A stretch of DNA of 64,000 nt from an uncultured Planctomycetia bacterium. Lineage in GTDB: Bacteria > Omnitrophota > Gorgyraeia > Tantalellales > Tantalellaceae. Positions within the stretch are counted from its first letter, which is position 1, and each line of letters opens with the position of its first letter. Shown piece after piece: positions 1 through 64,000 of this stretch. The notes beneath the pieces are model-generated. The model searched no databases and had not been told where the DNA came from. It was given only the letters and a program-made list of their open reading frames with translations. The translations under genes and the position numbers were made by a program. The stretch covers positions 265-64,264 of the forward strand of contig CAYPCX010000008.1 in the NCBI GenBank assembly GCA_964409365.1, in the 5' to 3' direction.

Positions 1-474
1 ATCTCCCAGGACGAAAAAATGCCCTTCCGGGACATCAAAGACCTCGCCGTCGCCGCCGTAATCCCCCCGGTTGTAATAAAAGAAACGGTCCACGGGGTTC
101 TCAAGGACCCTCTTCCCGTTGACAAGGACCTCCCCGTCGTTTATCTGCACGCTCTCGCCGCCGCCGGCTATGTAACGCTTTACCAGGAACTTTTTCTTCT
201 CCACCGGAGAAAGAAAGACCACGATATCGCCGACCTCCGGGCCGCGCACCTTCGGCAGCCTGATACCGGTGAACGGTATCCTGGCCCCGTAGATGAACTT
301 GCTCACGAATATCCTGTCACCCGGCCTGAGGGTGGGATACATGGAGTTCGACGGTATCTTGAAAGGCTGTATCACGAAAGTGCGTATGAAAAGGGCCAGT
401 GCCGCGGCTATCAGTATAGGTTTTATCCACTCTTCCCACCAGTATCCCCAGGTGAGCCACACAGATCTTGTCAT
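1..474 (-). CDS. lepB: Signal peptidase I (LepB), partial. The N-terminal 158 aa are in the window and the C-terminus lies beyond coordinate 1.
   Basis: Minus-strand translation from the ATG at 474-472 gives MTRSVWLTWGYWWEEWIKPILIAAALALFIRTFVIQPFKIPSNSMYPTLRPGDRIFVSKF...GDIVVF...VKRYIA. It has an N-terminal TM segment and the SNSMYPTL serine box typical of SPase I. The ATG overlaps the lepA stop as ATGA, and lepA-lepB synteny is classical. Confidence 0.8.
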   Translation of the reverse strand, partial: MTRSVWLTWGYWWEEWIKPILIAAALALFIRTFVIQPFKIPSNSMYPTLRPGDRIFVSKFIYGARIPFTGIRLPKVRGPEVGDIVVFLSPVEKKKFLVKRYIAGGGESVQINDGEVLVNGKRVLENPVDRFFYYNRGDYGGDGEVFDVPEGHFFVLGD

Positions 475-2270
475 GATATCCTCATCGCTTTAAGGAAGGC
501 CTCTTTCGGGACGTCCACTTTCCCGATCCTTCTCATCTTCTTCTTCCCGGCCTTCTGTTTTTCCCAAAGTTTCCTCTTTCTCGTTATGTCGCCCCCGTAA
601 CATTTACCCGTGACATGTTTCTTGAGCGCGGAGATGTTTTCCCGCGCGATCACCTCGCCCCCGACGGCGGCCTGCAGGGCGATCTTGAACATATGCTTCG
701 GTATCGTCTCCTTCAGCTTGTGGACCAGCTCCATCCCCACCCTTCGCGCCTTGTCCTTGTGCACGAGCGTCGAAAGGGCGTCGCAGGGGACGGCGTTTAT
801 CAGTATCTCCAGCTTGACGACGTTCGATCTTCTGTAACCTAGAAATTCGTAATCCAGGGAACCGTAACCCTGAGTGGACGATTTTATCTTGTCGTAAAAA
901 TCCACTACCACTTCCGCCAGGGGCAGGTTATAAGTGATCTGCGCCTTTTTGGGGTCGAGGTATTTAGTGCTCACGAACTCTCCCCTTTTGTTCTCGCACA
1001 GCTCCATTATGGCCCCGATGGACTGCGCCGGGGTTATTATCCAGCATTTTATGAACGGTTCCTCCACGTAATCCACCCTGTCCCTGTCGGGATACTTCGT
1101 GGGATTATCGACCTCTATGAGATCACCTCCGGCCAGTTTTACCTTATAATTAACGCTGGGTGAGGACGCTATGAGATCGAGGTTGAATTCGCGTTCGAGC
1201 CGTTCCTGTATGATCTCCATGTGCAGGAGCCCCAGAAACCCGCACCTGAACCCGAAGCCCAGCGCGGCCGAAGTCTCGGCTTCGTAGATAAAGGACGAGT
1301 CGGAAAGGCGCATTTTTTCCATGGCGCTCTTCAGGTCCTCATAATCCTCGTTGCTGACGGGGTATATCCCGCTGAACACCATGGGCTTGACCTTTTTATA
1401 TCCCGGAAGAGGCTCCTCCGCCGGTTTCGCGATATCGGTTATGGTATCACCGACAACGACCTCTTTCGCCTCTTTTATGTTGCAAACGATGTACCCCACC
1501 TGCCCGCATTCCAGTTCTTCGACCATCCGTTCTTCCGGGGTAAAAATACCCACTTCCTTGACCTCGTACCTGTTGCGCATGTTCATCATCTCGACCTGCA
1601 TCCTGGGCCTGAGGCACCCGTTCATCACGCGGACGTATATGATCACTCCCCTGTAAATATCATAGGAAGAATCGAAGATCAGCGCCTGCAGCGGCTCTTC
1701 GGAGCTTCCGGAAGGGGGCGGCACCCTTGTAACTATGCTCTCCAGGACGTCCTCGATCCCTTCGTTCTCTTTGGCGCTTACCATCAGGACCTCGTTGTCC
1801 TCCACGCCCAGGATATCCTTCATCTGGTGCGTCACCTCGTCTATCCTCGCCGCCTTAAGGTCTATCTTGTTTATGATGGGTATTATCTTAAGCTCATGTT
1901 CCATCGCGAGGTAGAGGTTCGCTATCGTCTGGGCCTCCACACCCTGCACGGCATCCACCAAAAGCAGCGCCCCTTCGCACGCGGCGATAGACTTGGACAC
2001 CTCGTAAGAAAAATCGACGTGACCGGGCGTGTCTATGAGGTTCAAAAGGTACGTGTTGCCGTCCTTCGCCCTATAGACTATCCTGACGGCGCTGCACTTT
2101 ATGGTTATACCCCTCTCCCTCTCCAGGTCCATGTCGTCCAGGAGCTGGTCCCTGAAGTCCCTGCTGCTGACGGTATCCGTCAACTGGATGACCCTGTCGG
2201 CAAGGGTGGATTTGCCGTGGTCGATATGGGCTATTATGCAGAAGTTCCTTATCCGCGATAGATCGTTCAT
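471..2270 (-). CDS. lepA: Translation elongation factor 4 (LepA)
   Basis: The 599-aa ORF starts MNDLSRIRNFCIIAHIDHGKSTLADR (GTPase G1 AHIDHGKST) and has DTPGHVDF (G3). Length and C-terminal region fit LepA/EF4. Confidence 0.95.
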   Translation of the reverse strand: MNDLSRIRNFCIIAHIDHGKSTLADRVIQLTDTVSSRDFRDQLLDDMDLERERGITIKCSAVRIVYRAKDGNTYLLNLIDTPGHVDFSYEVSKSIAACEGALLLVDAVQGVEAQTIANLYLAMEHELKIIPIINKIDLKAARIDEVTHQMKDILGVEDNEVLMVSAKENEGIEDVLESIVTRVPPPSGSSEEPLQALIFDSSYDIYRGVIIYVRVMNGCLRPRMQVEMMNMRNRYEVKEVGIFTPEERMVEELECGQVGYIVCNIKEAKEVVVGDTITDIAKPAEEPLPGYKKVKPMVFSGIYPVSNEDYEDLKSAMEKMRLSDSSFIYEAETSAALGFGFRCGFLGLLHMEIIQERLEREFNLDLIASSPSVNYKVKLAGGDLIEVDNPTKYPDRDRVDYVEEPFIKCWIITPAQSIGAIMELCENKRGEFVSTKYLDPKKAQITYNLPLAEVVVDFYDKIKSSTQGYGSLDYEFLGYRRSNVVKLEILINAVPCDALSTLVHKDKARRVGMELVHKLKETIPKHMFKIALQAAVGGEVIARENISALKKHVTGKCYGGDITRKRKLWEKQKAGKKKMRRIGKVDVPKEAFLKAMRIS

Positions 2271-2301
2271 GGTCCCATTCTGTGTGTATTGCGTTCTTTA
2301 T

Positions 2302-3726
2302 TCACATCAAACTGAACGCGTATTTTTTCCCGAACTCGATATATTTGAGCGACATGCTTTTTGAGGGGGTCTCGCTGTATATCCTCAGCTTGGGTTCCGT
2401 GCCCGAAAGCCTCAAAAGCAGCCAGCTGCCGTCATCGCATATGAACTTGGTGCCGTCGGCGGCGTTGATCCGCACCACTTTCCTGCCCAGGACCTTATCG
2501 AGCGGGTTCTTCTTTATGCCGCTTACCAGCTTTTTCCTCTTCGACCCGTCGAACTTCAGGTCCAGCCTTTCATATACATAGTTGCCGTACTTTTTGTTCA
2601 TGTCCGCGACTATCCTGCTGAGCGGTTTCTTTTCGGCGATCATAAGCTCCATGATAAGAAGCGCCGAAAGGAAACCGTCCCTTTCCGGGATATAGTTCTT
2701 GAAACCTATCCCGCCGGTCTCTTCGCCGCCGATAAGTATGTTCTTTTCGATCATTATCTTGCAGATATACTTGAACCCCACAGGGGTCTCGTACATGGGA
2801 AGCCCCCATTCATCGCATATCTTGTTTATCAGTCCCGTGCCGCATACCGTCTGCACGACGCCGCCTTTCATCTTCCTGTTCTTCAATAGATGCAGAAGAA
2901 GGAGCGTCATCACCTTATGCCCCGAAAGCACGTTCCCATTCTCGTCCACCACCGCTACGCGGTCGGCGTCGCCGTCGGTCGCTATACCCAGATCGTACCT
3001 GCCTTTCTTAACGGCCTGGACAAGCGTCTTGAGGTGCTTCTCGTTCGGCTCGGGGGCCCGCCCCTTGAACCCGGGGTTATCCTCGGTGTTCATGTAATCG
3101 ATCCTGATGGAAGTGTTCTTCAGTATCTCTCCCAGGTAAGTCCCGCCGGTGCCGTTCATGGAATCCACGATCACCTTCAGTTTAGCTTTTTTGAGTTTCC
3201 TCATGTTCGCGTACTTTTTCACCCAATCAAGCTGAACTTTCTCGATGTTCTCGTATACTATCTTTTTCTTCTTCAGCGCTTCATCGAGAGGCATGATCTT
3301 CACCGGGGATTTGTGGAGCCTCTTTTCAATGGCGTCGATTATGTCGCTGCCCGCGGACCCGGCGAAATATCCCTTGTATTTAATACCGTTGTACCTTGGC
3401 GGATTGTGGCTCGCGGTCACCATGACGCCTCCGGTAAGTTTCCTGTTCTTGATATCGACACAAAGGGCCGGGGTAGTGCATGCTTTGTCGGACAGGAAGA
3501 CCTTTATCCCGTTCGCGGCAAGGACGCGGGCTATGAGCTCCGCATATTTAGCCGAAAGGAACCTCGTGTCGTACCCGACCATGAGCTTTCTCTTCCTATA
3601 TATAGGCGTCTTTTTTGACCTCACGAAATCGGCTATCGCCTGCGCGACTATTTCCACGTTCTCGAACGTGAAATCCTCGCTAATGACCGCCCTCCATCCG
3701 TCCGTACCAAACTTGATCTTTGACAT
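2302..3726 (-). CDS. Phosphoglucomutase/phosphomannomutase family (alpha-D-phosphohexomutase)
   Basis: The 474-aa ORF has an FGTDGWRA N-terminus, the TASHNP active-site serine loop and GGEETGG. A strong SD (AAGGAGGAG) precedes the ATG. Confidence 0.85.
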   Translation of the reverse strand: MSKIKFGTDGWRAVISEDFTFENVEIVAQAIADFVRSKKTPIYRKRKLMVGYDTRFLSAKYAELIARVLAANGIKVFLSDKACTTPALCVDIKNRKLTGGVMVTASHNPPRYNGIKYKGYFAGSAGSDIIDAIEKRLHKSPVKIMPLDEALKKKKIVYENIEKVQLDWVKKYANMRKLKKAKLKVIVDSMNGTGGTYLGEILKNTSIRIDYMNTEDNPGFKGRAPEPNEKHLKTLVQAVKKGRYDLGIATDGDADRVAVVDENGNVLSGHKVMTLLLLHLLKNRKMKGGVVQTVCGTGLINKICDEWGLPMYETPVGFKYICKIMIEKNILIGGEETGGIGFKNYIPERDGFLSALLIMELMIAEKKPLSRIVADMNKKYGNYVYERLDLKFDGSKRKKLVSGIKKNPLDKVLGRKVVRINAADGTKFICDDGSWLLLRLSGTEPKLRIYSETPSKSMSLKYIEFGKKYAFSLM

Positions 3727-3767
3727 GCACTCCTCCTTAAAACAGTTAAACGATATGTTAGTGTCAT

Positions 3768-3799
3768 AGTGTCAAAGTTGACTCTGATACTTTGACACT
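3768..3799. repeat. Hairpin/inverted repeat AGTGTCAAAG-(12 nt)-CTTTGACACT within a repeat-rich rpe-pgm spacer that carries five GTGTCA/TGACAC motifs and a GCGAGCG direct repeat
   Basis: Plus strand ttagtgtcatagtgtcaaagttgactctgatactttgacactagcgagcgtaagcgagcgatgacaccttgacactc (3759-3835). Confidence 0.8.
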
Positions 3800-3836
3800 A
3801 GCGAGCGTAAGCGAGCGATGACACCTTGACACTCTC

Positions 3837-4481
3837 TTACGCCATCCTTATCTCCCGTATCGCTTTAGCGTAGTCTTTTTGCCCGAATACCGCGGTACCC
3901 GCGACAAGCACGTCGGCCCCGGCCTTTATAGCTTTGGGGGCCGTCTCCACGTTTATGCCGCCGTCCACTTCTATCAGCCCCTTGAACCGCGGCCTTATAT
4001 CCCTTACCTTCTCCATCATCTCCTCCATGAAAGCCTGGCCCGCAAAGCCGGGTTCGACCGTCATGACCAGCACCATGTCCACCTGTTCCAGTATCCCGTC
4101 AAGCGCGGAAACATCGGTGCCGGGCTTTATGGAAACCCCGGCCTTTTTGCCTTTTTCCTTGATTTTTTTCACGCTGCCCATCGGGTCCTTACATGCCTCG
4201 ACATGAAAAGTGATAAGGTCGCTCCCCGCCTCGGTGAACTCGTCGACGAACTTCACCGGTTCGTCTATCATAAGGTGCACGTCGAAGAACATACGGCTCA
4301 GCGGCCTTACCGCCTTGATGATAAGGGGGCCTATGGTTATATTAGGGACGAATACCCCGTCCATGACGTCCACGTGAAGCCAGTCGGCTCCCGCCCGCTC
4401 AACGGACTTTATCTCTTCCGCCAATTTGCTGAAATCCGCCGATAAGATGCTCGGCGCCACCAAAACCTTCTTTTCACTCAT
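3837..4481 (-). CDS. rpe: Ribulose-phosphate 3-epimerase
   Basis: The 214-aa ORF reads MSEKKVLVAPSILSADFSKL...LHVDVMDGVFVPNITIGP...VDGGIN, a typical Rpe TIM-barrel signature. An AAGGGAG RBS precedes the ATG. Confidence 0.9.
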   Translation of the reverse strand: MSEKKVLVAPSILSADFSKLAEEIKSVERAGADWLHVDVMDGVFVPNITIGPLIIKAVRPLSRMFFDVHLMIDEPVKFVDEFTEAGSDLITFHVEACKDPMGSVKKIKEKGKKAGVSIKPGTDVSALDGILEQVDMVLVMTVEPGFAGQAFMEEMMEKVRDIRPRFKGLIEVDGGINVETAPKAIKAGADVLVAGTAVFGQKDYAKAIREIRMA

Positions 4482-4520
4482 GGCATTCTCCCTTCAAACC
4501 TGCAACCTGAAACCTGCGAC
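4482..4520 (-). repeat. Five tandem heptamers (minus strand: TTGCAGG-TCGCAGG-TTTCAGG-TTGCAGG-TTT...) immediately upstream of the rpe RBS
   Basis: Plus strand aaacctgcaacctgaaacctgcgacctgcaacctgac. Period 7. Confidence 0.8.
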
Positions 4521-4532
4521 CTGCAACCTGAC

Positions 4533-5609
4533 TCACCTCTCGCTCATCATCATGTATACACGGTTGATATCGTCCAGGGTCACCACCCCTATTATCTCGC
4601 CCTTCCTTTTGACCGGCATCGCGTGGGTGCCGTATTTCTGCATGAGCTTCTGCACCTGGTCGAGCCGGGTCGAGACGTCCACCGCTGGAAAGTTCCTTCT
4701 CATTATGTCCCTGACGATCGCTTCCTTGCCTCTTTCGTGCACCCCGTACACGACCTCCCTGCGGGTGATGAAACCTACCATGTGCCCGTCCTCATCCATC
4801 ACCGGGTAGTCCTCCTGATGGGTATGGAATATAAGTTCCAGCACTTTCGACAGCTGCGCGTCCGGGCTTATATGGATAAAGTTGCGGGCCAGTATGTCGC
4901 GGATCGAATACCTTTTCAGGATCTCCCGCACCTCTACCTGCAGGCCCTCACTCGAAGCGGCCATGTATATGAACGCCGCGATCAGTAAAAGGAATATATG
5001 CCCGTACACTATCCCCACGTACGCGAAAAGAAGCGCGAATATGTGGCCCAGACGGACGGCTATCGCCGTGGCCTCCCTGTAGCTAATGCGGTACGACAGT
5101 ATCGCGCGCAGGACCCTGCCCCCGTCCATGGGGAAAGCGGGTATCATGTTGAACACCGCGAGCACGAGGTTTATCCAGTATATTTGCGCGAGCACGCTGA
5201 AATCGCCGGTGAACTTGGCCTGGCCGGTCAGTACCAGGAACGGATATATAAGCTTTTCCTTCCCGATAAGAAAATAGAGCGGGAAATACAGGACCAATAG
5301 AACCAGCACGTTAGACAACGGCCCCGCTATGGAGATGACGAGCTCCTGGAGCGGCTTGGTCGGGATCTCCGGCATCTGGGCCACTCCGCCGATCGGCAAA
5401 AGCGTTATCCGTTTCACTTTGATACCGAAATACGCGGCTGCCAGGCTGTGGCAGAGCTCATGGACCGTCACGAAAAAGAACACCCCGATTATAAGGACAA
5501 GTCCCTTAAGCCCCATGAGCAGGAAGAAAAAAAGCAAAAGCAGGAGAAAGGTGAAGTGAATATCGATATATATCCCGAACACCCTTGTCAGATGAAAAGT
5601 GCCCCTCAT
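4533..5609 (-). CDS. Site-2 protease family (M50) zinc metalloprotease with C-terminal CBS domain pair
   Basis: The N-terminus is polytopic and hydrophobic with HELCHSL (HExxH). The C-terminal half has two CBS-like repeats ([19 protein letters not shown] / [19 protein letters not shown]). ATGA overlap with the upstream M16 gene. Confidence 0.8.
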
Positions 5610-6877
5610 ACCTTGCCAAGCTCCTTCGTTATCCTGCTTTTGTCCCCGGGGGCGATGTTACCTATAACGGCCAGGTTCAGGTACCCGGGCCGGAAAATCC
5701 TCTCCGCGACCTTTTTGATATCCCCGGCCGTGACCTGATCCAGCATTTTCACGACGTACTTTACCTCGGGTATCTCCTTATGCACCATAAGCCGGTCCCC
5801 CAGCCACACCATCCTGGAAGAGGTGCCCTCCATGGCCAGGAGGAATTGCCCCTTGGCGTACTCCCTCGCCCGTTTCAACTCACCCCGGGTGACGCCTTTG
5901 TCCTTCAGCAATCTCAGCTGGTTGAGTACGGCTATGACCGACTTCATCGCGTTACTCGTATCTACCCCCGCGTGCACCACGACGTCGCCGACGTCGCTGT
6001 GCCGTTTGTACATCGAAGAGATATCGTAACACAGCCCCCGTTTTTCCCTAAGCTCATCGAAAAGCCTCGATGACATGTTCCCGCCGAGTATCACGTTCAT
6101 GAGCTTCATCGCGAAGCGCTCGTGAAGGTTCCTGTCAGGGGCGTGAAAACCCATCGCTATATGCGTCTGCTTTGTGTCTCCCCGGTGGAACGTGGTCTTC
6201 GGCCCTTTCTGGGATATCTTCGGTGTCTTGAAAGAACGGCTCTTTCCTTTCTTGACGCCGGCGAACTTGCGCGAGGTGGAAATGAAGAATTTTTCCGGGT
6301 CGACCTTGCCCGCGGCGACGACCGCTATGTTGCCTGGATAGTAACGCTCTTCCTTGAACTTGATTATATCGTTCCTGCTGAAACCCTTTACCGTGGTCAT
6401 GCTCCCGGTCAAGGGCCTCCCGAGGGGATCACCCGGCCACATGATCTGGCCCAGAAGCTCCATCACGTGCTCGGCGGGCTGGTCGCGGTACATCTTTATC
6501 TCCTCGCATATCACGAATTTTTCCCGCGAGATCTCCGCTTCGTCGAACTTCGGGTTAAGCACCATATCGCCCAGTATCTCCATCCCGAGCTCCATGTATT
6601 TGGACGGGACTTTAACCATGTAACAGGTCACCTCGTCCGCCGTGAAACCGTTAAAGGAGCCGCCCACGCCCTCGATCGACTGTTTGAGGTCCATCGCGTC
6701 GCGGCTGAGCGTCCCCTTAAAGAGCATGTGTTCGATAAGATGGCTTATTCCGCTCTGCTTCGCGGCTTCATAACGCCCTCCAACGCCTATCCACACCCCC
6801 AGGGACACTGACGACATCCCCGGCATGGTAGAGACGACCATTTTCAACCCGTTCTTCGTGCTTTTTTTCTTATACAA
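5606..6877 (-). CDS. M16 family (pitrilysin/insulinase-like) zinc peptidase
   Basis: The 423-aa ORF has the inverted zinc motif [11 protein letters not shown] (HxxEH) and an M16-like N-terminus, [29 protein letters not shown]. The apparent start is TTG (revcomp of caa at 6875-6877). An in-frame ATG at about 6841 would cut off conserved N-terminal residues. Confidence 0.8.
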
Positions 6878-6878
6878 T

Positions 6879-6920
6879 TTCCCGTCCTCTGTTTTCTGTT
6901 ATCTGCCTTCTGTCATCTGT
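6879..6920 (-). repeat. Five to six tandem heptamers (minus strand AAAACAG-ATGACAG-AAGGCAG-ATAACAG-AAAACAG) upstream of the M16 peptidase start
   Basis: Plus strand cctctgttttctgttatctgccttctgtcatctgtttt. Period 7. Confidence 0.8.
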
Positions 6921-7332
6921 TTTCCAAGCTATCCAGATATCCCTGCAGTATCAACTGCGCCGCGAGCTTATCTATCACTTTTTTCCGCTTGTTCCTTGTC
7001 ATGTCGGCCGCGAGCATGACGTCCTCGGCTTCTTTGGTGCTAAGGCGTTCGTCCCACAATTCTACCGCAAGACCCGTCTTCTCTTTTAACTTCTCCGCGA
7101 AGGCCCTGCAGTCCTTTGCCCTTTCCCCCATCGTCCCGTCCATGTTAACGGGAAGGCCTACCACTATCTTTTCTATGCCGAGCTCTTTTATGACCTCAGT
7201 GATGCGTCCTATGGCGACGTCATCGCTTCTTCGCAGGACTTTTCCTTTTCCCTGAGCCAGCGTCAGCGTTGTATCGCTGACAGCTAAACCGATATATTTC
7301 GTGCCAACGTCAAGGCCGAGAATTCGTGACAT
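6913..7332 (-). CDS. ruvX: Holliday junction resolvase-like RuvX/YqgF (putative pre-16S rRNA nuclease)
   Basis: The 139-aa ORF starts MSRILGLDVGTKYIGLAVSD, matching the RNase H-fold YqgF N-terminal motif with the catalytic Asp. Confidence 0.85.
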   Translation of the reverse strand: MSRILGLDVGTKYIGLAVSDTTLTLAQGKGKVLRRSDDVAIGRITEVIKELGIEKIVVGLPVNMDGTMGERAKDCRAFAEKLKEKTGLAVELWDERLSTKEAEDVMLAADMTRNKRKKVIDKLAAQLILQGYLDSLENR

Positions 7333-7353
7333 ATATCCTTTATTTATAGTGGT

Positions 7354-8154
7354 TTAGGAGTGGACAGCATCGGCAATGGATTTAGCGAACGATCCTATCC
7401 TGGCCACTGCCCTGCTCTTGTCGGGCAGACTTTTCTCAAGCACCTTAATTATCGCGCTTCCGACTATCACCCCGTCGGAGACACCGGCAATATCCCTGGC
7501 CTGGGCGGGTCTGGATATGCCGAACCCGACACAGACAGGTTTCGCCGTAACCTTCTTTATCTTCCTGACGTCACTCTTTAACTGCTTCGATAACTGTTCT
7601 CTCGCGCCCGTCACGCCGGTAAGCGAAACATAATAAATGAACCCCCTCGAGACCCTGGAGATCTTCCTGAACCTTTCCACGGGCGTGGTGGGAGCGGCGA
7701 GAAGTACCAGGTAAAAATCTTCCTTATCCGCAAAACGCTTCATCTGGTCCGACTCCTCCATCGGAAGATCGGGCACGATAATACCGTCGGCTCCGCATTT
7801 CTTGGCGTCTTTTATAAAATGTTCTATCCCGTAGTTGAAGACGATATTGTAATACGTCATGAAGACTATCGGGGTGCTCACGCTGCGCCTTAAGTCCTTC
7901 ACCATGTTCAGCACTTTCCTCACCGTGCAGCCCGCTTTGAGCGAACGCTGTACCGCCCTCTGTATCGTGGGACCGTCGGCGAGGGGGTCCGAAAAAGGTA
8001 TGCCAAGCTCTATTACATCGGCGCCCGCCTTCGCCAGCGCCGAAACGATCCTTTTCGTGGTCCCTATATCCGGATCGCCCGCCGTTATGTACGGCATGAA
8101 CGCCTTCTTCTTCTCTTTTTTCAGCCTTTTGAACGTCTCATCAATTCTATTCAT
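7354..8154 (-). CDS. trpA: Tryptophan synthase alpha subunit
   Basis: MNRIDETFKRLKKEKKKAFMPYITAGDPD...GADVIELGIPFSDPLADGPTIQ. The start was chosen at MNRIDETF (8154). The ORF extends 4 codons further to 8166. A GAGGAGGA RBS precedes 8154. Confidence 0.9.
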   Translation of the reverse strand: MNRIDETFKRLKKEKKKAFMPYITAGDPDIGTTKRIVSALAKAGADVIELGIPFSDPLADGPTIQRAVQRSLKAGCTVRKVLNMVKDLRRSVSTPIVFMTYYNIVFNYGIEHFIKDAKKCGADGIIVPDLPMEESDQMKRFADKEDFYLVLLAAPTTPVERFRKISRVSRGFIYYVSLTGVTGAREQLSKQLKSDVRKIKKVTAKPVCVGFGISRPAQARDIAGVSDGVIVGSAIIKVLEKSLPDKSRAVARIGSFAKSIADAVHS

Positions 8155-8185
8155 CGTCCTCCTCAACCTTACACGTGAGACCTGA

Positions 8186-9376
8186 CTACATGTTCTCCCT
8201 GATTATGTCTATATCTTTGTCACCACGCCCCGACAGGCAGAATATGATGATATCCTTCTTCCGTGTTTTTTTGGCAAGCCGCGTAAGGTGGTAAGCGGCG
8301 TGCGCCGGTTCCAGCGCCGGGATGATGCCTTCCGTCTCGGAAAGCAGCCTCACGCCTTCGAGCGCTTCCTTGTCGATCACCGATACGTATTCGGCCCTGC
8401 CCATTCGTTTGTAATAGGAGTGTTCCGGGCCGACACCGGGATAATCCAGCCCCGCCGACACCGAATGCGCCAGCTTCACCTGCCCGTCGCTGTCCTCGAG
8501 CAGGAAGCTTTTGCTCCCGTGCAGGACGCCTACCCTTCCCCGCATCAGGGCGGCGGCGTGGTGTCCGGAGCTCATGCCCAGCCCGGCGGCCTCGACGCCG
8601 ATGAACTTGACCTTCCTGTCGCCGTAGAACGGGTGAAAAAGACCTATGGCATTACTGCCCCCGCCGACACAGGCTACCAGGTAGTCGGGAAGCCTCTTCT
8701 CTTTCTTCAACACCTGCCGTTTCGCTTCTCTTCCCAGTACCGCCTGGAAATCCCTTACCATCATCGGGTAAGGATGCGGACCGACAACGGACCCTATTAT
8801 GTAATGGGTATCCCTGACGTTAGTGACCCAATCCCTTATCGCCTCGTTGGTGGCGTCTTTCAGGGTGCATGAACCGCTCTCCACAGGAATGACCCTGGCG
8901 CCCAGGAGCTTCATCCTGAACACGTTGAGGTTCTGCCTCCTGATGTCCTCGGTACCCATGTAAACGTCGCATGAAAGGCCGAAGAGAGCCGCCACCGTGG
9001 CCGTCGCCACGCCGTGCTGGCCGGCGCCGGTCTCGGCTATAAGGCGTTTCTTCCCCATCGCCACGGCGAGGAGCGCCTGGCCGATCGTGTTATTTATCTT
9101 ATGGGCGCCCGTGTGGAGCAGGTCCTCGCGCTTTATGTATATCCTGCCGCCGCCGAGCTTCTTAGTAAGCTTTTCCGCGAAATAAAGCGGCGTGGGCCTG
9201 CCGGCGTATTCCTTAAGATAATAATCGAGCTTCTTCTTGAAAGCGCGGGACGAGCCTATTTTCTTGTAAGCGGCCGTCAGTTCCTTCAACGCGGTCATAA
9301 GGGTCTCGGGGACGTATTCCCCGCCGAATATCCCGAAATAACCTCTTTTATCGGGTAGTTTACGCTTTTTTCGCAT
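8186..9376 (-). CDS. trpB: Tryptophan synthase beta subunit
   Basis: [14 protein letters not shown]-terminus, HTGAHKINN with the PLP lysine, and GGGSNAIG. 396 aa. Confidence 0.95.
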
Positions 9377-10028
9377 TTTCTATGAACTCCTTTATTTTAT
9401 CCTTGTCCTTTTTCCCGGGGGCCTTCTCCACGCCGCTGGAGACATCCACCCCGTACGGGCGGACGGCACTTACCGCCTCGGCCACGTTCTCCGGCGCCAG
9501 ACCTCCCGCTATAAAGAACGGTTTCCTTATCTTCTCTTTCTCTCTCGCCAGGACTTCCCAGTCGAACCTTTCGCCGCTCCCTCCGGCCACCTCCGGATGA
9601 TAAGTATCGAACACGAAAAACTCGGCGTCCATGTAATCATCCGGTATGTATGCCCCGACCGGCAGTATATCGTCCCCGACCTTGAACACCTTTATGATCT
9701 TCACCCGCGGGTGGTCTTTTTCCTCCAGCGTTTTTTTGAGCTCGCTGCAGTAGGCGGGCTTCTCGCCGCCGTGAAGTTGTACAAGGTCCAGGCCGCATTC
9801 CGCGACCGTCCCGGCCACGACGTCTATTTCTTCGTCCTTGAATAGCCCTACAGTGCTTACGCTTTCTCTGTGACGACCGAGACCATCTATAACACCCTTG
9901 GCCGTCCCGCTGTCTACCGCGCGGGGAGTCCCTCCGATAAAGATGAAACCCAGAAGATCCGCTCCGCGTTCGCAGGCCTCGACCGCGTCCTCAAGATTAG
10001 TGATCCCGCAGATCTTCACCTTTGTCAT
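9360..10028 (-). CDS. trpF: Phosphoribosylanthranilate isomerase
   Basis: [10 protein letters not shown]... PRAI TIM-barrel signature. The start was placed at the second ATG (10028). The 7 upstream codons (to 10049) coincide with an ATGACAA heptamer repeat tract. The 3' end overlaps trpB by 17 nt. Confidence 0.85.
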
Positions 10029-10056
10029 TTGTGCTTTGTCATTTGTCATTAAAATT
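10029..10056 (-). repeat. Tandem heptamers ATGACAA x3-4 upstream of / overlapping the trpF start
   Basis: Plus strand tttgtcatttgtgctttgtcatttgtcatt. Confidence 0.8.
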
Positions 10057-10836
10057 TTATTCCCTCATCAATTCCCTGACCTTGTCCCCGATATTCTCCG
10101 CCCTCATGAACGTCTCGCCTATCAGGACGGCGTTCACCCCCAGGCTCTTCAGGAACATCACCTGTTCGTAGCTTTCTATGCCGCTCTCCGAGACTATCAC
10201 CTTCGTCTCGGGTATCAGCCGGATAAGCCGCTGCGTCGTGGATATATCCACGTCAAAATTCGTAAGGTCCCTGTTGTTGATCCCTATGATGGACGCGGGC
10301 GAGGCAAGCGCCTTCTCTATATCCTCCTCGTTGTTCACCTCTACCATAACGTCGATACCGAGTTCCTTGGCGATACCATGGTAACGACCAAGCTCATCCT
10401 GCGTGAGGATGTGCGCTATCAGGAGTATCGCGTCGGCCCCGTGCGCCCCCGCCTCGTATATCTGGTACTCATCTATTATGAAATCCTTCCTCAGAACGGG
10501 CAGCGTCACCCTTTCCTTCACTATGTCCAGGTACTCGAGTTTGCCGTCGAAGAACCGCTCGTCGGTAAGCACGCTTATGGCGCCGGCGCCCGCCGCCTGG
10601 TAAGCCAGGGCTATCCTGGCCGGGTCGAACTCCCCGGGACGTATCACTCCCCTGGAAGGAGACCTTCTTTTTATCTCCGCTATGAGATTTATATGGCCTT
10701 TGCGGGAAATGTTCCTTTTGAACGCGCTCCTGATGGCCTGGGCTTCCGCCTTCTGTTTGAGCTCGTTCAAAGGGGCTTCCCTGCGGGCCTGTTCGACCTC
10801 GCGCTTTTTTTCCTCCACTATTTTTCCCAATATCAC
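10057..10836 (-). CDS. trpC: Indole-3-glycerol phosphate synthase
   Basis: MILGKIVEEKKREVEQ...INLIAEIKRRSPSRG...LIGETFMRAENIGDKVREL. 259 aa. ATGA overlap with the trpD stop. Confidence 0.9.
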   Translation of the reverse strand: MILGKIVEEKKREVEQARREAPLNELKQKAEAQAIRSAFKRNISRKGHINLIAEIKRRSPSRGVIRPGEFDPARIALAYQAAGAGAISVLTDERFFDGKLEYLDIVKERVTLPVLRKDFIIDEYQIYEAGAHGADAILLIAHILTQDELGRYHGIAKELGIDVMVEVNNEEDIEKALASPASIIGINNRDLTNFDVDISTTQRLIRLIPETKVIVSESGIESYEQVMFLKSLGVNAVLIGETFMRAENIGDKVRELMRE

Positions 10837-11867
10837 TTGTTTTTTCCCTTCCCTTTCGTGATCCTGATCAACTGGTCGAGCTTTCGCATGGCGCTGCCGG
10901 AATCGATCGACCGCGCCGCCAGCCTCACGCCTTCTTTAAAGCCGCGCGCCTTACCCGCGGCAACAAGGGCGACAGCCGAATTCATCAGCACGACATCCCG
11001 TTTCGCCCCTTTCCTGCCGGAAAGGACCCCGCGGACCATAGCGGCGTTCCCCCTGACCGTGCCTCCCTTTATGGCCTTCAGTGAGGCCTTTTTCACACCG
11101 AACGTCGCGGGAGAGACGTTGTAGGTAGTGACCCTTCCTCCCTTGAGCTCGCTGATCCTGGTCTTGCCGACCACCGAGACCTCATCAAGCGGGCCGTCGC
11201 CGTGCACCACGAACGCGCGTCTGGATCCCAGTCTTTTGAGGACCCTGGCCAGTATTTCCGTCAGTCCCGGGTCATATACGCCCAGCACCTGGTACTTAGC
11301 CGACGCCGGGTTGCACAAGGGGCCCAGGATATTGAATATCGTCCTTATGCCTATCTCCCTGCGCGGACCGATGGCGTAACGCATCGCCCCGTGATAAAGC
11401 GGCGCGAAAAGGAACCCTATCCCTACTTTGTTGACGCATCTCTCGGTCGCTTTCACGGGCGTATCAAGTTTCACGCCGAGCTCCTCAAGCACGTCGGCGC
11501 TCCCGCAATGGCTGGAGACGCCCCTGTTGCCGTGCTTTGCCACCTTGACCCCGCAGCCGGCCACGACAAAAGCCGCGGTCGTGGAAACGTTGAAAACCTT
11601 CGTCCCGGTACCGCCCGTCCCGCAGGTATCAAGAACGGAGGCCGACCTGCCGGATACCTTTATCTTCGCGGCCTTTTCACGCATGACCTTCGCGGCACCC
11701 GTTATCTCGTCCACCGTCTCCCCCTTCATACGCAGGGCGGTTATGAAAGCCCCTATCTGAGAAGGGGCGGCTTTTCCGCCCATTATCTCGTTAAAAACGG
11801 AACGGGTCTCGTTCTCGGTAAGGTCTTCAAACCCGACTACTTTACTGATCGCTTTCTTTATTTTCAT
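10833..11867 (-). CDS. trpD: Anthranilate phosphoribosyltransferase
   Basis: DTCGTGGTGTKVFNVSTTAAFVVAGCGVKVAKHGNR, the glycine-rich PRPP-binding signature. 344 aa. Confidence 0.9.
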   Translation of the reverse strand: MKIKKAISKVVGFEDLTENETRSVFNEIMGGKAAPSQIGAFITALRMKGETVDEITGAAKVMREKAAKIKVSGRSASVLDTCGTGGTGTKVFNVSTTAAFVVAGCGVKVAKHGNRGVSSHCGSADVLEELGVKLDTPVKATERCVNKVGIGFLFAPLYHGAMRYAIGPRREIGIRTIFNILGPLCNPASAKYQVLGVYDPGLTEILARVLKRLGSRRAFVVHGDGPLDEVSVVGKTRISELKGGRVTTYNVSPATFGVKKASLKAIKGGTVRGNAAMVRGVLSGRKGAKRDVVLMNSAVALVAAGKARGFKEGVRLAARSIDSGSAMRKLDQLIRITKGKGKNK

Positions 11868-11876
11868 GTTCCCCCG

Positions 11877-12446
11877 TCAATTTATCCCAATAAAGTTCCT
11901 GAGAAGGTTCATTCCTTCTTCCGTCAGTATGGACTCGGGATGGAACTGCACGCCCCATACGGGCCTGTTCACATGCTTCACTCCCATTATCTCTTCCTCG
12001 TCTTCCGTCCATGCCACCATCTTCAGCGGCTCCTTCAGCGATCCCGGCTCGATGATAAGCGAATGGTACCTCGTGGCCGTGAACGGTGACGGGACTCCCT
12101 TGAAAATACCTTCGCCGGTATGCGCCACCGGGCTCACCTTGCCGTGCATTATCCTTGACCCCCTTACGACCTTTGCCCCGTAAACTTCCGCTATACACTG
12201 GTGGCCCAGGCAAACACCGAGTATAGGCACCCTGTCGGCGAAGACCCGTATCACTTCTTTCGATATGCCGGCATCACCGGGCCTGCCGGGACCCGGCGAT
12301 ATGACTATTCTTTCAGGCGAAAGCTTCTCTATCTCTTTTAGGGTGATCTTGTCGTTGCGGTAGACCTCTAACCTTTCGCCAAGCTCTCCCAGATACTGGA
12401 CGAGGTTATACGTGAACGAATCGTAGTTGTCGATCACAAGTATCAT
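11877..12446 (-). CDS. trpG: Anthranilate synthase component II (glutamine amidotransferase)
   Basis: MILVIDNYDSFTYNLVQYLGELG...GVCLGHQCI...HPES, a class-I GATase triad. The start is at the internal ATG 12446, which overlaps the trpE stop (ATGA). The 54-codon upstream extension of the raw ORF lies inside trpE and was rejected. Confidence 0.85.
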   Translation of the reverse strand: MILVIDNYDSFTYNLVQYLGELGERLEVYRNDKITLKEIEKLSPERIVISPGPGRPGDAGISKEVIRVFADRVPILGVCLGHQCIAEVYGAKVVRGSRIMHGKVSPVAHTGEGIFKGVPSPFTATRYHSLIIEPGSLKEPLKMVAWTEDEEEIMGVKHVNRPVWGVQFHPESILTEEGMNLLRNFIGIN

Positions 12447-13921
12447 CCGAGACCTTCCTCGGCGAACTCTATCGCTTTTATCATGGCCATCGCCTTGTTC
12501 ATGGTCTCCTGGTACTCCCTTACGGGGTCGGAATCGAGAACTATTCCGGCGCCCGCCTGGATGTACGCCGTGTCGCCGCACATGACTATAGTCCTTATCG
12601 TTATGCACAGGTCGATGTTCCTGGAAAAACTGAAATACCCGACGCTGCCGGCGTAAGGGCCCCGTCTTATGTTCTCCAGCTCGTCGATTATTTCCATCGC
12701 CCTGACCTTCGGGGCGCCCGTCACGGTACCGGCCGGGAACGTCGCCCTTACCAGGTCGAAAACGTCCTTATCTTCTCTCAGTTTGCCCACGACATCGCTC
12801 ACTATGTGCATGACGTGCGAATACCTCTCGATCCTCATGACCTCCCGCGGCTTTACGCTTGAATATTCGCACACCCTGCCGATGTCGTTCCGGCCCAGGT
12901 CGAGGAGCATTATATGCTCGGCCCTTTCCTTCGGGTCGGCCAGAAGCTCTTTCTCGAGCCGCAGGTCTTCTTCCTCGTCCTCGCCGCGCGGGCGCGTGCC
13001 CGCTATAGGCCTTACCTCGACAAGCCCGTCCTCGCACCTGACAAGTATCTCGGGGGACGACCCGATCAGCCGGTACTCGCCGAGCTTCAGGTAGAACATG
13101 TAAGGCGACGGGTTGATGGACCTGAGAGCCCTGTATATCGAGAAAGCGTCCGCTTTCGTCCGCCTTTTCAGCCTCTGCGAAAGGACGGTCTGGATAATAT
13201 CGCCCGCCCGTATATATTCTTTCGCGGCCTCTACTATCTTGCCGAACCCTTTCTCCGTGAAATTGGATTCGATCTCCGTTGACTTCGCGTTAGGCGGCGT
13301 TTCCCCGCCGCCCGCTTCCTTCCTTTGCAGCTTATCGATTATATTATCTATTTTCGCGCAGGCCTTGTCGTAAGCCTCTCGCGGGTCGTCTTTCTCCACG
13401 AGGGAATTCGAGACGACTTTTATCTTATGGTCGACATGGTCGAAAATAAGGATAGTGTCCGTGAACATGAACTGCATGTCGGGTATATCGAAATCGTCGC
13501 GGTTCTCATCCGGTATATCCTCGATGAACCGGACCATGTCATAGCCCATGTAACCGACCAGCCCCCCGCAGAACCTCGGCAGCCCTTTTACGCTGACGTA
13601 ACGGAACCTGTCCATGAACTTCTTGATCTCGCCTATGGGGTCTTCCCCGGCCTTGTAGGAATCCACTTTATCGCCGCGCCTCACGCTGATATTGTTCCCC
13701 TTGCTCTCGAACACGACGGCCGGTTTGCTGCCGAGGAAAGAATAACGGGCCATGTTCTCGCCCCCCTCGACGGACTCGAGCAGATAGCTGAAGTTCCCCT
13801 CGTCTATCTTCATGAAGGCCGAAAGCGGCGTCTCGAAGTCCGCGAGAAGCTCCCTGTAGACCGGGATCACGTTACCCTTCTTCGCAAGCTCTATGAATTT
13901 TTCCTTATCCGGATAATACAT
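12443..13921 (-). CDS. trpE: Anthranilate synthase component I
   Basis: The 492-aa ORF has the chorismate-binding enzyme C-terminal core (GTRPRG...AGTVTGAPKVRAMEII...RGPYAGSVGYF...GAGIV). Confidence 0.9.
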   Translation of the reverse strand: MYYPDKEKFIELAKKGNVIPVYRELLADFETPLSAFMKIDEGNFSYLLESVEGGENMARYSFLGSKPAVVFESKGNNISVRRGDKVDSYKAGEDPIGEIKKFMDRFRYVSVKGLPRFCGGLVGYMGYDMVRFIEDIPDENRDDFDIPDMQFMFTDTILIFDHVDHKIKVVSNSLVEKDDPREAYDKACAKIDNIIDKLQRKEAGGGETPPNAKSTEIESNFTEKGFGKIVEAAKEYIRAGDIIQTVLSQRLKRRTKADAFSIYRALRSINPSPYMFYLKLGEYRLIGSSPEILVRCEDGLVEVRPIAGTRPRGEDEEEDLRLEKELLADPKERAEHIMLLDLGRNDIGRVCEYSSVKPREVMRIERYSHVMHIVSDVVGKLREDKDVFDLVRATFPAGTVTGAPKVRAMEIIDELENIRRGPYAGSVGYFSFSRNIDLCITIRTIVMCGDTAYIQAGAGIVLDSDPVREYQETMNKAMAMIKAIEFAEEGLG

Positions 13922-13969
13922 CCCTCTTCCCTTTTTCCTTGTTACTTTTTCCTTTTTCCTTGTTACTTT
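13922..13969 (-). repeat. 21-bp tandem duplication (three heptamer phases: AAAAAGT-AACAAGG-AAAAAGG, x2) upstream of trpE
   Basis: Plus strand cctttttccttgttactttttcctttttccttgttacttttt. Confidence 0.8.
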
Positions 13970-14362
13970 TTACTTGTCACTTTTTTTATATACGTCTTTC
14001 GGGTCGAATACCCGTTCCTCTTCGATAACGAACTCTCCGCTTTTGCCCATCTTCCTGAAATAACAGCTGAAGTATCCCTCGTGACAGGCCGCGCGCTCCT
14101 GCTTGACCCTGAAAAGAACGGAATTGTCGGCGCAGTCTATGAACACTTCCTTCACTGTCTGAACGCATCCGGAAGTCTCCCCCTTCAGCATGACGCGCCC
14201 CTTCGAGCGGCGGAAGACGTATATCTTCCCTTCGGCAAGCGTCTTCTCCAGAGCCTCCCTGTCCATGTAACATAAGGTAAGCACGCGAGAAGAATCCGCG
14301 TCCTGTATGACAGCGGGCACCAATCCCTTTTCGTCAAAATTGAGCGTATCCACGAACGACAT
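13970..14362 (-). CDS. hisI: Phosphoribosyl-AMP cyclohydrolase
   Basis: The 130-aa ORF has GLVPAVIQD...[14 protein letters not shown]...[10 protein letters not shown]. It is monofunctional HisI with no fused HisE part. Confidence 0.85.
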
Positions 14363-14365
14363 ATC

Positions 14366-15124
14366 TTACTCCCTTATTGTTACACCCTTCTTCTTCAAGT
14401 ATCTTTTTACTTCCGCGATCGTGAACTCTTTGAAATGGAAAACAGACGCGGCCAGGGCCGCATCCGCCTTACCGTCGGTGAGCGCCTCTAAAAAATGCTC
14501 CAGCGTCCCGCACCCGCCCGAAGCTATAACGGGTATACGCACCGCCTCGCTTACCGCCCGCGTGAGTTCCACGTCGTATCCGTCTTTCGTGCCGTCGCGG
14601 TCCATGCTCGTAAGCAGGATCTCGCCGGCGCCCAGGCTCTCGGCCTTCCGGGCCCACTCCAGGGCGTCTATCCCGGTCGCGTCGCGGCCGCCCCTGACGT
14701 AGACCTCCCAGCTGCCGCCGGCCCTTCTTTTGGCGTCTATCGCGACCACTATGCACTGCGAACCGAACCTCGTGCTCGCTTCGCTTATGAGATCCGGCCT
14801 TTCCACGGCGGAGGTGTTGATAGAGACCTTGTCACAGCCCGCATTCAGGAGCTGGCGTATATCCTCGTTGGAGGATATGCCTCCTCCCACCGTGAACGGC
14901 ATGAACACCTGCTCCGCCACCCTGGCCACGACGTCCACCATCGTCTTCCTTTTCTCGTGGCTCGCCGTGATGTCCAGGAACACCAGCTCGTCGGCGCCTT
15001 CGTCGTTGTACACCTTGGCGTTCTCGACGGGGTCGCCGGCGTCGCGGAGGTTCACGAAATTGACCCCCTTGACGACACGGCCGTCCTTGACGTCAAGACA
15101 CGGTATTATCCGCTTTGCCAGCAT
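14366..15124 (-). CDS. hisF: Imidazole glycerol phosphate synthase cyclase subunit
   Basis: [20 protein letters not shown]...[11 protein letters not shown]...[12 protein letters not shown]. 252 aa. Confidence 0.95.
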
Positions 15125-15833
15125 CTATCGCCTCCTTGAGATCGATCGTGCCCTCGTAAAGCGCGCGGCCTATTATGACGCCCGTAAGGCCCTTGTCCTC
15201 CAGCCTTTTCAGCTGGCGGATGTGGTCCAGCGTCTTTATCCCGCCCGCGGCGACAAGCTTGATCTTGACCTCGTCCAGGATCCTCTCTATATTCTCCACG
15301 GCTGGCCCCGTAAGCATGCCGTCCCTCTCGATATCCGTGTAGATTATCTCCTTGGCGCCGAACTTCACGAACCTGCTCAGTATATGAAAAAAATCATGGT
15401 GCGCGGCCTCTTCCCAGCCCTGCACGCGGGGGATGAAATCCTTGGCGTCAACGCTGAGTATGACCCTCTCCCGGAAATTCTGGACGCAGTCCCTCGCGAA
15501 ATCTATTTCCTGGAAAGCCTTGGACCCCACTATGACCCTCCACGCGCCGTGATCAAGGGCGTCCTTTATGTCTATCTCCCTGCGGTATCCTCCGCCCACT
15601 TCGACCGGTATGTTGACCGCTTTTGTTATTTCCCTTAGAACGGAGACGTTCACGGGCTTGCCCTCTTTCGCCCCGTCAAGGTCCACCACATGCAGTATTT
15701 CCGCGCCGGCGCTCTCCCATCGCCTGGCGGCATCGACCGGTTCTATGTCATACTTAAGTTCCCGGTCGAACCTTCCCTGTTCGAGCCTGACGGTCTTTCC
15801 GTTGATTATATCCACAGCCGGTATCACTTTCAT
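15093..15833 (-). CDS. hisA: ProFAR isomerase
   Basis: [20 protein letters not shown]...[16 protein letters not shown]...[11 protein letters not shown]. The 3' end overlaps hisF by 32 nt. Confidence 0.9.
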
Positions 15834-15864
15834 ATCTTTACACTACTCCTTTTACCGTTACGGT

Positions 15865-16473
15865 TCAAAGTTCCGTGAAATTCCGCAAAAGCTTTATGCC
15901 GTTCTCCTGCGACCTCTCCGGGTGGAACTGTACGGCATAGATGTCGTCTTTCCAGAGCGCCGACGTGTAAGGGACGCCGTATTCGGTCCGGCCCGCCGTG
16001 CACTCGTCCTCCTCCGATATACAGTAGTACGAGTGAACGAAATAAAAATAACTTTCGTCCCCGATGCCCCTGAAGATCGGACAGTCATCCCTCATAAGCT
16101 TGACCGTATTCCACCCTATCTGAGGCACCTTGAACTTCGGGGTGGCGGGAAAAAGCTTCACTTCTCCGTCGATCAGGCCGAAACATTCGCATCCGCCGCT
16201 CTCCGCGCTCCGCTCGAAAAGGAGCTGAAGACCCAGACAGATGCCCAGAAAAGGTTTTCCCTTGTCTATGCCCTCCATGATCGGCTCAATGAGCCCCCTT
16301 TTTTCGAGGCCTTCCATCGCGTCCCTGGACGAACCGACCCCGGGAAGGACTAGTTTTTCCGCCTTCTCCAGGGACGCCGTGTCCTCGCAAACCTCGACGT
16401 CCTGCCCCAGATAACGGAAAGCGTTGTACACGCTGCGCAGGTTCCCCGAACCGTAATCGATAATTCCGATCAT
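15865..16473 (-). CDS. hisH: Imidazole glycerol phosphate synthase glutamine amidotransferase subunit
   Basis: MIGIIDYGSGNLRSV...GICLGLQLL...HSYY...VQFHPERS. 202 aa. Confidence 0.9.
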   Translation of the reverse strand: MIGIIDYGSGNLRSVYNAFRYLGQDVEVCEDTASLEKAEKLVLPGVGSSRDAMEGLEKRGLIEPIMEGIDKGKPFLGICLGLQLLFERSAESGGCECFGLIDGEVKLFPATPKFKVPQIGWNTVKLMRDDCPIFRGIGDESYFYFVHSYYCISEEDECTAGRTEYGVPYTSALWKDDIYAVQFHPERSQENGIKLLRNFTEL

Positions 16474-16506
16474 AATAGTTATGAGTTATGAGTTTTTAGT
16501 TTTTAG
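16474..16506 (+). repeat. Tandem heptamer tract AGTTATG-AGTTATG-AGTTTTT-AGTTTTT on the 3' side of the four-helix-bundle gene
   Basis: Direct reading of the intergenic sequence aatagttatgagttatgagtttttagtttttag. It is inverted relative to the AGTTNTT tract at 16870-16913. Confidence 0.8.
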
Positions 16507-16857
16507 CTACTTTAGTGATCGCTTTAAACCGCTTAACATTTTCGATATTTCAACCAACGTATCTTTAAAGTCATTAAATTTAGACTCACATATATATTGT
16601 TGATTAAAAGAAACCTCAAGAATCGCTGCACACTCAAAAACAGAACCTCTTGCTATGTCGAGAAAACGTTTAAATTCTTTACTTGCTCTTGACGATCCCT
16701 CAGCGATGTTTAGCAAAATAGACACAGCGGCTCTTCTCAACTGCTGCGTCAGGCCAAACAATTCCTCTTTTGGAAAATCCCTGGTTAGCAAATAAATATT
16801 ATCTACTAAATCGCTTGTTTTCCTATATATGTCTAATTTTTCAAAAGTGAACTTCAT
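16507..16857 (-). CDS. Four-helix-bundle protein of the 23S rRNA intervening-sequence protein family (TIGR02436-like, Avd-like fold), inserted between hisH and hisB
   Basis: MKFTFEKLDIYRKTSDLVDNIYLLTRDFPKEELFGLTQQLRRAAVSILLNIAEGSSR...FLDIARGSVFECAAILEV, the characteristic family motifs. It is markedly AT-rich (about 37% GC versus about 57% for neighbours). The start was chosen at ATG 16857. The ORF track begins 4 codons upstream at a TTG. Confidence 0.75.
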   Translation of the reverse strand: MKFTFEKLDIYRKTSDLVDNIYLLTRDFPKEELFGLTQQLRRAAVSILLNIAEGSSRASKEFKRFLDIARGSVFECAAILEVSFNQQYICESKFNDFKDTLVEISKMLSGLKRSLK

Positions 16858-16869
16858 TTCCCAACCCAA

Positions 16870-16913
16870 AACTAACAGCTAACAACCAAGAACTAATAAC
16901 TAATAACTAACAA
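16870..16913 (-). repeat. Tandem heptamer tract (minus-strand reading AGTTGTT-AGTTATT-AGTTATT-AGTTCTT-GGTTGTT-AGCTGTT) on the 5' side of the four-helix-bundle gene
   Basis: Plus strand actaacagctaacaaccaagaactaataactaataactaacaact. Together with 16474-16506 it forms imperfect terminal inverted repeats around the AT-rich gene. Confidence 0.8.
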
Positions 16914-17552
16914 CTACAATATCCCCTTGCTCGAAGGCACTTCACCCGTCCTGCGCGGGTCGAGACGCGTAGCCCTGTCCAAAGCCACGCCAAGCGCCTT
17001 GAAGACCGCCTCCAGAAAGTGGTGCATGTCCCCTTCGCCCGCTATTTCGATGTGAAGGTTCATGCGTATGTTCTTGGCGAAACTCTCAAGAAGGTCCTTC
17101 GCCAGGTCTATCGAATACCCTTCCTTGGCTTCCACCGATATCGGATAACCGGTCGAGGTCTTCTCGCTGAAACTGAAAGCGTCCCTGTTAGAGACATCCA
17201 CAAGGACCTTCGCGCTGGCCATGTCCATCGGCACCTCGGCCGAGGCCATACGGGTTATGCCTTTGCAATCGCCCAGCGCTTTCTTGAACGCCTCTCCCAG
17301 GGCTATGCCGATATCCTCGTTCAGGTGATGCCTGTCCACGTGTGTATCGCCTTCCGCCTTTATCTTGATATCAAAATACCCGTGATAGGTAAAAAGCGTC
17401 AGCATGTGGTCGAGGAAACCGATCGAGGTCGAAATGTCACTCTGGCCCGTACCATCGATGTTCAGCAAAGGTATCTCGATCCGGGTCTCCTTGGACTTCC
17501 TTTCATAACTCGTTTTTCTTGCCGCTGTTTGCTTTTTCTCAAAAATAGCCAT
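16914..17552 (-). CDS. hisB: Imidazoleglycerol-phosphate dehydratase
   Basis: RKSKETRIEIPLLNIDGTGQSDISTSIGFLDHMLTLFTYHG...DTHVDRHHLNEDIGIALG, the IGPD metal-binding histidine motifs. A GGAGGCGG RBS precedes the ATG. Confidence 0.9.
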   Translation of the reverse strand: MAIFEKKQTAARKTSYERKSKETRIEIPLLNIDGTGQSDISTSIGFLDHMLTLFTYHGYFDIKIKAEGDTHVDRHHLNEDIGIALGEAFKKALGDCKGITRMASAEVPMDMASAKVLVDVSNRDAFSFSEKTSTGYPISVEAKEGYSIDLAKDLLESFAKNIRMNLHIEIAGEGDMHHFLEAVFKALGVALDRATRLDPRRTGEVPSSKGIL

Positions 17553-17588
17553 ACCGCCTCCATGTCAACCTGTTACCTGTTACCTGAA
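17553..17588 (-). repeat. Heptamer repeats (minus strand GTTCAGG-TAACAGG-TAACAGG) upstream of the hisB RBS
   Basis: Plus strand cctgttacctgttacctgaac. Confidence 0.75.
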
Positions 17589-18812
17589 CTATTCACATCT
17601 TACTTTAACGGAATCCCAGTGGTGTTCCATCTTCTCCAGTCCCGCCATCTCTTTCACCCACTCGGCCGAATTGCAAAGCGCCTTGCGGGAATAAGAAATG
17701 ACATGCGAGCTTTTGAAAAAATCCCTCAAATTCAGACCCGATGAATAACGCGCCGTCCCTCCTGTCGGCAGCACGTGGCTCGGCCCCGCGATATAATCGC
17801 CTATCGCCACCGGCGTGTACTGGCCGAGGAATATCGCCCCGGCATTCGTTATGTGCTTCAGCACCCTGTTCGGCGACTTCACCATGAGCTGCAGGTGTTC
17901 CGGGGCTATCATGTTCGATACCCTCGCCGCCTCCTCGAGGTTCTTCACCTTGATGATATAACCCTTGATGTCCGGGTCCCTGTAAAGGGCGTCGAACACT
18001 TTTTTAGAGGGCGTTACCAGCACCGACAGGCCCTTGTGGTGTTCCGCCTGCGCCATCAGGTCCCTCTTGAGGTAATCAAGGTTCGCATGATGGTTGGCGA
18101 TAACAAGCACCTCGCTCGGCCCCGCCAGCATGTCTATGTCGCAGTACCCGAAGACCTGCCGTTTCGCCTCGGTAACATACTCGTTGCCGGGACCGACTAT
18201 CTTGTCCACCTTCGGTATGGTCTTCGTCCCGAACGCGAGGGCGGCTACCGCCTGGGCGCCGCCTACTTTGTATATCTCGTCGACCTTCAGGAGGTTAGCC
18301 ACGACCAGTATATGCGGATCTATACTCTGGTACTTGTTGGGCGGAGAGACCATGACGATCTTTTTCACCCCCGCGATCCTGGCGGGCAGGACGGTCATGT
18401 ACACGCTGGAAGCCAGCGGGGCCGTCCCGCTGGGGACGTACACTCCCACTTTCTCTATCGGCTCGAACTTCTCCCCGAGCAATATGCCCGACTCATGCCT
18501 GATAGACCAGGACTTCGGTATCTGGTTCTTGTAGAACTTGTTGATGTTCCTGATTATCTCCTTCAGCGTGTTGACCATCTGGGGGCTCATGTCCTGGTAC
18601 GCCCCGCTTATCTCGGCTTCGGTCACCCGCAGGTCCTTCCTCTTCATGTTCACCCTGTCGAACCTGCCGGTATACCGTATAACGGCGTTGTCCCCTTCTT
18701 CCCGGACCTTCCCGATTATCGTGGCTACTTTCTTCTGCAGGCGTGCCCCGCCCTGTCCCCTGCGGTCCACCATGTTCTCGAACACCCTGCTGCCGACTAT
18801 CAAACGTTTCAT
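17589..18812 (-). CDS. hisD: Histidinol dehydrogenase
   Basis: The 407-aa ORF has the HDH family core (VGVYVPSGTAPLASSV...AGPSEVLVIA...AQAEHHKG...IAPEHLQL). The start is 1 nt after the alaS stop. Confidence 0.9.
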   Translation of the reverse strand: MKRLIVGSRVFENMVDRRGQGGARLQKKVATIIGKVREEGDNAVIRYTGRFDRVNMKRKDLRVTEAEISGAYQDMSPQMVNTLKEIIRNINKFYKNQIPKSWSIRHESGILLGEKFEPIEKVGVYVPSGTAPLASSVYMTVLPARIAGVKKIVMVSPPNKYQSIDPHILVVANLLKVDEIYKVGGAQAVAALAFGTKTIPKVDKIVGPGNEYVTEAKRQVFGYCDIDMLAGPSEVLVIANHHANLDYLKRDLMAQAEHHKGLSVLVTPSKKVFDALYRDPDIKGYIIKVKNLEEAARVSNMIAPEHLQLMVKSPNRVLKHITNAGAIFLGQYTPVAIGDYIAGPSHVLPTGGTARYSSGLNLRDFFKSSHVISYSRKALCNSAEWVKEMAGLEKMEHHWDSVKVRCE

Positions 18813-18813
18813 A

Positions 18814-21513
18814 TCATCCCTTTCTTGCGATCACGTCTTTCGCCTGTTGAATGGCCTTCTCAAGGCCCCGGGGGTTCTTTCCTCCGGCCTGGGCGAACGT
18901 CTCTTTTCCGCCCCCGCCGCCTCCGATGTTGCCGGCGATGCCGTTCAGTATCTCCCGGGCGTCCAGCCCCTTATCCACCAGATCCGCCGTAACGGCACAA
19001 ATGAGGAACGCTTTGTCCCCGCTCGTCCCGCCGAGCAGTATGACGCCGGAATCCACCTTTTTCTCGAGATAGGCCGCGGCCCTGCGCAAGAGCTGCATAT
19101 CCATACCTTCCAGTACGCGGGCGACGAGTTTGACTCCCCCCGCCGTCTCCGGCTCGGCAAGGACCTTATCGAGTCCTGCCTTGACCTCGTCAAAAGCGCC
19201 GGCCGCCCGTTCTTTCTGTTCTTTTTTAGCGGCCTTCTGCAGCCTTTCGCATTCGTTCCGAAGCGCAGGTTTTATTTTCTCGTCAAAATCGCGTATCGCG
19301 CCGCTGTCCATTTTTCTGTCGCCGGACAGGATGTCACCGATAAGTTTTTGGACATCCTCGCTTATGCCGGGGCCGGCATCCCCGGCCAGGTGCCTGCACT
19401 CAGCTATTTTTTCATCAAGCGTTTTCCGCAACCACCCGACGGCGTTATCCCCGGTAAGGGCCTCTATGCGCCTTATGCCGCTGGCAACGGAACTTTCGGC
19501 CACTATCTTCATGATCTTTATCTCGCCGGTATTATCCACGTGCGTGCCGCCGCAAAGTTCTTTCGATTCATCTCCTACGCTTACTACACGCACCGTGTCG
19601 CCGTATTTCTCGCCGAAGAATGAAAGCGCCCCCTCTTCCCTGGCCTCTTCTATTCTTTTTACTTCCTTGCAAACAGGGATACTTTCTTCTATCCAGCCGT
19701 TCACCAGGTCCTCGACCTTCCTCAGTTCCCTGTCGGACAGCTTCTTCATGTGAGTAAAGTCGAAGCGGAGATGTTTTTCATCGACCAAAGACCCCGATTG
19801 CTTCACGTGGTCGCCCAGAACCCGCCTTAGGGCCGCCTGGAGAAGATGCGTAGCCGTGTGGTTCAATGCTGTCTTTTGCTTTTTATCCGCATCCAGACTG
19901 AGCACTACTTCGTCGCCCCTGGCGAGAGTGCCTTTCTTTATAAAGGCCACCAACACTTTGCGCCCGCCCGCATCAAAGGTGTTCAAGACCCTCGCTTCAA
20001 CGCCCTCTTTTTCTATATGGCCGGTATCGCCTACCTGCCCGCCGGCCTCGGCGTAGAACCTCGTGCTCTGGGGAGAGGTCACGATCTCGGCCCTTTGCCC
20101 TTTTTCCGCCTTCTCGGCGGGGTCGTCCCCTATAAGTATGAATTCCACTTTCGTTTTGAGCGGAAGTTCGTCCGATCCGGGAGGCACGGGCACGCCGGAA
20201 AACTTATCGGGCTTGAATATGAAATCCTCGACCAGATCGCTTCCCCTGCGGGACTGCTCTTTCCTTTCTTCCATAAAGCGTTCAAACCCCTCCAGGTCCA
20301 GGGGCACATCCGCTTCTTCCTCTATTACATCAACAGGCAGACCGTACGTATCCACCAGCTTGAAGATCTCCTCCCCCTTGAGCACCTTCGGCCTCTTCGT
20401 GAGCATCTCGTTCAGTATAGGCAGCGCCGCCTCGAGCGTGTCATTGAACCTTCTTTCCTCTTCCTCGACGATAGCGCTGATATGTTCTCTTTTCTCTTCC
20501 AGTTCGGGATACGCGTCCTTCATCGCCCTTACCACGGCCGGGACGATGTTGTACAGGAACGCCCCCTTTCTTCCGCTTTTCAGGTAGGCGCGCCGTATCA
20601 GTTTTCTCACCACGTAGCCGCGCTTCTCGTTGGACGGGGAAACACCGTCCGCGACAGCGAACGTTACCGCCCTTATGTGGTCGGCTATGAGGTGCAGATC
20701 TTCCCGGGACGCCTCCTTCTTGCCAATGTGCTTTTTTATCTCGCCGATCATCGGGGCAAAAAGATCCGTATCAAAGTTGGTACGCACTCCCTGCATTACC
20801 GACGCCATGCGCTCAAGGCCCATTCCGGTATCGATATTCTTGCTCGGGAGCGGGTCGAGCGAGCCGTCGGGCTTTCTCTCGAACTGCGTGAACACGAGGT
20901 TCCACACCTCGACGAACCTGCCGCAATCGCACGCGGGTCCGCATTCCTTCTTACCGCACCCGGCATCTTCTCCCCAGTCATAGAATATCTCCGAGCACGG
21001 GCCGCAGGGGCCGTTCGGGCCCTGTGTCGGCGCGTCCGCCGGCCAGAAATTATCGTGTTCCCCGAGCTTGACTATTTTTTCCGCGGGCACGCCTACATCG
21101 TTAAGCCATATCCCGTAAGCTTCGTCATCGCCTTCATAAACAGACACCCACAGGCGCTTTTCCGGGAGGCCCATCACCTTTGTCATGAACTCCCAGCCCC
21201 AGCTTATAGCTTCCTTCTTAAAATAGTCCCCGAAGGAAAAGTTGCCCAGCATCTCGAAAAAGGTATGGTGCCTGGGCGTCTTTCCCACGTTCTCCAGGTC
21301 ACCGGTGCGCAGGCATTTCTGGCAGGAAGCGGCCCTCGTGAAAGTTATGTTCCTGCCCATGAACTGTTCCTTGAACTGGTTCATGCCCGCCCCGGTGAAA
21401 AGAAGCGTGGGGTCGTCCCTCGGGACAAGAAGATCGCTGGGCACTACCGTATGGCCCTTGTCCCTGAAGAATTCAAGGTATTTCCGCCTTATCTCTCCCG
21501 CTGTCATCCCCAT
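18814..21513 (-). CDS. alaS: Alanine--tRNA ligase
   Basis: The 899-aa ORF has a class-II aaRS N-terminus (FFRDKGHTVVPSDLLVPRDDPTLLFTGAGMNQFK), the editing-domain HxxxH/CGGTH motifs (HTATHLL...CGGTHV) and a Gly-rich C-terminal DHHA1-like tail. Confidence 0.95.
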   Translation of the reverse strand: MGMTAGEIRRKYLEFFRDKGHTVVPSDLLVPRDDPTLLFTGAGMNQFKEQFMGRNITFTRAASCQKCLRTGDLENVGKTPRHHTFFEMLGNFSFGDYFKKEAISWGWEFMTKVMGLPEKRLWVSVYEGDDEAYGIWLNDVGVPAEKIVKLGEHDNFWPADAPTQGPNGPCGPCSEIFYDWGEDAGCGKKECGPACDCGRFVEVWNLVFTQFERKPDGSLDPLPSKNIDTGMGLERMASVMQGVRTNFDTDLFAPMIGEIKKHIGKKEASREDLHLIADHIRAVTFAVADGVSPSNEKRGYVVRKLIRRAYLKSGRKGAFLYNIVPAVVRAMKDAYPELEEKREHISAIVEEEERRFNDTLEAALPILNEMLTKRPKVLKGEEIFKLVDTYGLPVDVIEEEADVPLDLEGFERFMEERKEQSRRGSDLVEDFIFKPDKFSGVPVPPGSDELPLKTKVEFILIGDDPAEKAEKGQRAEIVTSPQSTRFYAEAGGQVGDTGHIEKEGVEARVLNTFDAGGRKVLVAFIKKGTLARGDEVVLSLDADKKQKTALNHTATHLLQAALRRVLGDHVKQSGSLVDEKHLRFDFTHMKKLSDRELRKVEDLVNGWIEESIPVCKEVKRIEEAREEGALSFFGEKYGDTVRVVSVGDESKELCGGTHVDNTGEIKIMKIVAESSVASGIRRIEALTGDNAVGWLRKTLDEKIAECRHLAGDAGPGISEDVQKLIGDILSGDRKMDSGAIRDFDEKIKPALRNECERLQKAAKKEQKERAAGAFDEVKAGLDKVLAEPETAGGVKLVARVLEGMDMQLLRRAAAYLEKKVDSGVILLGGTSGDKAFLICAVTADLVDKGLDAREILNGIAGNIGGGGGGKETFAQAGGKNPRGLEKAIQQAKDVIARKG

Positions 21514-21540
21514 ATCATCGATCGCTGCTCGCTTGGGGCG

Positions 21541-22581
21541 TCAGCCCGCGGCAGTGAGGACCTTTCTGACGTCTTTTTCTATCCTGTCCAGGAGTTTCGG
21601 GTTCTCTTTAAGGTATATCCGGGCGTTCTCCTTCCCCTGGCCTATCTTCTCATCGCCGTACGAAAGCCACGTTCCCGTCTTCGTGATCACGCCCACTTCT
21701 TCCCCGATATCTATGACGCTCGATGAACGGGATATGCCTTCGTCGAACATGATATCGAACTCCGCCTGCTTGAACGGCGGGGCGAGCTTGTTCTTCACGA
21801 CCTTGCCCCTGACGCGGCTTCCCATTACCTGGTCGCCTTTCTTGAGAGAAGCTATCCTCCTCAGGTCTATCCTGACCGACGCGTAGAACTTAAGCGCCCT
21901 GCCGCCGGTGGTCGTCTCGGGGTTCCCGAACATCACGCCTATCTTCATCCTGATCTGGTTGATAAAGATGACGCAAGTTCTTGACTTGCTTATGGCCCCG
22001 GTCAGTTTCCTGAGAGCCTGGCTCATGAGCCGGGCCTGGAGGCCGACGTGCGAATCGCCCATATCTCCCTCTATCTCTTTCCTCGGCGTAAGGGCGGCCA
22101 CCGAGTCGATGACTATCACGTCCACGGCGTTACTGCGTACCAGCGTCTCCGCGATCTCCAGCGCCTGTTCGCCGTTGTCCGGCTGCGAGACCAGGAGCTC
22201 ATCGAGATTTACGCCTATCTTTTTCGCGTAGGTCGGGTCGAACGCGTGCTCGGCGTCGATAAAAGCCGCTACCCCTCCCTTTTTCTGCGCGTTGGCCAGG
22301 ACGTTCAGCGTGAGCGTGGTCTTCCCGCTGGATTCAGGGCCGAATATCTCGACCACCCTGCCCCTGGGGACGCCGCCGACGCCGAGCGCCATGTCCAGGG
22401 CGATAGACCCGGTGGATATGCCTTCCACCTGGGCGTGGTACCCCTTTCCCATCTTCATTATCGCGCCGTCGCCGAAGTCTTTCTGTATCTTGCTGAGCGC
22501 CAGTTCGAGCGATTTGTCTTTCCCGGCGCCTTTTGACACCGCCTTTTCGTTCTCAGATCTTGTTTTCGCTTTCTTTGCCAT
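21541..22581 (-). CDS. recA: Recombinase RecA
   Basis: MAKKAKT...[28 protein letters not shown] (Walker A)...[12 protein letters not shown]. The start was set at ATG 22581, preceded by GGAGGT 6 nt upstream. The raw ORF extends 14 codons further. Confidence 0.95.
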
Positions 22582-22650
22582 GGTGACCTCCGGATATTTA
22601 TTTAGGATGGATACAATTAGCACCTAAAACATTTCTATATAAACAGCACT

Positions 22651-22678
22651 ATTATAATAGCAGTTCGGTTTTTGTAAA
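22651..22678 (-). promoter_or_regulatory. Sigma70-like promoter for recA: -35 TTTACA, 16-bp spacer, -10 TATAAT (minus strand). The -10 is embedded in the palindrome CTATTATAATAG.
   Basis: Minus strand ...cctTTACAaaaaccgaactgctatTATAATagtgc... about 70 nt upstream of the recA ATG. The -10 is a 6/6 match and the -35 a 5/6 match. Confidence 0.5.
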
Positions 22679-22740
22679 GGCATTTCTTACGAGTATAGAA
22701 AATCAAGTGTCAAGCAACAAGTATCAGGTAACCGGTTTCC

Positions 22741-22830
22741 AGACAACTCTGGTCACTGGTTACTGGTTCCTCAATACTCCACCCTCGATACTCCTCCCTT
22801 GATACTCTACACTCAATACTCGATACTCTA
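22741..22830 (-). repeat. Repeat cluster upstream of the recA promoter: heptamers CTGGTCA-CTGGTTA-CTGGTTC then five copies of [CT][AG]ATACTC at 7/14-bp spacing
   Basis: Plus strand ggtcactggttactggttcctcaatactccaccctcgatactcctcccttgatactctacactcaatactcgatactc. Confidence 0.75.
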
Positions 22831-22882
22831 CTATTAGACACATTTTGGGGAAGGATTCTTTCAGGTTTTTTTCCGGGACGGC

Positions 22883-23455
22883 CTATCCGGAAAGCTCTGC
22901 CGTGGATAGATACGTGTAGACAGCGCCTTTCGGTGAAAGGTCGGACCTGAAAAGCACTATCCTGGATATATGGCTGACCGCGGGCCTGACGTCCACGGAC
23001 CCGGCCAGTTCCCGGAGCTTGCCCTTGTTCTTTGAAGTCCTTATCCTGCCCAGCGTGAGATGGGCGCTGAAGGGGCGGTCTTCTTTTTCGAACCCTTCTT
23101 CGGCCATAGCTTCTTCCACCTGCGCAGCAAGGTCCCCGACCGTATCGGCGCCTTTACCCGCACCTACCCATAAGACCTTGGCATAGCTCCACTTGGGGAA
23201 TACCCCGATACCGTCGAGCGCCATGTCGAAAGGCGGCACCGCGAACGCTATTTCCTTCAACCTTTCGGTTATGCGGGGGATCTGCTCTTCGGTAATATTA
23301 CCGAGGAACTTGAGGGTAAGATGTATCGACCCGGGCTTGACCCATTTGACGTCGGCGCCCGCTTCTTTCAGTATCGCTTCTATACGCTCAAGCTCTTCCA
23401 GGACTTCATCCGAAAGCTCAAGCGCTATAAAACTCCGTATCTTCTGGTCAGACAT
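22883..23455 (-). CDS. thpR: RNA 2',3'-cyclic phosphodiesterase (2'-5' RNA ligase LigT/ThpR, 2H phosphoesterase)
   Basis: Two H-x-T-x motifs (HLTLKFLG and HLTLGRI) with the expected spacing. The start was chosen at ATG 23455 (MSDQKIRSFIALEL). The ORF track starts 5 codons upstream at a TTG. Confidence 0.8.
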   Translation of the reverse strand: MSDQKIRSFIALELSDEVLEELERIEAILKEAGADVKWVKPGSIHLTLKFLGNITEEQIPRITERLKEIAFAVPPFDMALDGIGVFPKWSYAKVLWVGAGKGADTVGDLAAQVEEAMAEEGFEKEDRPFSAHLTLGRIRTSKNKGKLRELAGSVDVRPAVSHISRIVLFRSDLSPKGAVYTYLSTAELSG

Positions 23456-23477
23456 TTTCCGCCTTTTCAACCCCCAA

Positions 23478-23523
23478 CCTTATTTACACACCCGATGTAT
23501 ACACATCGGGTGTGTAAATAAGG
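23478..23523. repeat. Perfect 46-bp palindrome (21-bp arms, 4-nt centre): CCTTATTTACACACCCGATGT-atac-ACATCGGGTGTGTAAATAAGG
   Basis: Verified base by base. It sits 4 nt downstream of the CinA-like stop and about 20 nt upstream of the thpR start. No U-tract follows on the minus strand, so it is not a canonical intrinsic terminator. Confidence 0.9.
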
Positions 23524-23527
23524 TCCG

Positions 23528-23989
23528 CTATGCGTTGTCTTCCATAAGTTTCAGAACCGCTTCCGCGAACTTTTCTTTCAGAGTACGGCGGTCGCCTTTG
23601 AACAGGACCTTCCTGGTCCTGCACTTTTTCTTTGAACAAAACGCTATATACGCCAGGCCGACGGGTTTATTTTTGGTCCCCCCTGTCGGGCCGGCTATGC
23701 CCGTTATCGAGGCCGCGAGATCGGCGGAGAAGACCCACTTCGCACCTTCCGCCATCGCTTTGGCTACCTCCCGGCTGACCGCGCCGTATTTCTTAATAGT
23801 ACCGGGCGGAACGCCCAGCTCGGATATCTTCGCCTCGTTGGAGTAGGCTATTATCCCGCCGGCGAAATAACCGGAACTGCCCGGGACATCGGTGACACGG
23901 TCTGAAACAAGGCCTCCCGTGCAGGATTCCGCCAAAGCCAGGGTCTTCTTCTTGCGTCTCAGGATAGTCCCTATTCTTTCCTCGATCAT
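23528..23989 (-). CDS. pncC: CinA C-terminal domain protein / PncC-like nicotinamide-nucleotide amidohydrolase
   Basis: MIEERIGTILRRKKKTLALAESCTGGLVSDRVTDVPGSSGYFAGGIIAYSNEAK...SITGIAGPTGG, the CinA_C signature. The start was placed at ATG 23989. The longer ORF to 24094 would overlap the 3' end of the giant gene and was rejected. Confidence 0.75.
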   Translation of the reverse strand: MIEERIGTILRRKKKTLALAESCTGGLVSDRVTDVPGSSGYFAGGIIAYSNEAKISELGVPPGTIKKYGAVSREVAKAMAEGAKWVFSADLAASITGIAGPTGGTKNKPVGLAYIAFCSKKKCRTRKVLFKGDRRTLKEKFAEAVLKLMEDNA

Positions 23990-23996
23990 GAAAGGT

Positions 23997-24025
23997 ATTA
24001 TAGCGTAAAAAATAGAGGTTTTGAA
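23997..24025 (-). promoter_or_regulatory. Sigma70-like promoter for the CinA-C/PncC-like gene: -35 TTCAAA, 17-bp spacer, -10 TATAAT, with the -10 ending 7 nt before the ATG (leaderless-type arrangement)
   Basis: Minus strand TTCAAAacctctattttttacgcTATAATacctttcATG. The element lies in the 49-nt gap between the giant ORF stop and the CinA-like start. Confidence 0.45.
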
Positions 24026-24038
24026 GTATCTTGTAAGA

Positions 24039-27000
24039 TTACGCGCAGGCATGTATGCGTCTTTCAACATCCGCGTACACGCTGAAAGGTTCATCGACCG
24101 GAAGCACCCTGGCCCCGGGGAGAAGCTCGATAACGATAGTGGTCCTGCACTTCCCTTTGTCGTCCCAGCAAAGCTCCGCTACGTCCCTGTATTTATCAAC
24201 GTTGTCTATCAACGCGTAACGGTTCCTGAGTTTCATCCGCATTCTTTCCTTGCCGTATTCTCCCGTCCTGGCAAGCGCCTGAGTGGTGGCAAACCGGATG
24301 ATCTTGAGCAGCGGATAATAATACTTCTCTGCCGTGAACCCGTCTTTTTCCTTTATCACCGCGATGGTCGAGGCGCCTTCGAACCCGCTGAAAAATTCAC
24401 GTTTATTGTCCTCGTTCGTGATCAATATGATGTTTTCCATGTCCACGCTGCCGTCCCCGTTCTTTATGTTGCCCTCAAGGTTGCCGCAAATATCCCCGGC
24501 ATCCCCGTAACAGATCTCCACGCCTTTCACTTCCTCCGCGCGTCTCTTGAGGGCGCGCATTATCTTTTCCATCTTTCTCCTGGCCTTCCCGGTAAAGAGG
24601 CCCATATCGACGGCAAGGACGACTTTCTTTAGCTTTTCTTCGCTTTCCGTTTGCTCTGCTCCTCTTGCGCCTTCATTCGCGCGGTAACCAAGGATCCTCA
24701 AGTAGTTGAAAAGTTCGGGGACGGTCCACTCCACGCTGCCCGTGACCCTTTCCTCCGGCAACCGTTCCAGCCTTGTCTCGACCGCCGGCAGAACGGCGGT
24801 ATCGGCAGCTGCCGCCTTATCCGGAGCCGAAGGACCGGCAGGACAGGCCTTGATCCCTTTCTTGTAATGATAAAATATCTCGACCTTTTCCCTGAGTATG
24901 CCCTTGATATCTTCTTCCGTCCACCCGTTCCTTTCCGCGTCTGCCGCCATGCCGCATAATGAAATGTAATAATATACGGAATGAGATGTGCTTTCCGTCA
25001 TTATCCTGTTATTGTCCACGTACATCTTCAGCCTTCGATTGTCCCCATGACACAAAACATCCCTTGTAAGGACATAATCCCTATAGACGCATTCCACTTC
25101 ATCATCCAGCTCTTCAGGTTCCTCTTTGAACTCGTCTGAATGGCTGATCTCGTGATTCAATCTTTCGCACAACGGCCATAAGAAGGAATACTTTGGAAAT
25201 ACCATTGCCCTGTCCAGTCCGTCAAGGAGCCTTCTCGGCTCCATCAGTGTATTGAAGTACAAAGGAACGCCTTTTTTTAACGCAATATTACTGAACGATG
25301 CCCTTTCCATGGACAAGTCTTCTTCGCTACAAAGATTATCATAAGAGAGCACCGTTGCCGATATAAAGCCTGCATTAAAAACAAGTATATTCGGATCGTT
25401 TTCCTCCTTGCCTTCGTATAAACAGGCATCCTGCGGAAGGTTCTCAGCGACCCTTATCACCAGGCCGTTATGCCTCTCCAGGCCATGATCCAATGCCAAT
25501 GCTAATCCAGGCGAGTACCCTTGGGTGAACAGTGCCAGCAGATCCAGGGATTCAGCTATACCAAATCTCAGAAGCCCTGCCATTTCTCCGGCACCGCCCC
25601 TAATCTTCAGGAACGCGGAATAACCCTCAACATAAAACCTCTCTTTCTCGGCATCGTTATAATCGAGATACACACCGTCAAACATGGGCAGCATCTTGAG
25701 GTCTTTATAAGGTTTAGTCCTTTCCGATCGCATGAAGTTGAACCCTTTGGCTCCGGGGATCTCCCCTGCCTCAGGTGTATCCTCCGGGGCCTTTTCCGCC
25801 CCAGCTTCGGGCTGGTCGGAGACCACCGCGAGAACTTTATCAACGACCTCACATGCTTCCTGCCACGAGGCTTCCTTGAACTGACAAAAAATCGCTTTAG
25901 ACTTATCAATAGCCTCCACCTTTTCGGGCTTTTCTATCTTAAGCTGCTCAATGCTGCTGGTCATGTTGATATAGAATTGCCTATTGTCTTCCTCTTCTCC
26001 ATATTGCGGCCAGGCTATCCATGTCCACCACTCCCGCCAAAATCCTGTCCCTTCTTCGATCACAGGTATATAAGCATGATGCTCCTTAAAAGATGTGGTT
26101 AAGAATTCGCGAAAACTGAACTTTTCCACACTTGTTTCTTGCAATTTCTGTCCGGGAGCTTTAACTTGAACGATTGCTTCATACTTTTTCTCGGGATCTT
26201 CGACAAGTGTTCTGTAAATCTCCTTAAATGGTTTCACTTCATCCTGGAGCTTTTCCTCCCCGTTTTCTACTTTTACATAAGAATTTATTTTTTTGTGAAA
26301 ACACTCATGGGCGATATACCTTTTCAAAAACTCTGTATCCCCTTTTTTAAGACCGCTATAGAACAATAAGACATTCCCGACCGTATGGTATACACGGTTC
26401 ATCTCTGCTATCGCCTCCGCTTCCGGCATCTCATCAAGCTGACTGTATAAAGACGGATCTTGTGCCCTCAGATTCGCAAGTAACCTTTTATACGAATCAG
26501 ACCCGAGTTCTATATCATGCTCATTGACGGTGCCGGCCATAGCTTTAAGAGGATGCCCTGCTGCTCTCATTATGCTGTCAGGAACAATATACATCCCATC
26601 CGCAACCTCTATCCCAAAAGGACCTGACGGGCAAGTCGGAACTTTTGTCATGCCGCTTTCTGTGTCCGGGGTAACCTTCTTTTTTGCCGGTTTTTCATAC
26701 GCCGCCATGAAAGAAGTTTCTATCCCGGAGACCGTTTGCGGGAGTTCCACCCTTTCCAGGCCTTCAAATTCTTCAGTGCCGTCGCTTCCGATCAGCACGA
26801 ACTTGCTGCCTTCTTTGAGCTCTGAAAGCTTGGCCTTCAGCTTTTCTCTGGCCTCTCCGCTGCCATCCCCTGCCTTGAACGAACGCCAGTCCACGCATAT
26901 CAGGTCGTAATAACCGAATTCTTCGTCCAGGAACTCACCTTCCGCAAAGGCCACATTCCCGAGACCGATCGTCTTGCCGAGACCGGCAATACACCTTTTC

Positions 27001-30000
27001 CCCTCTCTTAAAAGCTCCTCGTCACTTTCAGCGACTACGACGGATTCCGCATCAGTACTGGCGAATTGTGAAAAGACAGCCGCTCCTTCTGCGTTCCTGT
27101 CACCAAAAATCAACGCGTTCTTGCCCAGTTGTGTCAGGAAGAGCTCCGCTATCGCGTTGAACTGCGGCACGGAGGTTCCACTCCCGTGATACTCTTCGAT
27201 AAAGAGCACGGCGCTCTCCCCTGTCACGGGAATAACGCGTTTCAGAATACCGCAGATGAATCCCGGCAGGCGTGCCTTTGCGAACAACCGGCCCAAGACC
27301 CTGTACAACGCGGGATGTTTTTCCTTGAACGCCCGCGACTTGCGCGCGTGGTATAACTGGCGGGCAATGCCGTGCACGAGCCAGGCAAGGACCACAACAG
27401 GAAGCGCGAGGATCCCTATCAGGGCCAGGCTTCTCAAGGTCGGGCCTTTGCTTTCGCCTGTTTTCTCGCCGGCTGAAGAGCCCGGCTCCGGTTCCGTTTC
27501 CTTCCCTCTCAGCGTGAACCTGGCGCGCGTGCCTTCTTGAATCCTGATCGGGGTTCCCTTGTCCTCTACAAATTCCTCTTTACCCGGATCATACACAAAC
27601 CTCCGGCCCGTTCCTCTATCACCCGTTTCATATACTATTTCACCGGCTTCGGCAAAACTGGAACCAACCGTGTACCTGAACCCGCGCCCCTGGCCGGAGG
27701 AGATGGCTTCCTGCGAAAAAGCCCATTTTCTTTCCTGTTCGACGTCCCAGTTGCCGCCGCCCGTGCCCCTAGCCACTATCTCAATGCCTGTGGGCACGCC
27801 GTCCGAATAGAGCTTGCGCAACGTAACTATCCCACCGCCACAGTGCCTTTTTACGTTATAAGACAATTCAAAAACGACTCCGCCAACCTTGGTTTCAGAC
27901 CATCCCATACGTTCACATACGTTTCCGAAAAATTCACAAGCCCGTTTTTCTGCTTCGTGGGCAGCTTTCAACTCCACTCTTTCCGTCCTTTCGCCCATGT
28001 CGCTTTCCCTTCCAACCAACTTATCAGAGAAAACGGGTAGGATTTCCATGTTAAACGAAAACCACGCCTCCTGATTCAGTCCCTCGAGCCTGCCCTCGTC
28101 ATTCCTGAGTATCTCAATAGCTCCTTCCTCGAACATCCTCCTCTCTATCTCATGTGCCTCATTACCGGATACTTCAAAGATAGCGTCCCCCGTGGGGTTG
28201 TCTTCAGTGATGTTCAGGTTGCCGGACGGCCTCCATACCTTATCCGCTTCCGAGAACTGCACCCCGCCGTACCCTGTGACGCACGCTTCGGCCGTCACAT
28301 AATAGGTGCCGGACTGCTCCGGCTTGAAAGTGCCTTTAAAGACATAATCATGATAGTTCTGTGGATCCATGCCTCCGACACCCGCGTAAGCCATTGGCAT
28401 GTATTCCGTCGCGACAAAAGCCTGTCTTTCGCGATCGAACTTTCTTATTTTCAGTCGCGCCTGCAGACAATTTGCGACAAATTCAAGATTTTTCGGATTG
28501 CTGGCTTCTTTATCTTCGGGGTCATCTTCCGGCGAAACAGGATAAAAATCTTTTCCGAGATATACATTGAATTGAACATCGTGACTCGAACCTATCTTGC
28601 AATCTATCCTCGACCCGGAAGCGGGTTTAAGTTTTCCCAACCATGAAATGCGCGGGTAAACACCCCCGAGCTCCTGCGAAACGACCAGCTGCCGGAAAAT
28701 CCCGGCTACCTGCTCTATCGTAATGTTCTGGTCGAACTCGATCTCATTCTTAAGGATCTCTATTATCGAGCCGAGCGAATCAAGATCCTCTCTCACTTTA
28801 TTATCGGTATCGCGCAACGTGTCTTTCTGTTCCTCGGGGACCGGAAGGCTGTCAATTATAACGTCCATTGCATCCACCGCTTTTTCCAGGTTGATCCGGA
28901 CACCGTTTATGTGTCTCACTAACAATCTATGCACGTCCTTTATGTCGAGAATCTTCTGCGCTTCCAGTTTAGAGCAAATGGACCTTTCTTTTTCAGCGTG
29001 TCGCTCGAACCGTTCGGTAAGTTCGCGAAGTTGTTCCGCCACCAGATCCTGATCCAAAACATCTATATATTCCCTGAGAAGATGCTTCGTATAGTTGGTC
29101 TTCAATAATCCCGCCGTCGACGCGAAACTGTTATAGACTATATGATATATGTCGCTTTTCAGCTGTTCGGGTTCATTGCCTTTCAACTGATCAAGTAAAG
29201 GCATGACCTCGGACATCGTTAGTACGTGCCCGTTTTCGGCCTTGCCAGTCCCGCGCATGTGTTTTATAAAGAACTCATACTCGTCATGATATGTCCTGTC
29301 GAGATATTCGACCACATCCCGGAAAGAGAACTGCGTCGCGAGCACCACGATGAATAAAGAGTCCAGTTCCGCTTTCCTGTTCCCGTTGGTGTTCATGAGT
29401 TCGCGTACAGTCCTCTGGAATATCCTATCGACACTTCCCGGTGTGAGATCGACCAGGGCATACCTGTTCCTGCTTTCGTCCAGAAAGCCTTTAAGGACGC
29501 CTTGTAGGACCACCAGCCTGGTTTCGCCGGGATGAGCTTCTTTCCATCCTTTGAACCGGTGAACGATCATGTTATCGCGGCACTGCGCCCATTGCTCTTC
29601 GATCTGACCGCTGATATCCCCAAGGGTTCTCTCGATAAGTAAAGGTATTTCTATATCAAAATTTTCCAGATCCTGTCGTCGCCTCGCGTGCCTCTCATAA
29701 AACCTGACCGGATTGCCCAGCAGTTTTTCGCTGTAGTGATCCACGGCCAGTTCCTCGACGAACTCTTGTTCGCTCCCGTAGCTACCGTGCTGCCCCTGAT
29801 AAAGTTTCGCTAAAAGCAAATATCTTCCTTCCCCCAAATGGCCCTTCAAGAAACCGGCAAGCTTGCGTACATGGTCATCGGTTATCATGCCATGCAGCCT
29901 TTCATGGAATCTCCCGTACTCTTTTACTTCGGCCAGGGAAATATCTCTTCCCAGCACTTCACAAAGCGACTGCCTGTAGACCTCCAGGACCTGTTTCGGC

Positions 30001-33000
30001 TGCGCTTCAATCGTGGATATCTGTTCGCCCTTGATGATGCGGAAAAGACCGGAACGGATAATCTCCCGGGCTTCTTCCCTGGTACATATTTTTCCAGCTA
30101 CAAGCCTCCCGGAAAACACCTCCCACAGGTCTTTTTGCCCGTCTCTGACGTACCTGGGCATCGGAAATTTACGTTCTTTGCCGGCTAACCCGTCGTCCTT
30201 CGCGAACGCAGGTTCAGACCTCGTGAGGTCTATATACCCCCTGAATTCAGCGAAAATGCTTCTGTAAAGTTTCGCGAAAAAGTCAGGTTCCGCCAAGCGC
30301 TCCTTACAGCCCTCTATGTCGATCAGAACATATTCCGCGAGATCGATCCTTTTCTCCGAAGCACCCGGATAGTTCTGTTCTAAAATGCCTTCGGTGCCTT
30401 CGACCCTGCTTATCTGACAAAGACCTTCCCGGCCCTCGACCTTGCTGATTCTGAGGTCCTTATCCACCTTGAAAACCTGTCCTATGGGCACAAAATTCAC
30501 ATGGAATTCGAATTTCGGGTCCAGCTCCGGACCTAATTCCTCTTTCGCCTGCTCAGTGATCACGCTAAGCGCTTTCATGATCTCCTGCTGTGTAGTACTA
30601 CTTTCGCGACGGTTTTTGTAATCTACGACAAAATCGATGTCTTTCGGCCATGGTTTCATGCATCCTTTAACAAAACTTCCGATAATATAGTATCGGCTGA
30701 TATCGCTTTCGCTCCTAAAAACATTTATCACCTGCTTGATATACGGATAAAGTTTCGTCAGGCATTCTGAAACATCTTCAAGGTATTCCTCGTGACTCTC
30801 ATTCGCCAACGGCCGGGTTTTTGCCATCGCTTTAACACGCGGGTCTATCCTGTCATAGTCGTAATGTTCCGTAACGAACCTCCAGGCAAGGAGGAACCTG
30901 GTAAGGAGACTCTCCCCGTAGGCCTCTTTCAGAAGCGCCTTCTCTTTCCCGAAATACCTGCCGGAGGCGAAACCTTCCGGACGGTCTACGGACCTGTCCT
31001 TTTCTTCCCCAAAGAACCGGTCTACCCTTGCCTTCAAGTCCTTCTGCCTTTCAAGAAGCGCTCTGTGGTCAGGCATATCGTTGAAGAGGATCACCAGGGC
31101 TTCTTCCAGCTTCCACAGGAACTTAAGCGACCAGCCCATATTGGTATGGGCGGCTTCATGGGAAAGCCTCTCATGGAGGAGCTGCGCGGCTACCTCTTTG
31201 TCTTCTACATCAAGAATGGTATCGATAAAATGCTTATCAAGAACGATGAACCTTCTGCCGGAACGGCTTGTGTATTTCGCGGCGTTCGAGGAAAGATCGG
31301 GATACAATACTATAACGGGCGGAGCCCTCAACGACGGAAAATGGGTATACACGAAATCCTTGATGACCGAAAGCAACCGCGCGATATAACCTGCCGGTTT
31401 AATCTTATTCGCGAGGTTCAAGAGTCCCGCCAGCTTTACGGCCTTTTCCCTTCTGGCCTTACTTCCCAGCGGTTTCCTCACCACATATTCGCCGCTTTCG
31501 TACCTTATCCCGGTACCGATCAAGCTTGATTCATCTATTGTCTCTACCGCCTCTCCGGCAGGATAGGAAACGATCGCATCTTCCTGCATATGCCTTGCCA
31601 TCTTTATGGACTCGTCCAGCGGAGCCAGGTCAACACCCTTTTCTCTTTCGAGCGCGGCCTTCATCTCACCGAGCAATCCTATCATCCTGTTCTTTAGTTC
31701 CCCCGCCCAGAACTTTCTGAGATACCCGGCGTGATCGATCGCCTGGTCCGTCCCGGCTGAGTCGCTTATCATCAATTTGCTTAAATTATCCAGAGCGGCC
31801 GGATCTGTTCCTTTCAAGCTTTTCTCATGTTCTTTCCCGATGGTGGAAAGAACTACAGCAAGAATGAACCGTCGCATGAACGCCTGCTTCCTGTCCGGGA
31901 AGCCCTGCGGGAAATTTTCATCCACATATTCCTGGAAAGCCTTATAAAAACGTGCTGACACTTTTCCCTTCCAGGGACATTTCACCACTTCCGGCCCCGG
32001 CAACGCGCTCATCGGAAGATACCAGTTATCCAACGCCTCGTAAAGCTCGGCAACCTCCCCTAAAAACCGCTTGCCGGGTCCTTCTTTTTCGATCCCGATC
32101 AGCCTCGCGTAAAGAATATCAAAGAACAGGCGCTGGTTCTCCACGAGATTCATATCAATATACGGCGATCTGCCGAACCTTTTCTCCTCCTCGATCAGGT
32201 CCCTTACCCTGTTCATGTATCTTTTCCACATCGTCCTGCAATTGACGATACCCTTAAGATCAGCGGTCACGGGCTTTTCTTTTTCTACGATAGTAACGAC
32301 CCGTGCCATGCTCACCTGGTCGGCACTTATCTTCTCACCAGAGTTTTCCAGATCGTCGAGGAACAATCCGACAAGCTCGGACATCTTTGTCTTTTGAGCA
32401 ACGAGGGTAAAGGCCTCTTCCGCGGTCTGTTCCCCAAAAACCGGCTTATACGCGCGCCCGACCATTTCAGAAACAAAGGCCTCCTTTATCGCTTTAATAT
32501 CCCTTTCGCGGGTGTACGCCCGGTGATGCATCTTGGCATTCTCCAGCGAATAGGTGAAGTTCAAACCCGCCAGGTTGACTTCCTCCGACAGGAGAAGATC
32601 CATCATATCCCCGACCTTATCCTTTATCTCCCGGCGGCTGCGTTCCGGTCCATCGACGCAGGATATGGAATCAAAATCTATAGTGACAACAACGGGTTTG
32701 TCCCCTATTATCTCGGAATATCTCTTCTTCAGCTCATCTATCGTCGCGAAACTGTGGTCATATAGATACCCTTTGTCCTTGTCGGGATTGTTCTCGCTCC
32801 CGTATATCCATATTTTCCTGCCTTTCAGCAGATCCTCTTTAACCATAAAATACATCCAGTTCGCCGGGTTCAGCCATCTACCCGACCTGCAGTCATTATG
32901 AAAATCGATATTGATAACAGCCGCTTCCTCGGGCAGGGTCTTACCCGATTCGCGTTTGGCCCAGCAATAGAACATATCATGGTCGTTATGGACCATGACC

Positions 33001-36000
33001 GGTATCTCCCGGCCTTTTTTATTCTTCAGCGCGGTTATCCCGGAAAACTTTCCGGCTATCTTTTTGATCTTCGCCATCCTGTGCAGATACCATCCCCAAT
33101 AGATGAATAAGCCGAAAACAGCGGTCAGCACACTCCCCACTCCCCACACGGGATTCATGTTCAGGTAAACACCGCTATCAGACCTTTGTTTTGGCATACC
33201 CAGCGTGATCTTGCCCGAAAGGGCGCCTTCCTCATCCAGATACCGGTATTCCGGCGAAACCCGTTCTTTCCAGAATTCCTGGGCCGGTTCATCTTCGATC
33301 TTCACCTCATAATTTTTAACGCCTCTGGTCCGAAGATGATCTTCCACGCTCTCGACCAAAAAGGCGCCCAGCTGATCGCTTCCGTGAAGAAGCTCTGCAT
33401 ACAGACCATCCACGATAGCTTCATTTTCTTCTGTTCCCGCCGAGCTTGCGGAAAAGACCGAATAACGCAGGAAACCGACAGGTTTACCACCGGCAAGGGC
33501 GACAAAAAATCCGTTATCATCGGCATCAGGCTCCGCTCTTTCCATCCAATCGATATAATTCCTGCCGTTTTGCGCGACTCCTTCACTCATAAGGAATGCG
33601 GCGAATCCTTCCCTTTCCTCCTCGCTCAAACGGCTCGAATGTATAACCCGAGCGGTGTATTCCTGTCCCGATATATCTCTAAGCACACGCTTCCTATCCC
33701 GGATGGGCAGCGCGGTAGTGCCGTCTTCGTCCCGCGGCGCTCTTCTCCCGGGCATGAACGCGAAGCACAAAAGCGTATAGAGAACACCCAATAGCCCGGC
33801 CCCCGCCAGCACCTTTGCTAACACGTCGCTTGTCCCGATCAAGGATACACCCCCCGGGAACGGCAATATCGCGCCCAGGACTATCCCTGCCGCAACGGCC
33901 ACGGCAACCCACTTCATATCGAGCCCGGCGCCCCAGAAACGATTCATGCCCAGATAGAACCCGCCAGTATCCTCCTGCGCAACATTGGGACCTGATCCAT
34001 CTCTGACTTCTTCTATTTGCGCAACGTGCTTTTCAACAAGGGCTTCCATGGCTGCTTGCAATTCAAGCGTCCTTTTGTCAAGTATAAGCTTGTGCCCTCC
34101 CCGGTTCAGGATATATTCATCATCACGGCACTCCGTGCGCAGGTCCCGCTTTAAGAACTCTTCCAGTCCTTTGTTCTGTAAAAACCCGGTGAATTCATCA
34201 TAGAACTGCTCATAGATATCTGAAAGTGCTTCTTCTTTTGCGCTCTTTTTCCCCGTTTTAAGGTAAGCGAGCAAAGAGGTATGCAGAAGGTGAGTCATCC
34301 TCAAAGCCCCGCGGTGGCCTGACCTGTCAGACAGGACATTCCCCAGACCATATTCCGTTAGTTCGTCAAACGTTTCTTTTACCCCTTTAACGACATCCCA
34401 CGGGACCACATCCTTCTTTTGCCTGTACGCATATTGGTTCTTTTTCTCATTGAGCCGTTTATCGGATGCGGTCAGGAACCCTTCCGCCAGTGTTATCAAA
34501 TTCACGCCTTCTTCAAAAGCTTCCTTGGCCTCTTCCCTTCGGAATATGCCGGGTCTTGCCACGTTTATATGCAGGGGAAGCACTATATCGGCCCCTGTCG
34601 GAATTATCCCCAGGTCCTGCATGGTGTCTATCATCTCCGCCACGTCTTTCCAGTCCCTTGCCGGTTGCGGCGAAATTTCGAGTATCACCCGGTCCTCCAT
34701 GAACTCATGCTTGTCATCAGTCTCTATGTCGAGCAGCTTCATCAATGCCTTCGTGGCTTTCACGGGATACCCTTCGACCGAACGCTCGATCTCTATCTCA
34801 CAACCTATGGTCGGGAAATCCTCCAGGGCCTTTTCTCTTTCCAGGCACTCACTTATTCTTCCCCTCAAACACTCAACGACCTCTTCCGGCTCGGCGCGTT
34901 CTTTCCAGAGCATATGATAAGCTTTCAGTTTCAGGTTCGCGCCCGCGCCCCTTGATATCCCCATAAGGCCCTGATGTATATCGGCATCATCCAGCACGTC
35001 TTCAAATAACGCATGTAAAGCGGACCTGCCACCCGCCTCATACCCCTCTTCGGTGAAGACTTCCTCGACCGTCTGCATAAAGTCGGTCACCACGAACTTC
35101 TCATAAGCTTCATCCACGGTCATCTTCCTGCCGAAGAACGTGGAGAGAACGGTCATCCATATAAGGCGCAGCTTCCAGGAGAAGGCGGACCATGATCCTG
35201 AATTATACAGGCGTTCTATCTCATACAGTTCGAGGGCTTTCTCTTTATGGAAGTCCCAGGTGCGTTTCCCCCTTCCGGGGCCCCTTATGGCGGCCATGAT
35301 CCCGATAAAGCCCGGCTTCCTTTCCGAAAGGACTTCCCTGATATACTCACGTGTCTCGTCCCGTCCGGCTTCGTCCACGGGTAAGGGTCTGGGTCCGAAC
35401 ACCGCCATCTCGCCCTTGAACAGGTTGATGATCTGCGGGAATTCGTCGAGCCCACGGTCTCTCAGGAATTCGCCGTATTTCCTCACTTTCCCGTCACTGT
35501 CCATTGTCCTCAGCTTATAGCACCTGAACACCTTACCCTTGTGTCCGTACCTTTCCTGGACGAAGAAGAAGCCCTTCAACGTATCGATAGACTCGCGTAT
35601 GAACGCCAGAATCGAGAGAATAAGCGACTCCAGCGCCGCCTTAAGCGCATCAAGCCATAAGAAAGGCCGTTTTTCTTCAGGTGAATCCAGTGATTTCACG
35701 CCAAATTTCATGTTGTCTTTTCCGCGATAATCACGTCCTTCTTCCGATATGAACTTTTTCCAAAGATTCTGGGCGGCACCATTGCTTTCTACCCCGACGA
35801 AATACTCCCTCACTCCACGGCCCCTGAGATAATCTTCCAGACATTCGACCACAAACGTCCCTAAACCTTTCTCGCGATGTTCAAGTGCTACATATAAACT
35901 GTGGACGTGGGCCTCACTCGGGGAAAAGACCAGATACTTGATAATACCTGCCGGTTCTCCGTCGACCAACGCGATAAAGAATCCCTCACTGTCACTGACC

Positions 36001-39000
36001 CAGTCAAGGGACTTTCTCGCGATCTTCCGGGCGTTTTCTATATCCCCCTTGAAGATCACCTGGGACACCTTTTTCTCCTCCGCCATGAAATCAGCGACTT
36101 TATCTTTCTCTTCCGGCGTTAACTCGGTCGTGTGGGCCACGCGGGCCGTACACCTTTCCCCCGTCTTAGAAACAAGGACTCGCGTCCATTCCAGAACGGG
36201 CGCTTCGCCTTCCCTCGCTTCTTCTAACTCCAACGCGGGTTCGGACCCCTGTTTTTTAGAGCTGAGGGCAAGCCAGACCGACGCGCTGGTAAAAGCGGCG
36301 GCAAGAAAATACTGCCAGTAGAACGGCTCACAACCATAGAGGCAGGAAAACATGACCGCCAGGACGGGAAACAGCCCTATAACGGGAAAATACCGCGTAA
36401 GGTGGTAATCCTTGATGCTGAGTATCTTGGTATAGACCAGCCAGTTAGTAATATAGGCGACGGCGAAAAGCGGGAATGCCCAATGCAGGAAAAAAGTTCC
36501 ATGGGTCAAAAGAACCCCTATATCCGGCGCTAAAACAGTCTTCAATACAGGAGGCAGGAAACCGCCCGCGAGGGATAAAGATACCAGCGAGGTGAGGCTT
36601 CCCCAGCAGATCGCCCCCATTATATACATGGTCTGGGTTATCGCGGCGGGAAGATTCCGTAAAAGAGCCCTTTTCGTACTTTCTTCCATTTCCTGATCAT
36701 CGTGTACGCTATTGAACAGCTTCTTGATCAGGATGTTCCTCACGGCGTTGACCATAGAAGCCGCCACGACCAGTATGATGCCCGTAGCGCTCAAAGCGAG
36801 ATCTTTATCGGCTATATAAGTAAGCCACCAGATGCCCGCGATAATGCCGAAATTACCGGCAACTTTGCGTGAGGTGATCTTCTCGCCCAGGAACAGGGCG
36901 GCCAGGACCATCACGCCGATATGAGTGAGCTGTATCAGCACGGCGAAAGCGCCCGCCGAAATGAAGAGCAGCGAATAATTGCAGAGCATGGCGGCGGCGA
37001 ACTGGATCAGTATCCCGATAGTGACCATCTGGAGCCGCTGGGGCCAGCTGAGGGTCTTCCAGACCATCCTGAGCGAACCAAAGGGATCGAATATCTTTTT
37101 CGACTGCGGCTCGTCCTGGGAAAGATCGGGTGATCTATCATCTTCCAGGCGATAAAGGCCGGATGCCATAAGCATGCTGCCCAGGATAACGAAGCCGAAC
37201 GAGAAACCGATGGCCCAGGGGAAATACGAAGTGGTAAGGGCCAGCGGCTTACAGGTCCCTATCATGCCCTTAAGCAGGGGCAACACCGCCGCCACGACCG
37301 TTATGATGATAAATCCCATGGTGCGGGGATGGCCCACGAACCAGTCGCCGAGACGGTTCAAAAGAGGCGCCTCAAGACGGCGTTCGCCCGGAGTCGTGAC
37401 CTTTTTGAGCTTGAATTCACGCATGAGATACCTCGTCGCATCCAGGCACCTGCGGCCTGTCGCGACACTGACGGGCACCATCGGGCTCAGGGGATCATAC
37501 TCGTTCACACTGAGACCGAAACGCCTGTTCACCATGGAATAATCGTTGCCTCCCCTGTTCGCTTTATCCCCGACTGTCGCTATACGTCCTTCAGGAATAC
37601 CGAACCTTTCCCGCACAAAATCCACGGCATTCATCTTTTGAATATCCGCCTGGTCTATATCGATCGTTGAATGCGTCTCGACGACGTTCAGGTCGATACT
37701 GACCTTTGTTTCCAGATCCTCTCTGACAATAGCGCCCGCTTTCGCGACCTCTTCAGGATCCATATTTAGCGATATCCCGCCCCGCTTATGTTCGACCAGT
37801 GTGACCTCCGGAAAATCTTCAAAGCCGGTGAAATGCTTCGCAACTTCCTTCTGGACACCATGATCGAATTTGACATCGACACGGGACACTTCTTCTCTCT
37901 CCGGGTAAGATCCCGGATAACCGTTAACGGCGAAGCAGCCGTTCTCCGGCACGGCCCATAAAAGGCCGAGCGCGCTTTCGTCTATGCCACGTTCCTGTAG
38001 CCTCGCGCGTATTTTTTTGAACACGTCGTCCTCTATATCATTAATGCCGTTCTCTCTTAACTTGCCGGCATCGTTATTCTCGCTCAGGTTAAGCATCCGG
38101 CCGCTCGCCATCACGATCAATTTGCCTTCGCTTATACGGTCAACGATCCAGTCGATCACATCTTCCGGCATGTCACCGTTATCATCCGTCAAGACCCTGT
38201 CGATATCAAAAATAACGGCTTCATATTCTCTCGCGAGCGCTATTTTCAGCCGTATAAATGCCGCGACCTTTTCCGTGTACACGAACTGTGCCAGGTATGC
38301 CAAAGCGCCCCAGAGGTTCCTTCCCAGCCAGTTCTCTGATAAGAATCCGGGTATCGCAAATTCGAACCTTTCGTGGTTGGCGTATAAGGCTTGCAATAAA
38401 AGCGGTCGTCCTTTGAGTTCAGCTTTGTTGGCGTAGAGCGTGCCGTTCTCTACGTAGGTAAGGCGCTTTTCACTTTTCGGCGGGGCTTCAGCTTTTTCGA
38501 AGAAAGAAAGCAGATCCTCTTCCTCCGGCCCGGCCCTCAAAAGCCCCAGCTTAACGAACAGGGAATTTAAGGGGTGAACGACCAGCCAGTCTAGAAGTTC
38601 GGTAACAATTCCTTTTGTGTAGTAGAGGTCCGATGTCTGATAAAGGTAAGCAAGCGCGAACAAAGTCGGTATGTTCAAAAGAAGCACCCCACCCGTCCCG
38701 CACAGGCCCGCAAAACCGGCTACAAGTGACACCGCCAGCGGGACCGTAAATACACCCGCGGCTCCCCACGCACCCTGCCAGGAGACGGGCTGTATCCCGC
38801 GCTTCTTTTCGAAAGTTGTTTTCCAAAAAAGTATCGTTTTCCTCTCCTTGCCCACAAATTTCGCGTACTTCAGATTACACAAAGACTTTAACGTGTCCAT
38901 AAAAGCTTCCCACCTGAAAGATCCCAGGGATTTCACCACGCCTTCATACAACTCCTCTACGTCCAACTTTTTATTCATCATTCCGGGGTTTGCCTCGAAA

Positions 39001-42000
39001 AAGGCCAAAATTTCTTCCCTGTTCTGCCTGAGGGCCTCACGATACTCATCCATCTCTTGCATGTAAGAAGGGTCTCTTTTTTTCGCGGGCCGAAAACCAT
39101 CATCATTCCCGGACCGCCCCCCTCTGCTTTCGCCGTCATCGTCCCGCCCAATACTCGACGTTGATGTTCCGAGGATGGTCTTTCTATGCAGCGGGAACAG
39201 CGTATAGTAGACCCCCTTCCAGAACGCCGTCATGCAGAACTGCAGGCCCGTTAAACGGGCGAAGTTCGCGTTGATCTCATCCAGCACCGCCAGACGGAGG
39301 GCATGAGTACGCGGCAGAACGGACATCACGGCCAGATCTATCATAAAATATATCAGCGACGCGAAGGCTGTTACGGCGAGCAGCAGCAAAGCGCCGTTGG
39401 CCACACTATACATGGCAGAGTGCAAAAATCTTGTTATAGCGGTACCTTCTTTAAGCTCCCCGGCCGTAAAAAGACCCGGCTTGTCGCGAAATAGACCGGT
39501 TATGACCTCCCCGCCGGTCATCTTCAATTGCGTGTCGGGGTCCGCGACCGCGCTGTAACCGAACCTGTCTTCATCATCGGTTACGGCCTCGCCCTTTGCG
39601 TGCCCGCACATGTATGTCAGGAAAAGTTTCTTTTTCGCGGGCGCGGAGAACATGACCGAACTGACTTCATCTTCCGTCATGATACCGTCGGTAGCCTGCC
39701 ATGCCTTCCAACTGCCGTGCCCCATGACAATGATGCGTTCAACTTCGGGTTCGCGGAGCGCCGTCTTCAGGTCGTCCTTTGTCGCGTCCGGGACGACGTC
39801 AAGCTGGTACCCTTTAAACCACCAGTAAGGCCTTAATATCGCGGCGATCGAGATGAAGTCCTCTCGCGTCACCCTTTTGTCGGCGCTGCTCACAAGGACG
39901 GTGATCCTCTTATTTCTTTTAAAAGGACCGGGGTTTAACTCGAGTTTTCCCAGCACGGACATGATGATCCCGGCGACCTTCGTTATGATCAGCCCGCCGA
40001 TAAGCCACGTGACGACGTGGTATGTAAGGAAATGCACACCGAGCGCCGCGACCATCGCTAAACCTAAGAATGACACGATCGTCTTCCACCCGAACTGCTG
40101 GAACGCGCCGGCTCCCATGCCGAGATACACTGACCCGGCGGTATCTTTACTGGCCCCCTCCTCTCGTTTGTCTTCTTCTTCGGCTTGAGGAGCATGAGTA
40201 ACTTTTACGATACCACAATCGCTTCCTTCAAAAGACTCTGGTTTTTCAAAACTGGCGTTAAGCCCATGCGTTGCTGCCAACTCATTAAAAAGATCCTTAT
40301 ATTCATCAGTGAATGGTATGGTAACTACGGCCTGGCCGCCGTTTGCCAGATAACTGCTGACTTCGTTCATAAAGCGGCGGAAAAGACCTTTATCCTCGAG
40401 CCACGAATTAAAAATGATAAGATCGAATTTTTCTCCCTGTTCGATCGGTTCGAACAGGTCACCCAGAAGACAGGTGACCTGCCCCGGTTTTATCAAACCT
40501 TTTCTTTCCGCTTCCAGGACATTTACAACAAGATTCGCATAAAAGAATTCCACTTTATCCGTAGCTACACATTCAGCCCAGGGCATATTTACCGCGCAGT
40601 TCAGTATCTGGACGCCGCTGGCCGAGCCGATATCAAGGATTTTTTGCGCTGATGGGTTTACTATGCCGGATTCTTCGGAAAGGATATACTTACGAAGAGG
40701 CACAGTGGTTCTTGCACCATCCGCGGGCCATGTATTAACAGTGCTCAATATTTCATGAGGCTCCCCGTTCCCGGGGAAGACAGCGGACACGTAACTTGCC
40801 GGAAATTCTGCTTCTTTCCCATCTCTAAATTTACATCTGACTTCGTGAGTATATCCTCCTTGTTCCTTTTCACGAATGTCATAAGATTCCACTTGTATCC
40901 CAATTCTGCCGCCGTCCTGCCGCTTGTCGGCCTCTTGCCCGAACTGCGCGAAGCCTTGTAACATCGTCAAAAACATGCCCTTTTCTTCCCGGGTCAATCC
41001 TCTTTCGGGGTCTAATATCTGCCGCTGGCCCTCCTCGGAAAGGAGTTCCTGAACCTGTTCCGGGGTCATCTCCCCGATCCCGAATTTGCGGTGAACATGA
41101 TCTAACATCTCATGTAAAGCGCCTCTTTCTCTTTCGCTCCATGTCCTCTCCCTGTAATGTACCTTGTAAGTTATAAGGGGATTGCGGCTATAGTAATCGT
41201 CGCTATCGTATCTTCTGTCAACCTCCTCCGAATCGACTATTTCTTTCGTCCGGTCATATTTGAATTCCATTATGTCATCGCACTCTACCAGCTCTTCTAT
41301 GACCTCCTCCCCGGTCACATACCTCTCTTCCAGCCGTTCCCTGGCCTCATCGGAACCGAGATAATAATCCCTTAACGGCAGCACCTTTATAAAGTCGGGG
41401 GCGGCGATGCCGCTTTCCCCACCCATCGGCAGTTCGAAGGTCGTTCCATACCGATCCTCTTCGACCTTTGCGAAACCAAGCCGGGGATATAGATCCTCGA
41501 CCAGGGAATTCCTTTCTCCTTTTTTATAACTGCCGCGGATCCTGACCGTATCCGGACTGCTCCTTTTAATGTCATCCAGAACATACGCGAGAAACGCTTT
41601 TTCCGTTTCCAGGCCGATCGCCCTGCAGCTCAGGCAGAAACTGTGTATGACCGCTTCCCTTTCCATCCTGCTGTAAGACTCGGGATGTAATCTGTGGGAA
41701 TAGGCCACGATAACCCCTACCACTCCGTTATTGCCGAATTTATCTATTAACTCTAACGAATAGATATAGCTTGAATATCCTTCGTGTCTGATAAAAGCCT
41801 CTATTTCTTCCTGTGAAAGACGGTAAAGCGTCGGATTGAACTGATTTGTCCTTTGGGTCAACTGCGCCAACCTTGACGCAAAACCTAGATTTTCAGTCCC
41901 TCTCCGTATTACCGCCACCATTTCCAACGAGCGATAGAAATCCTCCAGGGACCTCGATAGCCGTCTGAGCTCCTCTCTCTGTTCCCTTGCCTTGACCAGT

Positions 42001-45000
42001 TCCGTTCTCCTTTTGTCCTCTCCGGTAACGGCTTCTTTCGCGAAAGCTACGTCCAGTCTTTCGTTCAATCCCGGTATTTCTCCGGCACTTCCGGTAAACT
42101 CCAGGACCGCCACCTGCGGCAATGCGCTGCTCACCAATTCCCTCTCCTGTGGCCTGTCATCAACAAAAACAAAGGCGTTCAATCCGATATCTAATGCCTG
42201 GGCTATTTCCTGTAAATTCGTCGCCTTGTCCTGCCAGTTAGCCTTGATCACGGCGAAGTCATCTTTTTCCAATACCATGCCGGGAAGACTTTCCAGAGCT
42301 TTCTCAACGTCTTTGAGTTCGTTCTTGCTGCTTATCGCCAGGATCACACCCCTCTCCTTCAGTTCCTTCACTTTTCTCTGAAGGTCCGCGTGCGGGGCGG
42401 TCACTTCGATACCGGTGAGACCGTCCTCACCCACGACCCCTTTCCAGAGCACCCCGTCGCAGTCCAGAACAAGGCATTTCTTGAGCGCGTTCGCGTCGTA
42501 TGCCCTGATCACATGGAGAATATCGCCTCTTATTGCCCCGATACGCGGCAGGTCCAGGCGGGTAGCTTTCCCGTCTTCAAAGAGCTTCTTCAGTTCTGCG
42601 AAAGCCGAGAGAACATTCGATGTTTTTCCGCACTCCATATTGTCGTCGTCGCGCCATGACCAATTAGCCCTGCCGGCGATAGCCGACAAATGGACCAGAT
42701 CATCGCGGACGATCATCCCGGCCGCGAACATCTCCTGCATTATTTCGAACGTGCCGTTAACCTCCCCCCACTCATAATCATATCCGTAACCGCCATGGCT
42801 CCACTGTAATGCCGCATCTCCTATACGGATCAACCCGGGCACATCAGCCGCCTCTACATGACCCTCGCGTAACAACTCTCCGGTTATGACGGAAGCTTCC
42901 CGTGTCAACTTCTCTTTCACTTTTTGCAGCGCGTTCTCTGCCTCTTGCCGTTTGTCGGCCTCTTCGGCTCTGGCGGCTTCTCCAAGAAATTCGTCAAAAG
43001 TGCCGATCTGTCGCACTAACACCTCAGGAGCTGTACAGCTTATGTCGATATAGTAAATATCGAAATAGCGCGCGCAGGTATTTATTTTATAAGCCGCCTG
43101 CTCTTCTAAAGCGGCATCCGGGTGTTCCTCTTCCCACGCAGAGATCTTCGCGTGCGCTTCGTCTACATCGCTGCCTTCTTTTAGCCTGTACAAAAGGCCG
43201 CGCCCTTTCTCGTTGAGGATAATATCCGAGGCGACATATCCCGATGCTTTCGACCGCTTCATGACCAGGATATCCCTGGAACTGATACGTAATCCCATCA
43301 AGCCGCCGGGATGGGCGTGGAATGACGTAGCCATTTTCCCCCGCATTTCCGGATGATCCAAAAATTCCGACAGACAGCCTAATCTGTGCAAATTCCCTTC
43401 GTCGTCAAAAATGACGGATCTTGTGCTGCCGCGGGATACTCTCCATCCTTCATCCTCGTCCATATGTATGTATCCCGATGCTTCGAGTTGGCATATATCC
43501 GTTTCACTGCTTTCCGCCTGCGGCGACAGTTCTGTCAACGACAGGCCCGTCCGCTCTTTAGTGAAGAATTCTTTCAAGGTTAACTTTTCTATGCCACACC
43601 TTACGGTGGTATCTTCCAGCCTATACGCACCACCGGCGCCGGGTTTCTCTTCCGAGCGGACTCTGTGTTGCCTTCCCTTGAACTTTAAATATGGGCTTCC
43701 TTCCTCAGGATACTTCAACACCCCTACCGGCGCGTTCTTCTCTGAACCGACAAAGAATTCTATAATGTCACCGGGATTCAGGTAAGCACCCGTAGCAAGC
43801 GTCTCTAACAACGGATCTCTTATCTCTTCCAGCATCCCTTTCAAATTTTTCATATATAAAGCTGAAGATATCCCGCCCGAGAAAACCGTTTCATCTTCGA
43901 TCCCGCCCCCGTCCAGCCGCTTGTTGTCTTTCTGTTCGAGATCCTCCACACCCGTTCTATTTCCGGCTTTATCTATGCGCCATACCCCTTCGGGCCTGAT
44001 CTCGTAAAGGTGGCCGTACTTGAAGACCTGCTCTTTGTCATCCCATACATAAGGCGGAACTACCGAGTAGATCCTTTCTCCCTTGTCTCTCTCTTTCTGT
44101 AGTTCACGTGTGAATGTTTCGCGAATGCGGTTTATATCTTTACCCTGGCCATGATAATCAGGCATTAAAATATCTACATCCGTCTCTTTGGCCTCCGATG
44201 CTCCCTCCATGATATATGGGGCGCGATATTGCCGTTCCCTCCCGATCACCGACGAACCGATCAGATAGACCGGCGGGACCCTTGAAGGCGGGATCCCCTC
44301 TTTCTTTACGTTTTCGGCGGTAGTTACCATCATCCCGTGCAGGGTAAGCAATAAAGACCTGTTCGCCTCTTTCGGCTTTGATACATCCCGAGACGGTTTC
44401 AGTGCTGACAATACGTCCCGGAATAATTCGACCAGTAATGACAATATACCGAGGAACGATGATTCCGGAACTTGCGCATTGTGGGTCAACGCCCCTTCCG
44501 CTAAGACGTCCTGTCTTTCTTCTCCGATATCGCCTGCCTTATCCTTTATGAAGTTAATGAACGGCCACGGATCATTCCTTTTAAAACTGAGAGCACTGTA
44601 TTTGCCGTACCATTCGTCCTTGTAACCGACCTCCGGCAGGCCTTCACGGGCGCGGATCCTGTTCATGATCTCCCAACCCGTCCTGTGGTTGGCATCCTCG
44701 AACGGATGCAAAGTAAAAAAGGCCAGGTGAGCCGCCGCCGCGAAGTTGGCCGGCTCTTCCAGTTGGACCCCTCTTTGATTGAAAAGTTCTACCATGCCGG
44801 CAAAGAAGCCGAATTGACGCGCCTTCGCGCGTTGTTCCGGAGCGCTGTTGATCCAGTCGACAAACTCCCGTCTCAAAATAGCCATTATTTCCACACCTTC
44901 GATAAGCATCCACCTTATACTATCCCCCGCGAAAAACGGGAATATTGTCCAGGTCCGGTACATCGCAACGGGCCTGTCCCTCAAGCCGGGAAGCCCCTCA

Positions 45001-48000
45001 TTTATCGCCTTTATGCTGCCTTCGGTAAACCTGGCCGGTCCCGCAGCCGCGCTATCCGCGTGCCGGACAGCAGCAGGTTCCGAGACTTCAAGGCCGTATT
45101 TATCTATAAGTTCCCGAACAAGTTTCTCCTGGTTTCTGGTAAGTTTTTCCGCATCAACCGCAGTATACTTATCCTTCACCAGCATCCCTGCTTCCGCCAA
45201 AGTGTGTTTCGCTCTTTCCCGGGGCATATACAAAGACATTTCCCTGCCCCCTTCGGTCAACTTTCTCATGCAAAAAGCAAGCAACTGGTGCCCCAGACCG
45301 ATGAACTCTCTTTCCCCTTCAAACTCATTCCTGTTCCATGGAGCTAGCTCTCTTCTTTTTAATTCATGCTTTTCGGCATCGTAAAAAGCAATGGCCTGGA
45401 TCTGGCCGTCATCCGACACGACATAATAACAGCTAAGATCGTTGCCACTTCGCAGGTTTGTATTGATGTTTACTATTCTCTGATACTCAGGATACCCGCG
45501 TTTCCTAAAACTTCTATCCACAGCTTCAACAAAATCAGGGTCATTAATATTTTCGGCATGAAAAACACGAAGGGCCTTTATCTTCTTTACCCTGTTGTCC
45601 AACACAAATAACTTGTCTTCCTCTGCCGCGTGCCGGGCCTGGGCCTGTTTCATCGCCTTCTCCGCAATATCTCTCGCGGTGGCTTCATCGCTGAGCTTTT
45701 TCGCTCTGTCCATCTCTTCTTTAGCGAGGTACATCGTCCCGCGGCCGGATGCCTTTTTCGGCTTCTTCCTACCGTCACTTGAGGACGTTCCCTTTCGGGA
45801 CACTACAAAAGAAAGTTCTTCCGGCTTAATAGAGCGTTTCTTCACCACACAGATGCTATAACCAAGTGGTCGAGGAACAGAGGAAACCAGATCGAACCCG
45901 CAGGTACGCAACATCCCGCTAAAACCTGTCCTATCCCATTCAATGCCCTGTCGCAGGCTATTCAGGGTACGCTGATTATTGAGGGTAAATGCCAATTTTA
46001 CACCGCATGGCATCACACCGCTTATGAGCATATGAAGGCGCTGGTAAAGTAGTTCCGAAGAGAACGGTTTGGTATTCTCAAAACAACCCCTCAAATAAGC
46101 CTCCCTATCTTCTTGTCTAACAAGCTTTTGGGACTCATCGCTTATAACGCGTAGTTGCTCTTCTATTAAAAGAGAATCCATATTGCGTATAGCCAGGTCG
46201 AACGTACCGTGGTAACTATCTATTAATTGAGAATAGTTGTGTGGTCCGGACTCACCCCTAACGAGTTCTCTTCTCAGTTTGGCATAATTGTTGATCGCGC
46301 CACAATCTACCGTAAATTCGGTTCCGGAATAATCAGATGAGATATTGCATTTATCCAAAATACCCGCCAATTTCCGGAAACCGTCCTTATCCTGATACCA
46401 TATCAGGAAGTCCAACCCGTTTTCTCCGGACCTTACCTCTATCGCATAGATCTCTCCGCTCAGGCCCATGATCTCCAGACCGTTCAGTTTCAGTAGGTCT
46501 TCATCCTTGAAGTCTAATGGATCCCTTTCCTGCAACCGAACGGTCTCTTGAAGGAACCGATCCGTCCCGGCGGAATCGTGTTCGCCTTTGATCGCTTCGA
46601 TCACCGGCGTCATGACCTTTATATAATTCGCGGTAAGGCTCGCGCTTACGGCTATCGAATCACTCAGCGCTCTTTCTTCCCCCTCTGAGATCTGCAGGTC
46701 CTTAAGATCTATGGAATTTATTTTTTCCATTAGAGCTTCAAGTGAAACGGCAAAATCGTACGCATTAAGAATATCCTTTTTGTAATCATCCAATGTAGGC
46801 GTTTCATCGACCTCATCCCGGAACATCAGGATGCTCTGCCAATATTTATATAAGGAGCCTTCGGCGGGATACTGCTCCCTTCTCAATGCGTCAAACTCGT
46901 CGACATATCCGGAAAATGATCTTACCGTTTCATTGTCTGCCGGCTCCTGAAGAAGGTTGAACTGTTTGGTGAACCAGTCTATGCCTGTCGTCCGGAACCT
47001 GAAACCGTCCGCGGACAGCCTTGCCATCGTATTCGCATCACCGATAGCAGCAAGCGCATTGTCACGGTAAGGGGAAGGGCCGTCCGCGCCGCGATCCAAG
47101 AAATACCAGCCTGATTCACATAACACCCTTCCTTCCTCGACCAGGCTATCAAGAAAGTTTTGTGCATCTTCTTCCGCTATACCCGCTCTTTCGCCGACCA
47201 CTACAAAATCTAAAACGGCAGGGGCAAGATCCAGGGTTTCGAGTATTTTCTGTTTATTCTCCTCTTCCCCTTCGCCTCCCTTCCTAATAAACGCCGTTCC
47301 TATTGCCATTCCTATTATTATGCCGAGCATTAGCAATAACCCGATCCCACTACTGAATCCAGCTGTCTTAATAATGCCGGGTGTTGCTGCTGGAAGCTGG
47401 GGACCGACCAAGGCAGATACACCAAAACCAGCGGCGATGCCGACACCCACGGCAACCAATATCCCGAGGACATCTTTGCCTTTCCCTCCGCGCTTTGGAT
47501 CGGTCTCTTTTTCACCCCTTGTTTCCGTGGCTTCTTTTTTCCGCTTTTGCATCGCCTCATTCAGCGCCTTCTCGTAAAGATCCGGCAAATATTTCTCCAT
47601 GTACTGTTTAGCCAAATCGCGTTGTTTTTTCTTCTCATCATCCTTTTTTTCTTCCTGATCTTTCCTGCGTGCTGCTTCCTGCTGCTTTTGCTTCACATCA
47701 GCCAATGCTCTCTTGTAAACACTCGAACCCGGATACGCTTCCTTTAAATATCGTTCGGCTACTTCGTGCCGTTTTCTATCATCCGTCCCTTTTTTCCGTG
47801 CCGCCATACCGAATACAACAAACAGAGCCGTCGCAACAACGGGCCATTGAGAGCTAAGCCAGGCGGAAAGCCGGGCGGAACCGCCGGATAGGCCGAGTAC
47901 CCCAAAAACAGCCTTTAAGACGGCTTTCACCATATCGCCAAGGGGGCCTGACACAAGCATTATGATAAAACCGGTTACGAGCACCGCTACGACAATATAG

Positions 48001-51000
48001 CCGAATTCCCTGCGGCCGAATTCACGTTTGAACGGCCCGGGTGTGATACTGTAAGACCTCGCAATGCGGCTCTCGGTTCCGGATGGGACGTCCTGCCTTT
48101 CACCGCTTCTTATGTCATCGGGCTGTAGTAGTGCGGGAGCTGGCGTCTTTGCCTTCTGCGGCGCGGGCGCCGGCGGACGGGCCAGGGCCGTCCGGCAAAA
48201 AGCCCCTATAGCCCTTTCGCCCAACTGCTTTAATCCGATACGTGTTTCGGCGATATGCATCCCGACCACGTTGCCCCGCGATATCCTCCTGGCGTTCTCC
48301 TGCAGTTCATCCTCCGACAACATGACATCCGTATCGAACGATACGAACACATTCTCGCCTTCGAGATCATCATCCATGACGTGCCGGGACATCCTTGTTT
48401 TCGACTTGAGCGCCATGAAAAGAGCAATGTTATTCCGGACCAGCTCTTCCCTGATATTTTCAAAAGTGGAAAATTTCTCGCCTTCTCTGGTCCTGTCTGA
48501 AAGATATTCGATCGCGCGGGCTATGCCTTTCTCCTGGTTTTCACCAAGCCCGCCCAGAAGGCCCAGGAACTCTTCCATGTCGAATCCTTCTATCCATTCA
48601 TCGATGAACCTGAAAAAGCCATCAAGGGGTTCCATCTGCGGAGAACCCGTTATGGACAACTCCCGGCCGGTCAAAATGCCCTTTGCAATTCCAAAAGGCC
48701 AGAATCCCGCGTCATCGAACCCGATTGAATGTGATTCCCCAGAACCTGATGAAGACTCCCTGGAACCAAAGTCTAAATGGTGATCCAGCGAAACGGCCCT
48801 GAGGGCGCCGCCTGCATATGCTTCCTTGAGGGCCTGGTAGAATGGAAGCGAAAACCGGTGCTGTTCCTCCAATAATACGGGAACGGCCCCTTCGCTGAGG
48901 GCCGTGTTAACGGCATGCCTGAAATAATCAAGCGCCGTTTCGTAACTCTGCGCCATCGCCCCCCTGTCGGGGGTGACTATTGAATGAATAACGGCGCCTT
49001 CCCCCAGAACCTGTCTTATCCTGTTCGACGGCATATTCCTGACAGAAAAGTTCATTACATAAAGCCGCGGGCGTTGGGCCCGGAATTTCGCCCGGTTCAG
49101 CTGTTCTTCGTCTTTCTCCGGGTCGGGGCTCACGGAGAGATCCCCGCCCCAACCGTATCCACGGGCTTCCCGTATCTTTGCTATGGTCTCCCTGGCCTTT
49201 TTCCGCGCCTCTTCCGGGGTCATTTTCGGTCCCGGTCTTTCGAATTCATCCAGGGACTTCCTGTATGATCCATCGAACCTCTCTTCTATTTCCTCCCTGG
49301 AGAATGATAAAATATCCTTAAGCGCTTTTACGTTCCCGTATCCTTTGCCGATGATCTCCTCTATATCCGTTCTTCCCGTATCGACAGGCCTGCCTACCTT
49401 TTCAAAAACTTCGAAATCCCCGACCAGTTTCAGTCTGATCCCGACCTCGGTCTTTATGAGGCGTATATTCGCTATGTGATGGTCGTAATGCATCCTTTTG
49501 TCACGGTCAAAATACTTGCACCTGTGGCCTACGTATCCGAGGTGGTGGATCGCCGCCGTGATCTCCGCGCTTTGATCTACGATCATCCCGTCCAGTTCCC
49601 CGCGGGTTATTCCCAGCTCTTTGACCAGGCCGTCAAGTATTGACGGCGAACAGAACTCGAGCCTTTTTCCGTCCTCATATTCAAAAGCCATGACGCACAA
49701 GGGGCTTTCGCGGTCAAAGACCTCTTTTTTGCCGTAAAGATCGTAAATACCGGCGGGGAACTTTTTGTCGAAAAGCGGCCTCATGCAATATTCCCTGTCC
49801 GGGAAAGCGCTTAATATGTCCGAAGCGATCGCGCGCCGCTTCTTTGTGAGCACTTTTTTCTTGTCCTCTTCTTTGCCGGGGATAACGACCTCGAATCGAA
49901 AGGCGATATTCCCTTTATCGTCTTTCCCGAAAATGACATGCCTGCGGAAAGACTCCGTTATCGGGCACATGAAAAGGTTGGAGCCTATTTTGACCGTCAG
50001 GCCCTCTTCCAGGGCATATTCAAGAGGCGCTCTCGGGTCTTTACTTGTCAATTCGAACGGAAATCTCTCCCTCAATGACGTTGCCAGCTTGAAGAATTTT
50101 CTCGCGTTAGTTTCATTCTCAAAAACGGCATCCCATGCCTGGGCAGGGGTGTTTATTTTCTTTGAGATATAAAGTTCTGAAGGGGCTTTTTTCCGTCCTT
50201 TGAAGAGAGCTGCGTGCGCTGCCAGCAAAGAAAGGAAAAGCAATGCGGAAACCGGACCAAAGCTGCCTTTCACCACCGGCGGGGCGAACGCGGGGTGGCT
50301 GAGCCAGCCGGAGACCTGGGCAAGCAATCCGGGAGCTACAACCGCCGCCAAGCAGATAGCGATACCCGCCAATACCACCAAAGCAACCCCGCCCACAAGA
50401 GTATTTCCCTGGTCTTTTGGTTTATTCTTTTTCTCTAATTTTTCTATTTTACGCAAGCAGGCCAGGGCGAATACGCGCACCGCTTCTACTTTCTCCTCTT
50501 CCGTTCCGGCTTCTTCGATCCGCGCGATCTCTTGCCCCAGTAAAGGCTTCACTACTAAGTCATCTATCTTTACGATTTCCCTAAGCGCCCTTGCGGCTGC
50601 CCTGTGTATATGAACGTTTTCATATGGTTCGATCGTTGGATCATCCGTGGTCAAAACATAAGACAGGATCTTCAACAAAAGACAACAGCTTTTCGATACT
50701 TTCCGTCGCTCTTCTTCGGGTTTAAGAGGATCTGACGCATCAAGCATGCGCTTTTCAAGCCTTATTAAAATATCATTTAACATCAAAACACGCGTACTGG
50801 CGTCTAACTTGAAGAATTGCACGAGGTGTTTATCGGCAACCAGGTCACCGGAATCTATCTCAGGCGTCTCGGGCTGTCCGGATCCCCCGACAGCCAGACC
50901 TAATAACGCGAACGACAGTATCCCAGCGAAACCACCAAAGCCCTTCAGGACCGGCGGGGCGAACGCGGGGTGGGCGGCGAGACCGGAAAGCTGGGGAAGC

Positions 51001-54000
51001 AGTCCGGCCACGGCAATAATAAGAACCCCTAAAATGACCACTGAAACAAGAACCGGTGTGAGCGCCGCCCCTTGCGCCCTGTTGTAGGAAACGGGCTGGA
51101 CCTCGACCAGTTCTTTATCTCTTTTCCCTTTCTGGTAGGTCACACCGATATGCCTTTGAGCTTCCCCGACCACATCATATCCGGGCTGGAACGCCCTCAG
51201 ATGCGGGCTTACCTTAAGAGCATCAAATACACTCAGGATCTCATCAGTGGTGGCGTTTAACATGGACGCAAGTACCCGGACGAGCGACTTGCGGTAATCT
51301 AACCCATTATCACGGATGGCACCCACAACCCTTCTTGCCAACTCTTGTCTGGGCGGAGGAAATTCTGCTAACGCGTTCTCGATAGCCCCTTCAACAGCTT
51401 CTTTGAACTCATTTTCCATAGCCGCTATCGGCGGTGATTCCGGCCTTTTGCTTGAAACCACCATACTGTATATTCCCCTCTCAGCTTCAATTTTGTGCGG
51501 GTAAACAGGAATGATCCCCGGCCACAACCGGACTACTTGGGCAGCCTTTTCCATTATGTTCAAGGGAACCTGGTAATCGCCTTTTTCCCAGTGGGACAGC
51601 GCGTTCTGTGAAACATGCTCACCATCTTCACTTAATCTTTCCGCAAATTCCGCATGGCTTAATTCCAGGCTCTTACGGAGCATCTTCAACCTCTCCCCCG
51701 CTTTGTCACGATACAGGCCTGCCACCATTTGCATGACACGCGGAGAAATCGAACGTATGCCGCGTTCCCAGCTGCATATTGTGATCTTCGGTATGATCTT
51801 TTCCGGATCCAGCTGTTCACCGAATTCCGCCAGATACAAGCCCAGCGCCATCCTGAACGCCCTCATCATTTTTCGTGACTGGTCCCGGTAGGTCATCTCT
51901 GTTTTATCCATGATCTCTAATGGGATCATATTCTTGCCGGTCTCCCAGCTGCTGACCGTTGTCGCAGGCACGGGGCTTTTTTCATTCAACAATTTCCCGA
52001 ACTCGTCCTGACTTAAGCCGAGCGCTTCGCGTAACACCCGCATCCTTTGCCCCGCTTCTACCCGGTAAACTTTTTCCGCGCTTTCCATGACCTCGAAAGG
52101 AATCTCAGTCATACCCTGTTCCATCCCCCCGACTTTGGGCACATCCATATAGCCTTCCTTGCTCAGCCGTTCTTCAAACTCTTCCTGAGATAACTTCAAC
52201 TTTTTACGGATCGTTTTCAATCTTTTCCCCGCCCGGCCACGGTAAAGCTTTTCCGCTTTCTCCATCATATCGAAAGGAACCGGGCTCTCACCCTTCTCCA
52301 GAGCCTTGATCTTTCTGTGATGCACCGGATACTTTTCATTCAGCAGCATCCAGAATTCTTCCTGAGTCATCCCTAACCCCACACGGAACCCTTTTAACCT
52401 TTTTCTCCCGCGTTCAAGATAGAATCTCTCCGCATCCTTCATGCGCTTGGAAGGAACGGTATATTCCCCGCGTTCCCATATGCCGAGGGTCCTCGGATGT
52501 ATGGGGTTTTTCTTGTCCAGTTCTTCTCCAAATTCTTCCCTGGTCAACCCAAGTTTTTCACGGAATTCCCTTAATCTTTTTCCCGCAAGGCCTGGGTAGA
52601 TCCTTTCCACGTTTTCCATCACTTCGAGCGGAACCGGGCAATTACCCTGCTCCCATAGCGACACCATGTCCAGAGATACATCTCTTTTGTCATCTAACAG
52701 TTTGCCTAATTCCCCCTGGCTCAACCCCAACATCAGCCGGATATCCCTTAATCTATTTCCTGCATGACCGCGATAGACTTTTTCCGCTTCCGTCATTATG
52801 TGTAAAGGAACACGGTTTTTGCCGTTTATCCACTGGCTGAATGTGCCGCCATAAACAGGATCTTTATCGCCCAATAACTTTGCAAATTGACCCTGATTTA
52901 AACCCGACCTTACCTGCAATATCTTTAGCCTTTTTCCCGCGCGATCGCGGTAAAACTTCTCTACCGCTTTCATGACAGCGAAAGGAATACTTCTTACACC
53001 GCTTTCCCATTTGATAACGGCGCCTACACGTACTGGCTTTCCGATATCCAGCTGCTTTGCAAATTCTTTCTGAGTCAAACCCAGGCTTTCCCGGAACGAG
53101 CTCAGCCTTTTCCCTGCCCGACCGCGGTAGAGCTTTTTCGCATCGTCCATCACGTCAAAGGGGATCTCGCTTTCACCGTTTTCCCAATCTCCTATCTTCC
53201 CCGGACCTATGGGATCTTTTTCGTCCAGCTGTTCCCCGAATTCTCTCCGGGTCAAACCCAGGCTTTCCCGGAACGTCCTCAGCCTTTTCCCGGCCCGATC
53301 ATGGTAGAGCTTTTGCGCGACTTCCATAATATGTAGAGGGACCGGATGCGTACCGTTCATCCATTTATAGAACGTACTCGGGTGTACAGGATCATTCTTG
53401 CGCAGCAGTTCCCGGAATTCTTCCACGGCTAAATCCAGTCTTTTCCGGATCGCCTGCAGTCTTTTGCCGGCAGTTTTCCCGGGAGATTCCTCTACTTCGC
53501 GCTGTGCCTGGAACATCACCCGGTCCAACAGTTCTTGGTCTTTCTTTGGGTCGGGACTTGCAACGAAATCCCCGCCCCGGCCAAATTCACGGGCTTCTTG
53601 TATTTTTGACCTGGTTTCTCTGGCTTTCTTTTGAGATTCATCCGAAGTCGTTCCCGTTTCTGGTGTAAGCGTGGCCCCTTGTGTCTTGCTCCTACCCCGA
53701 CTGACTGGCCTCTCAAAACGAAATATCGGTGTATCTTTCGGCCTCCTGGCGACAACATGGAGCCATCCGGCTTCCAGCGACTTCGTTCCATTTTTCTTCT
53801 CTTCTTTGATCTTTTCATCCAGAGACGAAAGCAGTATCTTCTGCAGGAACTTTTGCTGCTTCTTATCATCCAGTTTGCCCCAGATAAAAACGGTCACGTA
53901 GGGGTCGGAATAGAAATCTCTCATATCATCAAGGGGTATGCGAACCTTTTTCTTTTCAACCTCAATATCGGTAAAACCCGCCTGCCGGAGGGCTTCTCTA

Positions 54001-57000
54001 TAATCATCCAAAGATCTCGGATGTATCTTCTCGCGCGCGGCTATTATTTTTTGCACTTCATCCAGGCCCACTTTCTCCCGCAATTTGTATATAGCATTTA
54101 TCACGACCGCGTTCATGAAACCGAACATCGGGCAGAGGTTCTCCTTGAAATAAGCCGTATTGAAAGATAAAACGCCTCCCTCATTCATGGCGGAATACAC
54201 TTCCCGGAACACATCCTCATAATCATCTATAAGGTGCATGCCGTTGAAGCAGATCCACACGTCAACAGGTTCAGCCACTTTCTCCGCGAACTCCTCGGCC
54301 ATTCCCTGCACGAACGTTATCCGCCTGTCGCCCCTGAACCTTTTCTTTGCCTCTTCCAGGGATGTTCTATCGGGCTCCAAAGCGGTAACACTGGCCTGGT
54401 CACCCAGACAAGGAAGAAGCACACCTAAAGACCTGCCTGTCCCGGTCGCGACTTCGGCAACATGGCCGTTTTCGCCTTCTATCTCGGCAAGTTTGATAAG
54501 TTCTCTGTTGTTATCATCGCTCCATTCAGCGCCCGCGAACTTGTCATAACCGGACGGCTTCGCAACCTCGTCCTTGCCTTGCCGCGTTATCAGCGCATAC
54601 ACGTCCTTCCCCAGCGTAGCAAAAGTTAAACCTGTCATACCTCCCGCTACCGCAAAACATATGAACACCAGAACACATCCGGCAAGACTGATCGGATAGC
54701 TGCTGCAAAAATAATAAACAGCCCCTACCCCGGACGCCAATGCCAGAAGAAAAGCGAAAATGCCTCCCCGGGTCCCAACGGAGATCTTGAAAGACGCTAT
54801 CTTCTTCCACGGCATCTTCCACGCCAGAAGGATAGCCGCCGCAAGTGCCGCTACTATACCCAGCACCTGAGCGCCGAGAGCGACCACGGCGATAGTAATG
54901 ACAGATAGCCCCCCGAGAAGTTCGAGAAGAGTAACTCCCCGGATCTTTTTGGTTTCCCTTTTCTTGCTCACATCAACTATTAAGATCCCCTCCTCGTCGG
55001 GTTTGGACAGAACGGTTTTGGCCCCTGATGACACAGCGCAAGAGTGGCCCCTTTCAAACCGATCCGGACGATCACGATACGCGATATCTTCAGGTTTGAC
55101 CGCCGTATTCACGAATATCGCCGTTGTTTTGCAATCATTGCTGAGCTTTTCCACCCGTGATTGGCCCTCGGAAGGTATCGTCGAAGAAGGAACTATTATT
55201 AGATCGGCTTTACGCGCATCCCTTGACACTTGTAAATAAGCCGCCTTATCCGCGATTATGCGGTCGGACTCCATGCAAATAAGAGCACAAACCTTGTGAC
55301 CTTTTAATGTAAACCTGCGGTCCTCTGATTCGTGGGAGAATTTTGTGAACTTCTTGGCCCCGCCCATTGTCCGGATGACATAATACGTGATATCCAACCC
55401 TGAATTCACCAGACTGAATCCCAAAGCTATACCCGTCTCACTGGCCACTTTCGTTAAAGCGGACACCCTTTCTTTCTCTTCTTCTTCGGTCCTCAGAGAA
55501 CCCCGGTCCAGGAGCTCAGGGAAAAGCACCAGATCAGGGGCGTTTTCCTTGAATCTTGTTTTCAACGACTTAACTATAGCTGCCATCCTCCGGGTATTAT
55601 CCCCAAAATCTCCTCTCTCGATCTGTGCGCACGCTACCCTTAATCCCCTCTTTCTGACCCCGCCTTTCAGTTCAACAGGGGGGACCAGGCCGGGATACTC
55701 CTCTTTCTGCTCTTCATCCTCTCCCGCGAGCCTTCTCCACTTCTTTTCTTCCTCTTTATTGGTAGTATCTACGAAAAACCCCCGGGGGAAATTCCCTGCG
55801 GCCAGGACCATCATCGAAAGAATACCGAGCATAAATATCGTCATGGGCCATCCTGTCCCGAATCCCGCCATCAATTCGCCGGCGGGCGCGGCCTGCCCGC
55901 CGGATGAGAGCGCTTTAGCCGCTATTCCAATGGTGGCTGCCGCCGCGATGAACATCCCGAGAACAACATTATCGTCATCATCTTCTTCTTTTTCTTCTTC
56001 TTTGAGATCTTCCGCATAAACGGTCGTGAGTATGAAATGCGCCGTCCATTTCACGTATTGTGCCGCTTCATACGCCTCATCATACCCTTTGCCCATATTG
56101 TCTATCGCCTTATTGGACATCTTTTCAAGGCCGGCCAGCTTCTCTCTGGCGTCCTCAAGGACGTTCTCCAGGCCTGCCCTGTTCATGCTCCAGATATCAT
56201 CCTTGCTGAAAGCGAAACCTGTTAGTTTCTCTTCCGCACGGGCAGCACTCTTGGCTTTTCCGGGTCTTTCCCGTTCCAACCTGGCATCAACTATACTTAA
56301 CTGGTCATCGACCAGGCTTTGTATTTTCGCGAATTGTTCATCGGCCTTCATCCAGGCGATCAACCCCTTACCCAGATCAAGCATCTTTAAAGCGTGGCTG
56401 TAATGCTCGGCTGCTTTTTCAGGGTCGTTATCCCGGACGGCGTCACCGCGTTCTTTCTCTCCCACGACATCCTGCTCTAACCTCTCCAACTGTTCGGTCT
56501 TTCCATCGTCATTCTGTGACGACCAGGAAGTAACGCTTTTAAGGTCTGATATCACTATCGGCGGCTGTCCGTTGGAAACACGCTCTTTATTAGACTCGGC
56601 CAGCAGGCTCTTCAATGTATATGGCGCGCATCCCATCCTCGCCATCATTTTCCTCGCGATGGCCGTACCTTCATATTCAGCGCTCACTTCCTGATACGCT
56701 TTATTGAACCTCTTGACCGTAAAGTGCTTCCTGCTGAATACAGGCGCGGGGAGACCTTCTTCTTTACGTCTTTTTTCATCTTCTTCTATTAACCTTGCGA
56801 GGACCACATCGTTGACACCCAAAGCCTTCTTTATCTTTGCCTGCATGGGATAGTCCCCTTCTTTTTCCAGTATTTCCTCATACACCTTCCTGAAGTCATC
56901 GACCGTCAGCGGTGCTCCCCATTCCCGTGCCGGTAAGAAAGTCGTAAGGGCCACCAGCGCAATCACGTTGAGAGGGCCGAGCATATTACAGAGCACGTAA

Positions 57001-60000
57001 AGAAGCTGGAAGAGACATCCTGAAACAAACGCGAATATCCCCACCTGGATGGAATACACAAGGAGATTGCTTTGCAGCCACCGGGGCAGTTTGAACTTTT
57101 CCTGGAGCCAGTCGATGATCTTGTGGGTCCATTCGTGGGGGAGGTCGATAAGTTTTCCCAATATGGAATCGTCCTTATCCAGTTTGATCTTTTTCGTTCT
57201 AAGATCAAAAGACGCGGTCTCGCGGCGGTCAAAGAAAACGGAAAAACCTCTTTTTTGGGGAATCGCGTGCGTCGGCGTCGACTCAACGATAGGTATATCC
57301 AGAGCGCCGCTCTCTATTGCCCCGCTTACAAGAAGCAAGAATCCGGCCAGGCCAAACCCGATCCAAATGGCCGGGTGCAAGTTCCAACTCGCGGCATAAA
57401 TAGCACATAACCCCGGCACGACCGCGACCCAAACATCAAATGCAAATGCCGGGACGCGTATCATAGCATCCGTATCCAGGTTCATGCGGCCTATCATCGC
57501 TCTCAAAAAGAGCAGCACTCCCGCCGCGCCGAGCCCGACCGATACGGCCGGGTGCAACCCTAATACTATGGAAAGAACGGAAAGAGTCCCCGCAGCAAGA
57601 CCTGCCCGCGCCGCGCCCCGGATGGTGGATTTCTGCTCCCCTCCCATCTTTTTTTTCAATCTTTCTATTCCGGCTGCGACTTTTTTCCGCTCTTCTGTTT
57701 CAGCCATTTTCTGTTCTTCTACCCTTGCAACTTCTTCCAGACAAATAGCTTTTTCTTTTTCCGGCAGTCTTTCAACAAGAAGTCTGATCTGATCAGCCGT
57801 CTCTCTTACAGCATCTTCCGCCACAAACTTCCCGCCACTGAGACTGTTTAATTGTTCCCTTATTGTTCTCAAATTTTTGTTTTTATTGACTTGCCTTATC
57901 TCTTCGTCTTTTTGATCTTTTTCTTTTTCGGCTTCGTCGATCAGGTGTTCTATGTCTTCCGGTATCCTCAACTGGCGCAAACAAGCAATGCAAGCTTCAA
58001 TCTCTTTAGCCTTTTCCCGGAGTTCTCCCCATGGGTCTTCCCCGTCCGGATCGATCTTTCGAACATCATTCCGCAAAAACTCTAACCTTAATAATGCTTC
58101 ACCTATCTTATGCATCCTGATCTCTTTGCCTTTTCGGTCTTTTTCGATCACGGCTTCATGCACGGCTTCACGAACCAGACGATTACTTCTCACAAATCCA
58201 AACTGGCGCAAACAAGCAATGCAAGCTTCGATCTCTTTAGCCTTTTCCTGAAATTTCTCCTCCGAGCCCTCTTCTGCCGGATCGATCTCTTGAACATCTT
58301 TCCGCAAAGTCTTTACCTTTGAGAATGCTTTACCTACCTTATTCATCCTGTCTACTTCAGCTTGCAGTTTCTCCTCCATTTCAGCCGCTTTACCGGGATT
58401 GAACGCCGATAACTTTTTCAGCGCTTCCCTGGCCTCACCGACCTGAGGCAGTGAACCATAATCCTCTTCTGTTATCACAGAAGACATCATGCTCATGGGC
58501 ATGTTAACTTTATTCAGAAGCTCTTTATATCCGGTGCTGCTCTGCTCGAATCGTTTCGTGAGAGCCTCTTCGGTCATCATAGACAAGTTGTTCGAATCGC
58601 GTTCTGAGGCAGGTTTGCTTTCCCCGTTGGCCTGGAGAGCGTTTTCGATCCCCTGCACCACGTCATCTATTTCGGAAAGTTTCCGGTTCACCTCGGCCAT
58701 GGCTGCCGCGGGATCCTTCTTATAATTTGCCAATAATCTATTCTTAGCCTTGCCGACTTTTTTCCCGGTTTCTGTTTCTTTAGCCGTCTGTTCGGCGAAC
58801 TTTTCCAGGGATTGCCCGATATCGGAACAGGCTTTGATCTCTACATACGCTTGTTTCGTTTTTTCGGCTGCCTGTTTCAATCGCCCTAAAAGTCCGTACA
58901 TGCGCGCACAGACAATATCGGCATACATCTTTGCCAATCCATCCTCACCGGTAAATTCGGGAACAGTGTGACCGGTTTCCTGTTCCAATCTCCCTATGCC
59001 GCTTTCCAGCATCTTGGCAACCCCGGACCCGCCGTTCACCAGCCCGGCTTCATTTATCGAAAGTACCGCGGATAACAGTGTCTTTGCTTCTTCCCCGCTC
59101 CTTTCGTTCATATATGAGGTTGTGTCTTCTTCTATCATTTCCGGGGATAACAGCAAAGCCTCCCTCAGCTCTCTGGCAATCTGCCTCTGATCTTTGCTTC
59201 CTGAAGCGACCATGCTATCAACGAGACACAATGACACTAAGGTCCACATGCGCTCCTGCCACGACCCTTCTCCCTCCAATACCGGCGGTGAGGAGGCAGC
59301 CAACTGTTCCAGACGCCTGATGTCATCCTCTTTTTGCCCAAACCTTGAAGATATCCTGGTAAATTGTTCTTCGCTGATAACGAATTCGCCTCTTTCATCG
59401 ACGGCGACAAGCGCGCGGATCAGCGGGGTCCAGATCCTGGAACTCTCGCTATGGATCAATGACTGGGAAAAGGCGTCCAGCCGTTCCTGCTGGGGACCCG
59501 TCAAATGGAACCAGTTCCACTCTGCAGCAAGCTTTTGCCCCGGGCTCAATTCTGCCGATTTTTCCGCGGCGGTGGATCCATCCTCGGAAACCGGTTCCTC
59601 GGCGGCAGGCTCTTCTGCGGCAACCGGGGCATCCTCTGAATCGGCGCCTGCATCGGCCGTGCCTTCATCCTCAACCGCTTTTTCCGCTTCATCCGGCGAG
59701 GCTGGTGAAGCCACTTCATTAGCCTCGTCCTCGGGGATTATGGGCTCTCCGTCCGCGGCGACCAGCTCCACGCTTTTATCTTCCACGAAATAATCGGGTA
59801 TTCCGAAAAACCTCTCCACCAGGGCTTCCGTGACCCTGACATGGACCAGGTGCCTGAAAATGTCAAAACCGAACCTGTCAAAAGCCGCCCCGTTACCCAG
59901 GAGATTATCGGCTTCCTTGCCCAGATCTTCTACAACTTCCGCGACGATCTCCTTGTGGTCCACGACCTCCTGGAGATACTTGCCCAGGGCGCCTTCCAGG

Positions 60001-63000
60001 TATTCTTTCTTGAGCCGCTCAAGTGCCTCCTCGGCCTCAGCCCCTTCCAGCTTCCGGTCTGCCAACTCCTGCAATTCCGTTTCCACCTGCTTTAGATCCG
60101 GGTTATCGCTGGAGTGGAAACCCTCCAGGACGCCTTTCACGAATATGATCATATCCGTAAAACGATCCTTTGAAACAAGCTCATTTTTCCGTAACTGTTT
60201 GGCCCCTATTTTCTCGGGGTCATCCCTGGACGGCACAAGAATCAATACGGTCCGGCCTTCCGCGAGATCATAAAGGTCTCCCATCGAGGGCATGCCCGAG
60301 AAATACCCCCTTCTCACTACTACGTCGGGCTCTCCCTCGACCTCCCTGTCGGTCCTGTCCTTGACCGAAGCGCAGTTAATGTTCGTCCTTTTTTCCATCA
60401 ACTCAAGTTCGCCACTGTCACGGGCGGCAAGGTACATGCTGCATCCGACCGGCGGCGATGCTCCCATACTGAAACCATTTCTCCACAAGAGGTCCGAAAA
60501 ACCGTCACTTGTTTCCTGGAACTGATACGCCCAGACAAAATCATCCGGATATGTTGCAGTGTATGATTCGGTCTCTTTTTCATTGATGAATTCTCTCATC
60601 AGGAAATACGAATAATACCTTATATACTCGCGAAGATCGTACAAGCATATGTTAAAACTGCGCATGGTCTCGTTATCGAAAGGCACCTCTTTATAGAGTT
60701 CAAGTTCCTCCCGCGCGTTTCCCGCGAACTTCCTGACGGCCGCATGTGTATAAAACAGGAACTGCAGCGTTATCGCCTTGTGCACGTTATCCGGACGGGC
60801 GCCTTGTTCCTTGAGAGCACCACTGAGCTTATCAAGCATCTGCTGGGGCCTGTCGCTGACAACGCGGGACATACCTTTAAGGATATCGCGGTTTTCTTCA
60901 CATGAGAACGGCTTCAACCCCTGTGACAGCTCTTCCATCTCGCGGGCCAGCACGCTGTCGACCTGGTCGGTCTGCTCCTGTAAACTTTCGAGTAACGTAC
61001 TCTTCGCTCTTACCACTTCTTCCCGGGACATTTTCCGCGAGGGATCCGCGGTGATCTTACGCGCTTCCCACACGAACGGCGCTGATACTATCGCCTGCTT
61101 AACGTGATCTTTGATCCCACCGAGCAACCTTTCAGCTTCCCCGGGATGCACGCCTTGTCCGATAAACCCCTCTTTAAGGGCATCGATCCTCTCCTGGATA
61201 GCGTTCGGGGAGCGAGCCCTGTCTTTCTCGATGACTTCCATCCTTTTATCCAGCATATCGATCGTCTCTTCCAGCGTGTAATAAGCCCTGTGCCATTCAT
61301 GCAATTCGTGAAATCTATAGAAAAGTTTGAAGACCTCGTTGTCATCATCCATGGGAGCCCCGGCGTTCTTTAAGGAATCGCGGGTGAAATCCGAGTATGC
61401 GTCAACGTAAAAATCTTGGGTCGCTTGTCTGAACTTTCCGAATTCCTTTTCACAAGAGAGACCCGCCAGCGCTCTTTCCTTGAAAGCAAGGTATGCCAGC
61501 CACAGCTTTCCGCCCTTTTCCTTGTCTATCGTTTCCGGCAACTGTTCGGCAAGAGCGGGCGCGATAGAACGCAGCTCTGACAGCGACCCGTTCATCTCTG
61601 ACAAAAGGTTGTCCAATCTCCGGGTCAATAAGTCCCTGTCCGTGGCATATATTTCCACGTCCATCCAGATATGTGACGCACATGTGGCGATCTCATGCCA
61701 GTATCTTTTGCATTCGGTGATCACCCTTTCCACGTCCTTGATCAATTTGTCGCCCCCTTTGACCGATCCGGATATCTTTTTCCTCAGCTGGTCCATCTCA
61801 TCTTGTATATCCTTGAAACACGTCCCGGGCTCGAGCCGGTCATGGAGTTGAAAATATATCTGTTTCGGCTCGTGGACAAAACTCTCCCATTCTTCGATAA
61901 AAGGAGCGAACCTGAAAACGTATACCACGGTCCCGCCCTGATGAGACAAACTGTAATCCATCGGTCCGCCGAACGCCTCGATAGGCACCTCGATCACACC
62001 GGGCTCACCGCTGACCACTACCCAGAAACCGTCATTTCCCCCATACGAATATATCCCCGGTTTAGGTAATGTCCCGTCCCAGGAGGATATCATCTCCTCT
62101 TTTATCTCCTCCCAGACGCCCTCGGCAAGCCTCAAGGTCCTCTTCTCTTCCTGCCTTAATACCGGTACGACCTCTTCCGCCCTGTATCCCGGCCGGGCAT
62201 AATAAAGGTAGGGGAATTTTTCCCTATATTTTTCTTTCATATTATCGGATAATCCCGCCGTGACCGCATCAAGAAGGATGCCGGGCTTTGCCAGCACGTA
62301 ATCGATACCCGCTTTGGCTCTGCCCTCAGAGTAAAGCGTGACAAACTCGATATTCCCGTTGGCATCTCTGGCGAGCTTTCCACCTGTGATCAGCCTCCCA
62401 CAGCGCGCCGGGTCGTATATGGGCCTTTTCCTTTCACTGTCCCAGAGGTAGAAATGAAGCACCCTTTTTTCTTCATCGGACATGCCCCTCCTGCCGGGCA
62501 TGTCGATCTTGTAACCCTCCTTCATGGTGACCTCTATATATGAAGGGTATAATCCGCGGGCGGGAATGACCTTAAGCGAATCTATATGCTCGTCTTTCAG
62601 TATCCGCGCCATCTCTTCGGGGCTCAGGCTGGGCGCAAAACCGCATTCCTCAAAGAACCGCGTCGTCGCGGGTGAAGGCAAACCTTTACTCTCCTTTGAC
62701 CTGGACACCACTATGTTATAGTTGATATTCTCTTCTTCGAACGGCCTTCTCATCATCTTGTCTATGAACTCTTTCCTGTTTTCTTTTATTTCAGGGTCGT
62801 CTTCCGGCCTTTCCTCAAGCCCTCTTCTTATCATGTCATGCAACCGTTCTTTTTCTCCGTCATCCCTGCCGCAGGCGCGAGAGGCTGTCTTGGCCGAGTC
62901 GAGGTAAAGAAATCCGTAGTCCAGTCCGCAAAGCAACGCTCTCTCATCCCGCACAAGGGCAACTATCCTCTGGTGATCCTCCTCGCCGGTAAACTGCGCG

Positions 63001-63941: not shown

Positions 63942-64000
63942 ATATACTTTTCTTCCTCCGGGAGTTTTTTCGACCTTCTTGGAAGCGATCTCGCCCTTTT

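Follow-up and report, generated by a model that had tools for sequence, protein, structure and literature searches.

The DNA analysed here is a 64,000-nt stretch (the window) from an uncultured Omnitrophota bacterium, and it contains one long co-directional run of genes, recA-alaS-his-trp-ruvX-M16-rpe. Many spacers in this run carry short tandem repeats of seven nucleotides, which raises the question of what these arrays are and what, if anything, they do. The best named relatives of the HisB encoded here are all Candidatus Omnitrophota, with identities of at most 79%. Arrays were detected with Tandem Repeats Finder (TRF) and gene identities were checked with NCBIfam; the parts mapped below between positions 3759 and 22828 of the window all lie on the minus strand. 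TRF recovered every array listed in the initial annotation as a period-7 repeat, in nine places. Across the whole window, eight period-7 runs scored ≥10, against 0.13 expected from first-order Markov simulations (maximum 1). Periods 4, 5, 8, 9, 10 and 11 gave no runs, period 6 gave one and period 12 gave three; after runs with a true period of 1–3 were dropped, the period-6 run disappeared and two period-12 runs were left, both in coding sequence. In the spacers alone (802 nt), eight period-7 runs scored ≥8, compared with 0.07 per shuffle in 2000 shuffles (maximum 3), and the ~62 kb of coding sequence in the window yielded a single weak run, at positions 33131–33147. A comparison set of 80 unrelated trpE loci (1.24 Mb) contained only 27 runs in total. 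We conclude that the arrays are real, far more numerous than chance would produce and strictly of period 7, as the initial annotation had proposed, and that they are restricted to non-coding spacers.

Arrays occupy 8 of the 15 spacers of this one operon run, and two more lie in the adjoining 10 kb of the genome, a count of dispersed copies that rests on ~34 kb of sequence outside giant genes. They take three forms in this lineage: solo arrays, arrays followed by an inverted copy that together form a long hairpin, and inverted arrays that bracket a gene for a four-helix-bundle (S23p/Avd-like) protein. The intercistronic solo arrays are 19–56 nt long (19–60 nt for all solo arrays), A- or purine-rich and unstructured. 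They fold no less than their own shuffles, so the lack of structure reflects composition rather than the order of the repeats. Promoter-like and terminator-like sites were absent from the array spacers except for that of recA.

The intercistronic solo arrays fit between the signals of adjacent cistrons. Upstream of rpe, five copies of CAGGTTG (4497–4530; TRF 4.9 copies) start 2 nt past the stop codon of the gene for a CBS/M50 protease and end 14 nt before the rpe ATG, with the Shine-Dalgarno (S-D) sequence AAGGGAG coming next; an inverted partner was not found within 3 kb of this array. The array upstream of the M16 peptidase gene (6888–6924; ACAGANN, five to six copies, TRF 5.3) holds the ruvX stop codon TGA, and its final unit, CAGAGGA, is the S-D sequence of the peptidase gene, which starts with TTG at 6877. 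The array upstream of trpE (13930–13985; eight copies of AAGTAAC/AAGGAAA) can be read as 6.6 TRF copies or, at a higher order, as 2.2 copies of a 21-nt unit. It is 88% purine and unstructured, begins in the last codons of hisI, contains the TAA stop and reaches the trpE S-D sequence GAAGAGGG. The ruvX and hisI reading frames thus extend a few codons into the arrays, and their stop codons are themselves parts of array units. A shorter array of 2.7 AACAGGT units (17568–17586) lies between the hisD stop codon and the hisB S-D sequence GGAGG.

Four copies of ATGACAA (10021–10050; TRF 4.3 copies of TGACAAA) lie between the trpC stop codon (10057–10059) and trpF, and three ATGs fall inside this array. 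An open reading frame called from the first ATG includes the array; alignments to the TrpF family models begin only at residue 8–10 of this longest frame, and for this reason the array is probably leader rather than coding sequence. Gene callers do place the trpF start within the array, a point of caution for annotation. The spacer between rpe and pgm, outside the range covered by the initial annotation, contains a degenerate hairpin (3759–3800; found by TRF as a period-8 row) in which xAGTGTC/AAGTATC units are followed by inverted GACACTA units (fold z = −2.3).

Seven of the nine arrays, in forward orientation, stop 0–17 nt before a start codon or abut an S-D sequence. The proposal that the arrays lie in 5′ leaders is accurate for most of them; it fails upstream of recA. 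There, 2.9 copies of CCAGTAA (22749–22768) adjoin GAGTATC units that recur every 7 or 14 nt (22769–22828), an array lying 55 nt beyond the thpR stop codon. TTTACA-16-TATAAT (22651–22678; 11 of 12 matches), the most promoter-like site here, stands between these arrays and the recA ATG at 22581, and the arrays sit 70–150 nt upstream of it. The recA-upstream spacers of relatives have a TTTGCA/TTTACA ... TATAAT motif in a similar place. Since the promoter-like site is downstream of the arrays, they are not part of the recA leader.

The strict period could mean that a single protein with sequence-specific binding to RNA or DNA recognises all the arrays, the main function suggested in the initial annotation; a cold-shock protein, a global regulator or a TRAP/HutP-like ring protein would be candidates. 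In several arrays a triplet recurs at 7-nt intervals (AAG upstream of trpE; UAG-N4 upstream of the four-helix-bundle gene), formally like HutP-type sites. However, the units in the window are CAGGTTG, ACAGANN, ATGACAA, AAGTAAC/AAGGAAA, TAGTTNT, AACTNNN, AACAGGT, GAGTATC and CCAGTAA, of which at least six are unrelated, and the CAG[GA]/ACAA core attributed to most arrays is present in only five of the nine. Moreover, one array is upstream of a promoter, two arrays are mutually complementary and so present opposite sequences in RNA, and a regulator gene is not evident in the window. The leaders of orthologous genes in relatives differ or lack arrays altogether. We consider a common binding protein very improbable.

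Comparison with syntenic loci of five related species indicated rapid turnover. Orthologous spacers carry arrays of other units or none, which argues against site-specific regulation. In one relative (L165), five spacers (recX>alaS, hisD>hisB, hisB>hisH, hisI>trpE and trpD>trpC) hold seven period-7 arrays between them; another has two (L166), two have few (L168 and L173) and one has none (L172). The hairpin form occurs in the trpD>trpC spacer of L165 (fold z = −3.9), and also in the present genome to the left of the window (L170 12394–12634; fold z = −5.9). Arrays of GAGTATC, the unit found upstream of recA, recur at L170 12398–12460 in this genome and in the hisD>hisB spacer of L166 and L167, loci of another species.

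Array length also changes in whole units, at least in relatives. Loci L166 and L167 share 99.9% identity across 20.6 kb and differ by 63 nt, equivalent to 8 versus 17 GAGTATC units, and in near-identical strains another four-helix-bundle cassette has 16 versus 10 units (L177 and L179); these values come from short-read assemblies, where repeats can collapse. The suggestion of slippage across strains thus has indirect support from relatives, whereas seven assemblies of the present population were identical across the arrays, although consensus assemblies hide minor variants. Differences of whole units between near-identical strains would be expected of phase-variable or rheostat contingency loci, in which length changes adaptively switch or grade downstream expression, and there is a heptamer precedent in Haemophilus influenzae hmw (PMC12721329). 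However, the genes concerned, his, trp, rpe, recA and that of a peptidase, have housekeeping rather than surface or restriction functions. The arrays are located between cistrons, not inside open reading frames or between promoter elements, and the seven assemblies show no variation. Contingency of the classical kind, which had been among the functions suggested for these tracts, is therefore very unlikely.

A different architecture is found between hisB and hisH, where a gene for a four-helix-bundle protein (16507–16869; ATG at 16857, 116 aa) is absent from the same position in five syntenic relatives. The protein matches TIGR02436 (E = 3.5e-32), its homologues carry PF05635 and PF22296, and it belongs to the bAvd-like ‘23S rRNA intervening sequence protein’ family; one annotation pipeline missed the gene wholly (L081 versus L082). 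Seven copies of TAGTTNT (16862–16916; TRF 6.7 copies) form an upstream arm that opens with the hisB stop codon TAG. A downstream arm of 4.4 AACTAAA/AACTCAT units (16476–16506) occupies the space between the four-helix-bundle gene and hisH. It stretches to a point 2 nt short of the hisH ATG, and TAACTAT, its final whole unit, ends 1 nt short of that ATG. The two arms are inverted complements: 16862–16916 pairs with 16476–16508 over 33 nt at 85% complementarity, the arms being 368 nt apart, and both the predicted minimum free energy structure and the predicted centroid structure pair them around the open reading frame. This inverted-complement relation had been missed when the two arrays were initially described. 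The cassette is not inside a 23S rRNA gene, and positions 1–25000 of the window gave no Rfam match.

Among independent four-helix-bundle genes, short tandem arrays adjoin 20 of 21, and the arms are inverted in 14 of the 21. In these 14, cognate arms had inverted scores of 14–31, compared with ~7 for non-cognate pairs; each cassette has its own unit, and its two arms therefore co-vary. That complementarity is kept while the units change shows that selection or a templating mechanism acts on at least the cassette subset. One cassette of the 21 lies inside the 23S rRNA of Azospirillum and is a true intervening sequence; the design recurs in operons of other bacteria too. A search of the literature found no published account linking tandem arrays with four-helix-bundle genes.

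A broader reading would join these observations, and we put it forward only tentatively, the balance being against it. Heptamer arrays and genes of the Avd-like four-helix-bundle family would constitute a single widespread cassette that lodges in helices of rRNA and between the cistrons of operons (his, che, mnh/hyc, nrd and cas) across phyla. Co-varying inverted heptamer arrays would form its stem, and the duplex of these arrays may be what the four-helix-bundle protein acts on. Solo arrays and hairpins without an open reading frame, including cyanobacterial short tandemly repeated repetitive (STRR) elements and the arrays of the window, would be relics, precursors or landing sites of this cassette. 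If this joint reading is true, it supplies an origin for the long-unexplained STRR-type heptamer repeats, and the reported ‘CRISPR association’ of four-helix-bundle genes can be re-read as insertion.

The arrays of the window match the known class of heptanucleotide arrays formed by STRR sequences and Mrazek's long simple sequence repeats, a dispersed and fast-evolving kind of repeat, and we lean slightly towards the explanation that, as members of it, they act in the transcript. They expand, contract and homogenise in 7-nt steps, presumably by slipped-strand mispairing, and are retained only where a repeat length indivisible by three is harmless. Their action is likely to be at the level of RNA. 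Paired arms would anneal into a long, imperfectly matched duplex, a possible substrate of RNase III; its cleavage would split the operon RNA and release or insulate an inserted four-helix-bundle gene. Solo arrays part an upstream stop codon from the next S-D sequence, and sometimes supply both; this spacing may favour fresh initiation in place of tight translational coupling, and in that case a change in array length could alter how much one cistron yields relative to its neighbour. The lack of positional conservation among relatives counts against such RNA-level roles, being what is expected of neutral sequence.

The last point leads to a neutral explanation, which is possible and carries some weight: solo arrays could be functionless microsatellites produced by a lineage-specific bias towards 7-nt slippage, surviving only in spacers because they would shift the frame anywhere else. 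Neither position nor unit is conserved across syntenic relatives, copy number is variable, and the arrays are unstructured to the same degree as their shuffles. An account relayed by a later paper also reports that, among the long simple repeats of many prokaryotes, heptamers are the most frequent, and explains this by polymerase slippage (Mrazek 2007 via PMC4679880). On the other hand, more than half of the spacers of one operon run are filled, and the same ones (hisI>trpE, hisD>hisB and hisB>hisH) have been occupied repeatedly in different species. Certain units (GAGTATC and AAGTAAC/AAGTAAG) are common to several loci and species, the tetramers AACT/AGTT and CAGT/ACTG are enriched in a set of 95 arrays, and the complementarity of cassette arms has been maintained despite changes of unit. 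Because all genes here are co-directional, effects of the transcribed strand and of the replication strand are inseparable at this locus.

The class to which we assign the arrays has a long history. STRR sequences were reportedly described in cyanobacteria by Mazel et al. in 1990, and to our knowledge such heptamer tandem repeats have been without an accepted origin or function ever since. Like the arrays of the window, STRR sequences are 7-bp tandem units at many dispersed intergenic loci, with several unit families per genome, and, as in this lineage, inverted arrays form hairpins between the cistrons of operons. They differ in their hosts, which are heterocystous cyanobacteria rather than Omnitrophota, and in their units. 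For the STRR hairpins between hupS and hupL, the proposed role lies in the stability of the transcript or in translational coupling (PMC2670836). Direct repeats of TAACTGA are found in marine Beggiatoaceae, cyanobacteria and Bacteroidetes, and these arrays end 1 nt before start codons (MacGregor 2015, PMC4679880). As in the window, two to six heptamers lie directly upstream of starts, including those of housekeeping genes, and there are arrays that run over the end of the preceding open reading frame. The array before hisH, TAACTCA TAACTCA TAACTAT (16476–16496), likewise ends 1 nt before its ATG and has the units closest to TAACTGA; the enrichment of AACT and ACTG among arrays generally is a further likeness. 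However, one unit dominates the Beggiatoaceae genome, whereas the window has at least six and its other arrays are unrelated to TAACTGA; inverted pairs, common here, are rare in Beggiatoaceae, with one reported. Since these described classes match, the earlier statement that nothing comparable was on record is incorrect, although we found no literature report of heptamer arrays of this type in Omnitrophota.

Two other systems share some properties with the arrays. Multicopy heptanucleotide elements of Geobacter metallireducens, proposed to be global regulatory sites (PMC2700814), are also dispersed and consist of four to five tandem heptamers, but their copy number is fixed, as is their consensus (GGACCGG, MTYCTGA), and they occur inside genes as well. 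In H. influenzae hmw, (ATCTTTC)n in the 5′ UTR contributes to a hairpin that RNase III cuts, and copy number tunes expression (PMC12721329). This resembles the role that we propose, in that a transcribed 5′ heptamer array is one arm of a long RNase III-cut hairpin; it differs in being a single virulence locus of a host-adapted pathogen with a G-rich, non-repeat partner arm.

The closest parallel to the hisB>hisH cassette would be the intervening sequences with an S23p/four-helix-bundle open reading frame that occur in the 23S rRNA of Leptospira and Coxiella. Both have a PF05635/TIGR02436 open reading frame within inverted repeats that form a long stem, and in the intervening sequence of Azospirillum lipoferum 23S rRNA the arms of the stem likewise consist of heptamer arrays. 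The intervening sequences are insertions in rRNA, whereas the element described here is in a protein-coding operon and its excision by RNase III is putative. The window extends STRR-type repeats to Omnitrophota, a phylum that has no genetics and of which very few members have been cultured. Inverted heptamer arrays around a four-helix-bundle gene are a reproducible architecture, one that ties together STRR-like repeats, 23S rRNA intervening sequences and the four-helix-bundle genes of operons and cas loci, which are usually treated separately.

Every gene in the window is encoded on the minus strand, and NCBIfam models confirmed the names given to them in the initial annotation: rpe, a CBS/M50 protein, the M16 peptidase, ruvX, trpA-B-F-C-D-(G)-E, hisI-F-A-H, a four-helix-bundle protein (TIGR02436), hisB, hisD, alaS, recA and thpR. 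Tandem Repeats Finder recovered period-7 arrays at every place where they had been reported in the leaders of these genes (4482-22830), with the copy numbers claimed. On the coding strand, the units are CAGGTTG x5 upstream of rpe, ACAGANN x5-6 upstream of the M16 gene, ATGACAA x4 upstream of trpF, AAGTAAC/AAGGAAA x8 upstream of trpE, AACTAAA/AACTCAT x4 between the four-helix-bundle gene and hisH, TAGTTNT x7 upstream of the four-helix-bundle gene, AACAGGT x3 upstream of hisB, and GAGTATC at 7/14-nt spacing followed by CCAGTAA x3 upstream of recA. The rpe>pgm spacer holds a degenerate array/inverted-array hairpin (3759-3800). With a score of at least 10, we found 8 period-7 runs in the window, as compared with 0.13 in Markov simulations; periods 4, 5, 8, 9, 10 and 11 gave no runs, period 6 gave one and period 12 gave three. 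The spacers (802 nt) contain 8 period-7 runs versus 0.07 in shuffles, and the ~62 kb of coding sequence, 40 kb of which is one giant ORF, contain only 1 weak run. Since the arrays are not equally frequent in coding or shuffled DNA, the original observation stands. We conclude that the arrays are real, specific to period 7 and limited to spacers.

Eighty unrelated trpE neighbourhoods (1.24 Mb) contain 27 period-7 runs. At two Nitrospirota loci, arrays fall within the coordinates of the TrpE match, (AAAGTTC)n at L008 9729-9759 and (GTTCAAN)n at L010 7781-7807, and these may be in-frame insertions or reflect a split gene. The giant ORF (24039-63941, minus strand) has 13,300 aa within the window, continues past its end and is nearly free of period-7 arrays; on the source contig it is called as a gene of 16,071 aa, for which no Pfam hit is recorded. 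An 11,637-aa gene occupies its position in the syntenic locus L168.

Seven arrays fill intercistronic spacers between a stop codon and the Shine-Dalgarno (S-D) sequence that follows it. The stop codons of ruvX and hisI are part of the M16 and trpE arrays, the final units of which supply the S-D sequence. The hisH array reaches 2 nt before the ATG, with its last complete unit stopping 1 nt before the ATG. With the first ATG as start, the trpF array is inside the ORF; alignments to the family models begin only at residue 8-10. All callers place the trpF start at this first ATG inside the array, and the four-helix-bundle gene is missing from the ENA gene calls (L081) and present in the JGI calls (L082) for the same DNA. 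Unlike the other arrays, those of recA (start at 22581) lie upstream of a TTTACA-16-TATAAT site (22678..22651), which is the best promoter-like match in the entire 20-kb region; the recA-upstream spacers of relatives have a TTTGCA/TTTACA ... TATAAT motif at a similar place. Scans for promoter-like and terminator-like sites were close to chance level overall, with the recA site alone being convincing. Given that no such site was found in the array spacers other than that of recA, the arrays look to be within one long transcription unit.

Seven arrays are solo arrays, with no inverted partner within 3 kb. We propose that these would serve as unstructured spacers, uncoupling translation of the next cistron and tuning it. 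Their predicted folding energy equals that of their shuffles, and hence we do not claim that they are unstructured by design. A neutral reading, in which the solo arrays have no designed role, fits both this shuffle-like lack of predicted structure and the unconserved position of the arrays; it therefore keeps a substantial share of the probability, although we consider it possible rather than probable. No Rfam family was matched by the arrays, by window positions 1-25000 or by five related loci.

Close relatives were collected by a HisB protein search followed by exact-protein look-ups. The HisB search identifies the organism as a Candidatus Omnitrophota, its nearest relative being 79% identical; TrpE searches of genome and metagenome contigs gave nothing closer than 64-66% among the matches listed, which did not include the source contig. 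Gene order is kept in five related species (cinA-thpR-recA-(recX)-alaS-hisD-B-H-A-F-I-trpE-G-D-C-F-B-A-ruvX-M16), but the arrays are not. L165 has 7 period-7 arrays in 5 spacers, with spacers and units other than those of the window (AAGTGAT, GGGTTAT, TCGTGGA), and two array/inverted-array hairpins; L166 has GAGTATC x8 in its hisD>hisB spacer and units of the GCAGTAA type in hisI>trpE; arrays are few in L168 and L173 and absent from L172. Because the relatives have arrays with other units, in other spacers or not at all, the arrays are a quickly turning-over lineage trait rather than conserved, site-specific signals. L166 and L167, from one species, are 99.9% identical over 20.6 kb and differ by 63 nt in one array (8 versus 17 units), so that length varies by whole units. 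Over the arrays, the source contig (ENA ERZ27256770 k141_351798, 162,665 bp) and six other assemblies match the window base for base, except for one mismatch in the JGI contig (L082). Thus, the copy-number variation anticipated in the initial annotation as a sign of slippage is seen in a related species, but not at the consensus level in the window's own population (seven assemblies). An assembly of the same genome that extends 10 kb leftward (L170) adds a GACAGAN x5 spacer and a 241-nt spacer in which a GAGTATC/AAGTAAC array, a short loop and an inverted array are predicted to form one long hairpin (z = -5.9). Three arrangements of the arrays are seen: solo tracts, hairpins and the arms of a cassette (described below).

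Four Omnitrophota species share a 28-nt core, GGAGGATCCACRCCGGGCGGAGGGGCCC, which fits the pattern exactly (one R position) and lies on the minus strand (L166 10694-10721; L168 3047-3074 and 10698-10725; L172 4777-4804; L173 10678-10705). It forms the hairpin tip on variable stems in intergenic spacers, often hisB>hisH, which is the window's cassette site; the window lacks this core, and Rfam gave no match to it. The cinA>thpR spacer (window 23471-23527) holds an almost perfect 46-nt palindrome, CCTTATTTACACACCCGATGTGTATACATCGGGTGTGTAAATAAGG, and a related palindrome, ACATCGGGTGT, follows a tRNA-like sequence in L170 (16885-17034). In the thpR>recA spacer, two samples of one Omnitrophota species, L173 (4094-4458) and L174 (4259-4458), are distinguished by a 165-nt insertion containing two imperfect copies of a ~60-70 nt block (TATTTATATATTATCTGGCTACGACGGA...). 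recX lies between recA and alaS in L165, L166, L168 and L173, and is missing in the window's organism (21514-21540) and L172.

The arrays flanking the four-helix-bundle gene are inverted complements (16476-16508 versus 16877-16909; 33 nt, 85%), and the predicted RNA fold pairs these arms, enclosing the entire ORF. None of the five relatives has this gene in its hisB>hisH spacer. Three homologues with 64-70% identity were found on unrelated metagenome contigs, within che, mnh/hyc and response-regulator operons; all have upstream TAGTTCG/TAGTTCA arrays, two have inverted ATGAACT/ACGAACT arrays downstream, and cassettes of this type from two samples differ in length (16 versus 10 units). An HMM search of all loci gathered found 3 more family genes on unrelated high-GC contigs, each with inverted flanking arrays built from a unit of its own (GAACCTA/TAGGTTC, ACAACAG/CTGTTGT and TGGAACA/TGTTCCA). 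Of 23 records obtained by tblastn from plasmids of cultured bacteria, 14 were examined. Cassettes with inverted arms were found in Nostoc edaphicum, Nostoc ATCC 53789, Picosynechococcus, Geminocystis, Anabaena sp. 90, Calothrix brevissima, Stanieria and Azospirillum lipoferum; two Nostocales plasmids have an upstream array and a mere downstream stub; Pseudanabaena, Nostoc HK-01 and Gemmatirosa (period 8) have direct arrays; and Calothrix PCC 7716 has none. Overall, short tandem arrays adjoin 20 of 21 independent four-helix-bundle genes, with inverted arms in 14. By chance, an array would lie within 150 nt of a point in these loci in ~0.4% of cases (56 arrays in 2.06 Mb). RNAduplex energies did not discriminate between arm pairs, as long GC-rich flanks pair with anything, and were replaced by an ungapped complementarity score. 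Cognate arms scored 14-31, as compared with ~7 for non-cognate arms; the arms co-vary across phyla. Since units differ between cassettes yet the arms stay complementary, either pairing is maintained or both arms are templated from one another.

The initial annotation had suggested a function shared by all arrays. One sequence-specific reader for all of them is unlikely, given the diversity of the units and the opposite sequences shown by the two arms of the cassette. The mechanism proposed there is partly right only. The arrays do share a weak theme: among 95 period-7 arrays from all loci gathered, the strand-symmetric tetramers AACT/AGTT, AGTA/TACT, GAAC/GTTC and CAGT/ACTG occur in about twice as many arrays as expected from shuffled units, and GAGTATC and AAGTAAC/AAGTAAG units reappear at several loci and in more than one species. 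A TRAP/HutP-like periodic triplet reader, SARP-type heptamer sites, frameshift slippery heptamers, CRISPR-like arrays and an assembly artefact were all rejected, because unit diversity is too great, the arrays are contiguous and not spaced, and seven independent assemblies are identical.

The initial annotation knew of no described element of this kind, but the arrays belong to a known, poorly understood class that is new for the phylum Omnitrophota; we found no open-access paper on heptamer repeats in this phylum. Heptamers are the commonest long simple sequence repeats in many prokaryotes, for which polymerase slippage has been offered as an explanation (Mrazek 2007, as cited in PMC4679880), and slippage would likewise generate the arrays described here. 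STRR are intergenic heptamer tandem arrays of filamentous cyanobacteria, including hairpins between hupS and hupL; a role in transcript stability or translational coupling has been suggested (PMC2670836). TAACTGA repeats immediately precede start codons in Beggiatoaceae, cyanobacteria and Bacteroidetes, and S1, Csp or CsrA have been proposed as their readers (PMC4679880). The tetramer theme echoes these repeats and the CAGT-containing STRR units. In the H. influenzae hmw 5′ UTR, an (ATCTTTC)n array forms one arm of a hairpin that is cut by RNase III, and array length tunes expression (PMC12721329). Paired arms of the arrays described here may likewise be cleaved by RNase III.

Family genes in cas loci (cas10>4HB>cmr3 and cas6>4HB>cas4, where 4HB is the four-helix-bundle gene; cyanobacterial plasmids L182, L185 and L188) also have flanking heptamer arrays. 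The presence of such 23S_rRNA_IVP genes within cas loci has been reported and interpreted as an association with CRISPR (PMC3936711); because the same arrays are present, it may instead reflect insertion of cassettes into operon spacers. We found no open-access paper linking S23p/four-helix-bundle genes with heptamer repeats. The Azospirillum cassette lies inside 23S rRNA (LSU model positions 874-1670), and is a classical intervening sequence with a heptamer-array stem. We therefore conclude that the window's element is an intervening-sequence-like cassette, alike in build to those of 23S rRNA but located in a protein-coding operon. The most interesting outcome, beside the original claim, is this cassette of array stem and four-helix-bundle gene, which links STRR-like repeats to rRNA intervening sequences.

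Follow-up and report, generated by a model that had tools for sequence, protein, structure and literature searches.

The AT-rich gene between hisB and hisH in this uncultured Omnitrophota bacterium is part of a cassette whose two ends are inverted arrays of tandem heptamers. Comparison with orthologous his operons shows, on the evidence of the compared sequences, that this 443-bp cassette was inserted exactly at hisB|hisH, where it replaced the native spacer of 3–50 nt and left both reading frames intact. We consider it probable that it represents a widespread class of cassettes of the intervening sequence (IVS) type, made up of a PF05635 gene and terminal inverted repeats of ∼4 tandem heptamers per arm. 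In the following, the window is the whole 64-kb stretch of DNA that was analysed. Its host gene cluster reads hisDBHAFI-trpEG..., with the cassette at hisB|hisH, and the features of the locus are listed here in the direction of transcription.

16914..17552, minus strand: hisB (imidazoleglycerol-phosphate dehydratase), upstream host gene; PF00475 E=1.8e-48, NCBIfam HisB models
16474..16916, minus strand: whole cassette, 443 bp (5' arm, short leader, ORF, 3' arm), occupying the entire hisB-hisH spacer
16870..16916, minus strand: 5' arm of the transcript; TRF period 7, 6.7 copies, 82% matches; inverted repeats I1-I7
16858..16869, minus strand: leader from the 5' arm to the ATG, TTGGGTTGGGAA, with a weak Shine-Dalgarno-like GGG..GGGAA
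16507..16857, minus strand: four-helix-bundle gene of the PF05635/TIGR02436 'S23p' family, 116 aa; TAG stop at 16509-16507; GC 0.35
16474..16506, minus strand: 3' arm of the transcript, 33 nt; TRF period 7; abuts the hisH ATG (16473-16471)
15865..16473, minus strand: hisH (IGP synthase glutaminase subunit), downstream host gene; TIGR01855 E=1e-65

The gene and its arms

A first-pass annotation had placed a 117-aa gene of the 23S rRNA IVS-protein family between hisH and hisB, ∼20 GC points below its neighbours and flanked by inverted heptamer tracts that could pair around it, and this description holds with one small correction. With the start chosen from the family alignment (M-x-F-x-F-E-x-L), the ORF encodes 116 aa from the ATG, or 120 aa if an upstream TTG is used. 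Its GC content lies 18–20 points under that of hisB and hisH (0.53–0.55), which makes it the lowest-GC island of the window. The product exceeds both curated family thresholds, that of PF05635 (E=6.8e-35, 119.9 bits against a cutoff of 33.8, model positions 1–106, the full length) and that of TIGR02436 (E=3.1e-32, 111 bits against a cutoff of 24). It also matches two structures deposited with 5 chains each, PDB 2GSC, an S23p-family pentamer of X. campestris (E=1.2e-18), and PDB 2RLD (E=0.0015). By this homology, the cassette protein most likely binds nucleic acid and forms a homopentamer, as its solved relatives do. The median dN/dS of ∼0.12 across the ORF family points to purifying selection, and we therefore take the protein to be functional. 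A PADLOC search at E up to 0.1 returned 0 families and thus no defence-system match.

Both tracts are recovered by TRF and by the inverted-repeat search. The 5' arm has ∼6.5 units (TAGTTGT, TAGTTAT, TAGTTAT, TAGTTCT, TGGTTGT, TAGCTGT and TAGTT) and is G+T-rich on the sense strand; its first TAG, within the first heptamer unit, is the hisB stop codon (16916-16914). The 3' arm, A+C-rich on the sense strand, consists of CTAAAAA, CTAAAAA, CTCATAA, CTCATAA and CTATT. Over 33 nt the arms are inverted with 85% complementarity and with 368 nt between them. Their duplex has a predicted energy of -28.3 kcal/mol, with a pairing probability >0.5 for 27 of the 33 nt of the 3' arm. A stem enclosing the ORF is found in both the MFE and the centroid folds of the predicted transcript, and the arm-to-arm pairing probability is ∼0.8 irrespective of whether the folded transcript is 0.47, 0.8 or 1.2 kb long. 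After the insertion hisH is without a Shine-Dalgarno sequence, and in the predicted stem its AUG falls within a basal internal loop. The position of the short leader is occupied by AGAAAGAG-type leaders in relatives. Neither a sigma-70-like promoter nor an intrinsic terminator was detected within the cassette, and Rfam finds no known RNA family and no rRNA at the locus.

The 5' arm also puts stop codons in all three frames. Selection of the arrays for such three-frame insulation was considered and rejected, as the property is not enriched (fractions of arrays 0.33 and 0.21, compared with 0.41 and 0.39 for shuffled-unit arrays).

Period 7 is the sole enriched period of the window (5 regions versus 0–1 for periods 4–12). 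Among all pairs of heptamer arrays in the window the best duplex is that of the cassette flanks, reached by 2 of 2000 mononucleotide shuffles, and the ungapped inverted-match score of these flanks (18) is above all 385 matched controls (maximum 11). Their duplex energy is, however, reached by 23% of random tandem arrays of matched composition. Since random arrays match the energy so often, it is the comparative evidence that is decisive and not any statistic of the single locus.

An insertion into an intact operon

Fifteen orthologous Omnitrophota his operons (11 metagenomic ones and 4 syntenic relatives found through RecA) have no gene at this place. Their HisB proteins are 54–79% identical, and their hisB-hisH gaps measure 0–211 nt. 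The syntenic relatives share the order cinA-ligT-recA-alaS-his-trp with the window and have gaps of 3, 5 and 47 nt, while empty sites read '...CTT TAA gaaga ATG...' and 'TAA aag ATG'. An ancestral gene is contradicted by these operons, which agree with the earlier suggestion of an insertion that did not disrupt the operon. No second copy and no further convincing inverted heptamer pair was found in the window. Solo period-7 arrays lacking a PF05635 gene occupy other operon spacers at 4497, 6888, 10020, 13930, 17568 and 22749.

Two of the 15 operons (L084 and L086) have, at the hisB-hisH junction, inverted heptamer arrays that form a hairpin with no gene in it. Gene-less hairpins that share a locus with an intact cassette have the unit of that cassette. 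One of them (L010) keeps the first ∼10 and the last ∼9 codons of the ORF and is thus an internally deleted, MITE-like derivative. Copies at orthologous sites persist to dS above 1, from which we conclude that movement is rare. No target-site duplication is recognisable when filled and empty hisB|hisH sites are compared, and no transposase- or recombinase-like gene lies in or near the cassette according to the window gene map and Pfam matches in 20 kb around it.

The same architecture in many phyla

PF05635 is a large family (18,431 clusters at 50% identity). Our set of relatives comprises 80 loci, of which 77 entered the flank statistics. They come from Planctomycetota, Omnitrophota, CPR, Nitrospirota, Bacteroidota, Clostridia, Proteobacteria and Actinomycetota, and cyanobacterial plasmids were compared in addition; two of the loci, L023 and L053, are supplied by one Omnitrophota MAG. 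In 97% of the related loci the gene has a higher AT content than the DNA around it. Upstream flanks score 16 or more out of 21 for period 7 in 49% of cases and downstream flanks in 34%, versus 1.7% of controls, and period-7 arrays lie no more than 120 nt from the gene in 72 of 146 cases. For inverted complementarity, 52% of loci score above the 99th percentile of controls (Mann-Whitney p=2e-25); with the thresholds applied, an inverted bracket of clear significance is lacking in about half of the relatives. It should be noted that RNAduplex energy was dropped as a family metric, as GC-rich control flanks have a median of -29 versus -33 kcal/mol, and was replaced by the ungapped inverted-match score.

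The flanks of relatives show no enrichment of direct similarity to each other. Arm units differ between lineages and yet co-vary (0 of 2000 permutations), the upstream unit being the reverse complement of the downstream one with at most one mismatch in 19 of 24 loci. The median number of copies per arm is ∼4.1, and three relatives (L039, L052 and L060) have direct instead of inverted arrays. Plasmids of Nostoc and Picosynechococcus carry cassettes of the same heptamer-armed build, among them one at 1617-1982 of pNPUN01 in Nostoc punctiforme PCC 73102 and one at cmr2/cmr3 in Picosynechococcus PCC 7003.

Of 68 relatives, 47 run in the same direction as both neighbours, from which they are separated by medians of 64 and 45 nt. 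The remaining ∼30% include the gene of Nostoc edaphicum, which lies antisense to nrdB and nrdA. The genes on either side are tRNA genes or unrelated housekeeping genes and share no functional theme. None of the 80 relatives lies inside an rRNA gene according to Rfam, and the patterns used on IMG/VR brought up no relatives.

Comparison with rRNA intervening sequences and heptamer repeats

What rRNA IVSs and their S23p ORFs do, and where they come from, has been a question since the early 1990s, as has the meaning of bacterial intergenic heptamers. ORF-bearing IVSs of 23S rRNA are found in Coxiella burnetii (helix 45), Leptospira, Brucella and Haemophilus, and like the his cassette they hold a single PF05635/S23p ORF, carry no mobility gene and have terminal inverted repeats that form a long stem around the ORF. 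The Coxiella element is also of the same size, 428–444 nt compared with 443 nt here, and lies with its S23p ORF in helix 45 (PMC4990558). Its 28-bp terminal stem is cleaved by RNase III, as was demonstrated experimentally, and RNase III excision has likewise been demonstrated for the elements of Salmonella, Leptospira and similar ones (PMC4990558). Between stem and ATG it has 2–3 copies of the heptamer GACAGAT (PMC4990558), a variable number at the place where the cassette has 6.7 copies of the TAGTTNT type.

While 23S IVSs sit in rRNA helix 25 or 45, the cassette lies in a protein-coding operon, and its arms, unlike those of 23S IVSs, are heptamer arrays throughout. The Coxiella ORF was reported as decaying and untranslated, and the IVS described as a selfish element (PMC4990558), whereas the family of the cassette ORF is under purifying selection. 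Excision by RNase III is demonstrated for 23S IVSs and, for the his cassette, proposed by analogy. Taken by the features of an IVS, then, it has the enclosing stem and the upstream heptamers and is located outside a 23S rRNA helix. Taken by those of a transposon or MITE, it has the inverted repeats and the gene-less derivatives, and both target-site duplication and transposase are absent.

Intergenic heptamer arrays have been described before, such as STRR in cyanobacteria, TAACTGA in Beggiatoaceae, cyanobacteria and Bacteroidetes (PMC4679880) and GGGAATC in Xanthomonas, for which 70–75 convergent inverted pairs were reported (PMC4692102). Neither paper mentions a PF05635/S23p gene (PMC4679880, PMC4692102). 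The arms of the cassette resemble STRR, TAACTGA and GGGAATC repeats in their strict 7-nt period and few copies per array, in their short spacers, often just 5' of start codons, and in their quick turnover between relatives. In contrast to these repeats, the arrays described here, including the Nostoc plasmid copies, are the two arms of a gene cassette. A literature search, excluding most subscription journals, yielded no prior account of heptamer-armed PF05635 cassettes outside rRNA; its sole match was the Coxiella IVS heptamers.

MITEs and REP/BIME-type elements share with the cassette the terminal inverted repeats, the intergenic insertion and the gene-less, internally deleted hairpins that have the arms of the gene-bearing form. 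Unlike them, the gene-bearing form here has no recognisable transposase, its arms are tandem heptamers and not unique TIRs, target-site duplication is not visible, and the window holds a single copy. Integron gene cassettes likewise hold one ORF that lacks a promoter and depends on read-through, together with a recombination site made of an imperfect inverted repeat. PF05635 cassettes, however, have repeats on both sides of the ORF, have neither integrase nor attI, and are scattered singly in housekeeping operons, whereas integron cassettes are arrayed.

Transcript processing and alternative explanations

Our preferred explanation is one of RNA processing. Transcribed within the his operon mRNA, the G+U-rich 5' arm and the A+C-rich 3' arm would form an imperfect duplex of ∼40 bp enclosing the ORF, and RNase III may cut this duplex, by analogy with the 23S rRNA IVSs of the same build. 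Cutting would free the cassette as a monocistronic RNA and split the transcript into a hisD-hisB portion and a portion with hisH and downstream genes. We propose that it is because of such processing that the cassettes are tolerated in rRNA operons, tRNA operons and essential mRNA operons.

It is possible, though in our view doubtful, that the inverted arms work instead at the DNA level, as TIRs, as a hairpin or cruciform for a transposase or recombinase acting in trans, or as replication structures, with the RNA stem as a by-product. Arm mismatches show no asymmetry that would separate pairing in RNA from pairing in DNA (G:U 68 versus A:C 62, p=0.66); selection for pairing may act on the DNA and not on the sense transcript. 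The MITE-like derivatives and the copies not co-oriented with both neighbours also fit this explanation, as does the proposal in the literature that IVSs are what remains of transposition (PMC4990558). The missing transposase or recombinase and target-site duplication speak against it, and so does the cleavage of the homologous Coxiella stem by RNase III. The polarity of the sense strand is moreover consistent, with the G+T-rich arm always 5' of the ORF. The DNA-level and RNA-processing explanations are compatible with each other.

A far broader proposal, which we hold unlikely as a whole, is that PF05635 cassettes are pan-bacterial autonomous mini-elements uniting rRNA IVS ORFs, arrays of the STRR/TAACTGA type and orphan Avd-like genes. 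The pentamer would then recognise or maintain the heptamer arms, with about one subunit per 7-nt unit and ∼4–5 units per arm, and the RNA released by RNase III, or a DNA hairpin, would be the intermediate of spread. Many heptamer arrays that stand alone or without a gene in the operon spacers of bacteria would then be footprints left by cassettes, or non-autonomous derivatives of them.

A host-domesticated regulator seems improbable to us. In this case the protein would bind the heptamer arrays in mRNA or DNA, perhaps with one subunit per unit, tune the flanking his genes and be kept for its benefit. Strong purifying selection and the long life of orthologous-site copies agree with this, as do the ∼4 units per arm next to a protein that is pentameric by homology, the lost hisH Shine-Dalgarno with the AUG at the stem base, and the translational regulation proposed by MacGregor for TAACTGA arrays (PMC4679880). 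However, a regulator of his genes is at odds with neighbours that share no functional theme, with closest relatives that do without the cassette and with gene-less derivatives that persist.

We find it very hard to credit that a horizontally acquired small gene came by coincidence to lie between two heptamer microsatellites of the STRR/TAACTGA kind that fill operon spacers. Such microsatellites are at hand, as the solo arrays of the window, the arrays of other units at the same junctions in related Omnitrophota operons and the published arrays of cyanobacteria, Beggiatoaceae and Xanthomonas (PMC4679880, PMC4692102) show. Yet the one convincingly inverted pair of the window surrounds the gene, the association of gene and arrays recurs across phyla together with inverted complementarity and co-varying units, and the codon remnants of L010 identify gene-less hairpins as deleted cassettes.

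An orphan Avd (accessory variability determinant) of a diversity-generating retroelement (DGR) is effectively refuted at this locus: the four-helix-bundle fold shared with DGR Avd, noted in the first-pass annotation, is borne out by a PHROG match ('Avd protein of DGR', E=1.5e-12) and belongs to a homologous pentameric nucleic-acid-binding family, but the weak matches to the Avd-specific models stay below curated cutoffs (PF22296 bAvd 29.6 versus 40 bits, NF033474 31.1 versus 80 bits), there is no reverse-transcriptase Pfam match in 20 kb around the cassette and no candidate in the window gene map, and the 80 relatives lie in housekeeping operons and not in DGR loci.

Implications

The his locus and its relatives show that the IVS build, a PF05635 gene with inverted heptamer-array arms, is not specific to rRNA and is a general cassette found across phyla, also in essential mRNA and tRNA operons. 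It accounts for the AT-rich 'four helix bundle protein' genes that annotation repeatedly meets between the genes of operons, nrdB/nrdA and cmr2/cmr3 being examples, and annotators should be aware that insertions of PF05635 cassettes may divide operon transcripts. Culturable carriers, for example Nostoc punctiforme and the hosts of Picosynechococcus plasmids, open the questions of arms, protein and movement to experiment.

A PF05635 gene between hisB and hisH

The histidine genes of the window belong to a co-directional minus-strand cluster (alaS, hisD, hisB, a small ORF, hisH, hisA, hisF, hisI, trpE, trpG and onward), in which the small ORF and two flanking arrays make up a 443-bp cassette.

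18812-17589, minus, hisD
17552-16914, minus, hisB
16870-16916, upstream array, coding strand TAGTTGT TAGTTAT TAGTTAT TAGTTCT TGGTTGT TAGCTGT TAGTT
16857-16507, minus, small ORF, 116 aa counted from ATG
16474-16506, downstream array, coding strand CTAAAAA CTAAAAA CTCATAA CTCATAA CTATT
16473-15865, minus, hisH

The small ORF matches PF05635 (23S rRNA-intervening sequence protein, E=6.8e-35), TIGR02436 (four helix bundle protein, E=3.1e-32) and the solved pentamer 2GSC (E=1.2e-18). Its GC content is 0.35 versus 0.53-0.55 for hisB and hisH, making it the lowest-GC island in the window. The spacers on either side of it are period-7 tandem arrays over their full length, period 7 being the sole enriched tandem period within the window, and the two arrays are inverted, with 33-nt arms of 85% complementarity separated by 368 nt. 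The first-pass annotation, which had described an AT-rich gene of the 23S rRNA intervening sequence (IVS) protein family bracketed by inverted heptamer tracts, was accurate, since ORF family, GC contrast and inverted arrays are all present. Identity with the DGR accessory protein Avd was rejected: Avd-specific models stayed below their cutoffs, and the 20 kb around the gene showed no reverse transcriptase. PADLOC returned no match for the small ORF.

Beyond the cassette, hisDBHAFI and trpEGDCFBA form one unbroken co-directional cluster (8186-18812, minus) directly downstream of alaS, an order also kept in related Omnitrophota contigs. A giant ORF (24039-63941, minus) adjoins cinA-ligT-recA; it covers 13,300 aa within the window and runs off its end, and the gene call for it on the source contig is a 16,071-aa product that has no recorded Pfam hit.

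hisB ends on the first TAG of the upstream array, which serves as its stop codon, and the hisH ATG directly adjoins the downstream array. Among all heptamer-array pairs in the window this pair gives the best duplex, reached by 2 of 2000 shuffles; its energy is reached by 23% of random tandem arrays with complementary composition, which leaves the single-locus statistic short of decisive. Folding of the transcript strand predicts pairing of the flanks, as had been proposed from the sequence, in the MFE structure as well as in the centroid; the 3'-arm pairing probability is ∼0.8 (27 of 33 nt above 0.5) whether the context folded is 0.47, 0.8 or 1.2 kb. Inside the cassette, no site resembling a promoter or a terminator was found. 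Around its start hisH carries no Shine-Dalgarno sequence (16471-16486, ACTCATAACTATT-ATG); hisB, trpE and other genes of the cluster have GGAGG-like sites. Because, in addition, the predicted stem places the hisH AUG in an internal loop at its base, HisH synthesis may require processing or unfolding of the stem.

Insertion at the hisB-hisH junction

All named best hits of the host RecA come from Candidatus Omnitrophota (identity up to 85%), which places the host in this phylum. The PF05635 gene is absent from 11 of 11 metagenomic hisD-hisB-hisH-hisA operons (HisB 54-75% identical), whose hisB-hisH spacers measure 0-211 nt. Four further contigs, picked via the closest RecA proteins, have the full cinA-ligT-recA-alaS-his-trp synteny in common with the window and lack the gene as well; their hisB-hisH gaps are 5, 5, 47 and 3 nt (e.g. 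'CTT TAA gaaga ATG'). These comparisons demonstrate an insertion at hisB|hisH, as initially claimed. Given the 3-47-nt gaps of the syntenic relatives, the cassette has taken the place of the native spacer, hisH Shine-Dalgarno included. No target-site duplication was recognisable when the cassette site was compared with the empty sites of relatives.

Two metagenomic his-operon relatives, L084 and L086 (HisB 75% identity), carry a 211-nt gene-less hairpin exactly at the hisB-hisH junction (3600-3812). It consists of inverted 7/14-nt arrays, (GTTAGCTCGTTGAT)n ... TTTTTTTTAAAA (loop) ... (ATCAACAAGCTAAC)n, with a unit similar to the GTTAGCT/GTTAGTT of the window, and suggests that the junction was occupied earlier or is a hot spot.

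The same architecture across the gene family

PF05635 is a large family (18,431 clusters at 50% identity, E up to 0.001). A pattern scan built from the alignment of close homologues, with one genome per GTDB species, yielded 80 loci from Planctomycetota, Omnitrophota, CPR/Patescibacteria, Nitrospirota, Bacteroidota, Clostridia, Gamma- and Deltaproteobacteria, Actinomycetota and others. In 97% of them the gene has a higher AT content than the DNA at a distance of 0.2-2.5 kb (mean difference 8 points). A strong period-7 signal occupies the 80-nt flanks in 49% of loci upstream and 34% downstream versus 1.7% of matched control positions, and 72 of the 146 heptamer arrays in related loci lie within 120 nt of the PF05635 gene. 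The flanks are inverted complements, scoring above the 99th percentile of controls in 52% of loci (Mann-Whitney P = 2e-25); about half of the relatives fall below this strict threshold, three relatives have direct arrays, and direct similarity between the two flanks is not enriched among PF05635 loci.

Arms hold ∼4 copies each, and on the sense strand the G+T-rich arm is always upstream of the ORF. The heptamer itself depends on lineage: AGTTCAT/AGTTCGT in Planctomycetota and Omnitrophota, elsewhere GTTGAGA, AGTTCGG, AGGAGTT, AATATGG or ACCTCAG. Although units vary in this way, the upstream unit is the reverse complement of the downstream one (at most 1 mismatch) in 19 of 24 loci with strong two-sided arrays, a number reached in 0 of 2000 permutations, and we therefore read the match between arms as covariation for pairing.

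More distant homologues on cyanobacterial plasmids have the same build. On Nostoc edaphicum pNe_5 (L093, gene 1489-1857), arms of (GGGAGTA)x8 and (TCCCTAC)x5 flank a gene placed between nrdB and nrdA in antisense orientation; an N. punctiforme plasmid has (CAGGAGT)n and (GACTCCT)n; in a Picosynechococcus sp. PCC 7003 plasmid (L096, gene 1489-1845) the gene sits within a type III-B CRISPR module, with cas10/cmr2 on one side and cmr3 on the other. Both the pNe_5 and the PCC 7003 gene are heptamer-armed and annotated 'four helix bundle protein'. On comparative grounds, recurrence of this build across phyla, with covariation, can be regarded as demonstrated. Upstream arrays are exceptionally long (13 or more units) in two related loci, L022 and L026 (about 2900-4430), whose PF05635-like match continues into a 1.4-kb ORF of host-like GC (0.52-0.53); either a fusion or decay of the copy could account for this.

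Genomic context, derivatives and selection

Several traits of these loci bear the marks of a selfish or mobile cassette. Neighbours of the cassettes share no common theme (among them Mnh antiporter, fumarase and YchF, gyrA, V-ATPase subunit D, CCA-adding enzyme and YqeY, NadA, FtsJ, glycosyltransferases, histidine kinase). Co-orientation with both neighbours holds for 47 of 68 cassettes, at median distances of 64 and 45 nt; about 30% are not so oriented. Some 10 loci lie directly downstream of, or between, tRNA genes. In L063, L066, L069, L070, L074, L077, L078, L080 and L081 a co-oriented tRNA gene precedes the cassette by 150-250 nt, and the L078 cassette, with tRNA genes on both sides, is thus an insertion in a tRNA operon.

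Gene-less derivatives of the cassette exist: hairpins without the ORF occur in the same loci as resident cassettes and have an identical heptamer unit. One of them, at locus L010, keeps the 5' arm, the first ∼30 nt and last ∼25 nt of the ORF and the 3' arm (N-terminal remnant MGFSFENLDV versus MGFNFENLDV in the intact copy); with both arms and both ORF ends retained, it is a MITE-like internal deletion. A gene-less hairpin of GACAGAG/GACAGAT/GACAGAA units and their complements is also present in an Actinomycetota MAG (L059, 3625-3715), and the heptamer described 5' of the S23p ORF within the Coxiella 23S IVS is the same.

Selection on the ORF is strongly purifying (median dN/dS 0.12), and orthologous-site copies are retained up to dS >1; the PF05635 protein is functional and the cassette moves infrequently.

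Solo heptamer arrays

Heptamer arrays are a broader phenomenon than the cassettes, since solo arrays of unrelated unit occupy other operon spacers of the window genome and its relatives. Those of the window (4497-4530, 6888-6924, 10020-10050, 13930-13985, 17568-17586 and 22749-22828) sit in short spacers of co-directional genes, just 5' of Shine-Dalgarno sequences, and have unrelated coding-strand units (GCAGGTT, AAACAGA, TGACAAA, AAAAAGG/TAACAAG, CAGGTAA, TAACCAG, GAGTATC); no inverted partner lies within 400 nt of any of them. Upstream of recA, the island with the second-lowest GC in the window (22451-22925, minimum 0.38) holds two neighbouring heptamer/14-mer arrays together with a weak hairpin (AACCAGTAACCAGTGACCAG...CTGGAAACCGGTTACCTG).

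The closest named relative, L099 (GCA_034723315.1, JAYEOV010000042.1), has arrays at the hisD-hisB, hisB-hisH and hisI-trpE spacers. The same junctions hold arrays in the window, but the units of L099 are very dissimilar (a GTGATAA-type hairpin, a GTGATAA solo array and CGTGGAT x7); the his-operon relatives L097 and L101 have no arrays at these three junctions. Arrays therefore arise and change fast at fixed junctions. Candidate links of the solo arrays to cassettes are footprints, independent slippage products or protein-binding sites.

Relation to known elements and possible processing

Intergenic heptamer arrays are documented in cyanobacteria as STRR. TAACTGA arrays were described in Beggiatoaceae, cyanobacteria and Bacteroidetes (PMC4679880) and GGGAATC heptamers, with 70-75 convergent pairs, in Xanthomonas (PMC4692102); neither paper mentions the PF05635 protein family. 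In Coxiella burnetii the 23S rRNA IVS measures 428-444 nt, is described as a 'selfish element' and carries an S23p (PF05635) ORF; 2-3 tandem GACAGAT heptamers, their number strain-variable, lie between the 5' cleavage site and the ATG (PMC4990558). Parts and order are identical in our cassette and its size is nearly equal (443 nt). It does not, however, have the defining position of an IVS, as its host is an mRNA operon rather than an rRNA helix. The literature searched, in which few subscription journals are represented, yielded no account of PF05635 cassettes with heptamer arms outside rRNA.

By analogy with rRNA IVSs, the cassette would be co-transcribed with the his genes, its arms would pair into an imperfect duplex of about 40 bp, and RNase III would cut this duplex, releasing the cassette RNA and splitting the operon transcript into an upstream and a downstream half. 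Such processing would allow rRNA, tRNA and essential mRNA operons to tolerate the insertion. That the arms act at the DNA level, instead of or alongside RNA pairing, is a serious competing or complementary reading: arm mismatches are G:U in 68 and A:C in 62 cases, which does not tie pairing to the sense RNA.

The original reading of an IVS-like cassette landed between hisH and hisB is supported, and the element is best filed as an IVS-type PF05635 cassette in a protein-coding operon. What is newly added is that inverted heptamer-array arms, insertion at operon junctions and MITE-like derivatives are general traits of the very large PF05635 family.

Follow-up and report, generated by a model that had tools for sequence, protein, structure and literature searches.

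Giant open reading frames are common in the Omnitrophota, where they are TM-rich, poorly conserved and often multi-enzyme (10.1101/2023.11.21.568195; PMC10066038; 10.64898/2026.06.07.730766). Thousands of them have been catalogued and almost none is understood, and the prevailing idea is that of a surface protein for predation. Peptides of the 39,678-aa giant of V. archaeovorus, which has 42 TM helices, rise threefold on attachment, and a coat has been proposed (PMC10066038). West-Roberts et al. predicted the domains of giants to be mostly extracellular, calling such predictions unreliable, and proposed a role in cell-wall degradation; a C39 or S8 peptidase near the N-termini of other giants was proposed to cleave them (10.1101/2023.11.21.568195). 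Most full-length Omnitrophota giants have a divergent SecA_DEAD domain. Methyltransferase, GNAT and HAD domains co-occur in the long proteins of Omnitrophota, 46% of which are 'TM-only' in one catalogue and were read there as membrane-anchored with cytoplasmic domains (10.64898/2026.06.07.730766). The mean TM count reported for proteins of at least 10 kaa is 22 (Nielsen & Lui 2026, 10.64898/2026.06.07.730766; Seymour et al. 2023, PMC10066038).

The gene described here is a further example of the kind of giant already known from Omnitrophota. It lies in the window, by which we mean the whole stretch of 64,000 nucleotides that was analysed. For a giant it is compact, and its annotation is unusually good: some dozen modules can be recognised, and the majority have kept their catalytic motifs. 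Its surroundings are the housekeeping neighbourhood of an organism that makes tryptophan and histidine.

24039..64000, minus strand: giant ORF (ATG at 63941, TAA at 24039-24041, 13,300 codons; frame open to the window edge)

The single frame runs free of stops over 39.9 kb in the window (24039..63941). At its composition the accidental absence of stop codons has a probability of ~1e-307, and codon-position composition is even along the ORF (GC1 ~0.56, GC2 ~0.38, position-1 purine ~0.66); the first-pass annotation was thus right that such a frame does not arise by chance, although its GC content is 0.51 and not the ~56% given there. The full size of 13,300 aa, in contrast, is an artefact of the window. 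The 59 nt 5' of the ATG at 63941 are still open in frame to base 64000, and two public assemblies, ENA ERZ27256770 (162.7-kb contig) and JGI 3300017987 (90.9-kb contig), both call a product of 16,071 aa (48.2 kb), so that ~2,771 aa lie beyond the edge. Because of the open frame and the longer call in both assemblies, what had been taken for a signal-anchor N-terminus is a TM hairpin (aa 22-77) internal to the full-length protein. The two assemblies differ from the window at 0 and 1 positions, respectively, over the shared 22.7 kb, and TRF found no nucleotide tandem repeats within the ORF, which allays the earlier worry about collapsed repeats or misassembly. No intron or ribozyme was found by Rfam, the identical neighbouring AlaRS is present on 7 contigs, and the neighbour genes end in all three stop codons; the genetic code is standard. 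Compared with an orthologous fragment, L083 (1,228 codons, including a domain-less stretch), dN/dS is 0.22-0.31 (~0.28) at a dS of 0.74, and the giant is therefore a genuine gene under purifying selection. This value also argues for a function of the domain-less stretches; no domain could be assigned to ~60% of the chain. In sum, the ORF is a genuine single chromosomal gene that is cut by the window edge.

Among genomes, RecA is best matched by MAGs of Omnitrophota, at 75, 71 and 69% identity; a MAG labelled Deltaproteobacteria reaches 70%. The order recA-alaS-his-trp is common to the window and Omnitrophota MAGs. RecA identity and synteny together place the host, an uncultivated organism, probably in or near Omnitrophota; with these matches, the common gene order and the traits from the literature, the resemblance to Omnitrophota giant genes noted at first reading holds. 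The 24 kb downstream of the giant are housekeeping (cinA-thpR-recA-alaS-his-trp) and contain no T2SS or pilus genes, and the host genome encodes trp and his biosynthesis.

Along the chain the following features were recognised, in order from the window edge (amino acids counted from the ATG at 63941):

63711..63878, minus strand: TM hairpin with Lys/Arg on both outer flanks (aa 22-77)
63492..63569, minus strand: Lys-rich low-complexity linker (aa ~125-150)
59592..59741, minus strand: acidic low-complexity linker (aa ~1401-1450)
56988..57611, minus strand: polytopic TM block of ~5 helices, with a HEWTH motif in a 90-aa loop (aa 2111-2318)
55788..55967, minus strand: TM hairpin (aa 2659-2718)
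54939..55685, minus strand: nitrilase/CN-hydrolase-like module, weak, below the Pfam threshold (aa 2753-3001)
54636..54902, minus strand: TM block of 3 helices (aa 3014-3102)
53964..54503, minus strand: class I SAM-dependent methyltransferase (aa 3147-3326)
51501..53474, minus strand: 11 head-to-tail XRE-type HTH domains (aa 3490-4147)
50883..51053, minus strand: TM hairpin (aa 4297-4353), with a second copy at aa 4518-4580
50202..50390, minus strand: TM hairpin (aa 4518-4580), paralogue of aa 4297-4353 (48% identity)
49398..50180, minus strand: module without annotation (aa 4588-4848), sharing 42% identity with part of L084, another large ORF
48711..48962, minus strand: arginase/deacetylase-fold match 1, partial, DHHxD-type motif (aa 4994-5077)
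47802..47996, minus strand: TM hairpin (aa 5316-5380)
47286..47462, minus strand: TM hairpin (aa 5494-5552)
44544..44807, minus strand: Fic/Doc-family domain with the non-canonical motif HPFEDANHRTGW (aa 6379-6466)
41469..42482, minus strand: FkbH domain, HAD-IIIC phosphatase plus C-terminal part (aa 7154-7491)
40272..40664, minus strand: second SAM methyltransferase, HemK/PrmC-like, weak (aa 7760-7890)
39948..40079, minus strand: TM hairpin (aa 7955-7998)
after this hairpin, minus strand: single TM candidates (aa 8183-8201, 8397-8415)
37374..38252, minus strand: Cof-type HAD-IIB hydrolase module (aa 8564-8856)
36252..37313, minus strand: EamA/DMT-type polytopic membrane block (aa 8877-9230)
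35085..36188, minus strand: GNAT plus phosphoglycosyl-transferase (PGT) cassette (aa 9252-9619)
within 35085..36188, minus strand: GNAT 1 (aa 9313-9397)
within 35085..36188, minus strand: PglC/WbaP-type PGT, Bac_transf (aa 9430-9605)
34149..35084, minus strand: conserved module, fold unrecognised (aa 9620-9931)
33756..33908, minus strand: TM hairpin (aa 10012-10062)
33267..33539, minus strand: GNAT 2 (aa 10135-10225)
32664..33011, minus strand: arginase/deacetylase-fold match 2, similar to a repeated module of P0036 (aa 10311-10426)
30486..30740, minus strand: pol-beta-type nucleotidyltransferase (NTase), GS...DIDF (aa 11068-11152)
24042..27431, minus strand: last TM helix (aa 12171-12189) and C-terminal region
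HExxH motifs, minus strand: aa 2269, 10928, 11346, 12545, 12930

Matches in Pfam, NCBIfam or the PDB verify the first methyltransferase, the degenerate Fic domain, FkbH, the Cof-type HAD, Bac_transf, the NTase and both GNATs of the earlier domain list. The second methyltransferase was found at its place, but its match is weak. The two arginase-fold matches were absent from that list. FkbH is covered by TIGR01686 over its full length (191.5 bits, cutoff 146.65) and matches BF1531 (PDB 3slr) at E 1e-27. Like BF1531 and other FkbH-type HAD-IIIC proteins it spans the whole model and keeps the DxD nucleophile motif intact (DCDGV, within LVLDCDGV), whereas it has no adjacent ACP/PKS and is one module of a membrane giant. 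The PGT scores 85.8 bits with PF02397 (cutoff 27) and E 7e-10 with PglC, and shares with PglC/WbaP (PDB 8g1n, 8e37, 9s7s) the intact motifs KLRTM, the Asp-Glu dyad in LDEFPQ and GPRP. In difference to these enzymes it is embedded in a chain instead of free-standing, its short N-terminal re-entrant helix (aa 9430-9448) contains charged residues and no Ser-Pro break, and it belongs to a cassette that the orthologue does not have. The GNAT motif RxxGxG is intact, and the NTase segment also matches DUF6932. The Fic domain exceeds the PF02661 cutoff (30.2 bits vs 24) and matches FICD at E 1e-4. However, HPFEDANHRTGW does not keep the canonical HxFx(D/E)GNGRxxR, with Gly->Ala, Gly->His and the final Arg->Trp. 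Its HPFEDANHR resembles the Doc variant HxFx(D/N)(A/G)NKR, and since the motif is nearer to this variant AMPylation cannot be assumed.

The 11 tandem HTH repeats proved to be XRE units of exactly 59 aa each, without indels or linkers and in strict register. On one tile they match HTH_3 (E 1.8e-44) and HTH_31 (E 9.4e-43); the array has a net charge of +24 and its helix-3 positions are hypervariable. NCBIfam matched the units weakly to the MqsA, HipB, PezA, RodZ and Wmk families, and PADLOC gave HTH_VI and the RmrA N-terminal HTH, both generic, and SoFic (E 9e-4). As in RodZ, MqsA-like antitoxins and Wmk, each unit is a complete HTH_3/HTH_31 domain; the difference lies in the eleven linker-free units held in strict register. 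No strong multi-repeat match (E<=1e-10) was present among the best 8,000 candidates of an indexed protein collection, and the giant itself was absent from an earlier search there.

The CN-hydrolase assignment is weak. The giant's module and its homologue in P0074 have the same Glu (FPE), Lys and Cys (LICME), and Foldseek ranks a nitrilase-superfamily amidase in its first three places (E 2.5e-4), with TM-scores of 0.31-0.34 and a model pLDDT of only 51. However, the CN-hydrolase profile does not match the giant at E<=1, the P0074 homologue stays below the cutoff (E 0.009, 15.8 bits vs 23.2), and a two-sequence profile found no nitrilase in the PDB. Lnt consists of a polytopic TM domain and a periplasmic nitrilase-fold domain. 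The giant's module resembles it in its place between TM blocks, in the Glu/Lys/Cys positions and in being predicted by TM parity to be non-cytoplasmic, but it lacks a Pfam CN_hydrolase or LNT_N match and the TM-score of its fold is low.

The caspase-like (C14) His-Cys module found no support: aa 7991-8560 gave no match in Pfam at E<=1 or in the PDB at E<=10.

TM helices and topology were called solely by Kyte-Doolittle hydropathy and the positive-inside rule. The giant shows 35-37 hydropathy peaks, most of which come in pairs that have Lys/Arg at their outer flanks, and both the duplicated TM modules and the Lys-rich and acidic linkers of the first-pass annotation were found again. Its DMT-like membrane block is recovered as EamA (PF00892, one repeat only, 32.9 bits vs a cutoff of 28.2). 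Canonical EamA/DMT proteins have 10 TM helices in two 5-TM repeats. Here 7 peaks are clear and up to 10 are plausible by eye, and parity across the block is therefore assumed and not observed. Helix counts are even between the segments of methyltransferase 1/HTH, Fic/FkbH/methyltransferase 2 and GNAT 2. Parity would allow a non-cytoplasmic position for the final ~1,100 aa and for the nitrilase-like module, and a candidate helix at aa 10265 would put arginase-fold module 2 and the NTase outside the cell.

The chain is a mosaic. The GNAT-PGT cassette is missing in frame from the L083 orthologue; a P0003 module shares 61% identity with it. The following module (aa 9620-9931) shows 66% identity to the orthologue with a dN/dS of 0.22 and has a copy in L084 as well. 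Further modules recur in P0074, P0036 and L084 at differing spacing, copies of the Cof-HAD module with ~30% identity occur in many proteins of 1.4-6.3 kaa, and the segment with the second GNAT is paralogous to aa 9248-9424 (36% identity). These sequence comparisons show that the gene evolves by gaining and losing entire modules, which are used again in other large proteins. That GNAT-PGT is either there or missing in frame points to an exchange of modules as cassettes, which can be tested.

The reading we prefer, with about an even chance of being correct, is a membrane-stapled multi-enzyme chain of ~16,000 aa that lies mostly at the cytoplasmic face and acts on envelope precursors. One polypeptide would be threaded into the cytoplasmic membrane by ~35-40 helices, most of them forming two-helix 'staples' that bring the chain back to the same side, besides three polytopic blocks of which one is DMT/EamA transporter-like. 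Between the staples would hang, as independent soluble modules, the two methyltransferases, two GNATs, the FkbH and Cof HADs, the PGT, the NTase, the Doc-like Fic domain, the two arginase-fold modules, the nitrilase-like module and the eleven XRE-HTH units. Together these may act as an operon's worth of membrane-fixed enzymes that build or modify a lipid-linked glycan or other envelope precursors, and the basic HTH array may be a nucleic-acid binding or docking surface. Because the enzymes need SAM, acetyl-CoA and NTPs, and nucleotide-sugar together with polyprenyl phosphate, we place most of them on the cytoplasmic side; topology, substrates and cellular role are inferred. The gene context of PGT-headed relatives counts in favour, as P0003 and P0074 are found beside pgsA/pgpA and between plsY and gpsA. 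Against it count that neither the chain nor the 24 kb downstream of it offers a glycosyltransferase, flippase or polymerase with which a glycan pathway would be complete, that 2,771 aa and the upstream flank are outside the window and that so much of the chain is domain-less; the extracellular predictions of West-Roberts et al. for most giant domains count against the cytoplasmic face. The domain matches support the core of the first reading, namely that one chain unites enzymes modifying glycans and small molecules with a transporter-like block and with an HTH array. Of the suggested surface or envelope mega-enzyme the membrane-threaded multi-enzyme giant is kept, whereas cofactor needs and TM hairpins suggest modules that mostly face the cytoplasm.

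Rather unlikely is an Archaeovorin-like protein of the cell surface that serves as a 'coat' or in predation, most of its modules being displayed outside, where they would bind or break down the envelope of host or prey cells. It would suit the Omnitrophota-like host, the threefold rise and coat proposal in V. archaeovorus (PMC10066038), the extracellular, cell-wall degrading domains predicted elsewhere (10.1101/2023.11.21.568195) and the parts that could lie outside by TM parity. However, the 13,300 aa contain nothing that Pfam assigns to a peptidase, lytic transglycosylase or glycoside hydrolase family, nor to adhesin, dockerin, TSP3 or HEAT/TPR. The recognised enzymes should require SAM, acetyl-CoA, NTPs and UDP-sugars, all of them unavailable outside the cell, the active site of PglC-type PGTs faces the cytoplasm, and an extracellular HTH array makes little sense. 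The downstream housekeeping genes without T2SS or pilus genes and the host's own trp and his biosynthesis also speak against it. Whether the enzymes with cytoplasmic cofactors truly lie inside the cell is testable.

We consider it improbable that the giant is an 'enzyme string', inserted co-translationally, that replaces an operon in a very small cell, with two-helix staples fixing at least a dozen catalytic modules at the inner membrane face. The basic 11-unit HTH solenoid with its hypervariable recognition helices would then tether DNA/RNA or recruit partners to this platform, and GNAT-PGT-like cassettes would pass between giant genes like mobile exons. If true, this would be a new organisation of cytoplasmic metabolism and not a surface weapon.

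A polyprotein from which embedded HExxH metalloprotease modules, or else a protease of the N-terminus beyond the window, release separate membrane-anchored enzymes is compatible with the membrane-stapled chain and not exclusive of it, but is doubtful as well. HExxH occurs 5 times where 0.35 are expected, none of 5,000 shuffles reaches 5, control motifs give 0-2, and four of the five motifs have the context hydrophobic-x-HExxH; in other giants C39/S8 peptidases have been proposed to cleave the chain (10.1101/2023.11.21.568195). The HExxH noted at first reading is thus present and enriched, but as a motif alone: no peptidase family matches at E<=1, the PDB gives no sequence match, and neither a third zinc ligand nor cleavage sites were identified. 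The C-terminal ~1,100 aa, which hold two of the motifs (aa 12545, 12930), show no recognisable domain. The enrichment raises the question of whether the chain persists uncut or undergoes processing, which can be tested.

Toxin-antitoxin and defence systems typically use parts such as Fic/Doc, GNAT, NTase and XRE-HTH domains. A depot of toxin- or effector-type enzymes and regulators used against hosts, competitors or phages would accommodate the Doc-like HPFEDANHR, the MqsA, HipB, PezA and Wmk matches of the HTH units, the DUF6932 match of the NTase and the PADLOC hits including SoFic. It is nevertheless quite improbable, as PADLOC matches generic HTH and nothing in the NTase, GNAT and C-terminal segments, a secretion signal or delivery domain is missing, and PGT, FkbH, Cof-HAD and EamA, being sugar- or lipid-related, fit it badly.

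That the ORF is an artefact (misassembly, collapsed repeat, recoded stop or decaying pseudogene still open) is scarcely credible and largely refuted already, for the two 'genes' on the related 4.4-kb contig L083 reflect a poly-A frameshift and a terminal inverted duplication, i.e., assembly artefacts across whose frames homology runs on, and the identical calls and near-perfect match of the separate ENA and JGI assemblies, the TRF result, the neighbours' three stop codons, dN/dS and the no-stop probability all oppose it.

The gene product can finally be set beside the described giants. With the Archaeovorin type (10.1101/2023.11.21.568195), represented by the V. archaeovorus protein, it has in common many TMs, methyltransferases and GNATs, large unannotated regions and a probable Omnitrophota origin. 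In contrast, it has less than half of the 39,678 aa, the cofactors of its modules point to the cytoplasmic face, and the 13,300 aa seen contain no HEAT/TPR, GT5/GT1, glycoside hydrolase, NUDIX or SLT; Pfam detected there neither Archaeovorin-type peptidases (E<=1) nor Dockerin-type hallmarks. Tiles of the same 13,300 aa gave no SecA_DEAD or C39/S8 peptidase at E<=1; the first 2,771 aa lie outside. From the Omnitrophota multi-enzyme giants it differs in its housekeeping downstream flank, where T2SS/pilus or glycoside-hydrolase genes would be their counterpart, in lacking HATPase, HD, starch synthase and GT1, and in the 11-unit XRE-HTH array, Fic/Doc, PglC-type PGT and FkbH, which go unmentioned in the main text of the papers (10.64898/2026.06.07.730766; PMC10066038). 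It agrees with them in being one ORF of >10 kaa, beyond the criterion of >20-30 kb, in a TM density roughly as reported (~37 here vs a mean of 22), in many tiled Pfam families with none dominant except one repeat, in weak conservation, with mostly sequence singletons and repeats diverged at the nucleotide level, and in its methyltransferase, GNAT and HAD content.

The giant reading frame was first described as a single ORF of 13,300 aa, and this observation is real, though truncated by the window. Translation of the minus strand from 24039 to 63941 gives 13,300 aa with one stop, at its end, and at the ORF's own base composition (GC 0.51, where the first-pass annotation had given about 56%) a stop-free run of 13,300 codons has a probability of ~1e-307. 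Composition by codon position is even over the full ORF (GC1 ~0.56, GC2 ~0.38, purine at position 1 ~0.66), which fits a single reading frame that is coding throughout. Collapsed repeats were ruled out, as TRF detected no tandem nucleotide repeats in the ORF and the units of its HTH array share a mean nucleotide identity of just 52%. Introns and ribozymes were ruled out with Rfam, which found no RNA families, introns or ribozymes in the window. Recoding of stop codons as the cause of the long frame was excluded by the neighbouring genes, which use all three stops (TGA 11, TAA 7, TAG 5) and thus the standard genetic code.

The 59 nt 5' of the ATG at 63941 are in frame and open, up to base 64000. 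The neighbouring AlaRS was matched exactly on 7 contigs of 50-200 kb, and two of these contigs, k141_351798 of ENA ERZ27256770 (162,665 bp) and Ga0180431_10000154 of JGI 3300017987 (90,874 bp), differ from the window by 0 and 1 mismatches, respectively, over 22.7 kb. In the gene calls of both, the giant has 16,071 aa. Together with the open frame at the window edge this places ~2,771 aa (8.3 kb) beyond base 64000, so that the stretch taken for a signal-anchor N-terminus, aa 22-77, is in fact a TM hairpin in the interior of the protein. For aa 1-1200 no homologues were returned from the indexed protein collection by a search that also missed the giant itself, and for aa 1-500 no relatives were found in metagenome or genome contigs.

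Domain identities were assigned by searches against Pfam, NCBIfam and PDB.

Modules of the giant ORF (minus strand; residues counted from the ATG at 63941, the codon of residue i starting at window base 63941-3(i-1))
aa 3147-3326, SAM methyltransferase
aa 3490-4147, HTH_3/HTH_31 array
aa 4994-5077, arginase family, partial match
aa 6379-6466, Fic
aa 7154-7491, FkbH, complete domain (191.5 bits; cutoff 146.65)
aa 7760-7890, HemK-like methyltransferase, weak match
aa 8564-8856, Cof-type HAD
aa 8877-9230, EamA
aa 9313-9397, first GNAT
aa 9430-9605, Bac_transf/PglC-type phosphoglycosyl transferase (PGT)
aa 10135-10225, second GNAT
aa 10311-10426, arginase family, partial match
aa 11068-11152, pol-beta NTase

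The methyltransferases (the second weakly), HTH array, degenerate Fic, FkbH, Cof-HAD, EamA/DMT block, GNATs, Bac_transf and NTase that had been read from motifs were all recovered by the profile and PDB searches, and the Lys-rich linker, the acidic linker and the duplicated TM hairpins were found as well; the two arginase-family matches had been missed. The FkbH domain matches BF1531 (PDB 3slr) with E 1e-27. FkbH (DCDGV), the PGT (KLRTM, LDEFPQ, GPRP), the NTase (GS...DIDF) and the GNAT (RxxGxG) keep intact catalytic signatures, and the Fic motif, HPFEDANHRTGW, is degenerate and Doc-like. Eleven units in strict register, each of exactly 59 aa, make up the HTH array, which has conserved scaffold positions, hypervariable helix-3 positions and a net charge of +24. 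At the strict threshold of E<=1e-10 no multi-repeat relatives of the array were found among 8,000 candidates from the indexed protein collection, and PADLOC gave only generic HTH matches and no defence-system membership. The C-terminal 1,500 aa have no match in PDB or Pfam. Some 60% of the chain is free of assigned domains, including aa 78-2110, 4588-4848, 5553-6378, 9620-9931 and 11153-13300.

Three further motif-based assignments fared less well. The His-Cys module described as caspase-like matches no caspase or peptidase family even at E <= 1. The proposed CN-hydrolase is partially supported: sequence searches were all negative (Pfam with E<=1, phmmer against PDB with E<=10, word-index homology and a two-sequence profile), but aa 2753-3001 carry nitrilase-like motifs (VACAQ, LVLFPEL, ALICMES), and P0074, another large protein sharing modules with the giant, contains a homologous module (33% identity, E 4e-29) in which the Glu, Lys and Cys positions are kept and which matches the CN_hydrolase profile below threshold (E 0.009). 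In addition, the top three Foldseek matches of a low-confidence AF2 model (pLDDT 51) are nitrilase-superfamily amidases, with TM-scores of only 0.31-0.34. The HExxH motif is present and enriched, with five copies against 0.35 expected and none of 5,000 shuffles reaching five, and four of the five share a similar hydrophobic-x-HExxH context; it stands as a motif only, with no metallopeptidase family detectable.

HExxH motifs (window coordinates, minus strand)
57123-57137, aa 2269
31146-31160, aa 10928
29892-29906, aa 11346
26295-26309, aa 12545
25140-25154, aa 12930

When aa 8551-9650 were searched exhaustively with HMMER, two protein fragments emerged, P0001 and P0002 (60-78% identity), both encoded on the 4.4-kb contig L083 (JGI 3300017613, Ga0186781_1446266). 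The two called genes are a single ORF, and the apparent split of the gene was rejected as assembly artefact: a frameshift lies at a poly-A run (nt ~2990-3000), and the terminal stop falls within a 54-nt inverted duplication of the contig interior at the contig end (nt 4367-4420). Giant ORFs can be masked in protein databases by short-contig artefacts of this sort. Comparison of the giant with this orthologue over 1,228 codons (Nei-Gojobori) gave dS 0.74, dN 0.20 and dN/dS 0.28, and 310 codons without known domain gave dN/dS 0.22. These values show a fast-evolving protein under purifying selection. The module at aa 9620-9931 (window 34149-35084, minus strand) is strongly conserved, being 66% identical to the orthologue, with dN/dS 0.22. 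Its pattern IGCEIEIE...ISPQP...LHINV recalls carboxylate-amine ligases of the YbdK/GCS2 type; this amidoligase candidate found no support over aa 9610-9940, as the AF2 model had a pLDDT of 49 and none of its Foldseek matches was significant, YbdK coming no higher than ranks 29 and 42.

The L083 orthologue lacks aa 9252-9619, comprising a GNAT and the PGT, in frame, and P0003, a different protein of 4,924 aa, has a PGT module 61% identical to that of the giant. Other large proteins contain modules of the giant at spacings unlike its own. At least nine, of 1.4-6.3 kaa, have the Cof-HAD module, P0074 has the nitrilase-like one, and the large protein P0036 has the second arginase-like one. On contig L084 (Ga0272441_10022695), a 2,276-aa open frame at 1-6829 that runs off the contig start matches the modules aa 4588-4848 (42%) and aa 9649-9979 (33%), which lie ~1,300 aa apart there vs ~5,000 aa in the giant. 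The loci L085 2069-22843 and L086 6001-15771 encode large proteins linked to the giant by common modules, with the PGT at the N-terminus and in phospholipid-synthesis neighbourhoods: P0074 is flanked by plsY and gpsA, and P0003 lies after pgsA-like (CDP-OH_P_transf) and pgpA genes; a 4,659-aa gene (HTH_8, DnaJ, GNAT) begins 6 nt after P0003.

The neighbourhood of the giant is chromosomal and housekeeping. All downstream genes lie on the same strand as the giant: cinA, thpR/ligT, recA, alaS, hisDB, a 23S-rRNA-IVP/bAvd-like gene, hisHAFI, trpEGDCFBA, an M16 peptidase, an M50-CBS protease, rpe, phosphoglucomutase and lepA. In a comparison with 185,579 species genomes, RecA matched best to MAGs of Candidatus Omnitrophota (75, 71 and 69%), which share the order recA-alaS-his-trp with the window. 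The closest genomes (L003, L006 and L004) keep recA-alaS-his and have no giant ORF 5' of recA, so the giant is not at a conserved position. It shares the codon dialect of its neighbours (RSCU r = 0.85), with weaker bias: GC3 is 0.58 vs 0.65-0.78 in each of the 22 neighbouring genes (window 471-23989), and TTA, AGA, AAT, GTT and ACA are commoner in the giant. The low GC3 could come from a weak bias linked to expression, from relaxed selection or from an older origin in foreign DNA.

The giant's stop codon and cinA are only 49 nt apart (23990-24038), and this gap holds a promoter-like site (TTCAAA-17-TATAAT, 24025-23997), while no terminator-like site was found in it; a stronger promoter-like site with 11/12 matches occurs 5' of the recA ORF at 22678-22651 (region 22582-22882). 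The bAvd-like gene (16507-16857, minus strand; 23S-rRNA-intervening-sequence family, Pfam E 7e-35) encodes a four-helix bundle of 116 aa and sits between hisB and hisH within a local GC dip (0.494, 16001-18000). It is called in the JGI and uncalled in the ENA assembly, the DNAs of which differ by one mismatch in 22.7 kb.

A Kyte-Doolittle scan gave 37 candidate TM helices, mostly paired in two-helix hairpins whose outer flanks are rich in Lys/Arg; aa 2111-2318, aa 3014-3102 and the EamA region are polytopic. Even numbers of helices separate the methyltransferase/HTH segment from the Fic/FkbH/second methyltransferase segment (8) and make up the hairpin ahead of the second GNAT (2), and the path to the first GNAT and PGT is even only with the canonical 10 EamA helices, 7 of which are clear. 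The recognised enzymes depend on nucleotide sugars, NTPs, acetyl-CoA and SAM, and PglC-type transferases are known to have a cytoplasm-facing active site. On these grounds most modules are inferred to face the cytoplasm, and a position outside is possible for the nitrilase-like module and for the C-terminal ~1,100 aa.

The reading we favour, with a confidence evenly poised between acceptance and doubt, is a multi-enzyme chain stapled to the membrane. Its modules, joined on one chain largely at the cytoplasmic face, would act on envelope or lipid-linked precursors, and the giant would evolve through gain, loss and reuse of cassettes. That the protein instead forms a surface coat for predation seems unlikely. 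Somewhat less probable again is a polyprotein that processes itself, a reading that is compatible with the membrane-stapled multi-enzyme chain rather than exclusive of it. A depot of effectors is very improbable.

The giant genes described from Omnitrophota are rich in TM helices, with low conservation and sparse annotation (PMC10066038). Archaeovorin and Dockerin types have been defined, with SecA_DEAD and N-terminal C39/S8 domains noted (West-Roberts et al., 10.1101/2023.11.21.568195). The Archaeovorin hallmarks HEAT, GT5/GT1, GH, NUDIX and SecA_DEAD are absent from the 13,300 aa covered here, and the Dockerin hallmarks are absent as well. Neither of the two preprints on giant genes mentions HTH arrays, Fic or Bac_transf in its main text. 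Nielsen & Lui clustered 5,761 proteins of at least 10 kaa and analysed 916 in detail; of the 916, 46% are 'TM-only', and a signal peptide or TM helices occur in 94%. The same study describes a class of multi-enzyme proteins and a co-occurrence module of methyltransferase, GNAT and HAD (10.64898/2026.06.07.730766). The giant fits this published kind, and the likeness to Omnitrophota giant genes drawn in the first-pass annotation was essentially right.

Follow-up and report, generated by a model that had tools for sequence, protein, structure and literature searches.

Giant multi-enzyme, membrane-anchored proteins have been described in Omnitrophota (West-Roberts et al. 2023, bioRxiv 10.1101/2023.11.21.568195), and 'multi-enzyme metabolic clusters' form class 1 of the Omnitrophota giants (Nielsen & Lui 2026, bioRxiv 10.64898/2026.06.07.730766). 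According to these reports, GNAT, HAD and methyltransferase domains are among the families that are frequent in giants; Bac_transf, EamA and phosphoglycosyl transferases (PGTs) are mentioned in the main text of neither. Bifunctional monotopic PGTs (BiPGTs), such as the Neisseria PglB-type acetyltransferase-PGT fusions, are an established class that includes monoPGTs fused to acetyltransferases or glycosyltransferases (PMC10942596, PMC11626204). Here, we describe four adjacent modules, one of them a monotopic PGT, inside a giant ORF of a 64,000-nt stretch of DNA (the window).

Results

The ORF list and translation of the window place a giant ORF of 13,300 aa (39.9 kb), with no internal stop, at positions 24039..63941 of the minus strand, on which all features described below also lie. 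Nearby housekeeping genes include recA, alaS, the his operon and the trp operon, and the neighbouring AlaS is 70-74% identical to that of Omnitrophota MAGs. Hydropathy analysis of the giant protein revealed hydrophobic hairpins and clusters spread along the whole chain, and Pfam searches detected MTase, Fic, arginase-like and NTP_transf_2 domains, 11 HTH repeats and a second GNAT in addition to the modules considered here. We conclude that the host is Candidatus Omnitrophota, and that the giant ORF is a member of the known giant multi-enzyme, membrane-stitched proteins of this phylum.

An initial annotation had proposed that the giant ORF contains a HAD phosphatase, a DMT-like membrane block, a GNAT acetyltransferase and a Bac_transf sugar transferase, in that order, at approximately aa 8564-9538 (nt 35330-38250). 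Pfam placed all four above gathering cut-offs, in the proposed order and in the single reading frame of the ORF; chance cannot account for four such matches in the same frame of this 39.9-kb ORF. The proposed span was correct overall but for its lower boundary, since the transferase runs ~260 nt further, to ~nt 35070 (aa 9624).

The HAD-IIB (Cof-like) phosphatase module (aa 8564-8862; 37356..38252) matched Pfam Hydrolase_3 (E 4e-9; 36.9 bits versus a cut-off of 20.9) and S6PP, also above its cut-off. Its motif I (D8579-x-D8581), SGR and GDKANRGGND are conserved when the module is aligned with 12 homologous HAD domains, which come from 11 other, mostly long, proteins. The module resembles HAD-IIB/Cof-type sugar-phosphate phosphatases (PF08282, TIGR01484, TIGR00099) in having DxDx(T/V), (S/T)GR, a conserved Lys and a GD...ND motif IV. 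However, its matches to the NCBIfam HAD-IIB/Cof models fall short of the subfamily cut-offs, and its motif IV is wider, with six or seven residues between GD and ND, whereas that of Cof-type enzymes is compact (GD-x-x-ND). It also belongs to a subtype that, among the matches listed, was found mostly in long proteins.

The membrane block (aa 8863-9233; 36243..37355) matched Pfam EamA over the first half-repeat only (E 2e-8; 34.9 bits versus a cut-off of 28.2), with no Pfam match for the second DMT repeat, and aligned with a canonical 312-aa EamA protein (P0188). Its hydropathy profile contains ten hydrophobic segments, and there are 20 Lys/Arg residues in the N-side loops versus 3 on the opposite side. 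The block can be modelled as a DMT of 10 helices with N-in/C-in topology, a prediction drawn from hydropathy and the positive-inside rule only; the AlphaFold model of this region has a pLDDT of 40. Ten segments and the N-in/C-in arrangement are shared with EamA-type 10-TM transporters (PF00892), as is the end of repeat 1, LFLGE-x-(I/L)-x3-(K/Q)-x2-G, an echo of which (LYGCEPFYWQYFLAAA) closes repeat 2. Unlike ordinary EamA transporters, the block is fused within a giant protein, and its helices 2 and 3 are separated by a charged insert of 39 residues. Its best matches are metabolite exporters, and the only close homologue found is in the relative L001/P0001 (see below). Given that both ends of the block lie on the Lys/Arg-rich, cytoplasmic side, the HAD, GNAT and transferase modules would share one compartment, and the three enzymes would be located beside their substrates (sugar phosphates, acetyl-CoA and NDP-sugars).

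The GNAT module (aa 9234-9425; 35667..36242) matched Pfam Acetyltransf_1 (E 1e-14; 54.8 bits versus a cut-off of 20.7), and its acetyl-CoA loop, R-E-K-G-L-G (aa 9356-9361), is intact. RimI and small-molecule acetyltransferases are only weakly similar to it, and no affinity to sugar-nucleotide acetyltransferases was detected. Self-BLAST showed that it is paralogous (36% identity, E 2e-24) to the second GNAT (aa 10079-10253; 33183..33707), which was also identified by Pfam and is directly preceded by a TM hairpin in the hydropathy profile.

The Bac_transf monotopic PGT catalytic module (aa 9426-9624; 35070..35666) matched PF02397 (E 2e-25; 89.8 bits versus a cut-off of 27) over profile positions 4-177 of 179. 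PglC and WbaP were its HMMER matches in the PDB, and the only significant Foldseek matches to its AlphaFold model (pLDDT 73). In the HMMER alignment to PglC and WbaP, Asp9499-Glu9500 (GLDEFPQ; 35442..35447) corresponds to the catalytic Asp-Glu dyad of PglC; both positions are invariant in alignment A1 and wholly or almost so in alignment A2, and every column that is invariant in the other sequences (12 in A1, 34 in A2) is kept. Also kept are K-x-R-T-M, G-P-R-P and the equivalents of PglC Arg88 and Arg145, which bind undecaprenyl phosphate (PMC10519829). Of the sugar-transferase signature first annotated, GPRP was right and KFRTM is actually KLRTM. The nearest relative among the matches listed, P0040, is 61% identical over the core and is otherwise an unrelated protein. 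A short loop after K-x-R-T-M, together with PG-F/L-x-x in place of PG-I-T-G, was found in 17 of 17 long proteins (the window protein and 16 others). We conclude that the transferase belongs to a distinct monotopic PGT clade typical of giant proteins. The domain calls, their order and the cytoplasm-facing transferase, deduced from the Lys/Arg distribution across the DMT block, were all upheld; hence, neither a missing PF02397 match nor a topology inconsistent with a functional transferase was found.

One close relative of the window protein was found, L001/P0001, a 4.4-kb contig fragment that holds PRE-HAD-DMT-POST at ~80% aa identity and in which the GNAT and transferase are absent. Six-frame reading of L001, blastn boundaries and junction alignments defined an in-frame indel of 1173 nt (391 codons; 35069..36241) that corresponds to these two modules; L001 has 36 nt in its place. 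The GC content of the segment is 0.51-0.53, versus 0.51 for the gene. L001/P0001 has 115 additional residues between HAD and DMT, and its contig ends in an inverted copy of 54 nt and contains a homopolymer frameshift. For the parts shared with L001, dN/dS was 0.17-0.34 (HAD, 0.17; membrane block, 0.21-0.23). We conclude that the HAD, DMT and flanks evolve under purifying selection, and that the GNAT and transferase are a separable two-domain indel.

A full search across 1.8 billion representatives yielded no second example of the four-domain combination among the 150 best-scoring proteins listed. The transferase subtype was found in at least 16 other long proteins and the HAD subtype alone in at least 8. 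PGT neighbours in 10 other giants are heterogeneous, unrelated enzymes; in one other long protein (P0049), a GNAT lies ~350 aa upstream of the PGT. In these relatives, the modules are loosely assorted and do not form a conserved glycan-making unit.

Alignments and statistics over 155 homologues indicate that the re-entrant-helix region of the transferase (KRPFLWLDALKAALESLILSILAFIRESIDTLKG, aa 9424-9457; 35571..35672) is degenerate: the Lys-Arg dyad is present, the proline is absent and the second half is polar. Its longest uncharged run is 10 residues, versus a median of 22, and it retains moderate hydrophobicity (1.78 over 19 residues). AlphaFold predicts one unbroken 37-residue helix with no kink (model residues 7-43). 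The helix region of P0040 is likewise non-hydrophobic, with a well-conserved catalytic core, and there is another helix-less PGT-like group (P0025, P0032, P0039). The proline-kinked hydrophobic re-entrant helix, a hallmark of monotopic PGTs, has been lost here.

Discussion

On balance, it seems probable that the locus encodes four individually intact modules of an Omnitrophota giant that are neighbours rather than obligate steps of one pathway. Numerous helical hairpins would stitch the giant protein to the inner membrane and leave its enzyme domains in the cytoplasm. [quoted passage not shown] Its own membrane-inserting helix is degenerate, and it would therefore probably rely on the adjacent DMT block, ~190 residues upstream, to be held at the membrane. 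The HAD, GNAT and DMT modules would act independently of one another, although absent conservation does not prove absent functional coupling in this organism.

The initial annotation favoured a self-contained glycoconjugate unit, in which a sugar precursor, tailored by the HAD and GNAT, would be attached to polyprenyl phosphate by the transferase, and the DMT block would translocate a substrate or the lipid-linked product. Such a polypeptide would amount to a super-sized bifunctional PGT. Indeed, the intact modules lie side by side on the cytoplasmic face, bifunctional monoPGTs are already an established class (PMC10942596, PMC11626204), the GNAT and PGT move jointly as one indel, and P0049 also has a GNAT upstream of its PGT. 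What fails is conservation as a unit: in L001, purifying selection acts on HAD and DMT in a protein that lacks the GNAT and PGT, the combination is absent from all 150 best-scoring proteins listed, and many other long proteins contain these transferase and HAD subtypes beside unrelated enzymes. Moreover, the GNAT has a paralogue elsewhere in the giant protein and is closer to RimI/small-molecule acetyltransferases than to PseH/WecD-type sugar enzymes, the DMT block best matches metabolite exporters and the transferase lacks the re-entrant-helix proline. To our knowledge, the acetyltransferases that occur as fusions in bifunctional PGTs have a left-handed beta-helix fold and are not GNATs. We consider an integrated unit possible but unlikely.

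Having lost the proline kink, the transferase may fail to reach polyprenyl phosphate at all. A rather doubtful alternative is that the phosphosugar goes to a different acceptor with a phosphate or hydroxyl group, either on the membrane surface or away from it; soluble metabolites, head groups of surface lipids and proteins would be candidates. The straight AlphaFold helix, the non-hydrophobic helix regions of both the window domain and P0040 beside well-conserved cores, and the existence of a second helix-less group are consistent with this idea, as is the disturbed topology of PglC when its Ser-Pro motif is mutated (PMC6133551). However, the arginines that bind undecaprenyl phosphate in PglC and the N-terminal Lys-Arg dyad are retained, the helix is still moderately hydrophobic, and the domain closely follows a 10-helix membrane block. 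We also know of no alternative acceptor for the PGT superfamily.

It is very unlikely that the GNAT-PGT segment is a dispensable, decaying remnant. Its absence from the closest relative, the degenerate helix, which would then reflect erosion, and the non-canonical PG-x-T-G and W-Q motifs could be read in this way, but the latter are common to the whole giant-protein clade and are thus a clade trait. In addition, the 391 codons contain no stops or frameshifts, all otherwise invariant columns and the acetyl-CoA loop are intact, and the core is 61% identical to that of P0040, an otherwise unrelated protein. We give almost no credence to a chimeric join of metagenomic reads as the source of the segment or the entire ORF: although the sequence is metagenome-derived and the L001 contig has an inverted 54-nt end copy and a homopolymer frameshift, the insertion is exactly in frame and matched in GC, and its GNAT has a paralogue elsewhere in the ORF. 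Moreover, independent assemblies in ENA and JGI data sets yielded contigs with an identical neighbouring alaS, and Omnitrophota ORFs of >10 kaa are well documented, also from long-read complete genomes.

Among solved structures, the small monoPGT PglC of Campylobacter (PDB 8g1n, 8e37, 5W7L family) is the best match to the transferase in sequence (E 8e-12) and fold (E 8e-9; TM 0.46-0.55). The Asp-Glu dyad, K-x-R-T-M, G-P-R-P, the N-terminal Lys-Arg dyad and the Arg88/Arg145 equivalents are common to both, but identity is only ~27%, the mobile loop with the diNAcBac-signature GLLP is deleted (17 residues from KLRTM to LDE), PG-F-I-G-I stands for PG-I-T-G-L and the Ser/Ile-Pro kink is missing. 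The large monoPGTs WbaP/WcaJ (four-helix TM bundle, PF13727 and PGT) likewise have a polytopic membrane domain ahead of the core, and WbaP matches the window transferase in both sequence and fold; here, however, the upstream membrane part is a 10-helix DMT/EamA block instead of a 4-helix bundle, and a GNAT takes the place of the PF13727 nucleotide-binding domain. As in BiPGTs, the monoPGT core is directly fused to an acetyltransferase, with both predicted to face the cytoplasm. Unlike in BiPGTs, the acetyltransferase is a GNAT for which no affinity to sugar-nucleotide enzymes was detected, the transferase has a degenerate re-entrant helix, the fusion is absent from the nearest relative, and the pair follows a 10-helix DMT block in the middle of a 13,300-aa chain. 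The giant protein itself differs from published giants in that Pfam detected no SecA_DEAD, C39 or S8 peptidase, HEAT, GT1/GT5 or dockerin domain in it. It shares with them an Omnitrophota host, a length of >10,000 aa, many TM helices along the chain, a near-unique sequence (one close relative found) and a large variety of small-molecule enzyme domains, GNAT, HAD and methyltransferase among them.

A single ORF of 13,300 codons encodes four adjacent modules

The region at 35330–38250, corresponding to about aa 8564–9538 of the giant protein, had been read in the initial annotation as a self-contained glycoconjugate modification unit within one polypeptide. The ORF concerned (24039..63941, minus strand) is uninterrupted and runs from an ATG over 13,300 codons to its single stop. 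In scans of the whole protein and of its segments, Pfam profiles PF02397, PF00892, PF00583 and HAD were all matched, and the modules, each above its curated cut-off, lie in the order that had been described: HAD (aa 8564–8862), a DMT/EamA block (aa 8863–9233), GNAT (aa 9234–9425) and the Bac_transf phosphoglycosyl transferase (PGT; aa 9426–9624). None of the four reached an NCBIfam equivalog cut-off, so no specific substrates can be named for them.

The genes 3′ of the giant ORF, likewise on the minus strand, are pncC, thpR, recA, alaS, hisDBHAF, trpEGDCFBA, two M16-type peptidase genes, a glmM-like gene and lepA. The DNA is chromosomal and bacterial. AlaS found its best genome matches in MAGs of Candidatus Omnitrophota (70–74% identity), and an identical alaS gene occurs on contigs of 50–200 kb, including contigs of an ENA and of a JGI assembly. 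The minus strand carries every credible gene of the window, and GC skew is negative throughout (cumulative −5.3 over 64 kb), a uniformity that fits a single replichore with strong co-orientation. The sole local departure, at 36–38 kb (GC skew −0.06, AT skew +0.05), falls on the hydrophobic DMT block. A 120-aa ORF between hisB and hisH (16507–16869, minus strand) lies within a G+C dip; its counterpart on the JGI contig copy matches 23S_rRNA_IVP/bAvd, a family of four-helix bundles to which accessory proteins of diversity-generating retroelements belong.

Omnitrophota are known for giant ORFs that encode many TM helices and mixed enzyme domains, with the GNAT, HAD and methyltransferase families frequent among them (West-Roberts et al., 10.1101/2023.11.21.568195; Nielsen & Lui, 10.64898/2026.06.07.730766). 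The main text of neither survey mentions Bac_transf or EamA. Hydrophobic hairpins and clusters are distributed over the whole giant protein, and Pfam domains outside the cassette comprise a methyltransferase, an array of XRE-type HTH domains (51528–53474, minus strand, aa 3490–4138; HTH_31/HTH_3, E = 5e-49), a Fic/DOC domain (~44650–44800, minus strand, aa ~6380–6430; E = 2e-6), two weakly matching arginase-family segments (aa ~4995–5077 and 10312–10426, minus strand), a second GNAT (33183–33707, minus strand, aa 10079–10253) and an NTP_transf_2 nucleotidyltransferase (aa ~11068–11152, minus strand). The HTH array consists of 11 tandem copies of a 59-residue unit in perfect register, with pairwise identities of 30–50%; a tandem-repeat finder detected no nucleotide-level repeats in its DNA. 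A DNA-binding array is an odd element within a membrane-anchored giant protein.

The transferase retains a monotopic PGT core

Against Bac_transf the transferase scored 89.8 bits (cut-off 27; E = 2e-25) over profile positions 4–177 of 179, and in a PDB sequence search was alignable to PglC and WbaP with E values of about 1e-11. The domain lies within the region originally delimited but also reaches beyond its lower boundary, to about aa 9624 (nt 35070), and the sugar-transferase signature reported there as KFRTM...GPRP is present, with the corrected reading KLRTM...FGPRP. The Asp-Glu dyad, D9499-E9500 (GLDEFPQ), aligns with the dyad of PglC and WbaP, and its columns are invariant or nearly invariant in both alignments of PGT homologues that we made (A1 and A2). 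The K-x-R-T-M and G-P-R-P motifs are kept, as are all the columns that are invariant among the other sequences (12 in A1, 34 in A2). Arg88 and Arg145 of PglC bind undecaprenyl phosphate (PMC10519829); from the alignment, their putative equivalents are the Arg that precedes the dyad by five residues (FLRDRGLDE) and, after the PG motif, the GR of GPGRGKR. An AlphaFold model of moderate quality (pLDDT 73) gave significant Foldseek matches in the PDB to PglC and WbaP only (probability 1.00, TM 0.45–0.55). Since the catalytic and phosphate-binding residues are retained, we infer that transferase activity has most probably been kept.

Sixteen other long proteins share features of this core. In all 17 sequences, the window protein included, PG-(F/L/I)-x-x-x replaces the canonical PG-(I/L)-T-G, and in 15 of them the K-x-R-T-M motif and the dyad are separated by just 16–22 residues. 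With so short a spacing, the mobile loop carrying PglC's diNAcBac signature is deleted. Judged by these sequence features, the transferase is a member of a recognisable clade of giant-protein monoPGT cores.

The re-entrant helix is degenerate

[quoted passage not shown] It is the hallmark of the superfamily, combining a Lys-Arg dyad with a Ser/branched-residue-Pro kink in a long hydrophobic helix (PMC6133551). The Lys-Arg dyad is present in the window transferase (K9424-R9425, in EEKRPFLW) and falls in the KR column of the homologues. The Pro is absent from it and present in 145 of 155 homologues. In the helix region, no stretch free of charged or strongly polar residues exceeds 10 aa, where the 155 homologues have a median of 22; hydropathy is 1.78 versus a median of 2.62. 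AlphaFold predicted a single unbroken straight helix of 37 residues.

Closest to the domain is that of P0040, a complete protein of 4,924 aa encoded on a 31-kb contig; the P0040 core is 61% identical to the window transferase and its helix region is even less hydrophobic. The next relative, P0045, keeps a canonical helix. P0040 carries Bac_transf, MTS, Pkinase and HATPase_c domains; on its contig (L084, Logan SRR22388187, 31 kb), the P0040 gene is preceded by pgsA- and pgpA-like phospholipid genes and followed directly by a gene for a 4,659-aa protein (HTH_8, DnaJ, GNAT). The members of a separate group of shorter proteins, of about 350–537 aa (P0025, P0032, P0039 and P0038), have a Bac_transf core with non-hydrophobic sequence in place of the re-entrant helix; hence, helix-less PGT-like cores also occur outside giant proteins.

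The membrane block is predicted to place its neighbours in the cytoplasm

The DMT block matched EamA over repeat 1 (34.9 bits against 28.2, E = 2e-8), and hydropathy analysis revealed ten hydrophobic segments. The first five segments end in the EamA end-of-repeat signature, LFLGEKITSRKVAGNFGIIAGI, and the second five in an echo of it, LYGCEPFYWQYFLAAAF. Repeat 2 had no Pfam match, and neither BLAST nor Smith-Waterman found a significant internal 5+5 repeat. P0188, a canonical EamA protein of 312 aa, could be aligned with the block from end to end using MAFFT, and its pairwise match to the block had E = 2e-7. The affinities of the block are with metabolite exporters. A PDB sequence search returned nothing useful, and the AlphaFold model, built from an alignment of 4 rows, was unusable (pLDDT 40).

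In a ten-helix model of the block, loops on the side of the N terminus contain 20 Lys/Arg residues and the opposite loops contain 3. By the positive-inside rule, both ends of the block are therefore predicted to be cytoplasmic, which would place the HAD upstream, and the GNAT and transferase downstream, in the cytoplasm. This is the side that phosphoglycosyl transferases and acetyl-CoA enzymes require. Thus, hydropathy and charge distribution predict a cytoplasm-facing orientation for all three modules, in agreement with the topology that the initial annotation had singled out for the transferase.

The HAD and GNAT modules have intact motifs

The HAD module matched Hydrolase_3 with 36.9 bits against a cut-off of 20.9 (E = 4e-9). 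Its motifs, D8579-I-D8581-R-V, ASGR, QKMNA (with the conserved Lys) and GDKANRGGND (a widened GD...ND), are kept in an alignment of 12 homologous HAD domains from 11 other, mostly long, proteins. NCBIfam subfamily cut-offs were not reached (32 versus 41.8), and a PDB sequence search yielded nothing useful. The same HAD subtype is coherent among P0042–P0051, P0060, P0081, P0095 and P0137, with the pattern of a KL..AL...Y.A helix, motif-I DxDxT and ENG, then GD-x5-6-ND...GGF(C/S)V.EY; it occurs mainly within long proteins (1,400–6,300 aa) and is at times duplicated in tandem (P0042).

The GNAT module matched Acetyltransf_1 with 54.8 bits against 20.7 (E = 1e-14), and its acetyl-CoA loop, R-E-K-G-L-G (aa 9356–9361), fits (Q/R)-x-x-G-x-(G/A). 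The second GNAT, 830 residues downstream in the giant protein, is a paralogue (36% identity over 190 aa, E = 2e-24); a TM segment immediately precedes each of the two. In NCBIfam and PDB sequence searches, the cassette GNAT showed weak affinities to RimI and small-molecule acetyltransferases and did not resemble sugar-nucleotide acetyltransferases.

The modules are loosely associated in relatives

We found one close relative of the gene, on a 4.4-kb JGI contig (L001, encoding proteins P0001 and P0041) that is about 80% identical to the window at the protein level. At the nucleotide level, L001 matches the region before the HAD, the HAD, the DMT block and the sequence after the transferase; it has 345 extra nt between HAD and DMT. 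Where the window has 35069–36241 (1173 nt, exactly 391 codons), encoding the GNAT and transferase, L001 has 36 nt. The parts common to both are under purifying selection (dN/dS 0.17–0.34).

L001 contains a +1 frameshift in an A7 run, which is probably an error. We rejected the idea that L001 is a pseudogene, given the location of the frameshift in this run and a dN/dS of 0.21 downstream of it. The last 54 nt of the contig (4367–4420) repeat, in inverted orientation and at 91% identity, a piece of the contig's own DMT region (window 36414–36467), probably through an assembly artefact at the contig end. A foreign origin of the GNAT-PGT module has no support from its GC content, which equals the gene mean.

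Word-indexed protein searches with the whole cassette or the DMT block gave almost no matches, and searches of genome-contig and metagenome-contig collections with the cassette gave none; the only informative protein search was an exhaustive HMMER search over 1.8 billion representative proteins. The four-domain order was found in no other protein among the matches listed in that search. At least 16 other proteins (1,157–7,365 aa) carry the transferase subtype mid-chain, and at least 8 others (about 1,400–6,300 aa) carry the HAD subtype, in each case without the other cassette modules. In ten of the transferase-bearing proteins, Pfam scans over the ~1,000 residues surrounding that domain showed neighbours as diverse as methyltransferases, RidA with FkbO_N, an S8 peptidase, a GlnD-type nucleotidyltransferase, RamC_N and an inositol monophosphatase; a GNAT was present in just one of the ten. 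We conclude that the comparative evidence describes a cassette of loosely associated modules. The clean 391-codon indel, together with the occurrence of the PGT and HAD subtypes among unrelated neighbours, supports the shuffling of autonomous modules in giant genes.

Discussion

[quoted passage not shown] The residues retained would allow it to transfer a phosphosugar to a lipid phosphate on this face; its own anchor being weakened, the DMT block, about 190 residues upstream, might keep it at the membrane. The HAD, DMT and GNAT modules would be independent units of a module-shuffling giant gene.

The integrated glycan unit of the initial annotation now appears unlikely. Adjacency and a shared predicted compartment still speak for it, and bifunctional PGTs offer a precedent; however, the unit lacks conservation, as the absence of GNAT and PGT from L001 and the unrelated PGT neighbours elsewhere illustrate, and what the GNAT and DMT modules resemble also argues against it. 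Repurposing of the transferase for a non-buried acceptor is a somewhat less probable reading still, and a decaying module is more doubtful again, given that the core is conserved. We regard an assembly artefact as highly improbable.

Giant proteins of this class, the four domain families and fusions of PGTs have all been described before. In the literature examined, three features appear to be undescribed: the giant-protein monoPGT clade, a proline kink lost in this lineage and the position of the core behind a DMT block. Giant Omnitrophota proteins are a recognised puzzle, of which this region is a concrete, testable piece: a conserved core that lacks the proline kink and follows a polytopic membrane domain provides a test of how far the re-entrant helix is required. 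The findings also caution against reading adjacent domains of giant proteins as pathways. If active, the transferase would point to a polyprenyl-linked glycan produced by these uncultured episymbionts. More speculatively, and with low confidence, the region may represent a new monoPGT architecture, with a dedicated core clade as a mid-chain module of giant proteins, within which the lineage of the window protein and P0040 would have shed the proline-kinked helix. Here, a fused ten-helix DMT block would hold the core at the membrane and could also present or remove substrate or product. In a bacterium with an episymbiotic or predatory lifestyle, such a polytopically tethered monoPGT might initiate a glycolipid or a glycan.

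Comparison with known systems

The profile match, Asp-Glu dyad, fold, Lys-Arg dyad and putative phosphate-binding basic residues of the monotopic PGT superfamily are present in the window domain, but the re-entrant helix is degenerate. A mobile loop bearing GLLP and an aromatic box at the C terminus characterise small PGTs of the PglC type, which are specific for UDP-diNAcBac (PMC10942596); the KLRTM-to-LDE loop of the window transferase has 17 residues and lacks GLLP. Large monoPGTs (WbaP/WcaJ type) have an N-terminal 4-TM bundle and PF13727; the window protein instead has an EamA-like block of ~10 helices, and the Pfam scan of the giant protein gave no match to PF13727. Bifunctional monoPGTs (BiPGTs; PMC10942596, PMC11626204) have a second catalytic domain fused directly to the core, and the GNAT abuts the PGT likewise. 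However, BiPGTs unite steps of the same glycan pathway in a fusion conserved among relatives, which was not observed for the GNAT-PGT pair; P0040 and P0045, the nearest PGT relatives, have no GNAT. The HAD module conforms to subfamily IIB (Cof-like) of the HAD superfamily, with the nucleophile Asp, motifs I–IV and profile match all present.

As a whole, the protein resembles the ‘Archaeovorin’-like giants of Omnitrophota in exceeding 10 kaa, in its numerous TM helices and in its Omnitrophota genome. It differs from them in the marker domains described by West-Roberts et al. (SecA_DEAD-like, GT1/GT5, HEAT or TPR, NUDIX) and in the peptidase domains also stressed for such giants: Pfam scanning of the full 13,300 aa matched none of these. 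We conclude that the broader ‘multi-enzyme’ class of Nielsen & Lui is the better fit for this protein.

What the first reader, a model, noticed from the sequence alone, without database searches (positions are those of the whole stretch)
51530..53480. Eleven tandem Xre/Cro-type HTH domains embedded in a giant membrane protein
Arrays of HTH_3-like repeats are normally single domains in small transcription factors. Here 11 diverged copies (about 59 aa each) sit consecutively inside a 13-kaa protein that also carries TM segments and enzymes. The copies are not identical at DNA level (about 60-75% identical), so this is an evolved array rather than an assembly artefact. It could act as a multivalent DNA/RNA-binding platform, or be repurposed for protein-protein interaction.
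Basis: partly seen in the sequence, partly recalled or inferred. Interest (0 to 1): 0.7.

Follow-up and report, generated by a model that had tools for sequence, protein, structure and literature searches.

The report
Eleven fused HTH domains in giant protein
A 16,000-residue membrane protein of an uncultured Omnitrophota bacterium contains eleven back-to-back copies of the small DNA-binding fold used by phage repressors, predicted to be welded into a stiff rod, and this is an unusual but not unprecedented use of a very common domain whose function here has not been tested.

Summary
Window 51534-53483 (minus strand) encodes 11 units with an exact 59-aa (177-nt) period and no linkers, inside an ORF of 13,300 aa. 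The ORF runs off the window and is called as 16,071 aa on two identical public contigs. Pfam gives HTH_31 at 9e-56 and HTH_3 at 6e-53 for the array. Nine of 11 units match on their own, and AlphaFold models of single units superpose on P22 c2, 434 repressor, Aca2 and HigA2 at 1.3-2 Å. Three things depart from a canonical XRE domain: a 4-residue insertion in the turn, no fifth helix, and a last helix predicted to continue into the first helix of the next unit. That continuation would make the array a rigid rod. The array shares a 1,190-aa stretch free of membrane segments with a SAM methyltransferase, so it is probably cytoplasmic. It is the most basic part of an acidic protein. Its most variable positions lie on the recognition helix and the loop after it. 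Related 59-aa-period arrays occur in other long Omnitrophota proteins, and looser XRE arrays occur in Nocardia and in Firmicutes-like metagenome proteins. My best guess (0.45) is a membrane-tethered multivalent nucleic-acid binder. A pure scaffold is the main rival. This is a new variant of a known kind.

The parts
24039..64000 (-). Giant ORF. It is 13,300 aa from the ATG at 63941 and the frame stays open to the window edge. Identical public contigs call it at 16,071 aa, which puts the true start about 8.25 kb beyond the window.
   Evidence: Pfam domains lie along the same frame. There are roughly 35-40 hydrophobic segments.
54618..54914 (-). Cluster of hydrophobic (membrane) segments upstream of the array, aa 3010-3108.
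   Evidence: Kyte-Doolittle scan; sequence.
53961..54506 (-). Class I SAM-dependent methyltransferase domain, aa 3146-3327, of the UbiE/BioC/arsenite-methyltransferase-like small-molecule type.
   Evidence: Methyltransf_25 at 7e-12 and Methyltransf_23 over aa 3146-3327. PDB and NCBIfam matches.
53484..53960 (-). Lysine- and arginine-rich linker between the methyltransferase and the array, aa 3328-3486. Its last 73 aa are duplicated at aa 4900-4957 with 51% identity.
53307..53483 (-). HTH unit 1 (aa 3487-3545)
53130..53306 (-). HTH unit 2 (aa 3546-3604)
52953..53129 (-). HTH unit 3 (aa 3605-3663)
52776..52952 (-). HTH unit 4 (aa 3664-3722)
52599..52775 (-). HTH unit 5 (aa 3723-3781). Its junction with unit 6 reads 'YPGLAG', a possible hinge, and neither structure model covers it.
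52422..52598 (-). HTH unit 6 (aa 3782-3840)
52245..52421 (-). HTH unit 7 (aa 3841-3899)
52068..52244 (-). HTH unit 8 (aa 3900-3958)
51891..52067 (-). HTH unit 9 (aa 3959-4017)
51714..51890 (-). HTH unit 10 (aa 4018-4076)
51534..51713 (-). HTH unit 11 (aa 4077-4136). It is 60 aa long, with a 1-aa insertion in the turn.
51060..51533 (-). Tail of 158 aa after the array (aa 4137-4294). It matches no family.
   Evidence: NCBIfam found nothing.
50883..51059 (-). Membrane hairpin downstream of the array (aa 4295-4353) with the loop motif 'HPAFAPPVLKG'. The hairpin is repeated at aa 4518-4580.

Best explanation
SHOWN. The region encodes eleven consecutive XRE/Cro/cI-type helix-turn-helix domains with a fixed 59-aa period and no linkers. 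They sit in a 1,190-aa stretch without membrane segments (aa 3108-4296 by window numbering, about 5879-7067 of the full protein). That stretch belongs to a roughly 16,071-aa multi-pass membrane protein of an Omnitrophota bacterium.

PREDICTED. Each unit has four helices: H1, H2, an extended 7-residue turn, the recognition helix H3, and H4. H4 of one unit runs on without a break into H1 of the next as a helix of about 25 residues. The array would then be one stiff helical rod or superhelix that displays eleven different recognition helices, not beads on a string.

INFERRED. The rod lies in the cytoplasm, because it is contiguous with a SAM-dependent methyltransferase. It works as a membrane-tethered, multivalent nucleic-acid-binding module, most probably for double-stranded DNA. 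Many individually weak HTH contacts would add up by avidity and hold this part of the giant enzyme-carrying protein against the nucleoid, or against a set of DNA sites. The basic H1/junction helices would supply backbone contacts. The variable H3 faces would supply whatever base preference exists.
For: Domain identity:
- Pfam gives HTH_31 at 9.2e-56 and HTH_3 at 5.8e-53 for the array.
- Scanned one at a time, 9 of 11 units match HTH_31 and 8 of 11 match HTH_3.
- The NCBIfam matches are to XRE-type families, led by the MqsA family at 1e-32.

Fold:
- Two AlphaFold2 models, of units 2-5 and units 6-10, have pLDDT 89.4 and 88.4 and pTM 0.74 and 0.73.

Rigid fusion:
- That covers 7 of the 10 junctions.

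Hallmarks of DNA-binding XRE domains that are kept:
- the Arg in H1 and the 'W-E-x-G' motif at the end of H3;
- S/T followed by Q or R at the start of H2;
- 'T-(I/V)' in H3.

Charge:
- The array carries a net +24, against -13 expected for 650 aa of this protein. That is the 98th percentile of all 650-aa windows, and the most basic window of the protein overlaps the array.
- K/R occupancy is 59-93% at five H1/junction positions across 42 units of the family.

Variability: it is concentrated on the exposed H3 positions and the loop after H3, the canonical DNA-contact surface.

Compartment:
- No hydrophobic segment lies between the SAM methyltransferase and the array.
- In the homologue P0004, the array module is followed by what looks by eye like an HPr-type segment, with no membrane segment in between.

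Precedents:
- An extended H2-H3 turn is compatible with DNA binding in the POU-specific domain (my own knowledge). The array has a sub-threshold similarity to the Pfam Pou family (E 2.4e-7, no single stretch passing).
- Membrane-anchored transcription regulators that bind DNA from the membrane are described as widespread in the abstract of PMC10269533.
Against: - No binding was tested, and I had no access to model coordinates. Whether the recognition helices are exposed, and whether the spacing fits DNA, is unknown.
- Net charge per unit ranges from -3 to +8. Four units are net acidic, and about half have acidic residues in the loop after H3, where canonical repressors carry Lys or Arg.
- The H3 positions are poor in the Gln, Asn and Arg residues typical of base-reading helices, and rich in Gly and Pro at the start of the helix.
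- High variability on H3 is equally what relaxed constraint would produce.
- The 4-residue insertion in the turn is the least confident part of the models.
- The alignments behind the models have only 5 rows.
- A stiff rod of head-to-tail HTH units has no solved precedent for DNA binding.
- Repeat arrays in Omnitrophota giant proteins are usually read as scaffolds (10.64898/2026.06.07.730766).
- Topology predictions for such proteins are reported to be unreliable (10.1101/2023.11.21.568195).
Confidence: 0.45

Rival explanations
1. The array is a structural rod or docking scaffold. The HTH fold has been recruited as a compact four-helix building block. The fused array would then serve as a rigid spacer or ruler, or as a platform that binds other proteins, as the membrane-anchored XRE-type HTH of RodZ binds MreB. 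It would bind no nucleic acid.
For: - Continuous junction helices and an invariant 59-aa period without a single linker indel are what a structural solenoid needs.
- Nearly all the conserved positions are fold determinants rather than surface residues.
- Several units are net acidic.
- Tandem-repeat scaffolds are a recognised class among Omnitrophota long proteins: 65% carry a Pfam family repeated at least twice and 6% at least ten times.
- RodZ is an established case of an XRE-type HTH used for protein binding (papers listed; the mechanism is from my own knowledge).
- The nearest whole-model analogues in the PDB are designed helix-fused repeat proteins such as 5H7B, although only at noise level.
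Against: - The array is distinctly basic within an acidic protein.
- The S/T-Q motif at the start of H2, which contacts DNA phosphate in canonical XRE domains, is kept in most units.
- Scaffolds in these proteins are normally HEAT, TPR, WD or NHL repeats, not HTH.
- The RodZ model scores only 29.8 bits against a cut-off of 208.
Confidence: 0.3
2. The array binds RNA rather than DNA. Candidates are the protein's own roughly 48-kb mRNA or ribosomes during co-translational membrane insertion. MBF1 and Aca2 are XRE-type HTH proteins that bind rRNA or mRNA.
For: - There is a weak NCBIfam match to aMBF1.
- The array is basic overall.
- The RNA-binding ability of Aca2 and MBF1 is from my own knowledge.
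Against: - The Aca2 match covers only the generic HTH half of that model, positions 4-58 of 118.
- Nothing in the sequence separates RNA binding from DNA binding.
- No candidate RNA partner was searched for in the window.
Confidence: 0.1
3. The array is a latent transcription factor. The giant protein is cut by proteases at module boundaries, and the HTH module is released to regulate genes.
For: - Cleavage of Omnitrophota giant proteins into smaller polypeptides has been proposed (10.1101/2023.11.21.568195).
- A 73-aa linker element just before the array is duplicated before another module, at aa 4900-4957.
- In the homologue P0004, modules including the HTH array are bracketed by a recurring 'EGRSLPN' linker motif.
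Against: - No peptidase domain was detected in the window part of the protein.
- No cleavage data exist.
- Eleven fused domains is far more than any known regulator uses.
- The linker repeats may simply be module boundaries.
Confidence: 0.1
4. The array is an assembly or gene-calling artefact, or decaying junk sequence inside a very long ORF.
For: Two of the eleven units fall below the Pfam thresholds when scanned alone.
Against: - The units differ from each other by about 48% at the DNA level, so a collapsed or expanded assembly is impossible.
- Two independent assemblies agree at 99.996% or better over the 22.7 kb compared, which holds the 3' end of the gene but not the array.
- The frame is intact over 39.9 kb.
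- The fold-determining residues are conserved in all 11 units and in homologues from other organisms.
Confidence: 0.02

Closest known systems
XRE/Cro/cI-type HTH domains (Pfam HTH_3 PF01381, HTH_31 PF13560), for example P22 c2, 434 repressor, C.BclI, HigA2, MqsA, Aca2
   Same: - The sequence family is the same.
- The H1-H4 core is the same, at rmsd 1.3-2.0 Å.
- The signature is the same: Arg in H1, S/T-Q at the start of H2, and W/I-E-x-G at the end of H3.
   Different: - Canonical domains occur as one copy per small soluble regulator that dimerises. Here there are 11 head-to-tail copies in one chain.
- The H2-H3 turn carries a 4-residue insertion.
- There is no fifth helix.
- H4 is predicted to be continuous with the next H1.
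POU-specific domain (eukaryotic relative of the lambda-repressor-like fold)
   Same: It has a lengthened helix 2 and turn compared with phage repressors, yet still binds DNA (my own knowledge). The array has a sub-threshold similarity to the Pfam Pou family (E 2.4e-7, no single stretch passing), as does the homologue P0010 (E 4.1e-9).
   Different: The POU-specific domain is a single domain joined by a flexible linker to a homeodomain. It is not a rigid array of like units. The insertion here is 4 residues and has its own 'x-P-x-x-x-P-(V/I)' signature.
Soluble multi-HTH XRE proteins: Nocardia WP_357182290.1 (761 aa), metagenomic Firmicutes-like proteins with 4-12 units (P0122, P0077, P0012), and Wolbachia Wmk with two HTH domains
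   Same: They carry several XRE HTH domains in one polypeptide.
   Different: - Their units are complete five-helix domains spaced about 72-90 aa apart, with visible linkers such as 'TTDYLLG...'.
- They have no membrane segments.
- The proteins are under about 1.4 kaa.
- None has been characterised, as far as my searches show.
Related 59-aa-period HTH arrays in other long Omnitrophota or metagenome proteins: P0002, P0003 (4709 aa), P0004 (6932 aa), P0007 (Omnitrophica PIU41961.1), P0011, P0001 (5353 aa, 15 units)
   Same: - The unit consensus is the same: 'AG.RLK..R..LG(L/M)(S/T)Q.EFG..L.P..P(V/I)...T(I/V)..WE.G...(V/I)P..(I/V)M..A'.
- Spacing is about 55-65 aa, and the host proteins are very long.
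   Different: - Copy number differs, from 3 to 15.
- The neighbouring domains differ: DHQ synthase, a histidine-kinase-like ATPase, and a segment that looks by eye like HPr.
- P0001 and P0003 show no membrane segments.
- No homologue is close enough to pair units as orthologues; the best is 37-38% identical.
Omnitrophota giant proteins (West-Roberts et al. 2023, 10.1101/2023.11.21.568195; 2026 preprint 10.64898/2026.06.07.730766)
   Same: - The host protein fits the description: more than 10 kaa, many membrane segments, a mosaic of methyltransferases, sugar transferase, GNAT, HAD and nucleotidyltransferase domains, and internal Pfam repeats whose DNA-level tandem signal has decayed.
- RecA places the organism nearest to Omnitrophota.
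   Different: - Neither paper mentions HTH, XRE or DNA-binding domains.
- No SecA_DEAD, dockerin or peptidase domain was detected in the part of the protein that lies in the window.
RodZ (membrane-anchored XRE-type HTH that binds MreB)
   Same: It is an XRE-type HTH on the cytoplasmic face of a membrane protein, used for something other than transcription (for the papers; the mechanism is from my own knowledge).
   Different: - RodZ has one HTH, one membrane segment and a periplasmic domain.
- The NCBIfam RodZ model matches only 24 residues, at 29.8 bits against a cut-off of 208.
Alpha-solenoid nucleic-acid readers (TALE, PUF, PPR) and designed helix-fused repeat proteins (PDB 5H7B)
   Same: The resemblance is one of concept only. 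These are rigid arrays of small helical units, each presenting a variable surface. 5H7B fuses three-helix bundles through shared helices, and it appears among the Foldseek hits at noise level.
   Different: There is no homology. The units here are 59-aa HTH domains, not 34-36-aa helical hairpins. No one-unit-to-one-base code is known or shown.

Membership tests
XRE/Cro/cI-type HTH (Pfam HTH_3 / HTH_31) | A profile match above the curated threshold | tested here: met
   For the array, HTH_31 scores 186.5 bits against a cut-off of 27, and HTH_3 scores 177.2 bits against a cut-off of 23. Scanned alone, 9 of 11 units match HTH_31 and 8 of 11 match HTH_3 at E <= 0.01.
XRE/Cro/cI-type HTH (Pfam HTH_3 / HTH_31) | The lambda-repressor-like helical fold, with H2 and H3 in HTH geometry | tested here: met
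XRE/Cro/cI-type HTH (Pfam HTH_3 / HTH_31) | The conserved signature: Arg in H1, S/T-Q at the start of H2, and hydrophobic-E-x-G at the end of H3 | tested here: met
   R11 is present in at least 90% of units and G42 is invariant. E of the W-E-x-G motif is present in 82% of the 11 units and 90% of the 42 family units. Q or R after S/T is present in 8 of 11 units.
XRE/Cro/cI-type HTH (Pfam HTH_3 / HTH_31) | A tight turn of 3-4 residues between H2 and H3 | tested here: not met
   All three PDB profile alignments (2PPX, 8TAC, 1SQ8) need a 4-residue gap there. The models show a 7-residue loop. The POU-specific domain shows that this does not by itself exclude DNA binding (my own knowledge).
XRE/Cro/cI-type HTH (Pfam HTH_3 / HTH_31) | A fifth C-terminal helix closing the domain | tested here: not met
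   DSSP finds four helices per 59-aa unit. H4 continues into the next H1.
XRE/Cro/cI-type HTH (Pfam HTH_3 / HTH_31) | Binding of DNA through helix 3 | not testable with these tools
   This needs EMSA or a co-structure.
Omnitrophota giant membrane proteins (multi-enzyme, membrane-segment-only class) | A single ORF of more than 10,000 aa | tested here: met
   13,300 aa lie in the window. The gene is called at 16,071 aa on identical contigs.
Omnitrophota giant membrane proteins (multi-enzyme, membrane-segment-only class) | Encoded in an Omnitrophota genome | tested here: inconclusive
   The best RecA matches are Omnitrophota MAGs, at 64-75% identity. No genome of the same species is in the collection, and no phylogeny was made.
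Omnitrophota giant membrane proteins (multi-enzyme, membrane-segment-only class) | Many transmembrane helices interspersed with diverse enzyme domains | tested here: met
   A Kyte-Doolittle scan finds roughly 35-40 segments. Pfam finds methyltransferases, Fic, HAD, EamA, GNAT, Bac_transf and NTP_transf_2. No dedicated topology predictor was available.
Omnitrophota giant membrane proteins (multi-enzyme, membrane-segment-only class) | A divergent SecA_DEAD domain, reported in most full-length giants | tested here: inconclusive
   It was not found in the 13,300 aa inside the window. The N-terminal 2,771 aa lie outside the window.
RodZ-type membrane-anchored HTH | A single N-terminal HTH, then one membrane segment, then a periplasmic domain, with a match to the RodZ model | tested here: not met
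   NCBIfam PRK10856 scores 29.8 bits against a cut-off of 208 and aligns only 24 residues. The architecture is different.
Linker-separated multi-HTH XRE proteins (Nocardia and Firmicutes-like) | Complete XRE domains separated by linkers, with a period of about 72-90 aa, in soluble proteins | tested here: not met
   The period here is exactly 59 aa with no linker. The comparison proteins have spacings of 72-94 aa or more and no membrane segments.

The most novel reading that the evidence does not exclude
The array is a natural 'HTH solenoid': a rigid, helix-fused chain of XRE domains that follows a DNA duplex, or a set of repeated DNA elements. Each unit's hypervariable recognition helix would read its own short segment. 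That would be a modular, in principle reprogrammable, DNA reader of a new kind, built from the commonest bacterial DNA-binding fold and used to pin a giant membrane machine to defined chromosomal sites. The unusually dense intergenic heptamer arrays of this genome would be one conceivable target.
Probability: 0.1. Interest if true: 0.85.

Novelty: new variant of a known kind. Interest (0 to 1): 0.5.

Why it matters
XRE-type HTH domains are the most common bacterial DNA-binding modules, and they are almost always studied as single domains that dimerise. A conserved family of linker-less arrays with a 59-aa period, predicted to form stiff rods inside giant membrane proteins, would show a new way of using this fold. 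It could be a multivalent tether between membrane and nucleoid, or a structural solenoid.

It also gives a concrete, expressible 650-aa fragment with which to start experiments on the otherwise intractable giant proteins of Omnitrophota. Published domain surveys of those proteins do not mention HTH arrays.

If the units read DNA one after another, the architecture would interest people who engineer proteins.

Tried and rejected
- The word-indexed protein search found nothing with the array or with the 11-unit profile. Only the full HMMER scan and a profile that included homologues gave hits.
- Scans of genome contigs and metagenome contigs with the array found no relative. I therefore could not pair units as orthologues or measure selection on helix 3.
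- tblastn of the giant protein against 80 recA loci of other bacteria found no homologue and no synteny.
- The first attempt at a four-unit alignment from overlapping windows was aligned out of register by MAFFT. I discarded it (A1).
- The afdb50 fold library was not available. Whether similar fused arrays exist among AlphaFold DB models is unknown.
- Model coordinates were not exposed. Rise and twist per unit, exposure of H3 and DNA docking could not be computed.
- I checked whether the variable recognition helices could be targets of a diversity-generating retroelement, because a bAvd/23S_rRNA_IVP-like ORF lies at about 16.5 kb. There is no template/variable repeat pair and no reverse transcriptase in the window, so I rejected the idea.
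- I checked whether the neighbouring methyltransferase is a nucleic-acid methyltransferase. It resembles small-molecule enzymes (UbiE, BioC, ArsM), so it gives no support for nucleic-acid binding.
- The idea that the intergenic heptamer arrays are the binding sites could not be tested. The arrays are enriched in this genome but are not a feature of the whole phylum.
- A whole-protein blastp self-comparison returned nothing until I cut the protein into chunks.
Full report
**1. What is in the sequence**

The minus strand carries one ORF from 63941 down to 24039, of 13,300 aa. The reading frame is still open at the window edge.

The window is 100% identical over 22.7 kb to ENA contig ERZ27256770:k141_351798 and 99.996% identical to JGI contig 3300017987:Ga0180431_10000154. 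On both contigs the gene is called at 16,071 aa. The true start therefore lies about 8.25 kb beyond the window, and full-length numbering is window numbering plus 2,771.

Downstream, on the same strand, come cinA/pncC, thpR, recA, alaS, his and trp genes, and lepA. This is an ordinary bacterial chromosome. The best RecA matches are Omnitrophota MAGs at 64-75% identity.

**2. The repeat**

Translating 51530-53480 shows 'AGKRL'-type motifs 11 times at exactly 59-aa spacing. The units fill window 51534-53483, and only the last carries a 1-aa indel.

| Measure | Value |
|---|---|
| Protein identity between units | mean 36%, range 17-58% |
| DNA identity, whole units, all against all | mean 52%, range 35-66% |
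| DNA identity, best-conserved 104-nt core, 9 copies at exact 177-nt spacing | 61-83% to the reference copy |

Tandem Repeats Finder sees no array of period 177. The array is old and diverged, and two assemblies agree over the 22.7 kb compared, which holds the 3' end of the gene but not the array, so an artefact is excluded.

**3. Domain identity**

- Pfam on aa 3470-4160 gives HTH_31 at 9.2e-56, HTH_3 at 5.8e-53, HTH_19 at 5e-26 and Aca2_YdiL at 5e-19.
- Scanned one by one, 9 of 11 units match HTH_31 and 8 of 11 match HTH_3.
- The NCBIfam matches are to XRE-type families, such as MqsA-, HipB-, DicA- and RstR-type.
- A profile of the 11 units finds 2PPX, the designed binder 8TAC and the 434-derived 1SQ8 in the PDB. 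Each alignment needs a 4-residue gap between helix 2 and helix 3. The units therefore carry an extended turn, 'L-x-x-K-x-P-V', where canonical domains have 'l-G-v-S'.

**4. Predicted structure**

I ran two AlphaFold2 jobs on 5-row alignments that included homologous arrays.

| Model | pLDDT | pTM |
|---|---|---|
| Units 2-5 | 89.4 | 0.74 |
| Units 6-10 | 88.4 | 0.73 |

Each unit has H1, H2, a 7-residue loop, H3 and H4. In all seven junctions covered, H4 runs without a break into H1 of the next unit, forming helices of 25-26 residues with block pLDDT of about 86-96. The extended turn is the least confident part. Junction 5/6 ('YPGLAG') was not covered and could be a hinge.

- Foldseek agrees and finds no solved structure that matches several units at once.
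- The AlphaFold DB library was unavailable.
- Coordinates could not be read, so the geometry of the rod and the exposure of H3 remain unknown.

**5. Pattern of conservation**

I compared the 11 units here with 31 units from homologues.

- The conserved positions are the fold determinants: Y1, A5-G6, R8-L9, R13, L16-G17-L18, S/T19-Q20, E22-F23, L27, P32-V33, T37-I38, W41-E42-x-G44, V48-P49, M53 and A56.
- The most variable columns are 34-36 and 39-40, the exposed face of H3, and 45-47, the loop after H3.
- Basic residues are concentrated on H1 and the junction, with 59-93% K/R at positions 2, 4, 8, 10 and 13.
- The array carries a net +24, where 650 aa of this acidic protein average -13. That is the 98th percentile of all windows, and the most basic window of the whole protein starts at aa 3270 and overlaps the array.
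- Individual units range from -3 to +8, and about half carry acidic residues in the loop after H3.

**6. Setting in the protein**

Hydrophobic segments lie at aa 3014-3102 and at aa 4297-4353. The second is a hairpin with an 'HPAFAPPV' loop, and the hairpin is repeated at aa 4518-4580. Nothing hydrophobic lies between them.

That 1,190-aa stretch holds, in order:
- a class I SAM methyltransferase (aa 3146-3327) of the small-molecule type;
- a basic linker;
- the array;
- a 158-aa tail that matches no family.

The array is in the same compartment as a SAM-dependent enzyme, and the other domains of the protein use acetyl-CoA, ATP or NTP, and nucleotide sugars. I therefore infer that it lies in the cytoplasm. 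This inference has a caveat: published work warns that topology calls for such giants are unreliable.

**7. Relatives**

An exhaustive HMMER scan of 1.84 billion representative proteins found only 72 proteins at E <= 1e-3.

- The best hits are long proteins with arrays of the same unit: P0001 (5,353 aa, 15 units), P0004 (6,932 aa, 7 units), P0003 (4,709 aa, at least 4 units), P0002 (a fragment with a 59-aa period), and P0007, which is Omnitrophica MAG protein PIU41961.1.
- Their neighbouring domains differ: DHQ synthase, a histidine-kinase-like ATPase, methyltransferases, and a segment that looks by eye like HPr. The array therefore behaves as a portable module.
- A second, looser kind of XRE array exists in soluble proteins. 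Examples are Nocardia WP_357182290.1 (761 aa) and Firmicutes-like metagenome proteins with 4-12 complete five-helix units spaced about 72-90 aa apart with linkers.

The linker-less 59-aa form appears, in this search, only in these long proteins, several of which are of unknown origin.

**8. Literature**

- The two surveys of Omnitrophota giant proteins describe membrane-rich mosaics of enzymes and frequent internal Pfam repeats whose DNA-level tandem signal has decayed. Neither mentions HTH, XRE or DNA-binding domains.
- A search for tandem XRE HTH repeats gave nothing relevant to such arrays.
- Membrane-anchored transcription regulators that act from the membrane are described as widespread in the abstract of PMC10269533.
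- RodZ is the known case of a membrane-anchored XRE HTH that binds a protein (for the papers; the mechanism is from my own knowledge).

**9. Explanation**

Shown: there are eleven XRE-type HTH domains with a fixed period and no linkers, and they are basic.

Predicted: the domains are helix-fused into a rigid rod.

Inferred, with confidence 0.45: the rod is cytoplasmic and membrane-tethered, and it binds nucleic acid, most likely DNA, multivalently. It would hold this part of the giant protein at the nucleoid or at particular sites.

| Rival | Confidence |
|---|---|
| A purely structural or protein-docking solenoid | 0.3 |
| RNA binding | 0.1 |
| A regulator released by proteolysis | 0.1 |
| An artefact | 0.02 |

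Variability on helix 3 fits unit-specific recognition and relaxed constraint equally well, and I could not separate the two without orthologues.

**10. Verdict**

The feature is a new variant of a known kind: a known fold, a known class of host protein, and a repeat architecture that has not been described. Interest is 0.5.

Noticed in passing
window 3759-3778, 4497-4530, 6888-6924, 10020-10050, 13930-13985, 16477-16506, 16862-16916, 17568-17586, 22749-22828: Most of the intergenic spacers I checked in the housekeeping gene cluster carry a short tandem array of a 7-nt unit, or of 14 or 21 nt, and the unit differs from spacer to spacer. The density is 3.75 arrays per 10 kb, against 0.65-0.69 in 80 recA loci of Omnitrophota and other bacteria. 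The genome that encodes homologue P0001 has 1.7 per 10 kb. The function is unknown.
   Followed up: partly
window about 16507-16857 (-): A small ORF of 116 aa from the 23S_rRNA_IVP/bAvd four-helix-bundle family lies between hisB and hisH, with heptamer arrays on both sides. It is called on the JGI contig but not on the ENA contig. No reverse transcriptase and no template/variable repeat pair occur in the window.
   Followed up: partly
window 53499-53717 (aa 3409-3481) and 49071-49244 (aa 4900-4957), minus strand: A 73-aa element, 'ERP..KKARET..KI.EAR.(F/Y)G.GGD...SPDP.KD..L.R..F.AQR', lies directly before the HTH array. It recurs with 51% identity before a weak arginase-like segment. It may mark a module boundary or a processing site.
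   Followed up: no
window 50883-51059 and about 50202-50390 (aa 4295-4353 and 4518-4580), minus strand: A membrane-hairpin module with the loop motif 'HPAFAPPV(L/V)KG' is repeated (48% identity over 54 aa). Hairpins would keep the flanking soluble domains on one side of the membrane.
   Followed up: no
window 57970-58350 (aa 1865-2016), minus strand: A tandem duplication of a 77-aa (231-nt) unit, 80% identical at the DNA level and 49% at the protein level. This is much younger than the HTH array.
   Followed up: no
window 33183-36197 (aa 9248-9424 and 10079-10253), minus strand: A GNAT acetyltransferase region is duplicated within the giant protein (36% identity over 190 aa).
   Followed up: no
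P0004 (6,932-aa metagenome protein), aa about 3800-6932: The modules of this homologous long protein are separated by a recurring linker, '(P)EGRSLPN..SGGEE'. By eye, the modules are a trypsin-like protease, TPR-like repeats, the HTH array and an HPr-like domain. The linker may be a conserved boundary or cleavage motif.
   Followed up: no
L084 33747-36062 (JGI 3300032138 Ga0315338_1000003, a 2.17-Mb contig): The genome that encodes the 15-unit homologue P0001 also carries an 11,493-aa gene 7.7 kb away on the opposite strand. HTH-array proteins and giant genes therefore co-occur there too.
   Followed up: no
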